DNA from: Phaeosaccion multiseriatum
Taxonomy: Eukaryota > Protista > Ochrophyta, other classes
Reading direction: 5' to 3'
Assembly (NCBI GenBank): GCA_965112735.1
Contig: OZ218956.1
Location: forward strand, 806,001 to 870,000
DNA length: 64,000 nucleotides
Shown here one piece after another: positions 1-64,000 of the stretch. The notes beneath the pieces were generated by a model, which saw nothing but the letters and a program-made list of their open reading frames with translations, was not told where the DNA came from and did not search any database. The translations under genes were made by a program, and so were the position numbers. The first letter of the stretch is position 1; every line of letters starts with the position of its first letter.

Positions 1-3000
1 TGGCAACCATGCTTGCTGACAAGTTGGGTATTTATGCCCCGCCAGAAGCGCACTCTGCCTCCCAGGGTGGAGGCGGAGAGGACCCCTTCGAGGTCGACCT
101 CTTCCAGCGCACGCTACAGGTTCGTCCTCGACCCTCCCTTTTTTTGTTTCGGCCCCCAGATAGTAGTGTCCGGTTTAAGTCTCCCTCCCTTGCCTTTTGT
201 CTTGGCCAGGTGTCCCATGAAGAGGAGTGGGTCCGGCTTGCGGAGCTGGAGTCGGAGGAGCAAAGGACTCAGGCACTGTACGACTCTCTCCAGGTGAGGA
301 CCCACGCGCGCCACTGGAAACAAGATGATGTGTTGGTCATTCAGTGTCTCCTGTCTTGTTTGTTCCAGGTTGAAATTGCTGCCCGTGGGGATGAGGTCGA
401 TCGACTCGTGGATCTACGGGGTCGTCTGGAGGCGGAGAGGAAACAGCTGACTGAAGAGCACGTGCTGATGATGAGAGACTCGAGGGCAGCCAATAGGGAC
501 CTTAGCGTCGTGGAGAAACAGGTAAAGGCAACACATGGGGGAGGGAGGGGGGATGCTTTTCATGTGCACCGTCCTGTCAACCATGGGTCCCCACGCAAAC
601 GTCCTCCCATCTTTTGAAATGCAACGCAGATGCAGCACATGCGAAAGTTGAGGCAACGAGACATCCGCAACCAACTAGTCAGCCTGCAACAAAGCGTCGT
701 AGCGAGCCGCAAGCTTGCATCGGACGCAGAGGCTCAGTCCCTGGGGGTGGCCCAAGGCGTGGCTTCGCTCAGAGAACAGGGGAGGGAGGAGCGCCAGAGG
801 CTCGAAGGAATGAATAGCGGTCTAGGTAAGTCGAGGCTGGAACCTCTCTCCCTTTTGTCGGGTGTCCCAAAGGAAGGCAGAACTAAGCGCCTTCCACGAC
901 TTCCGCACATGCGATGCAGGCTCTCTGCCCCTTGTGGTGGGTCGCAGCATCACAAAGGTGCCACAGTCGAGTGGTCCATTGGCGGGCAGCAAGCCTCTGG
1001 CGGGTGGACTCCCGTCTGACGAAATGACGATGGTCATGCACGCTAGCAGGCTGGAGGTGGTAAAGGCCTCTGTTTCTGAAGCCTTGAAGATGCATTCTGC
1101 AATACTTGTGGGAGAGCGGACCGAATGGCTCTCGCTCATTGAGCGAGAGAACCGGAAGGACGACTTGGAGGCGACCCTGTCAAGGATGGCGGCGGCCTCC
1201 GAGCGCTTGAAGCTGCTCGGTGGAGAGGATGTCAAGGAGAAGCTCGTGAGGGCAGTCGCCTCCTTCAGCAGAGCGGGCGGGAAACGCCTCCTACACGATG
1301 CGGGAAAGGTAACTCAGGCGGTATCTCCCTTCCTCCCTCCCTTTTCTCCCGCCAGATGGTAAGAGAGCTCTTCCCTTTCGTCGTTCTGTGCCGCCCATGT
1401 CAACGACAGGTGATTCGAGGCGCCCTTCCGTGGTGGATGCATAGAGAAGTAAGCATGTGCGCAAATGTGGAGCGCTGGTGTCCAAAGGATGTGGAATCTG
1501 AGGTGCCCGAGGGGGTGGCCACGCAAGAGGAGAATGAAGGCATTCCCAAGAAGGCCGATGAGGAGGTAGGGGCTTTGGCGGGACATGTCGCGGCGGTGAA
1601 CGGAGCTGACCCGGCGAATCACGCGGAACGAATGCAAGGATGCAGGTGAGTGTTTGCTGAGTCATCTAACTGCGTTCGGTTCGCAGAGTCGTTTGTTTCG
1701 CCTTCTTCCTAACTTCTGCAGTAATATCTTCCTGCCTTTTGCCACAGTCTATCGCGCGCAAGCATGGGCTACATTACGGGCGTTGTGCCGCTGCCGAAGT
1801 TTGAGCTGTGGACCATCAGTCTCGCAGTCACGAGGAGGGACCTCTGCTCGGATGATTGTGGCGACCCAAATGACTGGGTCGGGGTCAAGCTCGGACCGAC
1901 CTTAGATCAGCTCGCCGAGGTGCGTCGAGTCCCGTCTGTGCACCTCTTGCAATGCCTATTGTCGCCCGAAACGTTCACTCCCACTTGTCTCTTTTGTTGT
2001 CAGGTCGCAATCGTAAAGAACATTGCGAACGAAGACTTGGGGTAAGCTCGCTTGTCTGTTTCTTCGGGAGTTGTTTTTGTCTTGAAGGCCACTGACACCA
2101 TCCTACCCCTCTCTGTCTACAGTGAGGTCCGACATGAAATTCGTCACACAGTGCGGTCCCAGCAGCTAGCGTACCGCTTTACCTTCTCCTCCAGCACGCC
2201 TACCCCGGGCATGCATTTGGCGGTCGAAGTTGGTCGGTTCAGCACCTTCTACCGCCCTCCCCTAGAGCAAAAGGGGAACCGCGTATTGAGCTCGTTCGTC
2301 TCTGAGCTCAAAATGCAGAAAGGCACTCAGAAACAGGTAGGAAAGAGCAGCACTGTCAACAAGCACCAGCCGCGTCTTGCACTCGTCCCTAATCCAGGCC
2401 CACTCTTGGATTGCTTGCGCACGAAAAGAGACATTTGGACCTCCTGGAGGATCTCATCCAGGCAGAAGCAGCCTTGTTGCAGGCTAAGGAGGAGGGGGGG
2501 GGCAGCGGCCGTAGGAAGGAAGCACTACCTTCTACCAAGGTCTCTTCGTGGGACAGCGCGTGCTTACATGGCGTTCCACAGCGATTTCCCATGGAAACCT
2601 TCATCAAGGTGGCCAAGGACGAGCTTGAGAATGGTAGCCACAGGCAAATGCAAGGCGACGGTGTCGATCTGACGCTTGTGTTCCAAAAGCTGCACGAGTC
2701 CGAGGTGGTGGGGGATATTTCGGAGGAGAACAAGCGGGAGGCCAAGCGAGAGAAGAAGATGCTTCTCAAGTCGTTGACCAAGGAAGACAAGAGGCTGTTG
2801 AAGGTGCTCAGATCGGAGTTTGAGTACAAGACGCGCAAGCGGGAGTCGCAGCGGCAGATGATCGAAGAGGCGAAAACGCTCAAGGTGAGGGGAAAGTGGA
2901 TGGAAGCACCTACAAATGGTCTTTGCTACATGCGTGTGGACTGAACTGAGAGGCCCTTCTCCTGCAAACCAACAGGGACAACACATCGAGGTCCACGATC

Positions 3001-6000
3001 CTGTGGACAATTACTGGCGTCGCTTGCTTGTGACGGACGTCAATGTGCGTTGGGGTGACAATGGCGTCAAAGCAGAGGTGACGCACGAGGTTCGGGACGT
3101 GGAAAAATGGACCCCCGTGGGGGACCCGATGGAGGTGAGTCTTTGCTACTACTAAAGAGGTACAGAAACCATAGATATACGTACATGTAAGCTCTTACGC
3201 CTTGAGCCCCCCAACAAGGTTGTATTGGACGATTTGAGATGGGCCAAATGCACCAAGAGCGACTTGGGCCCGGCCGAGCCTCGGTCCAAGCTGTCGACAG
3301 AGACTGGCGATGCCGAAGCTCCAGCCATGCGACCCGAGGCCTCCGAAGAGGTGCAGCGCATAGTGGATGCATATGAACAGGAGCAGGGGCGCTTACAGAA
3401 AGCAAGAAACGCGGAGGATAAGGCTTTCGTATTGGCGAAGCATTTCAAAGCGAAGCAGGCCAGGGACATGACTTTGAAGGAAATGAACACGCGTTTGGGC
3501 AGTGGAGAACACCTCCCAGCTGCCCAGACAGAGATCGAAAAGACTGCGCAGACCATCCTCAAGCAAGGGGAGAAGACAGACGCAGGGGAAGCTACAGCCT
3601 TGGCCCGGGAGCGCTACATTGATGAGCGTGTTCAGGCTGCGGTTGGGAGAGCGACTGCTCTTGCGAATGTAAAGAGCAAGGAGCTAGAAGCCGAAAGAGA
3701 ATTGGAGGATGAGAGACTGGCCAAAGTCTTTGAGGAGAAGCTTTCAGTAGTGGAACGGGAGGAGAAGGCGTGGATGGATATGGAGGCAATGCGAGTGGCA
3801 GCACGCAAGAAGAAAATGATGGCTGCTCGGCTCTTCATCCCTGGCCTTGCGGAGGTTGCGCAGCGCGCGATACATGTAGACACGAGCGGGGAAGGCCATT
3901 GCTTCCATCCACAGTGCAAGGCGTGGGGCGACGCTTACGGACATGGTGTGCGCTGCTTGACATGTGGAGCAGAGCTGATGATGCTACATGAGGACCCTCG
4001 TCAGCAGGCTGGCATCGGCTCTGGAGAAGATCCACACCTGACGGCCCTTGTGCGTCGCCATCGCCAGAACGGGCCTGCTTTTCGATTCAGCAACGGGCAA
4101 GAGCTGACGAAGGTGGAGGACGAGCGAACGAGACTTGAAAAGGAACGCTACTTGAGTATGAGGGATACAGATGCGCAATTTTACGATCATGACGACCCGG
4201 AGATGATATACTACTTCGATAGGAGGCACAAGTACTACATGAAGCAGCACGGCGTAATAAGGCAAGGAGTCTTGTGGAGAAAGGAGGAGCTGGAAAGCTG
4301 GATAGCTGCTCAGCAACAAGACGTGTCAGCAGCGACTTCTGGAGAGCCCGCCACGGAGAATAAGGAGGTCCTCCTCGACTGGTTCTCCAACTCTATCCGA
4401 GCGGGACCCTTGAGCTATCGCACCTATGATAGCCGAAGAAAGGCTCGTTTCAACGACATCCTCTTCCTCTTCAGCCGTATCATCAGCAGCAACAACCGCA
4501 TCAAGATCTTGAATGACTCCCGCTGGATATTGACGCGCGAGCGGGTGGCCTGTTGCCAGAAGCTGTCGTTGCTGCATAAAGAGGTTCGCGAGCTGGAGGT
4601 GTTTCTAGTGCTGGCGGGAAACGAGCTGGCGGAGAGCGACAGAATGAAGAGGATACGCGCTTCCGCACAGGGTAAGTGTCTGTCCTCCACATCTACATGT
4701 TTGGTACTTTGTGCCAGCAGAGACTCACTTTCCGTATTCAACTTGAATATCACAGAAAAGTACCAGCACTGGGAGACAGTACTGGCCGAGGCCATCAAGG
4801 GCATAAAGGAGGCCGAAATGGCGCTTGTCGGTCAGGAAACGTTGGCCGGTGAGGCGGAAGCGCACCTCAGGGATGTGACGAGGAGAGTGAGGGGCATGCT
4901 TACACACCGCTTGTACTCGACGAACCGGAAAATGGAGCTACATGACCTGTTGAAGCAGGCGATGCGAGAGCGGGCCAAGTCGAAGGCGGATGCGGCGAAA
5001 CGACGACTTGAGGTGGAGCAGTTTCGCTACACCAAGCGCTTCAGCCAAGTCCGCACCCCGTTTGGTGTGGGCATTGTACGGTCCTTTCGCCAGGCGGATG
5101 AGGTGCTGCGAGTGGAGCTGCCGTGGGGGAGTCCCAAGGTGGTCATGTACGTTCATGTGGAGCGTGTGTGGCAGCTAGAAAGGGGCTTCCAGCAAGCGGA
5201 GCAGGTCGCCATGGCGGCGGAGGATGCTTGGGCCAAGGAGCTTAGAGTCAAGAGAAGGCGCGAGCGAGCGGCGGAAAGAAAGGGAATGAGTGTGAGTGCG
5301 TGAAGGAGGGGCTCTGCTTGCTGTCGCTTCTTTCCTGCCCCACAGTAACACTAACTTACGTTGCCGCTCGTGTGAAATGCAGGCCGAGGAGGCGGTAACG
5401 CGCGACTTGATGGAGGCGGAGGGCCAAGTGGAGGCAGAGGAGCAGCTCGCCAGGCACACCGTGGAGGCGGCCAAGCAGGCGGCGCCCCTCGGCCTCAAGC
5501 TTCCCCAGGTGAAGCTGAAGATGGAGCAGTGGGTGGAGCACAAGCTCGACAAGGAGAGCAGCAGGAGACTCACCGCCCTGAGCAAGTACAAGGCCGACAT
5601 GAAGAAGAACGGGGGGAAGGGGGACCTCGGCGTGGACCTGGAAAAGCCCCCGGGGCCTCTTCGGGCGCTGGAGAGGGCGTGGCTGAGTAGGGAATATCGC
5701 ACGCAATTTCAAACCATCTTCGTCGACAAGCAGGTGCGTCTCTTGGGGAGCGAACCGGAAAAGGGATGGGTGGCGAAGCCTTCATTGACTCTGGCTACAC
5801 CCTCTTTGTCCTTTTGGCCGCCAACAGGTGGCCAGCGCCGAGGAGAGGGCCAAGCGCACCCTCAATTTTCAGATCAAGCAGCGGGCCTTAGCAGACACGC
5901 TGAGCGTCATTCTCAGAACCTATGTTGATGGCTTTCTGCGAGAATCAGCAAAAAGTGCTATCGAGGGTGGACTACGCGCCAAGACGAGGTATTGTTTGCG

Positions 6001-9000
6001 GAAATTGATTGTATGTGTATGATGTATGAAACCTACGCCGACTGAGCATATTCGCTTCTTTTTCGTGCGTGTGCTCTGCTCAGGATGGAGGATGAGACGG
6101 GCCTGGTCTTCCTCGACCCCCCCCACATGCAGTATGACATGTACATGGTGCACAGCAGGTGCGTCGCGCAAGCAACTCTGTGTTGTGCAAACACTACTCG
6201 CTGGTGACCCTCCCGCGTTTGGTCCTTTCACAGATGGGCCTTGGCCCGACGCGAGGATTTGGAACATCAAGTCGCGAAGTGGAGTATCATAATTGCAAAG
6301 GATCAAGAAAAATTCGAGGCGGAAAAGGAGAAAGTGAAAGCCACCTTGGTGAGTTTTCCCCGTGGCCACTTCATACCAAATCAAGCCCATGTTCTTTATT
6401 TACCCCTTATCTGTTTGATTGCTCCCCTCCTCTCAGCTGGAGAATGAGCGGACCCTCAGGGCTGATGAGCTCAAGCGTGCGCGTCTTGAGCTTTGTCGGG
6501 AAATGGGCCACGTGGAGGACGAATGTCGCCTCTTCTACATTCAAGAGTGGAAGTTGCGACTCAGAGAGAGGAGGGGCATGAATGAGGAGGAGAGGCGAAT
6601 GAAGCAGCTCCTTAAGATTGAGGAGGCAAAGGCGAGGGAAGAGCAGCGACAGCGAAATTTAATGCTGGCAGTCGCAGGGGGGCGTTCTGGAGCGGGTGCT
6701 GCAGGCGCGGGGGGGCGAGGAATGGGCCGCCAGGGCCTCGAGGGGGCGGGGGGGGGGGGCACGAGCTCAGGGCCAGGCGTAGATGTCCAAGAGGGGTACG
6801 CCAAGCGTGATGTGGCTACGATGAGGGAGCAGCGGAGGAAGGATATTAAGGGCGAAAAGGTGAGACACTGTTTCTAAAATGTTGTCTCGGGACGTGCATG
6901 CTGATCCCCCATTTCGCTCCTCACGCCTCTTTCGTGCCCGTTTCCAGCTGGAAATGCGAAGAGAAGCTGCAGAGAGGGAGAGAATGAGCAAAGAGGACGA
7001 CTACAGCAAGGCAGAAAACAACATTTTCAGAGACCAGCGGCTTCGATTGCAAGAGCAAAAGCGACAGATGGCAAAGCTGGCCAATGTTGTCAAGATGGAG
7101 CTCGGGCAGGCAGCGGGGGGCTTCGTTTCGGGCGGGCTCTTCGAGGGGGAGAAGGGTGGAGAGGGCATGTTCGAAGAGAACTACTTGTCCAGCGACGAGA
7201 GCGATATTGAAGAGAAGGACAGGGCCTTTGCGAAGGAGGCCGGCATCAAATTAAACGAGGACAGCGACGACACCGTCGAGAAGGATACGTCTTCCCCTCC
7301 ACAGTCTGCCGCGAGCGTAAGCGATGGGTTGCAAAAACTTGACAAGGATGGACAGGGAGGAAAGAACAGAACAAAGAGAAGGAGGAGGAAGAAGGTGTCC
7401 AAGACTGACCCGGACAAGGATAGGGAGGCAGCAGATGCGGGGATCGGCAAACAGGGAAAAGAAGGGTACTCAGGAGGGCCTGGCGGTGAGAACGGAGGAG
7501 CAGAGTCGGATGATTCGACTGAGGGAGAAGGGAGCTCTTCAGATGGCACGGATGGCGAAAGCGACACGTCGGGGGATGATCTGTCCGTGGGCACGAATAG
7601 CTCGGCCGGCGGAAGAAGTGCCACGCGGGCGCAGTCCAGGACAAGGTGGGAAGGGGGGGGGGTCGAAGGCGACAGCGATGAGAGTAGCGAAGACGACATG
7701 TGTTTAAGCCCCGAAGAGCTCGCACGAAAGAAGGCTGCGAAGGCAAAAACGCGGAAGAAGCCCCAGTCGGTCGCGGTAAGTTAGTGACATATACTGTGCC
7801 GCTATCTGTGGTACATTCTAGCTTAGCCTCCCTCACCCCCCCGCACCCCCCTCTCCTCTTACCTTTTAGAAGAGGACCTTCGAGACGGAAGAGGAAGCTC
7901 AGATGACCGAACTTCGAGAGACAGTCGAAGGTCGGGTTCGTCGAAAACTCAAACGATCGATTTACCGGCACGTCAAGAGGCAGAGGAGAAGGAAGGAGAT
8001 CCAAGAAGCCCAAGAGGAGCAAGCGGCCTTGCGGCTGGAGCAGGACAACAAAGTCGCCAGCATGGAGCAGGTGGGGTGGACTGGGCTTGCATCTCTCTCC
8101 TCGCCCCCCCCCCCTCCTAATGCTGTATGTGATTGATTGAACATTTCCCCCCCCCCCGCTCCGAATACTAGGCCCGCACCGAGCTGCAGTATCTCGTGGC
8201 CGAGGAGAGGACCAAGAGCATTGGGAAGGGCCTGGGAAGAGAGACTAAGAACTTTAGGAAATTGGATCTGTTTTGCCAGATTGGCAGCCAGCAAGAGTCG
8301 TCCGCCAAGCTCGTTGCCGCCGCGAGAAGGATCCATGCAGACAAATGCACTCAGCTGCACGCAGAGGCCGTTCGCTGGCGAAGCCAGTGTTTTGAAAATG
8401 TGAGTTGAGAGCATAATAAAGGGTGTGTTGGGGTGTAGCGTTTTGTGGGGCAGGCGGAATATTCATTCATCCGCGTCTCCGCTCATTCCAGGAACATCGC
8501 GCGCTCAAGTGGCGAGACAGAGTGTCTCGTGAGACCAAATTCTTCCATGGTCGAGCTCTGACAGGCGTTTGGCAGCGGTGGGAGACGGACTGGATTCATC
8601 CCAAGCTCTACGATCTCTACTTTCGCAGCATCGTCAACATCATTGTTGCGAAAGCAGAGCTGGTGGCAAACGAGCGAAGAATGATGCGCTGTCACGACCA
8701 ACTAGTACGCAATGAAGACACCATCGAGGAGAAGGTACGTGCTGTGCACTTGCAGATGGTGTGTCATGCTTACCCAGCCGACCTTAGGGATTAATGACAC
8801 CACTCTTTCGATCAACACCTCCAGGAGAGGCTTGTGAGTCGACTTTGGAAAGACCATCGAAGGAGTGAGCTTCTGCACCTGCGTCGAAGCGAGCTGGGAA
8901 GAAAAATATTTGGCCTAAGTCAGCGCCGCTTGCTCGAGAGGGTCTGGGAAGGATGGGTGAAGTTCAGGGTGTGGCGAACGGGAGTGACAGAAGCTTTTGA

Positions 9001-9852
9001 GGTACGTTTCGAGATTATTCCCTCTCCTCTGTCCTCGCGTCGCTTGGACCTAGCTACATGACTTGAGAGTCTTTATTTCCACCAACTCAAATGGAAACAC
9101 CCCCCACGTGTTGATCTTTCTCAGCTCAAGTACAGCACCATCAAGCAAGAGGCGGACCTGGGAAGAGTATATCCCGAAACACGAGATGGACAGGAACGGC
9201 TCGAGACCACAGTGTCGTCCAATGGTGGCCTCGACAAGGTGAATGGCACGCTTTCCCAGCCAACTGACTAAAGGTCAATATGTGTGCAAGGTTTTGTTCC
9301 TAAACCCCCTTGTATCTGTTTCTGCTGCTTGTCCTGCTCCCTTCCCGTCCCCCCTTCTTAATTTAGCCGACGGTACCCAAGTCACTGCTGCAGCGCTTCA
9401 AGGAACGCCCCATTCAGTGTCGGTTCTGTCACCAGCTGTACCTGCAATCGCAAAACAACGACTCTGCTTGCTCGTATCACGATGGGGAGTACATTCTTGC
9501 ATGCCCGAAAACATGCGTCGGTTTGAGCACCAAGTGCATGAGCCACCGAGTCAAGCGTTGGACCTGCTGTGACGTCAGGGAAGAGGGGACACGCGGAAGT
9601 ACTGGCTGCCAGAGGAGATTCCACATGGGTCCCGTTGGAGGGGATCCAGGTGTTGTGAGTTTCGTCGAGCGCCAAAGACAAGAAGATGCTGTTGAATTGC
9701 TGAAGTTTGACACCGAGCTAGCGAAAGCAGACGGCAGGAACTTGGGCCACGCCGTCCACCAGGCACGGCAGGCGCAGCTGGGGGTCATCCAACAGGCTTT
9801 GGCGAAGGAACGCGATATCGTCAAGCGCTTTGAGCAGTTGAAGCTCGTGTGA
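1..9852 (+). CDS. Large multi-exon gene (5' end probably outside the window) for a coiled-coil-rich protein with an acidic low-complexity region and a C-terminal Cys/His zinc-binding motif
   Basis: Successive + strand coding segments rich in E/K/R/A/L, separated by ~70-110 bp GT..AG introns with pyrimidine tracts (e.g. 120-209, 294-368, 522-629). Long exons lie in ORFs 3225-5303 and 6879-7784, and the stop TGA is at 9850-9852. Not every exon boundary was resolved, and two adjacent genes cannot be excluded. Confidence 0.75.
9418..9624 (+). other. CHORD/Btk-like zinc-binding motif in the last exon
   Basis: The translation CRFCHQLYLQSQNNDSACSYHDG...RWTCC...STGCQRRFH matches the C-x2-C-x13-C-x-YH-x-G...W-x-CC...GC-x4-H pattern, with an extra CPKTC..C..H insert. 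Confidence 0.55.
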
Positions 9853-9905
9853 AAGATTGAGAACAAGCTGGAGCGAGCAAAAAGGTCGCATTCTCGCCCT
9901 GCGAA

Positions 9906-11244
9906 CGCTGCCTCCGCAGCGAAGCCACGGAAGTTCTGTTCCACAGGTATTGAGAGCCGAGGAGGAGGGGTGGAGCGTGAACGCGTGTGTGGACCCCGAG
10001 GGTGAAAGTATGATAGAATATGTATGTGGCAGCAGATGGAAAACAGCGGCTCTGCTGCTCGAGCTCAGAAGAGGAGGAGCCCTGCTGTACTAGCTACCCT
10101 ACCGTGACTGAAGGAGACTGAGAGCAGGTACGGGTGTGTATAAGCATGCAGGGAGGAGAGTAGGGACCAATATGGTGTAGGAAAGTAAGGATCGCAGTAG
10201 CTAGGGCCCGACTGCTTCTCGATCTTGTGAAGGTGCTGTCCTACTAGTGTCATGCTAACTGTCGCAAACACAAGAGGTGCCCCCAATGCTAACTGTTGCA
10301 AGGGCTTGCGCTACGCACACGCATCTAGTAGAAGTTTGAGACCCTTGGACGCGGACTTGCTAACAAGATTGTGCTCACGTCCGCTGCTTCAGCAGCGGAG
10401 CCAGTGAGTGGAGGACAGACGAAGACTACATTTTCACTCATCACGATGTTGCCTTCGCAGATGGAGCGAGTCGGAGCTACACGGGGCAAGAGGCGCTTGC
10501 CGCGATGGAGGAGGGAGTGGAGCTGTGCCGCGTCACTCTCGTCTTCACTGGTATAGCAAGACTGACACACTTTCCGGAGAGGAAAAGTGCGGACGCATGA
10601 GCAGACGGGTGTCGCCTGCTTGTGTCCAGTGGAGGCTGCCCTGGAGGCTGTGCGCTGCCATTACCGACGAATGGAGCAGGAGCGGGAGGCGGCCTTCTTT
10701 CCTCCTATGTGGCGAGTCGGGGAGGAGGAATAAGTGCATCACCTCCCACCAAATCAGCAAGGCACTGCATGAAGGGGGGAGTTCACAGATTGATAGAGAC
10801 CCAGCACGCATCTCGTCCCACTCACTGAGGAGCGGCGGGGCTACGGCGTTGGCAGCAAGCGGCGCTGACTGCGGCTCCTCCAGTTTTGGGGCAGGTGGGC
10901 TTCGGCCACGGCCTTTCGTCGTACGCGCACCGCACGGTGCGTGGAGGAGGCTCGGGGCTGGGCAGGGCGCATGCTGCATATGCCGACACGGCTGCGCCCT
11001 GAGGACTTTCGGTGAATGGGGGATGAGCGGTTCCTCTGAACCGCTGCCCCCAAAGGCCCGTGCTCGCCCCTGTCAGGGGAGCGACACGCCGGAGACACTG
11101 TGTGCCCCGAGGTGAGTCCCTCTCAGGACTGCACTCCTCATGAAAGGTTTATCCCCCAGCATTGGCGACGACTGGATGAGGAGGAGCGAGGTCTCTCAAT
11201 GGGTACCCAGTTTGGATGGAGCGCAACGACTGCAGTGCGAGAAC
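9906..11244 (+). mobile_element. Degenerate, internally deleted family-1 YR retrotransposon (A repeat, second A start at ~10382 fused to the YR 3' half, B repeat 11018-11244)
   Basis: Diverged homology to 13161-13620 (A), to 18418-19635 (YR) and to 58171-58391 (B). Confidence 0.85.
10403..11002 (+). pseudogene. Frameshifted tyrosine recombinase fragment
   Basis: Encodes SKTD and RISSHSLRSGGATALAASGA, with indels relative to 18418-19635. It lacks the MITE, so it shows the empty site tgtgccgcgtca|ctctcgtc. Confidence 0.85.
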
Positions 11245-11450
11245 AGCCAGCCAAGCCGCAGATTGGGCCTTCTGCGCCCATGCTAGTATGCCTCGCTTGG
11301 CGCTGCTGTTATTGCAACGTAGTGTACACCAACGTTGGGTGTGAGTCTACCGTATCAGGCCATGGCCATTGCACTGCCCGGCGCGGTGTCATTGTGTTGG
11401 CCAGCAAACGCCTCAGTCGGGTCGTTCGTGGCCCGTTTTGGGCCTGTTAA
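11245..11450 (-). repeat. Highly diverged, inverted monomer of the 187-bp satellite
   Basis: agattgggcc..cttggcgctg..gtagt..tgcccgg..tggccagcaaacgc..gtcggg is colinear with the reverse complement of the satellite monomer. Confidence 0.7.
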
Positions 11451-11465
11451 GCCCAGCCGCGCCTC

Positions 11466-11810
11466 GCGAGCACCGGCCTTATTGGGGGCAGCAGTTCAGA
11501 GGAACCGCTCCCCCCCCTCCTTAGTACTAAATACTAAATAAGCTATATAATCTAGATGGGTGGGTGGGTGGAGAAAGAAAAAGCTTAGGCTACATTGTAG
11601 ACGTGACCACACCAATCTTACTAGCACGTCAGGCCAAGGCTCTCAAAACCTTGCTAGACGCGGGTGCGTAGCGCAAGCCCTTGCAATAGTAACCGCTAGC
11701 ATTGAAGGCACCTCGTATTGTGTTTGCAACCGTTCGCATTACACAAGTTAAGTGTGTATTAGCTTTCCTTTATCTATTTCTCACTTTCCTATCTATCCTC
11801 CTCCTGCGAC
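11466..11810 (-). mobile_element. Inverted degenerate fragment of a family-1 element right end (A 3' part, CCAC/TTTAG spacer, start of B)
   Basis: The reverse complement matches the A-spacer-B junction at 61420-61700 (gcaagggcttgcgctacgcac; ccacccacccacccatctagatta; gagcggttcctctgaac). Confidence 0.8.
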
Positions 11811-11884
11811 ATGCCGTTCATATGAGGCGTACGTTCCCCAACTGGCGGCAATCCGGATTCGAATATGCCAAGCACCTTTGAGAC

Positions 11885-13160
11885 TCAACAAAAGCCCAGC
11901 CGGCATTAATGGGACACACACAGCCCGACCGACGCGTTTGCTGGCCATAACATGCCCACGCCGTGCATTGGCTCAGCACAACAGGCCCAACTGAGATACT
12001 ACATTGCCACAACAGCGCCAAGTGGGGCCTTGGATGGGCTCAAATGGCCCAATCTGGCTCTGTGCTGGGATCAGAAAAGCCCAAAGCCCGAACAACGCGT
12101 TTGCTGGCCACAACATGCCCACGCCGGGCATTGGCTCAGCACAACAGGCCCAACTGAGATACTACATTGCCACAACAGCGCCAAGTGGGATGGGCTCAAA
12201 TGGCCCAATCTGGCTCTGTGCTGGGATCAAGACAGCCCAAAGCCCGCATTTGTGGGGCACACGCAGCCCGAACGACGCGTTTGCTGGCCACAACATGCCC
12301 ACTCCGGGCATTGGCTCAGCACAACAGGCCCAACTGGGATACTACATTGCCACAACAGCGCCAAGTGGGGCCTTGGATGGGCTCCAATGGCCCAATCTGG
12401 CTCTGTGCTGGGATCAAAAAAGCCCAAAGCCCGCATTTGTGGGCCACACACAGCCCGAACAACGCGTTTGCTGGCCACAACATGCCCACGCCGGGCATTG
12501 GCTCAGCACAACAGGCCCAACTGAGATACTACATTGCCACAACAGCGCCAAGTGGGGCCTTGGATGGGCTCAAATGGCCCAATCTGGCTCTGTGCTGGGA
12601 TCGAAAAAGCCCAAAGTCCGCATTTGTGGGGCACACACAGCCCGATCAACGCGTTTGCTGGCCACAACATGCCCACGCCGGGCATTAGCTCAGCACAACA
12701 GGCCCAACTGAGATACTACATTGCCACAACAGCGCCAAGTGGGGCCTTGGATGGGCTCAAATGGCCCAATCTGGCTCTGTGCTGGGATCAAAAAAGCCCA
12801 TAGCCCGCATTTGTGGGGCACACACAGCCCGAACGACGCGTTTGCTGGCCGCAACATGCCCACGCCGGGCATTGGCTCCGCACAACAGGCCCAACTGAGA
12901 TACTACATTGCCACAACAGCGCCAAGTGGGGCCTTGGATGGGCTCAAATGGCCCAGGGCACACACAGCCCGAACGACGCGTTTGCTGGCCACAACATGCC
13001 CACGCCGGGCATTGGCTCAGCACAACAGGCCCAACTGAGATACTACATTGCCACAACAGCGCCAAGTGGGGCCTTGGATGGACTCAATTGGCCCAATCTG
13101 GCTCTGTGCTGGGATCAGAAAAGCCCAAAGCCCGAGCAACGCGTTTGCTGGCCACAACAT
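11885..13160. repeat. 187/163-bp satellite, ~7 monomers, array edge (more diverged, with deletions)
   Basis: Tandem copies of ...gcgtttgctggccacaacatgccc...gccaagtggggccttggatgggctcaaatggcccaatctggctctgtgctgggatc... Confidence 0.95.
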
Positions 13161-13671
13161 CGCTGCTTCAGCAGCGGAGCCACGGAAGTTCTGTTCTCGC
13201 AGAGTGGAGTCGACGGAGAAACAGGGTATTGAGAGCCGAGGGGTAGGGTATGGAGCGTGGGCGCGTGTGTGGACCCCGAGGGGGGTTTAGGATAGAAATA
13301 TATATGGCAGCAGATGGAAAAGCAGTGTTCTCTGCTGCTCGAGCTCAGAAGAGGAGGAGCCCTGCTGCACTCGCCACCCTACCGTGATTGAAGGAGATCG
13401 AGAGCAGGTACGCGGGGGTGTGGGCAAGCAGGGAGGAGAGTAGAGACGGTGGTGTAGGAAAGCAAGGATCGCAGTAGGGCCCGACTGCTTCTCTTGTGAG
13501 GGTGAAGATGCTGTGTGCTTACTTGTGTCATGCTAACAGTTGCAAACACAAGATGTGCCCCCAATGCTAACAGTTGCAAGGGCTTGCGCTACGCACACGC
13601 ATCTAGTAGAAGTTAGAGACCCTTAGCCTGGTGTGGTATGGAGCTCTCACCGGGCAAAAGGTTTTTTCTTT
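13161..13671 (+). repeat. Split direct repeat A (family 1)
   Basis: Homologous to 55717-56241, 58392-58916, 61067-61591 and 9906-10350. Begins with the hairpin cgctgc-ttca-gcagcg. Confidence 0.9.
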
Positions 13672-13917
13672 CTTCTCTCGCCGGTGACGGGGCTTCCACG
13701 CTCCCTCGTCGCCCTTTCCTCTCCATCCGTGTCGCGGGGTTCTTCCACCCTAATCTCTCCGCCTCCTCCCTTCCCCACCGCGTGTGGTCCTTTTCCTGCG
13801 GCGTGGTGTTCCTTCCCGCCCAAATCCTCTGCCGCAGCCGCCGCACCAACCGCCCCACCGCAGCCGTCCTGCCTGCGCCCTCAGCACCTGTTGTCCATCG
13901 CCCCGGAGCAGCTCAGC

Positions 13918-15726
13918 ATGTCTGTCTATGGCTCCTCGGCGGATCTCCGCCTCACCTTCGACGATTCCTTCTCGGACAAAGCTTTTGTGGTTATTAAGGA
14001 GGCTGACAACGAGCTCGACTTCATGGCCGGCACTCTCTCTATGGGGGGCACCTCGTCACAGCCCACCTACACCCTGCGCTACCTGGACGACTCTGACAAC
14101 CTGACTTTCGATGAGTGGACCTCGCTACTCGCCAAGGGGGCCAAATTTCGACGGACCCCTACCCTCAAAGTCCGCTCTCGCCCCACCACTCCGCTAGAGG
14201 AAGGGGTCCTCTGGCACCTTATCTCCGACGCTACCCTCGAGCAGCTCGCACCCGGGGGGCCTGCCCAACTGGATCCCGCAGCCCGCCACCTTGGGGCCCT
14301 TTTTGACCCCATGGAGCGCGAGGCGGCAGCTGCCGAGCTTGTGGAGGAGGAGAGGCCCGCTACAGACGCGGAGGGGGTGGAGGAGGTTGCCGCTGGAGGG
14401 GGTGATACTTCCCCGGGGGACGCGGAGGTGGATGCCGAGGATGGCGAGGAGGAGGGGAAGGAACACGAGGCCGAGCCGGCCGCAGACGCGGCCATGGTGG
14501 TGGCTCCTGTCTCTGCGACGACGCCCCAAGCCCCTGTGACGCAGGAGCTCCGCGATTTGGAGCTCGCCGCCCACCGCATGGAGTTGGAGGAGCGCATGGC
14601 TGCCGTTCGCGACCGCCAGCGTCATCGGGAGTTGGCGTCCCAACTCGACCTCGACAAGCTCGCCCAAGCCCGTGCCCTCTCCGCCAAGGAATCTGCGGTC
14701 GCCCTCAGTCGCGCTTCCCGTGACGCCGAGGCCCTTGCCCTCTCGGAGGCGACCTGCACTGAATCCAAAGGTAAAGAAATTCCCACTGCTGCCCTCCTGC
14801 TCAACAGAGGCACCGCCAGCCCGGTCATCAAGAGGGGTGCTGCGGGGATGAAGGAAGTCGCCCAACGCTTCCACATCACCGCCTCCACTGCCCTCGACCC
14901 CATCTCCTTGCTGGGGCTTCGCTCGGGCTGTCTCGGCCTCGTCGACGACTTCCAACTGGAATGCGTGGCCCCCGTCGCGGCCGCAGTGGCCAACAAGGCC
15001 AGCACTACCCTCGACATGACGGAGCTGAAGCAGCGTAGTGCGGAAGGGGGGGGGGCCGTCACCCCCCTCCCGAAGGTGCAGCGCCGACCACCGACCACCC
15101 TCCATGCCCTCCACCTCACCCTTACGAATTTTGTGGCCCTCTTCCACATGGTGTTCCCCGCCAACTCGGACATCTTCACCGACTTCACCACCCTCGTGGC
15201 CCTGCTAGCGGAGGTGGTGCCTCGCCACGAGCCCCTGTTTCTCGGCATGACGCCGTCCATCACCATCACGGTTCTCAACAAGTCGCTGGCGCTGCACACC
15301 GCCGAGTGCGCCCGCTGGATCGGCCGCCAACCCCTGCCGGTGCGCGACTTCTCCACCGCCCCCGTCTTCTCGCTGGACTCCATGCTCACTGCGGGGGCCT
15401 CGCCGTCGGCGGCGATGCTGCACATGGAAGGCATGGTGGCCACTGCGGTGGCCGCCGCTCTGCACACCTTTCCTGCCGTTCGAGGAGGGGGAGGGGGCCT
15501 CACTGCGAGCCGGGGAATCTGCCTCGGCCTCCTGAAGACGCGCACCTGCACCACCCCCGACTGCCCCTTTGCCCCCTGCACTCCCAGCACCCTCACCTTC
15601 CCGCAGAAACGCCAAGCCCTCACTGCCCTCAAGACTCTCGGCACCCAGCCCTCCCCCGTTGACTGCGCTCACGCGCTGTCCATGGCCCAGCAGTTGGACC
15701 TCACGGGCGTGCCCTGGTGGCAATGA
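13918..15726 (+). CDS. ORF1, gag-like protein (602 aa from the first ATG) with an acidic/coiled-coil N-half and a C-terminal Cys cluster
   Basis: First ATG at 13918 in a long open frame, positioned upstream of RT. The motif ICLGLLKTRTCTTPDCPFAPC resembles the CCCH-type fingers of YR-element ORF1s. Confidence 0.8.
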   Translation: MSVYGSSADLRLTFDDSFSDKAFVVIKEADNELDFMAGTLSMGGTSSQPTYTLRYLDDSDNLTFDEWTSLLAKGAKFRRTPTLKVRSRPTTPLEEGVLWHLISDATLEQLAPGGPAQLDPAARHLGALFDPMEREAAAAELVEEERPATDAEGVEEVAAGGGDTSPGDAEVDAEDGEEEGKEHEAEPAADAAMVVAPVSATTPQAPVTQELRDLELAAHRMELEERMAAVRDRQRHRELASQLDLDKLAQARALSAKESAVALSRASRDAEALALSEATCTESKGKEIPTAALLLNRGTASPVIKRGAAGMKEVAQRFHITASTALDPISLLGLRSGCLGLVDDFQLECVAPVAAAVANKASTTLDMTELKQRSAEGGGAVTPLPKVQRRPPTTLHALHLTLTNFVALFHMVFPANSDIFTDFTTLVALLAEVVPRHEPLFLGMTPSITITVLNKSLALHTAECARWIGRQPLPVRDFSTAPVFSLDSMLTAGASPSAAMLHMEGMVATAVAAALHTFPAVRGGGGGLTASRGICLGLLKTRTCTTPDCPFAPCTPSTLTFPQKRQALTALKTLGTQPSPVDCAHALSMAQQLDLTGVPWWQ

Positions 15727-18045
15727 GGGCGCCCTGGCGCCGACGGACCCTCGACGGTGCCATCAGGGAGCGATAAGGAGGGCCCTCCACCCGCGGAGGG
15801 CCGGCCGCCACGGCGGCCCCCTGAAGGGGCCCTGTACCGCAGGTCGGCCGACCCAGCCTGGGTGGAGCAGACTTTCCTGAGTGCGTCAGCGTTGGGCAGC
15901 AGGGCGAGGGGTGGGGGGGTGTGCTTTAGCTCCGCCGTGGTCAAACTCCACGACCAAGGCTTGGCGGCTTTCCACGGCGACTTGGGGGCCTACGTGGAGT
16001 GGCTCGGCCCTCCCTTCGCCCCCGACTACTTCCACACCGACCGCATTCGTGCTGTCTTCGCAGGAGTGCCGCTGTGGCCAGAGTTGGAGGAAATCACCAC
16101 CAAGGGGGCCACCGTACCTGGGGAGTTTTCTGCCGTCACTTCTCCGCAGCGCCTTGCCTACCGCAACCACGAGGGAGGGCGTGAACATGCCGTCGCCTTG
16201 GAGGCCATGGCGGCCGCCAGTGCCGCTGCCGGTCAAGTTTTGCTTGTGTCGCTCTCGGTGGCCTTGCAATATTTTTCCCAATTCAGGCACTCCTTCTTGA
16301 GCGCCATCCTCAAGCCGAACGGAAAGCTACGCCAGGTCCTCGACCCCTCCTGCTCCCTCCACGGCGAGCCCACTTCCAACAGCCAGACGGACAAGACGCG
16401 CCTCGTCGACATGAAGGGGCAGAACGCTTTGCTGGAGATTATCACGCACATCTACAACTTGAATGTCTCCCTCGCCCCCGCAGCGTGGGATATTTTGATC
16501 TCCAAGACCGACGTCTCTGCTGCCTTCAACTGGGTCTACTACTCCCGCAGTGGCGCGCTCTGGCCCTTCTTCTGCTCCATCATTGGCTCAGTCGTCATCT
16601 TCGATCTTCGCTGCGCCTTCGGCCCCTGCTCCTCTCCTGCCTTCTACTTCGTGCTGGCCCAGAGCATCGTTGCCGTCATCCTTGCTACTCCACTCGCGGC
16701 GGAGATTGTCATCCCCTCGTGCTGCAATGGCCGCATCCCCGGCCTCGAGCTTGTACAAGTGGAGGAGCAGAAATGCCAACGGCGGAAAATGCGAGGTGCT
16801 CCGACGGCGGCGGTTTCGGCAGCTCAACAATCGGCGGCTTGCCACGGAGACGACACTATCGCTGTCTGGGCGGTCCCTCGGGACGTCCCCGCCCTCCAGC
16901 GCTGCGCAGGGGCCTTGCGGCTGAGTGCCCTCATACTTTCTACGCACTATAACCTCTTCAGCTGGCCGGGGGAGCACCCTCATGTCCCCTCCTGCATCAA
17001 CCTCGAGAAGCACGGCGTAGAGGGGAGCTGGCTCTCCTGCCAGCGGGTCTTGGGCATCATGATTGACACTGTGCGGGGGACTGCTTCGCTCCGCCCCGAT
17101 AAGCTGGAGGAGCTGCAGATTCTTTTGGCTGAGTGGGGGCCAGAGCGACATTTTGCCTCGCTGAAGGAGCTCCAGTCTGTCATCGGGAAACTCCGGAGCA
17201 TGAGCTACTGCGTAGGGCCCGGTCGCTACATGCTCCGCCAGCTCACCAACCTCACTCGACACTGCGGCTTCTCGCCCCACGCTCGCATCACGCTCTCCTC
17301 TCAAGCGCACTTCGACCTGCAGCGGTGGCGGGATCTTTTAGATTGGGGGGTGAAAGATCCCTCCGTCTTGGTCCGCCCTTTAGAATTGATGGTGAAGCGA
17401 GTCCCGGATATCGTATTGGATGGAGATGCAGCAGTGTGGGTGGACTCAGAGGGGGCTATCAGGGGGGGAGGCATTGTGTGGGAGGCAGCAGGACTTTTCG
17501 CGCAGTGGGAGTGGCCTCCCGAGGTACGGGCTGCTCACCAGGCGTCTCCACAGCTCATCTCCATCAACGACCTCGAGATGGCAGTGATTGTGGTGGGCAT
17601 CTGCACTTTTTGGCTGCACGACCCAGCCAGCTTCTGTCTCGCTGGCGTCTTGGTCAGAGGGGACAACACCAGCTCCCTCTCGTGGATTGAGCACCAGGGA
17701 GCGGCCAACAGTGACATTTCCAATGGTCTGGCAGGACTGGTGGGCCTTTTGGAGATCGGAGCGCAGTGCAGCCTCAACGTCGAGCACGTCGAAGGGGCGA
17801 AGAACATCATCCCCGACGGCCTCAGCCGCTACTCCCTCGATTATCTCATCGGTACTGACCACCTTTCTCCCATCTCTCCCATGTTTCAGCCGCTGACGGA
17901 GTGGCAACAGCTGGAGCCCAACTCAACGATTATGGACGCCGTTTTCGCAACCTTGCGTGGGGAGCCGCAGCGAGCGGTCTCAGGCCTGCAACCGTTCGTC
18001 GCTACGCGACGGTCCAGCGTCAGTGGACTGACTTCTGCGGTCTAG
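15727..18045 (+). CDS. Reverse transcriptase / RNase H (DIRS type), in frame with ORF1 after a single TGA
   Basis: RT motifs: LKPNGKLRQVLDPS, SKTDVSAAF, LRCAFGPCSSPAFY, CHGDD, RVLGIMID. RNase H motifs: LDGDAA..GGGIV, INDLEM, RGDNTSSLSW, HVEGAKNIIPDGLSR. Confidence 0.92.
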   Translation, partial: GRPGADGPSTVPSGSDKEGPPPAEGRPPRRPPEGALYRRSADPAWVEQTFLSASALGSRARGGGVCFSSAVVKLHDQGLAAFHGDLGAYVEWLGPPFAPDYFHTDRIRAVFAGVPLWPELEEITTKGATVPGEFSAVTSPQRLAYRNHEGGREHAVALEAMAAASAAAGQVLLVSLSVALQYFSQFRHSFLSAILKPNGKLRQVLDPSCSLHGEPTSNSQTDKTRLVDMKGQNALLEIITHIYNLNVSLAPAAWDILISKTDVSAAFNWVYYSRSGALWPFFCSIIGSVVIFDLRCAFGPCSSPAFYFVLAQSIVAVILATPLAAEIVIPSCCNGRIPGLELVQVEEQKCQRRKMRGAPTAAVSAAQQSAACHGDDTIAVWAVPRDVPALQRCAGALRLSALILSTHYNLFSWPGEHPHVPSCINLEKHGVEGSWLSCQRVLGIMIDTVRGTASLRPDKLEELQILLAEWGPERHFASLKELQSVIGKLRSMSYCVGPGRYMLRQLTNLTRHCGFSPHARITLSSQAHFDLQRWRDLLDWGVKDPSVLVRPLELMVKRVPDIVLDGDAAVWVDSEGAIRGGGIVWEAAGLFAQWEWPPEVRAAHQASPQLISINDLEMAVIVVGICTFWLHDPASFCLAGVLVRGDNTSSLSWIEHQGAANSDISNGLAGLVGLLEIGAQCSLNVEHVEGAKNIIPDGLSRYSLDYLIGTDHLSPISPMFQPLTEWQQLEPNSTIMDAVFATLRGEPQRAVSGLQPFVATRRSSVSGLTSAV

Positions 18046-19635
18046 CAGGCGTTCCCGTGTTACTGTTTGGAGATGACGACCCTCGCAATGCGGAGGTATT
18101 CATGGCGTTCATAGCGTGGTGCCGAGAGGAGAGGGGCAACGGTGCGGCCACTCTGAGGGGCAAGGGCCCAGGGGTGAATGACCTCTTCTCGCGGGAGGGG
18201 CTCAAGGGGCCTGCAGTCGGGAGGCAGGTCCACCTGCTCCTTCGGAGCTACAGGCTGGAGGACGGAGACAGCGTACAGCAGCTGCCAGTAGACGTGGACA
18301 TTCTTCGCAGCACCAGACGGGAGCTGCGAGGGGAGGGGGAGAGAGGGCACATGTTAGGGGCCCTCATCCTCCTGGGGTGGTTCTTTCTCATGCGAGTGAG
18401 CGAGTTCGCCCCGAACAGTGTGAGTGGAGGGACAGATGAAGACTACATTCTCACTCATCACGATGTTACCTTCGCAGATAGAGCGAGCCGGAGCTACACT
18501 GGACAAGAGGCGCTTGCCGCGATCGAGGAAGGAGTGGAGCTGTGCCGCGTCATGTTAGAAGTCGTGCTTTTGCTAGACTGGTACCTACCCTCTGAATTCA
18601 GACCGGGAGGTACCAGTCTAGCAAAAGCACGACTTCTAACAAGCCCTAGGGCTTGTTAGAAGTCGAACCCCCCCCCCCCCACCGCACATAGTGGAGAGAA
18701 GTAACTCGCAGTCTGGGAATCAGACTAATGGGTGCCAGCCGGTACCAATTTTCGCCGAAAAACACACTTTTTTCACAAGCTACAGCCAGGATTCGAACTC
18801 GCAATGGCCTTGTTAGAAGTCGTGCTTTTGCTAGACTGGTACCTACCCTCTGAATATATATAATAAATATTCAGAGGGTAGGTACCAGTCTAGCAAAAGC
18901 ACGACTTCTAACAAGGCCATTGCGAGTTCGAATCCTGGCTGTAGCTTGTGAAAAAAGTGTGTTTTTCGGCGAAAATTGGTACCGGCTGGCACCCATTAGT
19001 CTGATTCCCAGACTGCGAGTTACTTCTCTCCACTATGTGCGGTGGGGGGGGGGGGGTTCGACTTCTAGCATTAGGGCTTGTTAGAAGTCGTGCTTTTGCT
19101 AGACTGGTACCTCCCGGTCTGAATTCAGAGGGTAGGTACCAGTCTAGCAAAAGCACGACTTCTAACAGTCACTCTCGTCTTCACTGGTAGCAAGACGGAC
19201 ACCTTCAGGAGAGGAGAAGTGCGGACACACGAGCGGACGGGGGTCGTCGACTTGTGTCCAGTGGAGGCTGCCCTGGAGGCGGTGCGCTGCCACTACCGAC
19301 GAACGGAGCAGGAGCGGGAGGCAGCAGGGGGTAGTGCCCTCCTTTCCTCCTATGTGGAGGAGTCGGGGAGGAGGAAGTGCGTCACCTCCCACCAAGTCAG
19401 CAAGGCACTGAAGAGGGGAGCTCAGCAGATTGGTAGGGATCCAGCACGCATCTCATCCCACTCCTTGCGGAGCGGTGGGGCTACGGCATTGGCGGCAAGC
19501 GGCGCTGACTGGCGACTCCTGCAGTTCTGGGGCAGGTGGGCGTCGGCGACAGCCTTTCAGTACGCGCACCGTACGGTGGAGGAGGCTCTTGGCTGGGCAG
19601 GGCGCATGCTGCATGCAGACACGGCAGCGCCCTGA
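17890..19635 (+). pseudogene. Tyrosine recombinase, interrupted by a 615-bp insertion and otherwise intact
   Basis: N-terminal SAM-like region (ATVRRY..W..FC) and catalytic residues R (FLMRVSEF), K (GSKTD), HxxR (HSLRSGGAT), W (WGRW) and Y (AFQY). Removing 18553-19171 restores one open frame to TGA 19635. Confidence 0.9.
18553..19167. mobile_element. 615-bp foldback MITE with TGT...ACA termini and a 4-bp TSD (GTCA)
   Basis: GTCA occurs at 18549-18552 and 19168-19171, and the empty site is visible at ~10525-10540. The whole element is an almost perfect inverted repeat centred at ~18860. Confidence 0.9.
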
Positions 19636-19782
19636 GGACTTTGGGTGAATGGGGGATGAGCGGTTCCTCTGAACCGCTGCCCCCAAAGGCCCGTGCTCGC
19701 CCCCGTCAGGGGAGCGACACCCCAGGGACACTGTGTGCCTCGAGGTGAGTCCTTCTTAGGACTGCACTCTTCATGAAAAGTA

Positions 19783-20065
19783 ACGCCGGGCATTGGCTCA
19801 GCACAACAGGCCCAACTGAGATACTACATTGCCACAACAGCGCCAAGTGGGGCCTTGGATGGACTCAATTGGCCCAATCTGGCTCTGTGCTGGGATCAGA
19901 AAAGCCCAAAGCCCGAGCAACGCGTTTGCTGGCCACAACATGCCCACACCGGGCATTGGCTCAGCACAACAGGCCCAACTGAGATACTACATTGCCAACA
20001 CAGCGCCAAATGGGGCCTTGGATGGGCTCAAATGGCCCAATCTGGCTCTGTGCTGGGATCAAAAA
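19783..20065. repeat. Satellite, ~1.7 monomers between two elements
   Basis: Same monomer as the main array. Confidence 0.95.
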
Positions 20066-21430
20066 AAGCCTGTTCAGCAGCGCAGCAACGGAACTTTGTT
20101 TCTCGCGGAACAGAGACGAGGAAGAGGTGGGAGACCTGGGAGCCAGCAGGGCGAAGCGTCAGCGTAGGTGCTTGGTACCGCCCCAAGGGGGGGGGTCCCC
20201 TCTGGGGAGATGTACAGTATGTCAGTGAAGCAGGGAATTTAGATTTTTCAGAAGAGGAGAGACCTTGGCGTGTGCTGTCACTTACTGAGGCGGCGGAGAC
20301 AGAGCCCAGGAAGAGTGGAGCACACTGTCAAGGAGGAGAGTAGATACTGGTGTGGTGGAAAGCGAGCCTCTTGTCCTGGGCCCGGACAGAGCGCTTGTGT
20401 CGGCCAAGGGGACCCGCCTGGTGTTGAGTACCGGGGTCCTCGTGGGCGAGGGAAGGAGAGATAGGGAGACTGTGTCTGGTGTTGAGTGCCGACAGTGTCC
20501 ACGGTGTTGAGTGCCGGAACTCTTCTTTTCTTTCCCTTTGCCGGTGTTGTGGGGCTCTACGGCTTAGGAACGGTGTCTGGTGTTGAGTGCCGACCGCCTC
20601 CCCGGTGTTGAGTGCCGGCGCCTTTTGCCCTCTTCGCCCTTTCTTCCTTGCTGGTATCGCCGTAGGATCCGCGTCCGGTGTTGAGGCCGACGCCCTACTC
20701 ATCTCTCCGCCCTCTCCTCTCTCCCGTGGCCCAAGGTTTGGGGGGTGTGGTCCACGGCATTTTTTGTCTTTTTACGAGACGAAAGGGGCTCCCGGGTGAC
20801 GGCAGGCCCCTTAGCTCTTCCAGGTGTTTGTCTGTATGTTTGTGTGTGTATGTCCAGACGGTGTTTCTGTGTGTAGGGTGCGTATTTCCTGTGTTTGGCG
20901 TGCGAATATGCGCCTCCTCCGCAAAGGAGGCTGGCTCTGCGCGCGGTGACAACAGCGGCTCATCCCTCGCCATTCCGGCCCTCAACGGCGGGCGGGGCAG
21001 TCCTAGGCAACAGCAGCCGTGGTCACTGCCCCTACACACGATGTGTGTTTGTATCTGTGTGTGCTGGTCTGCGTCTGTGTGTGCTAGTGTGCGTTTGTGG
21101 GTGCTGGTGTCCCTGTATTGTGCCTTTGTCTATATCTGTGTGCCTGTGAATGTTTGTGTACGTCTGCGTGTTTAAGTGTACCTCCCTTGTTGTTGGAGTG
21201 TCTCCCCCCTACAACAGCAGTATGGCCAGAAGGAGGCGTGCTGGTCGCCACTGAGCTTGCCTGCAGTCTCTCTGGATGGGTGGGGGCGTAGCTGACCTTC
21301 GATACGGGAGCTCGCACGGCTCACCTCCGGCAGCTACATCCGAGAGACATATCGGGCCGAGGAGCGGCGAAGGGAAGGAGACGGACTACAGCTGTACCTC
21401 CCTCACCATCTCGAACGCATGGGAGGGGGT

Positions 21431-23007
21431 GTTGGAAGGCCCCGGGATAGGCATTGGGGATGTTGGAAGGCCTCAGATGAGATGGGCCATAAGTCAATGG
21501 CCCAGGCCCAGGCAGATACAGTGAGAACGGGTGGCGTGGCTCTCACTATCCTATGTGCGAAGGTGGTCGTTTAGGACTAGCATGCGATAAGTTAATAGAG
21601 GCAAGGCTGGCTGCTAGGCTGGCTTTGGGGTTGCTGTTACCTTGTCCGTGTGTCTAGTTCTATCCTATCTGTAGGCGACAGCGCATGTCGGTCGTGCGTA
21701 CGTCGTTTTACAACCCCAAAGGCCCGAAAGCAGCACTTAGCCAAGAGGCTTAGGCAGGGAAGGACGAGGCGTGTTAGGGGAGCACCGTGCGGCACATAAG
21801 CAGTGCCGTACGACGTGCGACAGCAGCGACAGCAGTGGAGCTGTTGTTGCACGGAGAGGCGGGAGTGGAGAGAGAATTGCCGGGAGTGGTGTCTACAGCG
21901 GGCACAGCTTTCGAGTGTGGCAGCAGCACGGATGTTGTTGTTGCACGGAAATGGATGCTGAAGGTTGGTGGGCAGTGGAGAGAGAAAATTGCCGGGAGTG
22001 GTGTCTACAGCGGGCACAGCTTTCGAGTGTGGCAGCAGCACGGATGTTGTTGTTGCACGGAAATGGATGCTGAAGGTTGGTGGGCAGTGGAGAGAGAGAG
22101 ATTTGCCGGGAGCGGTGTCTTACAGCGGGCACGGCTTTCGAGTGTGGCAGCAGCACGGATGTTGTTGTTGCACGGAAATGGATGCTGGAGGTTGGTGGGC
22201 AGTGGAGACAGAGAATTGCCGAGAGCGGTGCCTACAGCGGGCACGGCTTTCGAGTGTGGTAGCAGCACGGATGTTGTTGTTGCACGGAGCTTGGTGGGAG
22301 ACAGAGAAGGATACTCGCAAGGCTGCTTTAGGGACTGTCTGGGTGCCTTGTAGGCACACCAGTAAACACTTTAGCAGTCAGCATTAGTGGTGCGCAACGA
22401 GGCTTTGGCAACGCTGGTGGCGAGTAGGAGTGGAGAAAGATATGGCGCGGGTGAGTTTGAGTTGTGGGATGTTCTCATCCGTGAGCCTGTGTGGGTGAGT
22501 TTGAGTCGTGGGACTTTCTCATCAATACAGGGGGTGTGTGTGGGAGGAGCGGTCGCACACATCTGGGTGAGTATTGCATAATGCTCATCCGTTTTCTTTT
22601 TTTGGAAGCAGCATGGAGGCTTGTGCGACAGTCGAGCTTCAGTAGGCGAATCCGCTTGTGTTGCGTGGGGACACGCAACAGTCTTGTCAAGGGGATGTTG
22701 GAAGTGGCGGATAGCTATTGGGGATGTTGGAAGGCCCCGGGATAGGCATTGGGGATGTTGGAAGGCCTCAGATGAGATGGGCCATAAGTCAATGGCCCAG
22801 GCCCAGGCAGATACAGTGAGAACGGGTGGCGTGGCTCTCACTATCCTATGTGCGAAGGTGGTCGTTTAGGACTAGCATGCGATAAGTTAATAGAGGCAAG
22901 GCTGGCTGCTAGGCTGGCTTTGGGGTTGCTGTTACCTTGTCCGTGTGTCTAGTTCTATCCTATCTGTAGGCGACAGCGCATGTCGGTCGTGCGTACGTCG
23001 TTTTACA
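21431..23007 (+). repeat. 282-bp direct repeat (21431-21712 and 22726-23007) flanking ~1 kb
   Basis: The sequence gttggaaggccccggg...cgtcgttttaca is repeated at offset 1295. Confidence 0.9.
21860..22290. repeat. ~112-115-bp minisatellite, ~4 copies
   Basis: Tandem copies of ...ctacagcgggcacagctttcgagtgtggcagcagcacggatgttgttgttgcacgga... Confidence 0.9.
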
Positions 23008-26000
23008 GGGGAGGGGGGGGGTCCGATGGAGGCTCAGCTCTCAGGACAAACAGCAACCGCAAGGCGGTTAGTACCAGCGTCAAAGGTGGCAGCATGGATG
23101 CGAAGGCAGCTATTCGGGCTGTTGGAAGGAACCGGAGAGCCCTTTGATCGTGGTTGGCGCCTCGAGTTTGCGTGTGGAGCGGATATGGGACCTGTGGCCA
23201 TAACAGCGAACCGATGGGCGACAAGAGAGGCACAGCATACGAGGGAGAATTGAGAATTGGAAGGCGGCATTGGGAGTGTACGGTACTCGCATTTCGGGAG
23301 GTACGGCAGCGTTTGGTGACCGTCTACGGAGTGTACGGCGATGTACGTCGTCCGGTGCTGAAGGAAATTGGGGCATTGAGCAATCTGGCTACTTATCTGT
23401 AATGGACGGCGGAAGCATGATGTTTGGTCGTTCACAACAGCTATGGAGTGGAAGTCGGGGCCTGCCTGTGATGCAGAAGAGAAGGTGATGGTTTTTTCGG
23501 CGTTGGGGCTCGTGAGCGGTGTGAACATGGAGGATGGGAGAGAACAGGGCTTGTGGCTCGCTCTCCTTGCACGACTTACTTCCGGTAGTATGGATGGACT
23601 ACCCTCTTGCTATCGTGCTCGGTGGTCGAGGGATTGGTGCGGCCGCGCTTGAGATATTGGACTTGTTCATTTTTCGGGCCCGCAGCACCGAGGTGTTTGG
23701 CATTCGCTGTATTGCTCAGCTGGTACAGCGGAAGTCCACGGCGGACGGTTGGAATCGCAGCAGAGTGGTCTTGGTACGGCGTGTGCAGAAGGGTAACTTC
23801 TACGAGTTGATGTTCGAAGAGCTTGGAGCGGAAAACATGAGCGCTCCTGTGAGGGCATTTTCGGCTTTTCTACAGGGGTTGGATATATGGACACCTTTGG
23901 ATCTGTGACTCCGAAAAGAATCCGAATTTGCTGGTTTGGGCGCGCCTTGCTGCTTCCACCCGCCGTGCCAGAGGACTGCGCAGTGTATTTCGCTCAGTGG
24001 CTCGCCCCCCCCCCCGCACACCATCCCAAGCGAGTGGGGGGTGTGTGATGGTCAGCAGGGGGCGTGCGAAGGGACCTCTTCAAAGGACACTGACTCTGCC
24101 CGTGGCGACACCAGCGGCTCCTCCCTCGCCATCATTCCTCCCCCAGCAGCGGGGAGCGCAGCCCTTGGCAACAGCACCAGCAGCCCTACACCGGTACACG
24201 CGGCGGGTGTTTGTATGTGTGTGTGTACTGGTGTGCGTCTGTGTCTACTGTTGCCCCTGTATGTGTATTATTATGTCTGTGTGCGTATGAATGTTTGTGT
24301 ATCTTTGTGTTTTGTGTACCGGCCGACTACGATCGGGAGAGTGGGCTCTCGACTAGGCTGGGGCAGGTGCTGCTGCACCCTCGCAGCGCACCGGTGGGTA
24401 CTCGGATGGGTGGGGGTGAAGCGGGACTTGGGGTGCTCACTGCGGTGGCACCCCAAGCTCCACTACATCCGAAACCCGGTGCCCGCCTCCCTCCATGGAG
24501 GCGGCCCCCTTGGAGGCGCTCTGCGCTCCCAAGGTGGGAGTCCCTCACGGGACTGCCCCCCCCTACTAATGATGAGTCCTTCCCCCAACGTTAGCTACCC
24601 CTGGTCCACGACCTCTCCACCTGCGGAGCAGGTGGCCACTTGGGAGCCCAGCCCTATTCCTCTTGGCCTCGAACAGCCGGCTACGGCGTGGATGTGGATA
24701 GTCCTCAGCTTGCATACTGCGACGCCTTGGAGCGGGAGTCGGACATCTCCCGGGCCCTCGCCTACGACTGAAGGGAGGAGGCCTCCCACTGGCTTCCCAC
24801 CTTCGCCCGAGCGCCGCGACGGCGCGAAAGCCTGTTCAGCAGCGCAGCAACGGAACTTTGTTTCTCGCGGAACAGAGACGAGGAAGAGGTGGGAGACATG
24901 GGAGCCAGCAGGGCGAAGCGTCAGCGTAGGTGCTTGGTACCGCCCCAAGGGGGGGGGTCCCCTCTGGGGAGATGTACAGTATGTCAGTGAAGCAGGGAAT
25001 TTAGATTTTTCAGAAGAGGAGAGACCTTGGCGTGTGCTGTCACTTACTGAGGCGGCGGAGACAGAGCCCAGGAAGAGTGGAGCACACTGTCAAGGAGGAG
25101 AGTAGATACTGGTGTGGTGGAAAGCGAGCCTCTTGTCCTGGGCCCGGACAGAGCGCTTGTGTCGGCCAAGGGGACCCGCCTGGTGTTGAGTACCGGGGTC
25201 CTCGTGGGCGAGGGAAGGACAGATAGGGAGACTGTGTCTGGTGTTGAGTGCCGACAGTGTCCACGGTGTTGAGTGCCGGAACTCTTCTTTTCTTTCCCAC
25301 CCACCCACCCTCAGTCTTAGTTTTAGTTTTAGATACTCATACATTATGGGGGTGAAGCGGGACTTGGGGTGCTCACTGCGGTGGCACCCCAAGCTCCACT
25401 ACATCCGAAACCCGGTGCCCGCCTCCCTCCATGGAGGCGGCCCCCTTGGAGGCGCTCTGCGCTCCCAAGGTGGGAGTCCCTCACGGGACTGCCCCCCCCT
25501 ACTAATGATGAGTCCTTCCCCCAACGTTAGCTACCCCTGGTCCACGACCTCTCCACCTGCGGAGCAGGTGGCCACTTGGGAGCCCAGCCCTATTCCTCTT
25601 GGCCTCGAACAGCCGGCTACGGCGTGGATGTGGATAGTCCTCAGCTTGCATACTGCGACGCCTTGGAGCGGGAGTCGGACATCTCCCGGGCCCTCGCCTA
25701 CGACTGAAGGGAGGAGGCCTCCCACTGGCTTCCCACCTTCGCCCGAGCGCCGCGACGGCGCGAAGCCCAAAGTCCGCATTTGTGGGGCACACACAGCCCG
25801 ACCGACGCGTTTGCTGGCCACAACATGCCCACTCCGGGCATTGGCTCAGCACAACAGGCCGAACTGAGATACTACATTGCCACAACAGCGCCAAGTGGGG
25901 CCTTGGATGGGCTCAAATGGCCCAATCTGGCTCTGTGCTGGGATCAAGAAAGCCCAAAGCCCGCATTTGTGGGGCACACACAGCCCGAACGACGCGTTTG

Positions 26001-27910
26001 CTGGCCACAACATGCCGACCCCGGGCATTGGCTCAGCACAACAGGCCGAACTGAGATACTACATTGCCACAACAGCGCCAAGTGGGGCCTTGGATGGGCT
26101 CAAATGGCCCAATCTGGCTCTGTGCTGGGATCAAAAAAGCCCAAAGCCCGAACAACGCGTTTGCTGGCCACAACATGCCCACTCCGGGCATTGGCTCAGC
26201 ACAACAGGCCGAACTGAGATACTACATTGCCACAACAGCGCCAAGTGGGGCCTTGGATGGGCTCAAATGGCCCAATCTGGCTCTGTGCTGGGATCAATAA
26301 AGCCCAAAGCCCGCATTTGTGGGGCACACACAGCCCGAACGACGCGTTTGCTGGCCACAACATGCCGACCCCGGGCATTGGCTCAGCACAACAGGCCTAA
26401 CTGAGATACTACATCGCCACAACAGCGCCAAGTGGGGCCTTGGATGGGCTCAAATGGCCCAATCTGGCTCTGTGCTGGGATCAAAAAAGCCCAAAGCCCG
26501 AACAACGCGTTTGCTGGCCACAACATGCCCACTCCGGGCATTGGCTCAGCACAACAGGCCGAACTGAGATACTACATTGCCACAACAGCGCCAAGTGGGG
26601 CCTTGGATGGGCTCAAATGGCCCAATCTGGCTCTGTGCTGGGATCAATAAAGCCCAAAGCCCGCATTTGTGGGGCACACACAGCCCGAACGACGCGTTTG
26701 CTGGCCACAACATGCCGACCCCGGGCATTGGCTCAGCACAACAGGCCTAACTGAGATACTACATTGCCACAACAGCGCCAAGTGGGGCCTTGGATGGGCT
26801 CAAATGGCCCAATCTGGCTCTGTGCTGGGATCAAAAAAGCCCAAAGCCCGAACAACGCGTTTGCTGGCCACAACATGCCCACTCCGGGCATTGGCTTAGC
26901 ACAACAGGCCCAACTAAAATACTACATTGCCACAACAGCGCCAAGTGGGGCATTGGATGGGCTCAAATGGCCCAATCTGGCTCTGTGCTGGGATCAAGAA
27001 AGCCCAAGGCCCGCATTTGTGGGGCACACACAGCCCGACCGACGCGTTTGCTGGCCACAACATGCCCACTCCGGGCGTTGGCTCAGCACAACAGGCCCAA
27101 CTGAGATACTACATTGCCACAACAGCGCCAAGTGGGGCCTTGGATGGGCTCAAATGGCCCAATCTGGCTCTGTGCTGGGATCAAAAAAGCCCAAAGTCCG
27201 CATTTGTGGGGCACACAAAGCCCGACCGACGCGTTTGCTGGCCACAACATGCCCACTCCGGGCATTGGCTTAGCACAACAGGCCGAACTGAGATACTACA
27301 TTGCCACAACAGCGCCAAGTGGGGCCTTGGATGGACTCAAATGGCCCAATCTGGCTCTGTGCTGGGATCAAAAAAGCCCAAAGTCCGCATTTGTGGGGCA
27401 TACACAGCCCGACCGACGCGTTTGCTGGCCACAACATGCCCACTCCGGGCATTGGCTCAGCACAACAGGCCGAACTGAGATACTACATTGCCACAACAGC
27501 GCCAAGTGGGGCCTTGGATGGGCTCAAATGGCCCAATCTGGCTCTGTGCTGGGATCAGAAAAGCCCAAGGCCCGCATTTGTGGGGCACACACAGCCCGAC
27601 CGACGCGTTTGCTGGCCACAACACGCCCACTCCGGGCATCGGCTCAGCACAACAGGCCCAACTGAGATACTACATTGCCACAACAGCGCCAAGTGGGGCC
27701 TTGGATGGACTCAAATGGCCCAATCTGGCTCTGTGCTGGGATCAAAAAAGCCCAAAGCCCGAACAACGCGTTTGCTGGCCACAACATGCCCACTCCGGGC
27801 ATTGGCTTAGCACAACAGGCCCAACTGGGATACTACATTGCCACAACAGCGCCAAGTGGGGCCTTGGATGGGCTCAAATGGCCCAATCTGGCTCTGTGCT
27901 GGGATCAAAA

Positions 27911-28845
27911 AAGCCTGTTCAGCAGCGCAGCAACGGAACTTTGTTTCTCGCGGAACAGAGACGAGGAAGAGGTGGGAGACATGGGAGCCAGCAGGGCGAA
28001 GCGTCAGCGTAGGTGCTTGGTACCGCCCCAAGGGGGGGGTCCCCTCTGGGGAGATGTACAGTATGTCAGTGAAGCAGGGAATTTAGATTTTTCAGAAGAG
28101 GAGAGACCTTGGCGTGTGCTGTCACTTACTGAGGCGGCGGAGACAGAGCCCAGGAAGAGTGGAGCACACTGTCAAGGAGGAGAGTAGATACTGGTGTGGT
28201 GGAAAGCGAGCCTCTTGTCCTGGGCCCGGACAGAGCGCTTGTGTCGGCCAAGGGGACCCGCCTGGTGTTGAGTACCGGGGTCCTCGTGGGCGAGGGAAGG
28301 ACAGATAGGGAGACTGTGTCTGGTGTTGAGTGCCGACAGTGTCCACGGTGTTGAGTGCCGGAACTCTTCTTTTCTTTCCCACCCACCCACCCTCAGTCTT
28401 AGTTTTAGTTTTAGATACTCATACATTATGGGGGTGAAGCGGGACTTGGGGTGCTCACTGCGGTGGCACCCCAAGCTCCACTACATCCGAAACCCGGTGC
28501 CCGCCTCCCTCCATGGAGGCGGCCCCCTTGGAGGCGCTCTGCGCTCCCAAGGTGGGAGTCCCTCACGGGACTGCCCCCCCCTACTAATGATGAGTCCTTC
28601 CCCCAACGTTAGCTACCCCTGGTCCACGACCTCTCCACCTGCGGAGCAGGTGGCCACTTGGGAGCCCAGCCCTATTCCTCTTGGCCTCGAACAGCCGGCT
28701 ACGGCGTGGATGTGGATAGTCCTCAGCTTGCATACTGCGACGCCTTGGAGCGGGAGTCGGACATCTCCCGGGCCCTCGCCTACGACTGAAGGGAGGAGGC
28801 CTCCCACTGGCTTCCCACCTTCGCCCGAGCGCCGCGACGGCGCGA
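27911..28845 (+). mobile_element. Solo A-spacer-B remnant of family 2
   Basis: Near-identical to 24828-25763, but joined directly to satellite on the left. Confidence 0.9.
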
Positions 28846-30991
28846 AGCCCAAAGTCCGCATTTGTGGGGCACACACAGCCCGACCGACGCGTTTGCTGGC
28901 CACAACATGCCCACTCCGGGCATTGGCTCAGCACAACAGGCCGAACTGAGATACTACATTGCCACAACAGCGCCAAGTGGGGCCTTGGATGGGCTCAAAT
29001 GGCCCAATCTGGCTCTGTGCTGGGATCAAGAAAGCCCAAAGCCCGCATTTGTGGGGCACACACAGCCCGAACGACGCGTTTGCTGGCCACAACATGCCGA
29101 CCCCGGGCATTGGCTCAGCACAACAGGCCGAACTGAGATACTACATTGCCACAACAGCGCCAAGTGGGGCCTTGGATGGGCTCAAATGGCCCAATCTGGC
29201 TCTGTGCTGGGATCAAAAAAGCCCAAAGCCCGAACAACGCGTTTGCTGGCCACAACATGCCCACTCCGGGCATTGGCTCAGCACAACAGGCCGAACTGAG
29301 ATACTACATTGCCACAACAGCGCCAAGTGGGGCCTTGGATGGGCTCAAATGGCCCAATCTGGCTCTGTGCTGGGATCAATAAAGCCCAAAGCCCGCATTT
29401 GTGGGGCACACACAGCCCGAACGACGCGTTTGCTGGCCACAACATGCCGACCCCGGGCATTGGCTCAGCACAACAGGCCTAACTGAGATACTACATCGCC
29501 ACAACAGCGCCAAGTGGGGCCTTGGATGGGCTCAAATGGCCCAATCTGGCTCTGTGCTGGGATCAAAAAGCCCAAAGCCCGAACAACGCGTTTGCTGGCC
29601 ACAACATGCCCACTCCGGGCATTGGCTCAGCACAACAGGCCGAACTGAGATACTACATTGCCACAACAGCGCCAAGTGGGGCCTTGGATGGGCTCAAATG
29701 GCCCAATCTGGCTCTGTGCTGGGATCAATAAAGCCCAAAGCCCGCATTTGTGGGGCACACACAGCCCGAACGACGCGTTTGCTGGCCACAACATGCCGAC
29801 CCCGGGCATTGGCTCAGCACAACAGGCCTAACTGAGATACTACATTGCCACAACAGCGCCAAGTGGGGCCTTGGATGGGCTCAAATGGCCCAATCTGGCT
29901 CTGTGCTGGGATCAAAAAAGCCCAAAGCCCGAACAACGCGTTTGCTGGCCACAACATGCCCACTCCGGGCATTGGCTTAGCACAACAGGCCCAACTAAAA
30001 TACTACATTGCCACAACAGCGCCAAGTGGGGCATTGGATGGGCTCAAATGGCCCAATCTGGCTCTGTGCTGGGATCAAGAAAGCCCAAGGCCCGCATTTG
30101 TGGGGCACACACAGCCCGACCGACGCGTTTGCTGGCCACAACATGCCCACTCCGGGCGTTGGCTCAGCACAACAGGCCCAACTGAGATACTACATTGCCA
30201 CAACAGCGCCAAGTGGGGCCTTGGATGGGCTCAAATGGCCCAATCTGGCTCTGTGCTGGGATCAAAAAAGCCCAAAGTCCGCATTTGTGGGGCACACAAA
30301 GCCCGACCGACGCGTTTGCTGGCCACAACATGCCCACTCCGGGCATTGGCTTAGCACAACAGGCCGAACTGAGATACTACATTGCCACAACAGCGCCAAG
30401 TGGGGCCTTGGATGGACTCAAATGGCCCAATCTGGCTCTGTGCTGGGATCAAAAAAGCCCAAAGTCCGCATTTGTGGGGCATACACAGCCCGACCGACGC
30501 GTTTGCTGGCCACAACATGCCCACTCCGGGCATTGGCTCAGCACAACAGGCCGAACTGAGATACTACATTGCCACAACAGCGCCAAGTGGGGCCTTGGAT
30601 GGGCTCAAATGGCCCAATCTGGCTCTGTGCTGGGATCAGAAAAGCCCAAGGCCCGCATTTGTGGGGCACACACAGCCCGACCGACGCGTTTGCTGGCCAC
30701 AACACGCCCACTCCGGGCATCGGCTCAGCACAACAGGCCCAACTGAGATACTACATTGCCACAACAGCGCCAAGTGGGGCCTTGGATGGACTCAAATGGC
30801 CCAATCTGGCTCTGTGCTGGGATCAAAAAAGCCCAAAGCCCGAACAACGCGTTTGCTGGCCACAACATGCCCACTCCGGGCATTGGCTTAGCACAACAGG
30901 CCCAACTGGGATACTACATTGCCACAACAGCGCCAAGTGGGGCCTTGGATGGGCTCAAATGGCCCAATCTGGCTCTGTGCTGGGATCAAAA

Positions 30992-31926
30992 AAGCCTGTT
31001 CAGCAGCGCAGCAACGGAACTTTGTTTCTCGCGGAACAGAGACGAGGAAGAGGTGGGAGACATGGGAGCCAGCAGGGCGAAGCGTCAGCGTAGGTGCTTG
31101 GTACCGCCCCAAGGGGGGGGTCCCCTCTGGGGAGATGTACAGTATGTCAGTGAAGCAGGGAATTTAGATTTTTCAGAAGAGGAGAGACCTTGGCGTGTGC
31201 TGTCACTTACTGAGGCGGCGGAGACAGAGCCCAGGAAGAGTGGAGCACACTGTCAAGGAGGAGAGTAGATACTGGTGTGGTGGAAAGCGAGCCTCTTGTC
31301 CTGGGCCCGGACAGAGCGCTTGTGTCGGCCAAGGGGACCCGCCTGGTGTTGAGTACCGGGGTCCTCGTGGGCGAGGGAAGGAGAGATAGGGAGACTGTGT
31401 CTGGTGTTGAGTGCCGACAGTGTCCACGGTGTTGAGTGCCGGAACTCTTCTTTTCTTTCCCACCCACCCACCCTCAGTCTTAGTTTTAGTTTTAGATACT
31501 CATACATTATGGGGGTGAAGCGGGACTTGGGGTGCTCACTGCGGTGGCACCCCAAGCTCCACTACATCCGAAACCCGGTGCCCGCCTCCCTCCATGGAGG
31601 CGGCCCCCTTGGAGGCGCTCTGCGCTCCCAAGGTGGGAGTCCCTCACGGGACTGCCCCCCCCTACTAATGATGAGTCCTTCCCCCAACGTTAGCTACCCC
31701 TGGTCCACGACCTCTCCACCTGCGGAGCAGGTGGCCACTTGGGAGCCCAGCCCTATTCCTCTTGGCCTCGAACAGCCGGCTACGGCGTGGATGTGGATAG
31801 TCCTCAGCTTGCATACTGCGACGCCTTGGAGCGGGAGTCGGACATCTCCCGGGCCCTCGCCTACGACTGAAGGGAGGAGGCCTCCCACTGGCTTCCCACC
31901 TTCGCCCGAGCGCCGCGACGGCGCGA
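30992..31926 (+). mobile_element. Solo A-spacer-B remnant of family 2
   Basis: Near-identical to 27911-28845, with the same satellite junctions. Confidence 0.9.
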
Positions 31927-33885
31927 AGCCCAAAGTCCGCATTTGTGGGGCACACACAGCCCGACCGACGCGTTTGCTGGCCACAACATGCCCACTCCGG
32001 GCATTGGCTCAGCACAACAGGCCGAACTGAGATACTACATTGCCACAACAGCGCCAAGTGGGGCCTTGGATGGGCTCAAATGGCCCAATCTGGCTCTGTG
32101 CTGGGATCAAAAAAGCCCAAAGCCCGAACAACGCGTTTGCTGGCCACAACATGCCCACTCCGGGCATTGGCTCAGCACAACAGGCCGAACTGAGATACTA
32201 CATTGCCACAACAGCGCCAAGTGGGGCCTTGGATGGGCTCAAATGGCCCAATCTGGCTCTGTGCTGGGATCAATAAAGCCCAAAGCCCGCATTTGTGGGG
32301 CACACACAGCCCGAACGACGCGTTTGCTGGCCACAACATGCCGACCCCGGGCATTGGCTCAGCACAACAGGCCTAACTGAGATACTACATCGCCACAACA
32401 GCGCCAAGTGGGGCCTTGGATGGGCTCAAATGGCCCAATCTGGCTCTGTGCTGGGATCAAAAAGCCCAAAGCCCGAACAACGCGTTTGCTGGCCACAACA
32501 TGCCCACTCCGGGCATTGGCTCAGCACAACAGGCCGAACTGAGATACTACATTGCCACAACAGCGCCAAGTGGGGCCTTGGATGGGCTCAAATGGCCCAA
32601 TCTGGCTCTGTGCTGGGATCAATAAAGCCCAAAGCCCGCATTTGTGGGGCACACACAGCCCGAACGACGCGTTTGCTGGCCACAACATGCCGACCCCGGG
32701 CATTGGCTCAGCACAACAGGCCTAACTGAGATACTACATTGCCACAACAGCGCCAAGTGGGGCCTTGGATGGGCTCAAATGGCCCAATCTGGCTCTGTGC
32801 TGGGATCAAAAAAGCCCAAAGCCCGAACAACGCGTTTGCTGGCCACAACATGCCCACTCCGGGCATTGGCTTAGCACAACAGGCCCAACTAAAATACTAC
32901 ATTGCCACAACAGCGCCAAGTGGGGCATTGGATGGGCTCAAATGGCCCAATCTGGCTCTGTGCTGGGATCAAGAAAGCCCAAGGCCCGCATTTGTGGGGC
33001 ACACACAGCCCGACCGACGCGTTTGCTGGCCACAACATGCCCACTCCGGGCGTTGGCTCAGCACAACAGGCCCAACTGAGATACTACATTGCCACAACAG
33101 CGCCAAGTGGGGCCTTGGATGGGCTCAAATGGCCCAATCTGGCTCTGTGCTGGGATCAAAAAAGCCCAAAGTCCGCATTTGTGGGGCACACAAAGCCCGA
33201 CCGACGCGTTTGCTGGCCACAACATGCCCACTCCGGGCATTGGCTTAGCACAACAGGCCGAACTGAGATACTACATTGCCACAACAGCGCCAAGTGGGGC
33301 CTTGGATGGACTCAAATGGCCCAATCTGGCTCTGTGCTGGGATCAAAAAAGCCCAAAGTCCGCATTTGTGGGGCATACACAGCCCGACCGACGCGTTTGC
33401 TGGCCACAACATGCCCACTCCGGGCATTGGCTCAGCACAACAGGCCGAACTGAGATACTACATTGCCACAACAGCGCCAAGTGGGGCCTTGGATGGGCTC
33501 AAATGGCCCAATCTGGCTCTGTGCTGGGATCAGAAAAGCCCAAGGCCCGCATTTGTGGGGCACACACAGCCCGACCGACGCGTTTGCTGGCCACAACACG
33601 CCCACTCCGGGCATCGGCTCAGCACAACAGGCCCAACTGAGATACTACATTGCCACAACAGCGCCAAGTGGGGCCTTGGATGGACTCAAATGGCCCAATC
33701 TGGCTCTGTGCTGGGATCAAAAAAGCCCAAAGCCCGAACAACGCGTTTGCTGGCCACAACATGCCCACTCCGGGCATTGGCTTAGCACAACAGGCCCAAC
33801 TGGGATACTACATTGCCACAACAGCGCCAAGTGGGGCCTTGGATGGGCTCAAATGGCCCAATCTGGCTCTGTGCTGGGATCAAAA

Positions 33886-34582
33886 AAGCCTGTTCAGCAG
33901 CGCAGCAACGGAACTTTGTTTCTCGCGGAACAGAGACGAGGAAGAGGTGGGAGACATGGGAGCCAGCAGGGCGAAGCGTCAGCGTAGGTGCTTGGTACCG
34001 CCCCAAGGGGGGGGGTCCCCTCTGGGGAGATGTACAGTATGTCAGTGAAGCAGGGAATTTAGATTTTTCAGAAGAGGAGAGACCTTGGCGTGTGCTGTCA
34101 CTTACTGAGGCGGCGGAGACAGAGCCCAGGAAGAGTGGAGCACACTGTCAAGGAGGAGAGTAGATACTGGTGTGGTGGAAAGCGAGCCTCTTGTCCTGGG
34201 CCCGGACAGAGCGCTTGTGTCGGCCAAGGGGACCCGCCTGGTGTTGAGTACCGGGGTCCTCGTGGGCGAGGGAAGGAGAGATAGGGAGACTGTGTCTGGT
34301 GTTGAGTGCCGACAGTGTCCACGGTGTTGAGTGCCGGAACTCTTCTTTTCTTTCCCACCCACCCACCCTCAGTCTTAGTTTTAGTTTTAGATACTCATAC
34401 ATTATGGGGGTGAAGCGGGACTTGGGGTGCTCACTGCGGTGGCACCCCAAGCTCCACTACATCCGAAACCCGGTGCCCGCCTCCCTCCATGGAGGCGGCC
34501 CCCTTGGAGGCGCTCTGCGCTCCCAAGGTGGGAGTCCCTCACGGGACTGCCCCCCCCTACTAATGATGAGTCCTTCCCCCCC
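33886..34582 (+). mobile_element. Solo A-spacer-B remnant of family 2, truncated in B
   Basis: B stops at ...gagtccttccccccc and joins satellite ggatgggctc. Confidence 0.9.
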
Positions 34583-37500
34583 GGATGGGCTCAAATGGCC
34601 CAATCTGGCTCTGTGCTGGGATCAAAAAAGCCCAAAGTCCGCATTTGTGGGGCACACACAGCCCGACCGACGCGTTTGCTGGCCACAACATGCCCACTCC
34701 GGGCATTGGCTCAGCACAACAGGCCGAACTGAGATACTACATTGCCACAACAGCGCCAAGTGGGGCCTTGGATGGGCTCAAATGGCCCAATCTGGCTCTG
34801 TGCTGGGATCAAAAAAGCCCAAAGCCCGAACAACGCGTTTGCTGGCCACAACATGCCCACTCCGGGCATTGGCTCAGCACAACAGGCCGAACTGAGATAC
34901 TACATTGCCACAACAGCGCCAAGTGGGGCCTTGGATGGGCTCAAATGGCCCAATCTGGCTCTGTGCTGGGATCAAGAAAGCCCAAAGCCCGCATTTGTGG
35001 GGCACACAAAGCCCGACCGACGCGTTTGCTGGCCACAACATGCCCACTCCGGGCGTTGGCTCAGCACAACAGGCCTAACTGAGATACTACATTGCCACAA
35101 CAGCGCCAAGTGGGGCCTTGGATGGGCTCAAATGGCCCAATCTGGCTCTGTGCTGGGATCAAAAAAGCCCAAAGCCCGCATTTGTGGGGCACACACAGCC
35201 CGAACGACGCGTTTGCTGGCCACAACATGCCCACTCCGGGCATTGGCTCAGCACAACAGGCCCAACTGAGATACTACATTGCCACAACAGCGCCAAGTGG
35301 GGCCTTGGATGGACTCAAATGGCCCAATCTGGCTCTGTGCTGGGATCAAAAAAGCCCAAAGTCCGCATTTGTGGGGCACACACAGCCCGACCGACGCGTT
35401 TGCTGGCCACAACATGCCCACTACGGGCATTGGCTCAGCACAACAGGCCCAACTGAGATACTACATTGCCACAACAGCGCCAAGTGGGGCCTTGGATGGG
35501 CTCAAATGGCCCAATCTGGCTCTGTGCTGGGATCAAAAAAGCCCAAAGTCCGCATTTGTGGGGCACACACAGCCCGACCGACGCGTTTGCTGGCCACAAC
35601 ATGCCCACTCCGGGCATTGGCTCAGCACAACAGGCCCAACTGAGCTACTACATTGCCACAACAGCGCCAAGTGGGGCCTTGGATGGACTCAAATGGCCCA
35701 ATCTGGCTCTGTGCTGGGATCAATAAAGCCTAAAGTCCGCATTTGTGGGGCACACACAGCCCGAACGACGCGTTTGCTGGCCACAACATGCCCACTCCGG
35801 GCATTGGCTCAGCACAACAGGCCGAACTGAGATACTACATTGCCACAACAGCGCCAAGTGGGGCCTTGGATGGGCTCAAATGGCCCAATCTGGCTCTGTG
35901 CTGGGATCAAAAAAGCCCAAAGCCCGAACAACGCGTTTGCTGGCCACAACATGCCCACTCCGGGCATTGGCTCAGCACAACAGGCCGAACTGAGATACTA
36001 CATTGCCACAACAGCGCCAAGTGGGGCCTTGGATGGGCTCAAATGGCCCAATCTGGCTCTGTGCTGGGATCAAGAAAGCCCAAAGCCCGCATTTGTGGGG
36101 CACACACAGCCCGAACGACGCGTTTGCTGGCCACAACATGCCGACCCCGGGCATTGGCTCAGCACAACAGGCCTAACTGAGATACTACATTGCCACAACA
36201 GCGCCAAGTGGGGCCTTGGATGGGCTCAAATGGCCCAATCTGGCTCTGTGCTGGGATCAAAAAAGCCCAAAGCCCGAACAACGCGTTTGCTGGCCACAAC
36301 ATGCCCACTCCGGGCATTGGCTCAGCACAACAGGCCGAACTGAGATACTACATTGCCACAACAGCGCCAAGTGGGGCCTTGGATGGGCTCAAATGGCCCA
36401 ATCTGGCTCTGTGCTGGGATCAAGAAAGCCCAAAGCCCGCATTTGTGGGGCACACAAAGCCCGACCGACGCGTTTGCTGGCCATAACATGCCCACTCCGG
36501 GCGTTGGCTCAGCACAACAGGCCCAACTGAGATACTACATTGCCACAACAGCGCCAAGTGGGGCCTTGGATGGGCTCAAATGGCCCAATCTGGCTCTGTG
36601 CTGGGATCAAAAAAGCCCAAAGCCCGCATTTGTGGGGCACACACAGCCCGAACGACGCGTTTGCTGGCCACAACATGCCGACCCCGGGCATTGGCTCAGC
36701 ACAACAGGCCTAACTGAGGTACTACATTGCCACAACAGCGCCAAGTGGGGCCTTGGATGGACTCAAATGGCCCAATCTGGCTCTGTGCTGGGATCAAAAA
36801 AGCCCAAAGTCCGCATTTGTGGGGCACACACAGCCCGACCGACGCGTTTGCTGGCCACAACATGCCGACGCCGGGCATTGGCTCAGCACAACAGGCCGAA
36901 CTGAGATACTACATTGCCACAACAGCGCCAAGTGGGGCCTTGGATGGGCTCAAATGGCCCAATCTGGCTCTGTGCTGGGATCAAAAAAGCCCAAAGCCCG
37001 AACAACGCGTTTGCTGGCCACAACATGCCCACTCCGGGCATTGGCTCAGCACAACAGGCCGAACTGAGATACTACATTGCCACAACAGCGCCAAGTGGGG
37101 CCTTGGATGGGCTCAAATGGCCCAATCTGGCTCTGTGCTGGGATCAATACAGCCCAAAGCCCGCATTTGTGGGGCACACAAAGCCCGACCGACGCGTTTG
37201 CTGGCCACAACATGCCCACTCCGGGCATTGGCTCAGCACAACAGGCCCAACTGAGATACTACATTGCCACAACAGCGCCAAGTGGGGCCTTGGATGGGCT
37301 CAAATGGCCCAATCTGGCTCTGTGCTGGGATCAAAAAAGCCCAAAGCCCGAACAACGCGTTTGCTGGCCACAACATGCCCACTCCGGGCATTGGCTCAGC
37401 ACAACAGGCCGAACTAAAATACTACATTGCCACAACAGCGCCAAGTGGGGCATTGGATGGGCTCAAATGGCCCAATCTGGCTCTGTGCTGGGATCAAGAA

Positions 37501-40500
37501 AGCCCAAAGCCCGCATTTGTGGGGCACACAAAGCCCGACCGACGCGTTTGCTGGCCATAACATGCCCACTCCGGGCGTTGGCTCAGCACAACAGGCCCAA
37601 CTGAGATACTACATTGCCACAACAGCGCCAAGTGGGGCCTTGGATGGGCTCAAATGGCCCAATCTGGCTCTGTGCTGGGATCAAGAAAGCCCAAAGCCCG
37701 CATTTGTGGGGCACACACAGCCCGAACGACGCGTTTGCTGGCCACAACATGCCGACCCCGGGCATTGGCTCAGCACAACAGGCCTAACTGAGATACTACA
37801 TTGCCACAACAGCGCCAAGTGGGGCCTTGGATGGGCTCAAATGGCCCAATCTGGCTCTGTGCTGGGATCAAAAAAGCCCAAAGCCCGAACAACGCGTTTG
37901 CTGGCCACAACATGCCCACTCCGGGCATTGGCTCAGCACAACAGGCCGAACTGAGATACTACATTGCCACAACAGCGCCAAGTGGGGCCTTGGATGGGCT
38001 CAAATGGCCCAATCTGGCTCTGTGCTGGGATCAAGAAAGCCCAAAGCCCGCATTTGTGGGGCACACAAAGCCCGACCGACGCGTTTGCTGGCCATAACAT
38101 GCCCACTCCGGGCGTTGGCTCAGCACAACAGGCCCAACTGAGATACTACATTGCCACAACAGCGCCAAGTGGGGCCTTGGATGGGCTCAAATGGCCCAAT
38201 CTGGCTCTGTGCTGGGATCAAGAAAGCCCAAAGCCCGCATTTGTGGGGCACACACAGCCCGAACGACGCGTTTGCTGGCCACAACATGCCGACCCCGGGC
38301 ATTGGCTCAGCACAACAGGCCTAACTGAGGTACTACATTGCCACAACAGCGCCAAGTGGGGCCTTGGATGGACTCAAATGGCCCAATCTGGCTCTGTGCT
38401 GGGATCAAAAAAGCCCAAAGTCCGCATTTGTGGGGCACACACAGCCCGACCGACGCGTTTGCTGGCCACAACATGCCCACTCCGGGCATTGGCTCAGCAC
38501 AACAGGCCGAACTGAGATACTACATTGCCACAACAGCGCCAAGTGGGGCCTTGGATGGGCTCAAATGGCCCAATCTGGCTCTGTGCTGGGATAAAAAAAG
38601 CCCAAAGCCCGAACAACGCGTTTGCTGGCCACAACATGCCCACTCCGGGCATTGGCTCAGCACAACAGGCCGAACTGAGATACTACATTGCCACAACAGC
38701 GCCAAGTGGGGCCTTGGATGGGCTCAAATGGCCCAATCTGGCTCTGTGCTGGGATCAATACAGCCCAAAGCCCGCATTTGTGGGGCACACAAAGCCCGAC
38801 CGACGCGTTTGCTGGCCACAACATGCCCACTCCGGGCATTGGCTCAGCACAACAGGCCCAACTGAGATACTACATTGCCACAACAGCGCCAAGTGGGGCC
38901 TTGGATGGGCTCAAATGGCCCAATCTGGCTCTGTGCTGGGATCAAAAAGCCCAAAGCCCGAACAACGCGTTTGCTGGCCACAACATGCCCACTCCGGGCA
39001 TTGGCTCAGCACAACAGGCCGAACTAAAATACTACATTGCCACAACAGCGCCAAGTGGGGCATTGGATGGGCTCAAATGGCCCAATCTGGCTCTGTGCTG
39101 GGATCAAGAAAGCCCAAAGCCCGCATTTGTGGGGCACACAAAGCCCGACCGACGCGTTTGCTGGCCATAACATGCCCACTCCGGGCGTTGGCTCAGCACA
39201 ACAGGCCCAACTGAGATACTACATTGCCACAACAGCGCCAAGTGGGGCCTTGGATGGGCTCAAATGGCCCAATCTGGCTCTGTGCTGGGATCAAGAAAGC
39301 CCAAAGCCCGCATTTGTGGGGCACACACAGCCCGAACGACGCGTTTGCTGGCCACAACATGCCGACCCCGGGCATTGGCTCAGCACAACAGGCCTAACTG
39401 AGATACTACATTGCCACAACAGCGCCAAGTGGGGCCTTGGATGGGCTCAAATGGCCCAATCTGGCTCTGTGCTGGGATCAAAAAAGCCCAAAGCCCGAAC
39501 AACGCGTTTGCTGGCCACAACATGCCCACTCCGGGCATTGGCTCAGCACAACAGGCCGAACTGAGATACTACATTGCCACAACAGCGCCAAGTGGGGCCT
39601 TGGATGGGCTCAAATGGCCCAATCTGGCTCTGTGCTGGGATCAAGAAAGCCCAAAGCCCGCATTTGTGGGGCACACAAAGCCCGACCGACGCGTTTGCTG
39701 GCCATAACATGCCCACTCCGGGCGTTGGCTCAGCACAACAGGCCCAACTGAGATACTACATTGCCACAACAGCGCCAAGTGGGGCCTTGGATGGGCTCAA
39801 ATGGCCCAATCTGGCTCTGTGCTGGGATCAAGAAAGCCCAAAGCCCGCATTTGTGGGGCACACACAGCCCGAACGACGCGTTTGCTGGCCACAACATGCC
39901 GACCCCGGGCATTGGCTCAGCACAACAGGCCTAACTGAGGTACTACATTACATTGCCACAACAGCGCCAAGTGGGGCCTTGGATGGACTCAAATGGCCCA
40001 ATCTGGCTCTGTGCTGGGATCAAAAAAGCCCAAAGTCCGCATTTGTGGGGCACACACAGCCCGACCGACGCGTTTGCTGGCCACAACATGCCCACTCCGG
40101 GCATTGGCTCAGCACAACAGGCCGAACTGAGATACTACATTGCCACAACAGCGCCAAGTGGGGCCTTGGATGGGCTCAAATGGCCCAATCTGGCTCTGTG
40201 CTGGGATCAAAAAAGCCCAAAGCCCGAACAACGCGTTTGCTGGCCACAACATGCCCACTCCGGGCATTGGCTCAGCACAACAGGCCGAACTGAGATACTA
40301 CATTGCCACAACAGCGCCAAGTGGGGCCTTGGATGGGCTCAAATGGCCCAATCTGGCTCTGTGCTGGGATCAATACAGCCCAAAGCCCGCATTTGTGGGG
40401 CACACAAAGCCCGACCGACGCGTTTGCTGGCCACAACATGCCCACTCCGGGCATTGGCTCAGCACAACAGGCCCAACTGAGATACTACATTGCCACAACA

Positions 40501-43500
40501 GCGCCAAGTGGGGCCTTGGATGGGCTCAAATGGCCCAATCTGGCTCTGTGCTGGGATCAAAAAAGCCCAAAGCCCGAACAACGCGTTTGCTGGCCACAAC
40601 ATGCCCACTCCGGGCATTGGCTCAGCACAACAGGCCGAACTAAAATACTACATTGCCACAACAGCGCCAAGTGGGGCATTGGATGGGCTCAAATGGCCCA
40701 ATCTGGCTCTGTGCTGGGATCAAGAAAGCCCAAAGCCCGCATTTGTGGGGCACACAAAGCCCGACCGACGCGTTTGCTGGCCATAACATGCCCACTCCGG
40801 GCGTTGGCTCAGCACAACAGGCCCAACTGAGATACTACATTGCCACAACAGCGCCAAGTGGGGCCTTGGATGGGCTCAAATGGCCCAATCTGGCTCTGTG
40901 CTGGGATCAAGAAAGCCCAAAGCCCGCATTTGTGGGGCACACACAGCCCGAACGACGCGTTTGCTGGCCACAACATGCCGACCCCGGGCATTGGCTCAGC
41001 ACAACAGGCCTAACTGAGATACTACATTGCCACAACAGCGCCAAGTGGGGCCTTGGATGGGCTCAAATGGCCCAATCTGGCTCTGTGCTGGGATCAAAAA
41101 AGCCCAAAGCCCGAACAACGCGTTTGCTGGCCACAACATGCCCACTCCGGGCATTGGCTCAGCACAACAGGCCGAACTGAGATACTACATTGCCACAACA
41201 GCGCCAAGTGGGGCCTTGGATGGGCTCAAATGGCCCAATCTGGCTCTGTGCTGGGATCAATACAGCCCAAAGCCCGCATTTGTGGGGCACACAAAGCCCG
41301 ACCGACGCGTTTGCTGGCCACAACATGCCCACTCCGGGCATTGGCTCAGCACAACAGGCCCAACTGAGATACTACATTGCCACAACAGCGCCAAGTGGGG
41401 CCTTGGATGGGCTCAAATGGCCCAATCTGGCTCTGTGCTGGGATCAAAAAAGCCCAAAGCCCGAACAACGCGTTTGCTGGCCACAACATGCCCACTCCGG
41501 GCATTGGCTCAGCACAACAGGCCGAACTAAAATACTACATTGCCACAACAGCGCCAAGTGGGGCATTGGATGGGCTCAAATGGCCCAATCTGGCTCTGTG
41601 CTGGGATCAAGAAAGCCCAAAGCCCGCATTTGTGGGGCACACAAAGCCCGACCGACGCGTTTGCTGGCCATAACATGCCCACTCCGGGCGTTGGCTCAGC
41701 ACAACAGGCCCAACTGAGATACTACATTGCCACAACAGCGCCAAGTGGGGCCTTGGATGGGCTCAAATGGCCCAATCTGGCTCTGTGCTGGGATCAAGAA
41801 AGCCCAAAGCCCGCATTTGTGGGGCACACACAGCCCGAACGACGCGTTTGCTGGCCACAACATGCCGACCCCGGGCATTGGCTCAGCACAACAGGCCTAA
41901 CTGAGGTACTACATTGCCACAACAGCGCCAAGTGGGGCCTTGGATGGACTCAAATGGCCCAATCTGGCTCTGTGCTGGGATCAAAAAGCCCAAAGTCCGC
42001 ATTTGTGGGGCACACACAGCCCGACCGACGCGTTTGCTGGCCACAACATGCCCACTCCGGGCATTGGCTCAGCACAACAGGCCGAACTGAGATACTACAT
42101 TGCCACAACAGCGCCAAGTGGGGCCTTGGATGGGCTCAAATGGCCCAATCTGGCTCTGTGCTGGGATCAAAAAAGCCCAAAGCCCGAACAACGCGTTTGC
42201 TGGCCACAACATGCCCACTCCGGGCATTGGCTCAGCACAACAGGCCGAACTAAAATACTACATTGCCACAACAGCGCCAAGTGGGGCCTTGGATGGACTC
42301 AAATGGCCCAATCTGGCTCTGTGCTGGGATCAAAAAAGCCCAAAGTCCGCATTTGTGGGGCACACACAGCCCGACCGACGCGTTTGCTGGCCACAACATG
42401 CCCACTCCGGGCATTGGCTCAGCACAACAGGCCGAACTGAGATACTACATTGCCACAACAGCGCCAAGTGGGGCCTTGGATGGGCTCAAATGGCCCAATC
42501 TGGCTCTGTGCTGGGATCAATAAAGCCCAAAGCCCGCATTTGTGGGGCACACAAAGCCCGACCGACGCGTTTGCTGGCCACAACATGCCCACTCCGGGCG
42601 TTGGCTCAGCACAACAGGCCCAACTGAGATACTACATTGCCACAACAGCGCCAAGTGGGGCCTTGGATGGGCTCAAATGGCCCAATCTGGCTCTGTGCTG
42701 GGATCAAAAAAGCCCAAAGTCCGCATTTGTGGGGCACACAAAGCCCGACCGACGCGTTTGCTGGCCACAACATGCCCACTCCGGGCATTGGCTTAGCACA
42801 ACAGGCCGAACTGAGATACTACATTGCCACAACAGCGCCAAGTGGGGCCTTGGATGGACTCAAATGGCCCAATCTGGCTCTGTGCTGGGATCAAAAAAGC
42901 CCAAAGTCCGCATTTGTGGGGCACACACAGCCCGACCGACGCGTTTGCTGAACACAACATGCCCACTCCGGGCATTGGCTCAGCACAACAGGCCGAACTG
43001 AGATACTACATTGCCACAACAGCGCCAAGTGGGGCCTTGGATGGGCTCAAATGGCCCAATCTGGCTCTGTGCTGGGATCAAGAAAGCCCAAAGCCCGCAT
43101 TTGTGGGGCACACACAGCCCGAACGACGCGTTTGCTGGCCACAACATGCCGACGCCGGGCATTGGCTCAGCACAACAGGCCCAACTGAGATACTACATTG
43201 CCACAACAGCGCCAAGTGGGGCCTTGGATGGACTCAAATGGCCCAATCTGGCTCTGTGCTGGGATCAAGAAAGCCCAAAGTCCGCATTTGTGGGGCACAC
43301 ACAGCCCGACCGACGCGTTTGCTGGCCACAACATGCCCACTACGGGCATTGGCTTAGCACAACAGGCCCAACTGAGATACTACATTGCCACAACAGCGCC
43401 AAGTGGGGCCTTGGATGGGCTCAAATGGCCCAATCTGGCTATGTGCTGGGATCAAAAAAGCCCAAAGTCCGCATTTGTGGGGCACACACAGCCCGAACGA

Positions 43501-46500
43501 CGCGTTTGCTGGCCACAACATGCCCACTCCGGGCATTGGCTCAGCACAACAGGCCGAACTGAGATACTACATTGCCACAACAGCGCCAAGTGGGGCCTTG
43601 GATGGGCTCAAATGGCCCAATCTGGCTCTGTGCTGGGATCAAGAAAGCCCAAAGCCCGCATTTGTGGGGCACACAAAGCCCGACCGACGCGTTTGCTGGC
43701 CACAACATGCCCACTCCGGGCATTGGCTCAGCACAACAGGCCGAACTGAGATACTACATTGCCACAACAGCGCCAAGTGGGGCCTTGGATGGGCTCAAAT
43801 GGCCCAATCTGGCTCTGTGCTGGGATCAAAAAAGCCCAAAGCCCGAACAACGCGTTTGCTGGCCACAACATGCCCACTCCGGGCATTGGCTCAGCACAAC
43901 AGGCCCAACTGAGATACTACATTGCCACAACAGCGCCAAGTGGGGCCTTGGATGGGCTCAAATGGCCCAATCTGGCTCTGTGCTGGGATCAATACAGCCC
44001 AAAGCCCGCATTTGTGGGGCACACAAAGCCCGACCGACGCGTTTGCTGGCCACAACATGCCCACTCCGGGCATTGGCTCAGCACAACAGGCCCAACTGAG
44101 ATACTACATTGCCACAACAGCGCCAAGTGGGGCCTTGGATGGGCTCAAATGGCCCAATCTGGCTCTGTGCTGGGATCAAAAAAGCCCAAAGCCCGAACAA
44201 CGCGTTTGCTGGCCACAACATGCCCACTCCGGGCATTGGCTCAGCACAACAGGCCGAACTAAAATACTACATTGCCACAACAGCGCCAAGTGGGGCATTG
44301 GATGTGCTCAAATGGCCCAATCTGGCTCTGTGCTGGGATCAAGAAAGCCCAAAGCCCGCATTTGTGGGGCACACAAAGCCCGACCGACGCGTTTGCTGGC
44401 CATAACATGCCCACTCCGGGCGTTGGCTCAGCACAACAGGCCCAACTGAGATACTACATTGCCACAACAGCGCCAAGTGGGGCCTTGGATGGGCTCAAAT
44501 GGCCCAATCTGGCTCTGTGCTGGGATCAAAAAAGCCCAAAGCCCGCATTTGTGGGGCACACACAGCCCGAACGACGCGTTTGCTGGCCACAACATGCCGA
44601 CCCCGGGCATTGGCTCAGCACAACAGGCCTAACTGAGATACTACATTGCCACAACAGCGCCAAGTGGGGCCTTGGATGGGCTCAAATGGCCCAATCTGGC
44701 TCTGTGCTGGGATAAAAAAAGCCCAAAGCCCGAACAACGCGTTTGCTGGCCACAACATGCCCACTCCGGGCATTGGCTCAGCACAACAGGCCGAACTAAA
44801 ATACTACATTGCCACAACAGCGCCAAGTGGGGCATTGGATGGGCTCAAATGGCCCAATCTGGCTCTGTGCTGGGATCAAGAAAGCCCAAAGCCCGCATTT
44901 GTGGGGCACACAAAGCCCGACCGACGCGTTTGCTGGCCATAACATGCCCACTCCGGGCGTTGGCTCAGCACAACAGGCCCAACTGAGATACTACATTGCC
45001 ACAACAGCGCCAAGTGGGGCCTTGGATGGGCTCAAATGGCCCAATCTGGCTCTGTGCTGGGATCAAGAAAGCCCAAAGCCCGCATTTGTGGGGCACACAC
45101 AGCCCGAACGACGCGTTTGCTGGCCACAACATGCCGACCCCGGGCATTGGCTCAGCACAACAGGCCTAACTGAGGTACTACATTGCCACAACAGCGCCAA
45201 GTGGGGCCTTGGATGGACTCAAATGGCCCAATCTGGCTCTGTGCTGGGATCAAAAAAGCCCAAAGTCCGCATTTGTGGGGCACACACAGCCCGACCGACG
45301 CGTTTGCTGGCCACAACATGCCCACTCCGGGCATTGGCTCAGCACAACAGGCCGAACTAAAATACTACATTGCCACAACAGCGCCAAGTGGGGCATTGGA
45401 TGGGCTCAAATGGCCCAATCTGGCTCTGTGCTGGGATCAAGAAAGCCCAAAGCCCGCATTTGTGGGGCACACAAAGCCCGACCGACGCGTTTGCTGGCCA
45501 TAACATGCCCACTCCGGGCGTTGGCTCAGCACAACAGGCCCAACTGAGATACTACATTGCCACAACAGCGCCAAGTGGGGCCTTGGATGGGCTCAAATGG
45601 CCCAATCTGGCTCTGTGCTGGGATCAAGAAAGCCCAAAGCCCGCATTTGTGGGGCACACACAGCCCGAACGACGCGTTTGCTGGCCACAACATGCCGACC
45701 CCGGGCATTGGCTCAGCACAACAGGCCTAACTGAGGTACTACATTGCCACAACAGCGCCAAGTGGGGCCTTGGATGGACTCAAATGGCCCAATCTGGCTC
45801 TGTGCTGGGATCAAAAAAGCCCAAAGTCCGCATTTGTGGGGCACACACAGCCCGACCGACGCGTTTGCTGGCCACAACATGCCCACTCCGGGCATTGGCT
45901 CAGCACAACAGGCCGAACTGAGATACTACATTGCCACAACAGCGCCAAGTGGGGCCTTGGATGGGCTCAAATGGCCCAATCTGGCTCTGTGCTGGGATCA
46001 ATAAAGCCCAAAGCCCGCATTTGTGGGGCACACACAGCCCGAACGACGCGTTTGCTGGCCACAACATGCCGACCCCGGGCATTGGCTCAGCACAACAGGC
46101 CTAACTGAGGTACTACATTGCCACAACAGCGCCAAGTGGGGCCTTGGATGGACTCAAATGGCCCAATCTGGCTCTGTGCTGGGATCAAAAAAGCCCAAAG
46201 TCCGCATTTGTGGGGCACACACAGCCCGACCGACGCGTTTGCTGAACACAACATGCCCACTCCGGGCATTGGCTCAGCACAACAGGCCGAACTGAGATAC
46301 TACATTGCCACAACAGCGCCAAGTGGGGCCTTGGATGGGCTCAAATGGCCCAATCTGGCTCTGTGCTGGGATCAAGAAAGCCCAAAGCCCGCATTTGTGG
46401 GGCACACACAGCCCGAACGACGCGTTTGCTGGCCACAACATGCCGACGCCGGGCATTGGCTCAGCACAACAGGCCCAACTGAGATACTACATTGCCACAA

Positions 46501-49500
46501 CAGCGCCAAGTGGGGCCTTGGATGGACTCAAATGGCCCAATCTGGCTCTGTGCTGGGATCAAGAAAGCCCAAAGTCCGCATTTGTGGGGCACACACAGCC
46601 CGACCGACGCGTTTGCTGGCCACAACATGCCCACTACGGGCATTGGCTTAGCACAACAGGCCCAACTGAGATACTACATTGCCACAACAGCGCCAAGTGG
46701 GGCCTTGGATGGGCTCAAATGGCCCAATCTGGCTATGTGCTGGGATCAAAAAAGCCCAAAGTCCGCATTTGTGGGGCACACACAGCCCGAACGACGCGTT
46801 TGCTGGCCACAACATGCCCACTCCGGGCATTGGCTCAGCACAACAGGCCGAACTGAGATACTACATTGCCACAACAGCGCCAAGTGGGGCCTTGGATGGG
46901 CTCAAATGGCCCAATCTGGCTCTGTGCTGGGATCAAGAAAGCCCAAAGCCCGCATTTGTGGGGCACACAAAGCCCGACCGACGCGTTTGCTGGCCACAAC
47001 ATGCCCACTCCGGGCATTGGCTCAGCACAACAGGCCGAACTGAGATACTACATTGCCACAACAGCGCCAAGTGGGGCCTTGGATGGGCTCAAATGGCCCA
47101 ATCTGGCTCTGTGCTGGGATCAAAAAAGCCCAAAGCCCGAACAACGCGTTTGCTGGCCACAACATGCCCACTCCGGGCATTGGCTCAGCACAACAGGCCC
47201 AACTGAGATACTACATTGCCACAACAGCGCCAAGTGGGGCCTTGGATGGGCTCAAATGGCCCAATCTGGCTCTGTGCTGGGATCAATACAGCCCAAAGCC
47301 CGCATTTGTGGGGCACACAAAGCCCGACCGACGCGTTTGCTGGCCACAACATGCCCACTCCGGGCATTGGCTCAGCACAACAGGCCCAACTGAGATACTA
47401 CATTGCCACAACAGCGCCAAGTGGGGCCTTGGATGGGCTCAAATGGCCCAATCTGGCTCTGTGCTGGGATCAAAAAAGCCCAAAGCCCGAACAACGCGTT
47501 TGCTGGCCACAACATGCCCACTCCGGGCATTGGCTCAGCACAACAGGCCGAACTAAAATACTACATTGCCACAACAGCGCCAAGTGGGGCATTGGATGTG
47601 CTCAAATGGCCCAATCTGGCTCTGTGCTGGGATCAAGAAAGCCCAAAGCCCGCATTTGTGGGGCACACAAAGCCCGACCGACGCGTTTGCTGGCCATAAC
47701 ATGCCCACTCCGGGCGTTGGCTCAGCACAACAGGCCCAACTGAGATACTACATTGCCACAACAGCGCCAAGTGGGGCCTTGGATGGGCTCAAATGGCCCA
47801 ATCTGGCTCTGTGCTGGGATCAAAAAAGCCCAAAGCCCGCATTTGTGGGGCACACACAGCCCGAACGACGCGTTTGCTGGCCACAACATGCCGACCCCGG
47901 GCATTGGCTCAGCACAACAGGCCTAACTGAGATACTACATTGCCACAACAGCGCCAAGTGGGGCCTTGGATGGGCTCAAATGGCCCAATCTGGCTCTGTG
48001 CTGGGATAAAAAAAGCCCAAAGCCCGAACAACGCGTTTGCTGGCCACAACATGCCCACTCCGGGCATTGGCTCAGCACAACAGGCCGAACTAAAATACTA
48101 CATTGCCACAACAGCGCCAAGTGGGGCATTGGATGGGCTCAAATGGCCCAATCTGGCTCTGTGCTGGGATCAAGAAAGCCCAAAGCCCGCATTTGTGGGG
48201 CACACAAAGCCCGACCGACGCGTTTGCTGGCCATAACATGCCCACTCCGGGCGTTGGCTCAGCACAACAGGCCCAACTGAGATACTACATTGCCACAACA
48301 GCGCCAAGTGGGGCCTTGGATGGGCTCAAATGGCCCAATCTGGCTCTGTGCTGGGATCAAGAAAGCCCAAAGCCCGCATTTGTGGGGCACACACAGCCCG
48401 AACGACGCGTTTGCTGGCCACAACATGCCGACCCCGGGCATTGGCTCAGCACAACAGGCCTAACTGAGGTACTACATTGCCACAACAGCGCCAAGTGGGG
48501 CCTTGGATGGACTCAAATGGCCCAATCTGGCTCTGTGCTGGGATCAAAAAAGCCCAAAGTCCGCATTTGTGGGGCACACACAGCCCGACCGACGCGTTTG
48601 CTGGCCACAACATGCCCACTCCGGGCATTGGCTCAGCACAACAGGCCGAACTAAAATACTACATTGCCACAACAGCGCCAAGTGGGGCATTGGATGGGCT
48701 CAAATGGCCCAATCTGGCTCTGTGCTGGGATCAAGAAAGCCCAAAGCCCGCATTTGTGGGGCACACAAAGCCCGACCGACGCGTTTGCTGGCCATAACAT
48801 GCCCACTCCGGGCGTTGGCTCAGCACAACAGGCCCAACTGAGATACTACATTGCCACAACAGCGCCAAGTGGGGCCTTGGATGGGCTCAAATGGCCCAAT
48901 CTGGCTCTGTGCTGGGATCAAGAAAGCCCAAAGCCCGCATTTGTGGGGCACACACAGCCCGAACGACGCGTTTGCTGGCCACAACATGCCGACCCCGGGC
49001 ATTGGCTCAGCACAACAGGCCTAACTGAGGTACTACATTGCCACAACAGCGCCAAGTGGGGCCTTGGATGGACTCAAATGGCCCAATCTGGCTCTGTGCT
49101 GGGATCAAAAAAGCCCAAAGTCCGCATTTGTGGGGCACACACAGCCCGACCGACGCGTTTGCTGGCCACAACATGCCCACTCCGGGCATTGGCTCAGCAC
49201 AACAGGCCGAACTGAGATACTACATTGCCACAACAGCGCCAAGTGGGGCCTTGGATGGGCTCAAATGGCCCAATCTGGCTCTGTGCTGGGATCAATAAAG
49301 CCCAAAGCCCGCATTTGTGGGGCACACACAGCCCGAACGACGCGTTTGCTGGCCACAACATGCCGACCCCGGGCATTGGCTCAGCACAACAGGCCTAACT
49401 GAGGTACTACATTGCCACAACAGCGCCAAGTGGGGCCTTGGATGGACTCAAATGGCCCAATCTGGCTCTGTGCTGGGATCAAAAAAGCCCAAAGTCCGCA

Positions 49501-52500
49501 TTTGTGGGGCACACACAGCCCGACCGACGCGTTTGCTGGCCACAACATGCCCACTCCGGGCATTGGCTCAGCACAACAGGCCGAACTAAAATACTACATT
49601 GCCACAACAGCGCCAAGTGGGGCATTGGATGGGCTCAAATGGCCCAATCTGGCTCTGTGCTGGGATCAAGAAAGCCCAAAGCCCGCATTTGTGGGGCACA
49701 CAAAGCCCGACCGACGCGTTTGCTGGCCATAACATGCCCACTCCGGGCGTTGGCTCAGCACAACAGGCCCAACTGAGATACTACATTGCCACAACAGCGC
49801 CAAGTGGGGCCTTGGATGGGCTCAAATGGCCCAATCTGGCTCTGTGCTGGGATCAAGAAAGCCCAAAGCCCGCATTTGTGGGGCACACACAGCCCGAACG
49901 ACGCGTTTGCTGGCCACAACATGCCGACCCCGGGCATTGGCTCAGCACAACAGGCCTAACTGAGGTACTACATTGCCACAACAGCGCCAAGTGGGGCCTT
50001 GGATGGACTCAAATGGCCCAATCTGGCTCTGTGCTGGGATCAAAAAAGCCCAAAGTCCGCATTTGTGGGGCACACACAGCCCGACCGACGCGTTTGCTGG
50101 CCACAACATGCCCACTCCGGGCATTGGCTCAGCACAACAGGCCGAACTGAGATACTACATTGCCACAACAGCGCCAAGTGGGGCCTTGGATGGGCTCAAA
50201 TGGCCCAATCTGGCTCTGTGCTGGGATCAATAAAGCCCAAAGCCCGCATTTGTGGGGCACACACAGCCCGAACGACGCGTTTGCTGGCCACAACATGCCG
50301 ACGCCGGGCATTGGCTCAGCACAACAGGCCCAACTGAGATACTACATTGCCACAACAGCGCCAAGTGGGGCCTTGGATGGACTCAAATGGCCCAATCTGG
50401 CTCTGTGCTGGGATCAAGAAAGCCCAAAGTCCGCATTTGTGGGGCACACACAGCCCGACCGACGCGTTTGCTGGCCACAACATGCCCACTACGGGCATTG
50501 GCTTAGCACAACAGGCCCAACTGAGATACTACATTGCCACAACAGCGCCAAGTGGGGCCTTGGATGGGCTCAAATGGCCCAATCTGGCTATGTGCTGGGA
50601 TCAAAAAAGCCCAAAGTCCGCATTTGTGGGGCACACACAGCCCGAACGACGCGTTTGCTGGCCACAACATGCCCACTCCGGGCATTGGCTCAGCACAACA
50701 GGCCGAACTGAGATACTACATTGCCACAACAGCGCCAAGTGGGGCCTTGGATGGGCTCAAATGGCCCAATCTGGCTCTGTGCTGGGATCAAGAAAGCCCA
50801 AAGCCCGCATTTGTGGGGCACACAAAGCCCGACCGACGCGTTTGCTGGCCACAACATGCCCACTCCGGGCATTGGCTCAGCACAACAGGCCCAACTGAGA
50901 TACTACATTGCCACAACAGCGCCAAGTGGGGCCTTGGATGGGCTCAAATGGCCCAATCTGGCTCTGTGCTGGGATCAAAAAAGCCCAAAGCCCGAACAAC
51001 GCGTTTGCTGGCCACAACATGCCCACTCCGGGCATTGGCTCAGCACAACAGGCCGAACTAAAATACTACATTGCCACAACAGCGCCAAGTGGGGCATTGG
51101 ATGGGCTCAAATGGCCCAATCTGGCTCTGTGCTGGGATCAAGAAAGCCCAAAGCCCGCATTTGTGGGGCACACAAAGCCCGACCGACGCGTTTGCTGGCC
51201 ACAACATGCCCACTCCGGGCGTTGGCTCAGCACAACAGGCCCAACTGAGATACTACATTGCCACAACAGCGCCAAGTGGGGCCTTGGATGGGCTCAAATG
51301 GCCCAATCTGGCTCTGTGCTGGGATCAAGAAAGCCCAAAGCCCGCATTTGTGGGGCACAGACAGCCCGAACGACGCGTTTGCTGGCCACAACATGCCGAC
51401 CCCGGGCATTGGCTCAGCACAACAGGCCTAACTGAGGTACTACATTGCCACAACAGCGCCAAGTGGGGCCTTGGATGGACTCAAATGGCCCAATCTGGCT
51501 CTGTGCTGGGATCAAAAAAGCCCAAAGTCCGCATTTGTGGGGCACACACAGCCCGACCGACGCGTTTGCTGGCCACAACATGCCCACTCCGGGCATTGGC
51601 TCAGCACAACAGGCCGAACTGAGATACTACATTGCCACAACAGCGCCAAGTGGGGCCTTGGATGGGCTCAAATGGCCCAATCTGGCTCTGTGCTGGGATC
51701 AATAAAGCCCAAAGCCCGCATTTGTGGGGCACACAAAGCCCGACCGACGCGTTTGCTGGCCACAACATGCCCACTCCGGGCGTTGGCTCAGCACAACAGG
51801 CCCAACTGAGATACTACATTGCCACAACAGCGCCAAGTGGGGCCTTGGATGGGCTCAAATGGCCCAATCTGGCTCTGTGCTGGGATCAAAAAAGCCCAAA
51901 GTCCGCATTTGTGGGGCACACAAAGCCCGACCGACGCGTTTGCTGGCCACAACATGCCCACTCCGGGCATTGGCTTAGCACAACAGGCCGAACTGAGATA
52001 CTACATTGCCACAACAGCGCCAAGTGGGGCCTTGGATGGACTCAAATGGCCCAATCTGGCTCTGTGCTGGGATCAAAAAAGCCCAAAGTCCGCATTTGTG
52101 GGGCACACAAAGCCCGAACGACGCGTTTGCTGAACACAACATGCCCACTCCGGGCATTGGCTCAGCACAACAGGCCGAACTGAGATACTACATTGCCACA
52201 ACAGCGCCAAGTGGGGCCTTGGATGGGCTCAAATGGCCCAATCTGGCTCTGTGCTGGGATCAAGAAAGCCCAAAGCCCGCATTTGTGGGGCACAAACAGC
52301 CCGAACGACGCGTTTGCTGGCCACAACATGCCGACGCCGGGCATTGGCTCAGCACAACAGGCCCAACTGAGATACTACATTGCCACAACAGCGCCAAGTG
52401 GGGCCTTGGATGGACTCAAATGGCCCAATCTGGCTCTGTGCTGGGATCAAGAAAGCCCAAAGTCCGCATTTGTGGGGCACACACAGCCCGACCGACGCGT

Positions 52501-55500
52501 TTGCTGGCCACAACATGCCCACTACGGGCATTGGCTTAGCACAACAGGCCCAACTGAGATACTACATTGCCACAACAGCGCCAAGTGGGGCCTTGGATGG
52601 GCTCAAATGGCCCAATCTGGCTATGTGCTGGGATCAAAAAAGCCCAAAGTCCGCATTTGTGGGGCACACACAGCCCGAACGACGCGTTTGCTGGCCACAA
52701 CATGCCCACTCCGGGCATTGGCTCAGCACAACAGGCCGAACTGAGATACTACATTGCCACAACAGCGCCAAGTGGGGCCTTGGATGGGCTCAAATGGCCC
52801 AATCTGGCTCTGTGCTGGGATCAAGAAAGCCCAAAGCCCGCATTTGTGGGGCACACACAGCCCGAACGACGCGTTTGCTGGCCACAACATGCCGACCCCG
52901 GGCATTGGCTCAGCACAACAGGCCTAACTGAGATACTACATTGCCACAACAGCGCCAAGTGGGGCCTTGGATGGGCTCAAATGGCCCAATCTGGCTCTGT
53001 GCTGGGATCAAAAAAGCCCAAAGCCCGAACAACGCGTTTGCTGGCCACAACATGCCCACTCCGGGCATTGGCTCAGCACAACAGGCCGAACTGAGATACT
53101 ACATTGCCACAACAGCGCCAAGTGGGGCCTTGGATGGGCTCAAATGGCCCAATCTGGCTCTGTGCTGGGATCAATACAGCCCAAAGCCCGCATTTGTGGG
53201 GCACACAAAGCCCGACCGACGCGTTTGCTGGCCACAACATGCCCACTCCGGGCATTGGCTCAGCACAACAGGCCCAACTGAGATACTACATTGCCACAAC
53301 AGCGCCAAGTGGGGCCTTGGATGGGCTCAAATGGCCCAATCTGGCTCTGTGCTGGGATCAAAAAAGCCCAAAGCCCGAACAACGCGTTTGCTGGCCACAA
53401 CATGCCCACTCCGGGCATTGGCTCAGCACAACAGGCCGAACTGAGATACTACATTGCCACAACAGCGCCAAGTGGGGCCTTGGATGGGCTCAAATGGCCC
53501 AATCTGGCTCTGTGCTGGGATCAATACAGCCCAAAGCCCGCATTTGTGGGGCACACAAAGCCCGACCGACGCGTTTGCTGGCCACAACATGCCCACTCCG
53601 GGCGTTGGCTCAGCACAACAGGCCCAACTGAGATACTACATTGCCACAACAGCGCCAAGTGGGGCCTTGGATGGGCTCAAATGGCCCAATCTGGCTCTGT
53701 GCTGGGATCAAAAAAGCCCAAAGCCCGCATTTGTGGGGCACACACAGCCCGAACGACGCGTTTGCTGGCCACAACATGCCCACTCCGGGCATTGGCTCAG
53801 CACAACAGGCCCAACTGAGATACTACATTGCCACAACAGCGCCAAGTGGGGCCTTGGATGGACTCAAATGGCCCAATCTGGCTCTGTGCTAAGATCAAAA
53901 AAGCCCAAAGTCCGCATTTGTGGGGCACACACAGCCCGACCGACGCGTTTGCTGGCCACAACATGCCCACTACGGGCATTGGCTTAGCAAAACAGGCCCA
54001 ACTGAGATACTACATTGCCACAACAGCGCCAAGTGGGGCCTTGGATGGGCTCAAATGGCCCAATCTGGCTCTGTGCTGGGATCAAAAAAGCCCAAAGTCC
54101 GCATTTGTGGGGCACACACAGCCCGACCGACGCGTTTGCTGGCCACAACATGCCCACTCCGGGCATTGGCTCAGCACAACAGGCCGAACTGAGATACTAC
54201 ATTGCCACAACAGCGCCAAGTGGGGCCTTGGATGGGCTCAAATGGCCCAATCTGGCTCTGTGCTGGGATCAAGAAAGCCCAAAGCCCGCATTTGTGGGGC
54301 ACGCACAGCCCGAACGACGCGTTTGCTGGCCACAACATGCCGACGCCGGGCATTGGCTCAGCACAACAGGTCGAACTGAGATACTACATTGCCACAACAG
54401 CGCCAAGTGGGGCCTTGGATGGGCTCAAATGGCCCAATCTGGCTCTGTGCTGGGATCAAAAAAGCCCAAAGCCCGCATTTGTGGGGCACACAAAGCCCGA
54501 CCGACGCGTTTGCTGGCCACAACATGCCCACTCCGGGCGTTGGCTCAGCACAACAGGCCCAACTGAGATACTACATTGCCACAACAGCGCCAAGTGGGGC
54601 CTTGGATGGGCTCAAATGGCCCAATCTGGCTCTGTGCTGGGATCAAAAAAGCCCAAAGCCCGCATTTGTGGGGCACACACAGCCCGACCGACGCGTTTGC
54701 TGGCCACAACATGCCCACTCCGGGCATTGGCTCAGCACAACAGGCCTAACTGAGATACTACATTGCCACAACAGCGCCAAGTGGGGCCTTGGATGGGCTC
54801 AAATGGCCCAATCTGGCTCTGTGCTGGGATCAAGAAAGCCCAAAGCCCGCATTTGTGGGGCACACACAGCCCGAACGACGCGTTTGCTGGCCACAACATG
54901 CCGACCCCGGGCATTGGCTCAGCACAACAGGCCTAACTGAGATACTACATTGCCACAACAGCGCCAAGTGGGGCCTTGGATGGGCTCAAATGGCCCAATC
55001 TGGCTCTGTGCTGGGATCAAAAAGCCCAAAGCCCGAACAACGCGTTTGCTGGCCACAACATGCCCACTCCGGGCATTGGCTCAGCACAACAGGCCGAACT
55101 GAGATACTACATTGCCACAACAGCGCCAAGTGGGGCCTTGGATGGGCTCAAATGGCCCAATCTGGCTCTGTGCTGGGATCAATACAGCCCAAAGCCCGCA
55201 TTTGTGGGGCACACAAAGCCCGACCGACGCGTTTGCTGGCCACAACATGCCCACTCCGGGCGTTGGCTCAGCACAACAGGCCCAACTGAGATACTACATT
55301 GCCACAACAGCGCCAAGTGGGGCCTTGGATGGGCTCAAATGGCCCAATCTGGCTCTGTGCTGGGATCAAAAAAGCCCAAAGCCCGCATTTGTGGGGCACA
55401 CACAGCCCGAACGACGCGTTTGCTGGCCACAACATGCCGACGCCGGGCATTGGCTCAGCACAACAGGCCTAACTGAGATACTACATTGCCACAACAGCGC

Positions 55501-55716
55501 CAAGTGGGGCCTTGGATGGGCTCAAATGGCCCAATCTGGCTCTGTGCTGGGATCAAAAAAGCCCAAAGCCCGAACAACGCGTTTGCTGGCCACAACATGC
55601 CCACTCCGGGCATTGGCTCAGCACAACAGGCCGAACTAAAATACTACATTGCCACAACAGCGCCAAGTGGGGCATTCGATGGGCTCAAATGGCCCAATCT
55701 GGCTCTGTGCTGGGAT
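34583..55716. repeat. Main uninterrupted 187/163-bp satellite array (~21 kb, roughly 115-120 monomers) with higher-order repeats
   Basis: Head-to-tail monomers at 187 or 163 bp spacing. Higher-order periods are 1611 bp (9-mer), 3294 bp (18-mer), 561 bp and 935 bp. Confidence 0.98.
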
Positions 55717-58700
55717 CGCTGCTTCAGCAGCGAAGCCACGGAAGTTCTGTTCTCGCAGAGTGGAGTCGACGGAGAAACAGGGTATTGAGAGCCGAGGAGG
55801 GGGGAGCGTGAGCGCGTGTGCGTGGACCCCGAGGGAGCTGGTAGGATAGAAAGTATATTTATGGCAGCAGATGGAAAACAGCGGATTTGGATTTTCTGCT
55901 GGAGCTCAGAAGAGGAGGAGCCCTGCTGTACTCGCCACGCTACCGTGATTGGAGGAGATCGAGAGCAGGTGCGGGAGCGTGTACAAGCAGGGAGGAGAGT
56001 AGAGACTGATGGTGTAGGAAAGCAAGGATCGCAGTAGGGCCCGACTGCTTCTCTTGTGAGGGTGAAGATGCTGTGTGCTTACTTGTGTCATGCTACCTGT
56101 CGCAAACACATGAGGTGCCCCCAATGCTAACTGTCGCAAGGGCTTGCGCTACGCACACGCATCTAGTAGAAGTTTGAGAGCCTGGGCTTGATTACGTGTG
56201 TGAAGATGGTCCTCACGTCTAGCCCAAGGTTTTTTCTTTTCTCTCGCCGGTGACGGGGCTTCCACGCTCCCTCGTCGCCCTTTCCTCTCCATTGGTTTCG
56301 CGGGGTCCGTCAACCCCAATCTTTTCGCCTCCTCCCTTCTCCACCCCGCCTGGTTGTGGCGTCGCTGCGGCGGTGGCGGGATCTTTTAGGCTGGGGGGTG
56401 AAAGATCCTTCCGCTTTGGTCCTGATGGTGATGAGCGCCCCGCGTATCGTATGGGACGCAGATGCAGCAGATGAGAGCCCGGCGTATCGTGTTGGATGGA
56501 GATGCAGCAGTGCGGATGGCCTTAGAGGGGGCTTTCAGGGGGGGAGGCATCGTGTTGGAAGCAGCAGCGCGCAGGGGGGGGAGGAGCCATCCGGTACTCG
56601 CTACCCTACCGGGATTGAACAGGATTGAGAGCTGGAGCCTGACTTCATGGTAGACACCTTCTCGATCTACGGGAGGAAGGGTTGGTGGACTTTTCTCTTC
56701 TTTCGAGCGCCACAATAACAGCAACGCGAGTAGCAGCAGCAGCTACGAGTGATCCCGTCCGGCCTGTCGCTTCAGCCGGAGAGTACGGGCGCATGGACAG
56801 TGGGTGTAGTGGCAGTTAGTGCTAGGGTGACGAACGGACAGCTGGGAGGTGGCATTGTTTTCCTCTTCCTCGCCCCTGGAGACGTTTTGCGTAGATGTGG
56901 GAGAAGGGCGGCAGCAGAAAGGAGTGAATAGGGACTCTCAGCCAAGCAGCAAGAGCCTCAGCAGCCACGGCGAGGGCGGAGTTCGTGAGTGTGACAGCCG
57001 CGGTCGCATGGATGCGGAGGCAGGTATTCGGGCTATTGGAAGGAGCCGGTGGGCTCTGCTTTGGTGGTGGTTGGCGCCTTGAGTAGGTGGCGTGTGCAGC
57101 GGCTGTTCTACCTGTGGCCATAACAGAGAAGCGACGTACAACAGAAGGGGCGCAGCGAGCAAGGAAGGCATGGGTCGGTGGGAGACGGCAGTGAGTGTTT
57201 GCAGCGCTTGCCTCCCTGACGACACAGCAGCATCTATAGAGTGGCCATCTACGTATTGTGGGGACAGGGCACTACGCTTGGGGGGGTTGCGGAGAGTGGG
57301 CAATCGAGCCATGTAGCTACTTATCTGCAATGGGCGGCGGCGGAGTGGCATTTGGTCATCCACAACAGCTGTGGAGTGAGGGTTGGGGCCTGCCTGTGCT
57401 GCGATAGTCGGATAAGGGATTTTTCGGGGTGCGTGACACTTGAACGGTGCGAACGAAGAAAATGGGCGAGAGCAGGCAATAGGTTTTGCTATGCTTGCGC
57501 GACTTACTTGGGGTGGTAAGGATGGCATATCCTCGTGCCAGAGTGCCCGGTGGTCGATGCTTTGGGGCAGCAGGGCTTGAGATCTTGGGCTTGTTCGTTT
57601 GCAGGTCGACAGCAGCGAGGTGTTTTGCACTCGGTCTTTTGTCGGCCGGGTACTGCGGAAGTCCGCAGCGGACGGTTGGAATAGCAGTGACGGGGTATCG
57701 GCACGGTGTATGCAGAAGGGCCGCGTCTACGAATTGGTGTTCTAGGAGCTTGGTGCGAAAAACATAAGTGCGGCTGTTGGGGCATTTTCTGTTTTTCTAC
57801 CGGGGTTGGTTCTATGGGATTTTTGGATCTGTGATTCCGAAAAGAATTTCAATTTGGCTAATTGAGCGACCTTGGACCTGCGGCGATGGCGGAGAGCGCC
57901 GACTATCGTAGTCGGAGGACTCCGCGCGGCTATAGCGGTGATGGAGGAGGGAGTAGAGCTGCGCCGCTTCTCTCTCACTTTTACTGATGGCTCTGAAGGT
58001 GGGGACACAACAGATTGGTAGCGACATAGCGGCGACGACTGGTGGCTTCTCCAGTCCAAGGTGGGCCTGGGCCACAGCATTTCAGCACGCGTGCAGGACG
58101 CCATGCGCTGGGCAGGGCGCAGTAGGATACATGCAGACACGGCTGCGCCCAAGGGACTTTGGGTGAATATGGGGGATGAGCGGCTCCTCGGAACCGCTGC
58201 CCCCAAAGGCCCGTGCTCGCCCCCGTCAGGGAAGCGACACCCCGGAGACACTGTGTGCCCCGAGGTGAGTCCCTCTCAGGACTGCACTCTTAATGAAAAG
58301 TTTATCCCCCAACATTGGCGACGACTGGATGAGGAGGAGCGAGGCCTCTCAATGGGTACCCAGTTTCGATTGAGCGCAACGACTGCGAGAACGCTGCTTC
58401 AGCAGCGAAGCCACGGAAGTTCTGTTCTCGCAGAGTGGAGTCGACGGAGAAACAGGGTATTGAGAGCCGAGGAGGGGGGAGCGTGAGCGCGTGTGCGTGG
58501 ACCCCGAGGGAGCTGGTAGGATAGAAAGTATATTTATGGCAGCAGATGGAAAACAGCGGATTTGGATTTTCTGCTGGAGCTCAGAAGAGGAGGAGCCCTG
58601 CTGTACTCGCCACGCTACCGTGATTGGAGGAGATCGAGAGCAGGTGCGGGAGCGTGTACAAGCAGGGAGGAGAGTAGAGACTGATGGTGTAGGAAAGCAA

Positions 58701-61700
58701 GGATCGCAGTAGGGCCCGACTGCTTCTCTTGTGAGGGTGAAGATGCTGTGTGCTTACTTGTGTCATGCTACCTGTCGCAAACACATGAGGTGCCCCCAAT
58801 GCTAACTGTCGCAAGGGCTTGCGCTACGCACACGCATCTAGTAGAAGTTTGAGAGCCTGGGCTTGATTACGTGTGTGAAGATGGTCCTCACGTCTAGCCC
58901 AAGGTTTTTTCTTTTCTCTCGCCGGTGACGGGGCTTCCACGCTCCCTCGTCGCCCTTTCCTCTCCATTGGTTTCGCGGGGTCCGTCAACCCCAATCTTTT
59001 CGCCTCCTCCCTTCTCCACCCCGCCTGGTTGTGGCGTCGCTGCGGCGGTGGCGGGATCTTTTAGGCTGGGGGGTGAAAGATCCTTCCGCTTTGGTCCTGA
59101 TGGTGATGAGCGCCCCGCGTATCGTATGGGACGCAGATGCAGCAGATGAGAGCCCGGCGTATCGTGTTGGATGGAGATGCAGCAGTGCGGATGGCCTTAG
59201 AGGGGGCTTTCAGGGGGGGAGGCATCGTGTTGGAAGCAGCAGCGCGCAGGGGGGGGAGGAGCCATCCGGTACTCGCTACCCTACCGGGATTGAACAGGAT
59301 TGAGAGCTGGAGCCTGACTTCATGGTAGACACCTTCTCGATCTACGGGAGGAAGGGTTGGTGGACTTTTCTCTTCTTTCGAGCGCCACAATAACAGCAAC
59401 GCGAGTAGCAGCAGCAGCTACGAGTGATCCCGTCCGGCCTGTCGCTTCAGCCGGAGAGTACGGGCGCATGGACAGTGGGTGTAGTGGCAGTTAGTGCTAG
59501 GGTGACGAACGGACAGCTGGGAGGTGGCATTGTTTTCCTCTTCCTCGCCCCTGGAGACGTTTTGCGTAGATGTGGGAGAAGGGCGGCAGCAGAAAGGAGT
59601 GAATAGGGACTCTCAGCCAAGCAGCAAGAGCCTCAGCAGCCACGGCGAGGGCGGAGTTCGTGAGTGTGACAGCCGCGGTCGCATGGATGCGGAGGCAGGT
59701 ATTCGGGCTATTGGAAGGAGCCGGTGGGCTCTGCTTTGGTGGTGGTTGGCGCCTTGAGTAGGTGGCGTGTGCAGCGGCTGTTCTACCTGTGGCCATAACA
59801 GAGAAGCGACGTACAACAGAAGGGGCGCAGCGAGCAAGGAAGGCATGGGTCGGTGGGAGACGGCAGTGAGTGTTTGCAGCGCTTGCCTCCCTGACGACAC
59901 AGCAGCATCTATAGAGTGGCCATCTACGTATTGTGGGGACAGGGCACTACGCTTGGGGGGGTTGCGGAGAGTGGGCAATCGAGCCATGTAGCTACTTATC
60001 TGCAATGGGCGGCGGCGGAGTGGCATTTGGTCATCCACAACAGCTGTGGAGTGAGGGTTGGGGCCTGCCTGTGCTGCGATAGTCGGATAAGGGATTTTTC
60101 GGGGTGCGTGACACTTGAACGGTGCGAACGAAGAAAATGGGCGAGAGCAGGCAATAGGTTTTGCTATGCTTGCGCGACTTACTTGGGGTGGTAAGGATGG
60201 CATATCCTCGTGCCAGAGTGCCCGGTGGTCGATGCTTTGGGGCAGCAGGGCTTGAGATCTTGGGCTTGTTCGTTTGCAGGTCGACAGCAGCGAGGTGTTT
60301 TGCACTCGGTCTTTTGTCGGCCGGGTACTGCGGAAGTCCGCAGCGGACGGTTGGAATAGCAGTGACGGGGTATCGGCACGGTGTATGCAGAAGGGCCGCG
60401 TCTACGAATTGGTGTTCTAGGAGCTTGGTGCGAAAAACATAAGTGCGGCTGTTGGGGCATTTTCTGTTTTTCTACCGGGGTTGGTTCTATGGGATTTTTG
60501 GATCTGTGATTCCGAAAAGAATTTCAATTTGGCTAATTGAGCGACCTTGGACCTGCGGCGATGGCGGAGAGCGCCGACTATCGTAGTCGGAGGACTCCGC
60601 GCGGCTATAGCGGTGATGGAGGAGGGAGTAGAGCTGCGCCGCTTCTCTCTCACTTTTACTGATGGCTCTGAAGGTGGGGACACAACAGATTGGTAGCGAC
60701 ATAGCGGCGACGACTGGTGGCTTCTCCAGTCCAAGGTGGGCCTGGGCCACAGCATTTCAGCACGCGTGCAGGACGCCATGCGCTGGGCAGGGCGCAGTAG
60801 GATACATGCAGACACGGCTGCGCCCAAGGGACTTTGGGTGAATATGGGGGATGAGCGGCTCCTCGGAACCGCTGCCCCCAAAGGCCCGTGCTCGCCCCCG
60901 TCAGGGAAGCGACACCCCGGAGACACTGTGTGCCCCGAGGTGAGTCCCTCTCAGGACTGCACTCTTAATGAAAAGTTTATCCCCCAACATTGGCGACGAC
61001 TGGATGAGGAGGAGCGAGGCCTCTCAATGGGTACCCAGTTTCGATTGAGCGCAACGACTGCGAGAACGCTGCTTCAGCAGCGAAGCCACGGAAGTTCTGT
61101 TCTCGCAGAGTGGAGTCGACGGAGAAACAGGGTATTGAGAGCCGAGGAGGGGGGAGCGTGAGCGCGTGTGCGTGGACCCCGAGGGAGCTGGTAGGATAGA
61201 AAGTATATTTATGGCAGCAGATGGAAAACAGCGGATTTGGATTTTCTGCTGGAGCTCAGAAGAGGAGGAGCCCTGCTGTACTCGCCACGCTACCGTGATT
61301 GGAGGAGATCGAGAGCAGGTGCGGGAGCGTGTACAAGCAGGGAGGAGAGTAGAGACTGATGGTGTAGGAAAGCAAGGATCGCAGTAGGGCCCGACTGCTT
61401 CTCTTGTGAGGGTGAAGATGCTGTGTGCTTACTTGTGTCATGCTACCTGTCGCAAACACATGAGGTGCCCCCAATGCTAACTGTCGCAAGGGCTTGCGCT
61501 ACGCACACGCATCTAGTAGAAGTTTGAGAGCCTGGGCTTGATTACGTGTGTGAAGATGGTCCTCACGTCTAGCCCAAGGTTTTTTCTTTTCCACCCACCC
61601 ACCCATCTAGATTAGTTTTAGTACTTAGTAGTTAGATACTCAGTAGTTAAGGGGGGGATGAGCGGCTCCTCGGAACCGCTGCCCCCAAAGGCCCGTGCTC

Positions 61701-61873
61701 GCCCCCGTCAGGGAAGCGACACCCCGGAGACACTGTGTGCCCCGAGGTGAGTCCCTCTCAGGACTGCACTCTTAATGAAAAGTTTATCCCCCAACATTGG
61801 CGACGACTGGATGAGGAGGAGCGAGGCCTCTCAATGGGTACCCAGTTTCGATTGAGCGCAACGACTGCGAGAA
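55717..61873 (+). mobile_element. Non-autonomous family-1 derivative as a tandem dimer: A-int-B-A-int-B-A-spacer-B (period 2675 bp)
   Basis: A at 55717, 58392 and 61067; B at 58171, 60846 and 61653. The internal part retains scraps of the 5' leader, RNase H (RWRDLL.WGVKDPS, VLDGDAAV) and the YR tail (WAGR..HADTAAP). Confidence 0.92.
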
Positions 61874-64000
61874 CAATAAAGCCCAAAGCCCGCATTTGTG
61901 GGGCACACACAGCCCGACCGACGCGTTTGCTGGCCACAACATGCCCACTCCGGGCGTTGGCTCAGCACAACAGGCCCAACTGAGATACTACATTGCCACA
62001 ACAGCGCCAAGTGGGGCCTTGGATGGGCTCAAATGGCCCAATCTGGCTCTGTGCTGGGATCAAGAAAGCCCAAAGCCCGCATTTGTGGGGCACACACAGC
62101 CCGAACGACGCGTTTGCTGGCCACAACATGCCCACTCCGGGCATTGGCTCAGCACAACAGGCCTAACTGAGATACTACATTGCCACAACAGCGCCAAGTG
62201 GGGCCTTGGATGGGCTCAAATGGCCCAATCTGGCTCTGTGCTGGGATCAAAAAAGCCCAAAGCCCGAACAACGCGTTTGCTGGCCACAACATGCCCACTC
62301 CGGGCATTGGCTCAGCACAACAGGCCGAACTAAGATACTACATTGCCACAACAGCGCCAAGTGGGGCCTTGGATGGGCTCAAATGGCCCAATCTGGCTCT
62401 GTGCTGGGATCAAAAAAGCCCAAAGCCCGCATTTGTGGGGCACACAAAGCCCGACCGACGCGTTTGCTGGCCACAACATGCCCACTCCGGGCGTTGGCTC
62501 AGCACAACAGGCCCAACTGAGATACTACATTGCCACAACAGCGCCAAGTGGGGCCTTGGATGGACTCAAATGGCCCAATCTGGCTCTGTGCTGGGATCAA
62601 TAAAGCCCAAAGCCCGAACAACGCGTTTGCTGGCCACAACATGCCCACTCCGGGCATTGGCTCAGCACAACAGGCCCAACTGGGATACTACATTGCCACA
62701 ACAGCGCCAAGTGGGGCCTTGGATGGGCTCAAATGGCCCAATCTGGCTCTGTGCTGGGATCAAAAAAGCCCAAAGTCCGCATTTGTGGGGCACACACAGC
62801 CCGACCGACGCGTTTGCTGGCCACAACATGCCCACTCCGGGCGTTGGCTTAGCACAACAGGCCGAACTGAGATACTACATTGCCACAACAGCGCCAAGTG
62901 GGGCCTTGGATGGGCTCAAATGGCCCAATCTGGCTCTGTGCTGGGATCAATAAAGCCCAAAGTCCGCATTTGTGGGGCACACACAGCCCGACCGACGCGT
63001 TTGCTGGCCACAACATGCCCACTCCGGGCATTGGCTCAGCACAACAGGCCGAACTGAGATACTACGTTGCCACAACAGCGCCAAGTGGGGCCTTGGATGG
63101 GCTCAAATGGCCCAATCTGGCTCTGTGCTGGGATCAAGAAAGCCCAAAGCCCGCATTTGTGGGGCACACACAGCCCGAACGACGCGTTTGCTGGCCACAA
63201 CATGCCGACGCCGGGCATTGGCTCAGCACAACAGGCCTAACTGAGATACTACATTGCCACAACAGCGCCAAGTGGGGCCTTGGATGGGCTCAAATGGCCC
63301 AATCTGGCTCTGTGCTGGGATCAAAAAAGCCCAAAGCCCGAACAACGCGTTTGCTGGCCACAACATGCCCACTCCGGGCATTGGCTCAGCACAACAGGCC
63401 GAACTAAAATACTACATTGCCACAACAGCGCCAAGTGGGGCATTGGATGGGCTCAAATGGCCCAATCTGGCTCTGTGCTGGGATCAATAAAGCCCAAAGC
63501 CCGCATTTGTGGGGCACACAAAGCCCGACCGACGCGTTTGCTGGCCACAACATGCCCACTCCGGGCGTTGGCTCAGCACAACAGGCCCAACTGAGATACT
63601 ACATTGCCACAACAGCGCCAAGTGGGGCCTTGGATGGGCTCAAATGGCCCAATCTGGCTCTGTGCTGGGATCAAGAAAGCCCAAAGTCCGCATTTGTGGG
63701 GCACACACAGCCCGACCGACGCGTTTGCTGGCCACAACATGCCCACTCCGGGCATTGGCTTAGCACAACAGGCCGAACTGAGATACTACATTGCCACAAC
63801 AGCGCCAAGTGGGGCCTTGGATGGGCTCAAATGGCCCAATCTGGCTCTGTGCTGGGATCAATAAAGCCCAAAGCCCGCATTTGTGGGGCACACACAGCCC
63901 GACCGACGCGTTTGCTGGCCACAACATGCCCACTCCGGGCGTTGGCTCAGCACAACAGGCCCAACTGAGATACTACATTGCCACAACAGCGCCAAGTGGG
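61874..64000. repeat. Satellite array continuing beyond the window
   Basis: Same monomers, resuming in register with 55716. Confidence 0.98.

Follow-up and report, generated by a model that had tools for sequence, protein, structure and literature searches.

The window, by which we mean the whole 64,000-nt stretch of DNA analysed here, begins with 9.9 kb filled by gene-like open reading frames (ORFs; positions 1-9900), for which a single JGI homologue was found and which end about 2 kb ahead of the start of a satellite array at 11891. This satellite, built of 187-bp and 163-bp monomers, makes up 49% of the window and is interrupted by tyrosine recombinase (YR) retrotransposons with Ngaro-type split direct repeats, which belong to three related Ngaro-like families. 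In metagenome, viral and prokaryote-genome collections, a conserved 26-mer of the A terminus, used as the query for copies from the same organism, gave 0 matches, as did the best-conserved satellite 24-mer beside the insertion site. Positions within the monomer are given below as phases, in a frame in which GGGATC occupies positions 144-149. The array and its main insertions are laid out as follows.

11891-13160, + strand: satellite block of 187/163-bp monomers to the left of the autonomous-type copy
13161-19782, + strand: autonomous-type Ngaro-like copy (E13): A, ORF1, RT/RNase H, YR, truncated B
19783-20070, + strand: satellite between E13 and E20, 288 bp, ending in the core AAGCC
20071-25762, + strand: family-2 non-autonomous element (E20), A1-internal-B1-A2-linker-B2
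27916-28844, + strand: solo A-linker-B unit of family 2, first duplicate, 99.9% identical to 24833-25762
30997-31925, + strand: solo A-linker-B unit of family 2, second duplicate
33891-34582, + strand: truncated solo unit of family 2, third duplicate
34583-55717, + strand: main satellite array, 88 monomers of 187 bp and 23 of 163 bp
55718-61874, + strand: family-1 non-autonomous tandem element (E55), two 2675-bp units (A-internal-B) followed by A3-linker-B3
61875-64000, + strand: satellite continuing in phase, from phase 150

The autonomous-type copy and its proteins

E13 starts at 13161 directly after satellite sequence ending in ACAACAT (phase 30), and its left junction falls at the same element position as that of E55. 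The sequence-only reading had described it as an autonomous copy at a different phase of the satellite; the phase stands, and the description has to be corrected in that the copy is 3'-truncated, lacking 91 bp at the end of B as well as all of A2-linker-B2, with 4 bp of the target (GCCC) missing at the insertion site. The combination of a canonical left junction with a truncated right end and a 4-bp target loss implies that a second, non-canonical step was needed. The coding parts of this copy are listed below.

13633-15726, + strand: ORF1, 697 aa, in the Gag position, no family match
15757-18045, + strand: RT/RNase H ORF, 762 aa
17901-18552, + strand: N-terminal piece of the tyrosine recombinase, with the box I arginine
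18553-19167, no strand assigned: 615-bp foldback (palindromic) insertion splitting the YR ORF, 97.6% self-complementary
19168-19635, + strand: C-terminal piece of the tyrosine recombinase (Lys, HxxR, Trp, Tyr)

The reverse transcriptase is very divergent, its best relative, seen in metagenomes only, being 35% identical. A word-indexed protein search with the RT/RNase H ORF found nothing, and its 954 relatives came solely from an exhaustive protein search, all of them metagenomic proteins whose clusters are named "hypothetical protein"; a Pfam search of the ten large ORFs, this one included, likewise gave no match and no RVT_1. The family consensus carries YVDD and the acidic (DEDD) residues of RNase H, and the family profile matches HIV-1 RT at E=2e-5. 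In an AF2 model of the 762-aa protein (pLDDT 83) residues 55-749 are confidently folded, and every one of the best 50 PDB matches is an RT-RNase H chain, with alignments of 520-730 columns and values down to E=2e-10. Neither Pfam nor the fold of the AF2 model revealed a methyltransferase-like or other extra domain after RNase H.

The RT ORF ends inside the YR ORF. The C-terminal piece of the YR matches Pfam PF00589 with 32.8 bits, above the cut-off of 27.1 (E=7.6e-8), and the catalytic residues (Arg, Lys, His-x-x-Arg, Trp and Tyr) align with those of relatives. The foldback insertion is bordered on both sides by GTCA, and the corresponding empty site is seen in an old copy described below. E13 is disabled by this insertion together with its 3' truncation, and all copies in the window are defective or non-autonomous.

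Junctions, duplications and an old copy

In family 1, the main satellite array stops at 55717 with TGGGAT-C, the shared C of GGGATC, after which E55 opens with GCTGC. The internal B|A junctions of the element read GAGAA-C|GCTGC (58392 and 61067), and its right end (A3 61068-61591, linker 61592-61652, B3 61653-61874; + strand) closes with GAGAA-C at 61874, followed by AATAAAGCCC. When E55 is excised in silico a single monomer is restored, the left flank running to phase 149 and the satellite, past the shared C, picking up again at phase 150. The family-1 junctions are an exact reciprocal exchange of the element's own B|A junction with satellite sequence, in which 1 nt overlaps and nothing is duplicated, just as the sequence-only reading had proposed, and every junction string that it quoted is present where it was said to be. 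A 3199-bp stretch of E55 recurs 2675 bp further on with 100% identity, and the element keeps remnants of ORF1 and RT from an E13-like parent.

The family-2 element is divided as follows.

20071-20536, + strand: A1
24411-24826, + strand: B1
24827-24832, + strand: core AAAGCC
24833-25298, + strand: A2
25299-25346, + strand: linker
25347-25762, + strand: B2

A1 and A2 are 99.6% identical and B1 and B2 100%, and no RT or YR coding sequence was found in this element, which also contains an internal 112-bp tandem repeat. An AAGCC core had been reported for this family; we find it at both ends, closing the left flank (20066-20070) and opening the right one (25763-25767; phases 154-158), with the B1|A2 junction carrying AAAGCC (24827-24832). 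Taking out E20 again leaves an intact, in-phase monomer, and in this family too the insertion junctions amount to a reciprocal exchange of the B|A junction with the satellite, a short core being shared on either side.

The three solo A-linker-B units (929, 929 and 692 bp) are copies that arose from a segmental tandem duplication of 3082 bp. The duplicated units are 99.94% identical, including 2153 bp of satellite, compared with 96.9% between neighbouring satellite blocks. We considered the solo units as independent insertions and rejected this, the flanking satellite having been duplicated along with them.

At the left edge of the array lie older remains.

9906-11244, + strand: old family-1-type copy, internally deleted, with an A start, a YR remnant and a complete B end
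11247-11456, - strand: degenerate inverted satellite monomer adjoining the B end of the old copy (nhmmer E=4.4e-10)
11466-11752, - strand: inverted old fragment (A-end, linker, B-start), 75-77% identical to 61428-61702

The termini of the old copy are 84-92% identical in DNA sequence to those of E13 and E55, and its YR remnant was found by tblastn, with a weak match to Pfam PF00589. It had been read as ending against an inverted monomer at the same position as the family-1 site. The inverted monomer is indeed there, its alignment beginning at about phase 145, but two extra bases separate it from the B end (11244), and the left flank is not satellite. That flank contains an 8-nt string resembling the B end; a search further upstream for more of the B segment returned nothing significant.

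Integration and relation to known YR systems

To our knowledge, very little work has addressed which bases are exchanged when eukaryotic YR retrotransposons integrate. Here the window holds, for two families, all four partners (empty monomer, left junction, right junction and B|A junction), which narrows the crossover down to 1-6 bases and allows a conserved layout of the junction to be put forward. In family 1, family 2 and a distant metagenomic relative (L001) the B|A junction reads GAA, 6 nt, TTC(G)AGCAGCG, with the apparent crossover at the GAA boundary of the 6-nt spacer, a layout that rests on these three elements; they also share a linker motif and a G-run at the start of B. The relative L001 occurs with the same structure at two different non-satellite sites, and five further relatives (L002-L006) had no usable flanks, their contigs being circularly permuted, end-overlapping or cut by the contig end.

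We consider it probable that the 187/163-bp array was invaded by a divergent Ngaro-like YR lineage that integrated as in the published DIRS-order model, which the window would resolve to the nucleotide. The YR would conservatively recombine a cDNA that bears the B|A junction with a target having little or no identity to it, the two sharing 1 nt in the case of family 1 and 5-6 nt in that of family 2. Unequal exchange may then have multiplied the insertions in place, giving rise to the family-1 tandem, the solo A-linker-B units and the 3082-bp higher-order repeat of one solo unit plus twelve monomers; a transposon-derived unit would thereby be caught in the course of becoming part of a satellite higher-order repeat. 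Misassembly could account for part of the 100% identical tandem units and duplicated blocks. The satellite would have been entered mainly through its abundance, and by family 2 also through an AAAGCC that occurs twice per monomer; dedicated recognition of the satellite is possible.

Classical YR reactions require an identical spacer of 6-8 bp, and the single-base overlap of family 1 counts against the DIRS-order reading, as do the second, non-canonical step needed for E13 and an A-run that is one base off between junction copies (seven versus six A at the left, three versus two in the core). By analogy with YR systems that exchange a single strand, the recombinase might exchange one strand at the GAA boundary without spacer identity, its junction core being tuned to a 15-bp stretch of the satellite, and such elements might be satellite-specific, possibly centromere-specific, and seed higher-order repeats; we think this unlikely.

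The characters of the DIRS order are present in these elements: E13 encodes RT, RNase H and a tyrosine recombinase, and families 1 and 2 have no textbook target site duplication, a short sequence being common to element junction and target. That the elements are Ngaro-like YR retrotransposons had been suggested beforehand and is borne out by RT/RNase H, YR and split direct repeats alike. The arrangement A1-[internal]-B1A2B2 is found in E20, E55 and the relative L001 (the truncated E13 being without A2-B2), the two non-autonomous families have termini built like those of E13, and the ORFs follow the order Gag-like, RT/RNase H, YR. Self-comparison uncovered no DIRS1-like inverted termini or internal complementary region, the foldback insertion being the sole inverted repeat. 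We rejected a VIPER-like (VIPER/TATE) layout, in which, according to PMC6681497, the YR ORF lies ahead of RT/RNase H; here it lies after.

Among the known systems nearest to these elements are the Ngaro elements of Cafeteria burkhardae, which have the same A1-ORFs-B1A2B2 split direct repeats and ORF order, no domain after RNase H, solo AB units and, for some types, a biased landing place (PMC8547959). Those elements land in endogenous virophages (PMC8547959) whereas ours lie in satellite, and the RT described here is very divergent. The Ngaro assignment is one of structure. In DIRS-1 of Dictyostelium discoideum, a short circle-junction sequence is modelled to recombine with an identical genomic sequence without target site duplication, and the element clusters in repeat-rich (centromeric) DNA (PMC3266345, PMC7192593). 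However, DIRS-1 combines inverted terminal repeats with an internal complementary region, includes a methyltransferase-like domain, and mostly enters other DIRS-1 copies, not a satellite (PMC7192593, PMC3266345). Long satellite arrays are also interrupted by centrophilic LTR retrotransposons and by YR elements in chordate centromere satellites; the former use DDE integrases with chromodomains and the latter were counted in a survey (bioRxiv 10.64898/2026.09.17.752431). No feature of the window marks our array as centromeric, and the analogy with centrophilic LTR elements drawn in the sequence-only reading is a conjecture. A precedent for residence in a tandem repeat is TATE, a VIPER-like YR retrotransposon with split-direct-repeat termini that occupies the telomeric repeats of Leishmania braziliensis; as cited in PMC6681497, it differs in having the YR first and a 6-bp telomeric repeat as its target.

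Association with the satellite

The independent insertion events fall at phases 149 (E55), 154-158 (E20) and 30 (E13), with an uncertain, inverted one at about 147 (the old copy). A single 64-kb window cannot show that the elements aim at the satellite. The hexamer AAAGCC occurs 320 times in satellite versus 16 times elsewhere in the window (10.3 versus 0.49 per kb), and because it is 21 times denser in satellite, which is about half of the window, the location of family 2 can be explained by abundance alone (mass action).

It is possible, though we would not favour it, that the association is passive, elements inserting at random and being retained and amplified in a gene-poor, recombination-poor array, and the two neighbouring sites being a matter of chance. 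The large share of satellite in the window, the amplification of copies in place by duplication and the defective or non-autonomous state of every copy would all fit, as would the phase clustering, which for the three firm events is not significant (p 0.12-0.27). Against this, the 5-6-nt identity between the family-2 junction core and its target would be unlikely at a random site, and the termini of E55 and E20 are complete to the base.

Somewhat doubtful too is true targeting, whereby the recombinases would recognise something in the sequence or the chromatin around phases ~145-160 and the satellite would serve as a dedicated landing site, as the telomeric hexamer does for TATE (PMC6681497). 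The sequence-only reading had gone this way, holding that independent elements hit the same spot of the monomer out of a long-standing preference. What stands of it is that the junctions lie in satellite and that the two clean sites, E55 and E20, are 4-9 bp apart in the same orientation. The B end of the old copy is moreover no more than about 2 bp away from the mirrored GAT|C position, and with this copy counted the clustering becomes marginal (p 0.02-0.045); the family-2 junction shares up to 7 nt with the consensus monomer, its site ranking a moderate 8-23 of 374; and the element itself templates the junction core, which is therefore heritable and can be tuned to a target. Several observations tell against the preference itself. 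Aligned on the conserved flanks of their B|A junctions, the two families have target registers 6 bp apart; E13, of the family-1 lineage, sits at phase 30; the family-1 site is unlike its own junction, ranking 136-220 among the 374 monomer positions; the old copy is inverted, with its other flank outside satellite; and a relative of close structure lands outside satellites. Compared with TATE, the insertion positions here are close rather than identical, in a very small sample. If the phase preference were true genome-wide, TATE would be joined by a second clear example of YR retroelements that are dedicated to a tandem repeat.

That the satellite was born from element sequence, and the association reflects descent rather than insertion, is very improbable and was rejected: relatives can hold internal tandem repeats (L004), as does E20 with its 112-bp repeat, yet the monomer has no significant similarity to any of the elements, and removing E55 or E20 gives back an intact monomer in phase.

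Satellite array and resident elements

Satellite DNA makes up 31,093 of the 64,000 bp of the window, or about half, and transposon sequence occupies the gaps between its blocks.

Satellite blocks and elements of the window
9906-11244, old family-1-type copy with an internal deletion
11891-13160, plus strand, satellite
13161-19782, E13, autonomous-type copy
19783-20070, plus strand, satellite
20071-25762, E20, family-2 element
25763-27915, plus strand, satellite
27916-28844, family-2 solo A-linker-B unit
28845-30996, plus strand, satellite
30997-31925, solo unit
31926-33890, plus strand, satellite
33891-34582, solo unit, shortened
34583-55717, plus strand, satellite, main array
55718-61874, E55, family-1 element
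61871-64000, plus strand, satellite

The monomer is 187 bp long, with a 163-bp variant that lacks 24 bp located between short direct repeats, and positions within it (phases) are numbered here with GGGATC set at 144-149. In the main array the two forms, 88 long and 23 short monomers, are interleaved and often alternate, giving a 350-bp period. No relatedness was found between satellite and element sequence. Positions 1-9900 (plus strand) carry Glu/Lys/Arg-rich, coiled-coil, gene-like ORFs in shifting frames (e.g. 3225-5303, 692 aa), which look like a single large gene interrupted by frameshifts or short introns; they stop about 2 kb upstream of the array start at 11891, and the one homologue found was distant and metagenomic.

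Coding capacity and terminal structure of the elements

As judged from sequence, the elements are tyrosine recombinase (YR) retrotransposons of the DIRS order, Ngaro-like by structure: they share with Ngaro-like elements the split-direct-repeat layout, the ORF order and the lack of an extra domain (PMC8547959, PMC6681497), and no inverted termini were found in those of the window. E13, the only autonomous copy there, encodes ORF1 (697 aa, no family match), a 762-aa ORF and a recombinase whose ORF is in two parts. Neither Pfam nor a word-indexed protein search gave a match for the 762-aa ORF. Exhaustive searching returned 954 relatives (best 35% identity), metagenomic in every one checked, and an alignment of 21 of them displays RT motifs including YVDD, where the E13 copy has HGDD, together with the acidic residues of RNase H. 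A profile of the ORF matched HIV-1 RT (E=2e-5), and its AlphaFold model (pLDDT 83, pTM 0.81) had PDB matches exclusively to RT-RNase H structures, namely those of foamy virus, CaMV, HIV-1, Ty3 and MMLV (E as low as 2e-10). Taking motifs, profile match and model together, the ORF is identified as RT/RNase H. In Pfam, the C-terminal piece of the recombinase scores above the curated cut-off for Phage_integrase (E=7.6e-8), and the two pieces jointly supply the catalytic residues (Arg, Lys, His-x-x-Arg, Trp, Tyr), as read by alignment with ORFs downstream of RT in the relatives. The recombinase ORF is split by a foldback element (18553-19167; 615 bp, 97.6% self-complementary) whose uninterrupted site is seen in the old copy at about 10532. 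This insertion in the window's sole autonomous copy is a nearly perfect palindrome with internal sub-repeats and GTCA at both sides.

The remaining elements, the old copy among them, are non-autonomous. From an E13-like parent, E55 retains both ends (A and B), the beginning of ORF1 and part of the RT; it is built of two 2675-bp units, A-internal-B, with 100% identity to each other, after which come A, a 61-bp linker and B. E20, in which no RT or YR coding was found, has terminal motifs in common with family 1 and follows the order A1-internal-B1-AAAGCC-A2-linker(48 bp)-B2, its A repeats being 99.6% and its B repeats 100% identical. A 0.85-kb internal segment, possibly captured sequence, is common to both non-autonomous families at 73% identity (23092-23921 in E20; 57006-57847 and 59681-60522 in E55) and absent from E13; the ORFs on its minus strand (230 and 169 aa) have no family match. 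Family 2 also contains a 112-bp internal tandem repeat (3.7 copies, 21868-22288) flanked by a 288-bp direct repeat (21425-21712 and 22720-23007, 99.7% identity).

The split-direct-repeat layout recurs in L001, a metagenomic relative with an RT about 30% identical. Three short features are common to L001 and the window elements: TTC(G)AGCAGCG shortly after the beginning of A, CCCACCCACC where the linker begins, and a run of G opening B; the last two are conserved in both window families. These linker and B-start features may mark steps of the replication cycle in cis, e.g. priming or termination. The linkers with CCCACCCACC (61592-61652, 25299-25346 and L001 12893-12919) are preceded by a T-rich A end.

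Insertion junctions

The junction strings quoted in the sequence-only reading are all present in the window, and in monomer coordinates they read as follows.

Junctions of the elements with their flanks
E55: left junction after C149, satellite resumes at 150; overlap 1 nt
E20 and solo units: left flank to 158, right flank from 154; AAGCC at each end, AAAGCC at the B1|A2 junction
E13: left junction after phase 30, satellite again from phase 35; target loss of 4 bp
Old copy, left: non-satellite except for an 8-nt B-end-like string
Old copy, right: B end complete; after 2 more bases, an inverted, degenerate monomer starting at about phase 145

In E55 this shared C also closes the internal B|A junctions, which amounts to an exact reciprocal exchange. 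In the published DIRS-order model a short circle-junction sequence recombines with an identical genomic sequence, leaving one copy on each side and no true duplication (PMC3266345, PMC7192593). The window junction patterns are those this model predicts, and reading the mechanism as an instance of it is well supported. The left junction of E13 falls at exactly the same element position as that of E55; on the right, the final 91 bp of B and all of A2-linker-B2 are missing. In the old copy the two flanks do not pair up as halves of one target.

Aligned by their conserved flanks, the B|A junctions of both families consist of GAA, six bases and TTCAGCAGCG, and that of L001 of GAA, six bases and TTCGAGCAGCG. 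Read directly, the apparent crossover in all three elements coincides with the spacer's GAA side or takes it in, from which we infer a candidate recombinase core site (n=3).

Two smaller observations concern these junctions. The heptamer CATTGGC occurs both in the B part missing from E13 and in the satellite flank a few bases downstream of the break (19740-19800 compared with 58290-58330), which may be chance or linked to the origin of the truncation. The A-runs at family-2 junctions vary by one base between copies (7 or 6 A on the left, 3 or 2 A in the core; 20056-20070, 24824-24832, 25760-25767, 27901-27915), reflecting either slippage or homopolymer error of assembly.

Possible satellite targeting, and events after insertion

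Independent elements had been proposed to hit the same spot of the monomer. Insertions of families 1 and 2 do lie near each other, but their registers are 6 bp apart in a common frame and are therefore nearby rather than the same. The solo units do not count as independent hits, having been duplicated together with flanking satellite: unit 24833-27915 is 99.94% identical to the next over 3.08 kb, including 2153 bp of satellite, and the third satellite block is the second minus one monomer and otherwise the same, where neighbouring blocks elsewhere are 96.9% identical. Few independent events are therefore left, namely E55, E20, E13 and the uncertain old copy. For three random events on a 187-bp monomer the chance of any pair falling within 4-9 bp is 0.12-0.27; with the old copy included, p is 0.02-0.045 for three of them lying within 8-12 bp.

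Support from sequence similarity is mixed, the family-1 site ranking 136-220 of 374 monomer positions (both strands) by identity to its own junction, and the family-2 site 8-23. The family-2 core AAAGCC is present 320 times in the satellite and 16 times elsewhere in the window (densities of 10.3 and 0.49 per kb), such that an element requiring this core alone would land in satellite by mass action; it could equally be an adaptation, a self-templated core matching an abundant and harmless repeat, and the present data cannot separate the two. The family of L001 occupies two different sites, both non-satellite, and no more DNA of the organism of the window was found in metagenome, viral and prokaryote-genome collections. 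A long-standing preference for the satellite or centromere has the status of a hypothesis. The closest functional precedent is TATE, which, according to work cited in PMC6681497, forms tandem clusters at a single position of the Leishmania telomeric hexamer; DIRS-1 forms clusters in Dictyostelium centromeres (PMC7192593), and a survey counted YR elements within centromere satellites of chordates (bioRxiv 10.64898/2026.09.17.752431).

Two products are expected of unequal exchange between A or B repeats, a tandem as in family 1 and solo A-linker-B units, and a further unit integrating at a regenerated junction would yield the same. Among the metagenomic relatives, L010 (1-541) has a B|A junction that leads into a complete internal region, and contigs L002 and L003, mutual circular permutations with a 7141-bp unit, each have two ends that overlap exactly; these fit tandem arrays or circular molecules alike. 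In the window, a higher-order repeat of 3082 bp (24833-34582, 3.3 copies) consists of one family-2 solo unit plus twelve monomers, so that a transposon remnant is now part of the satellite's repeat unit. Its copies are 99.9-100% identical, one of them lacking exactly one 187-bp monomer.
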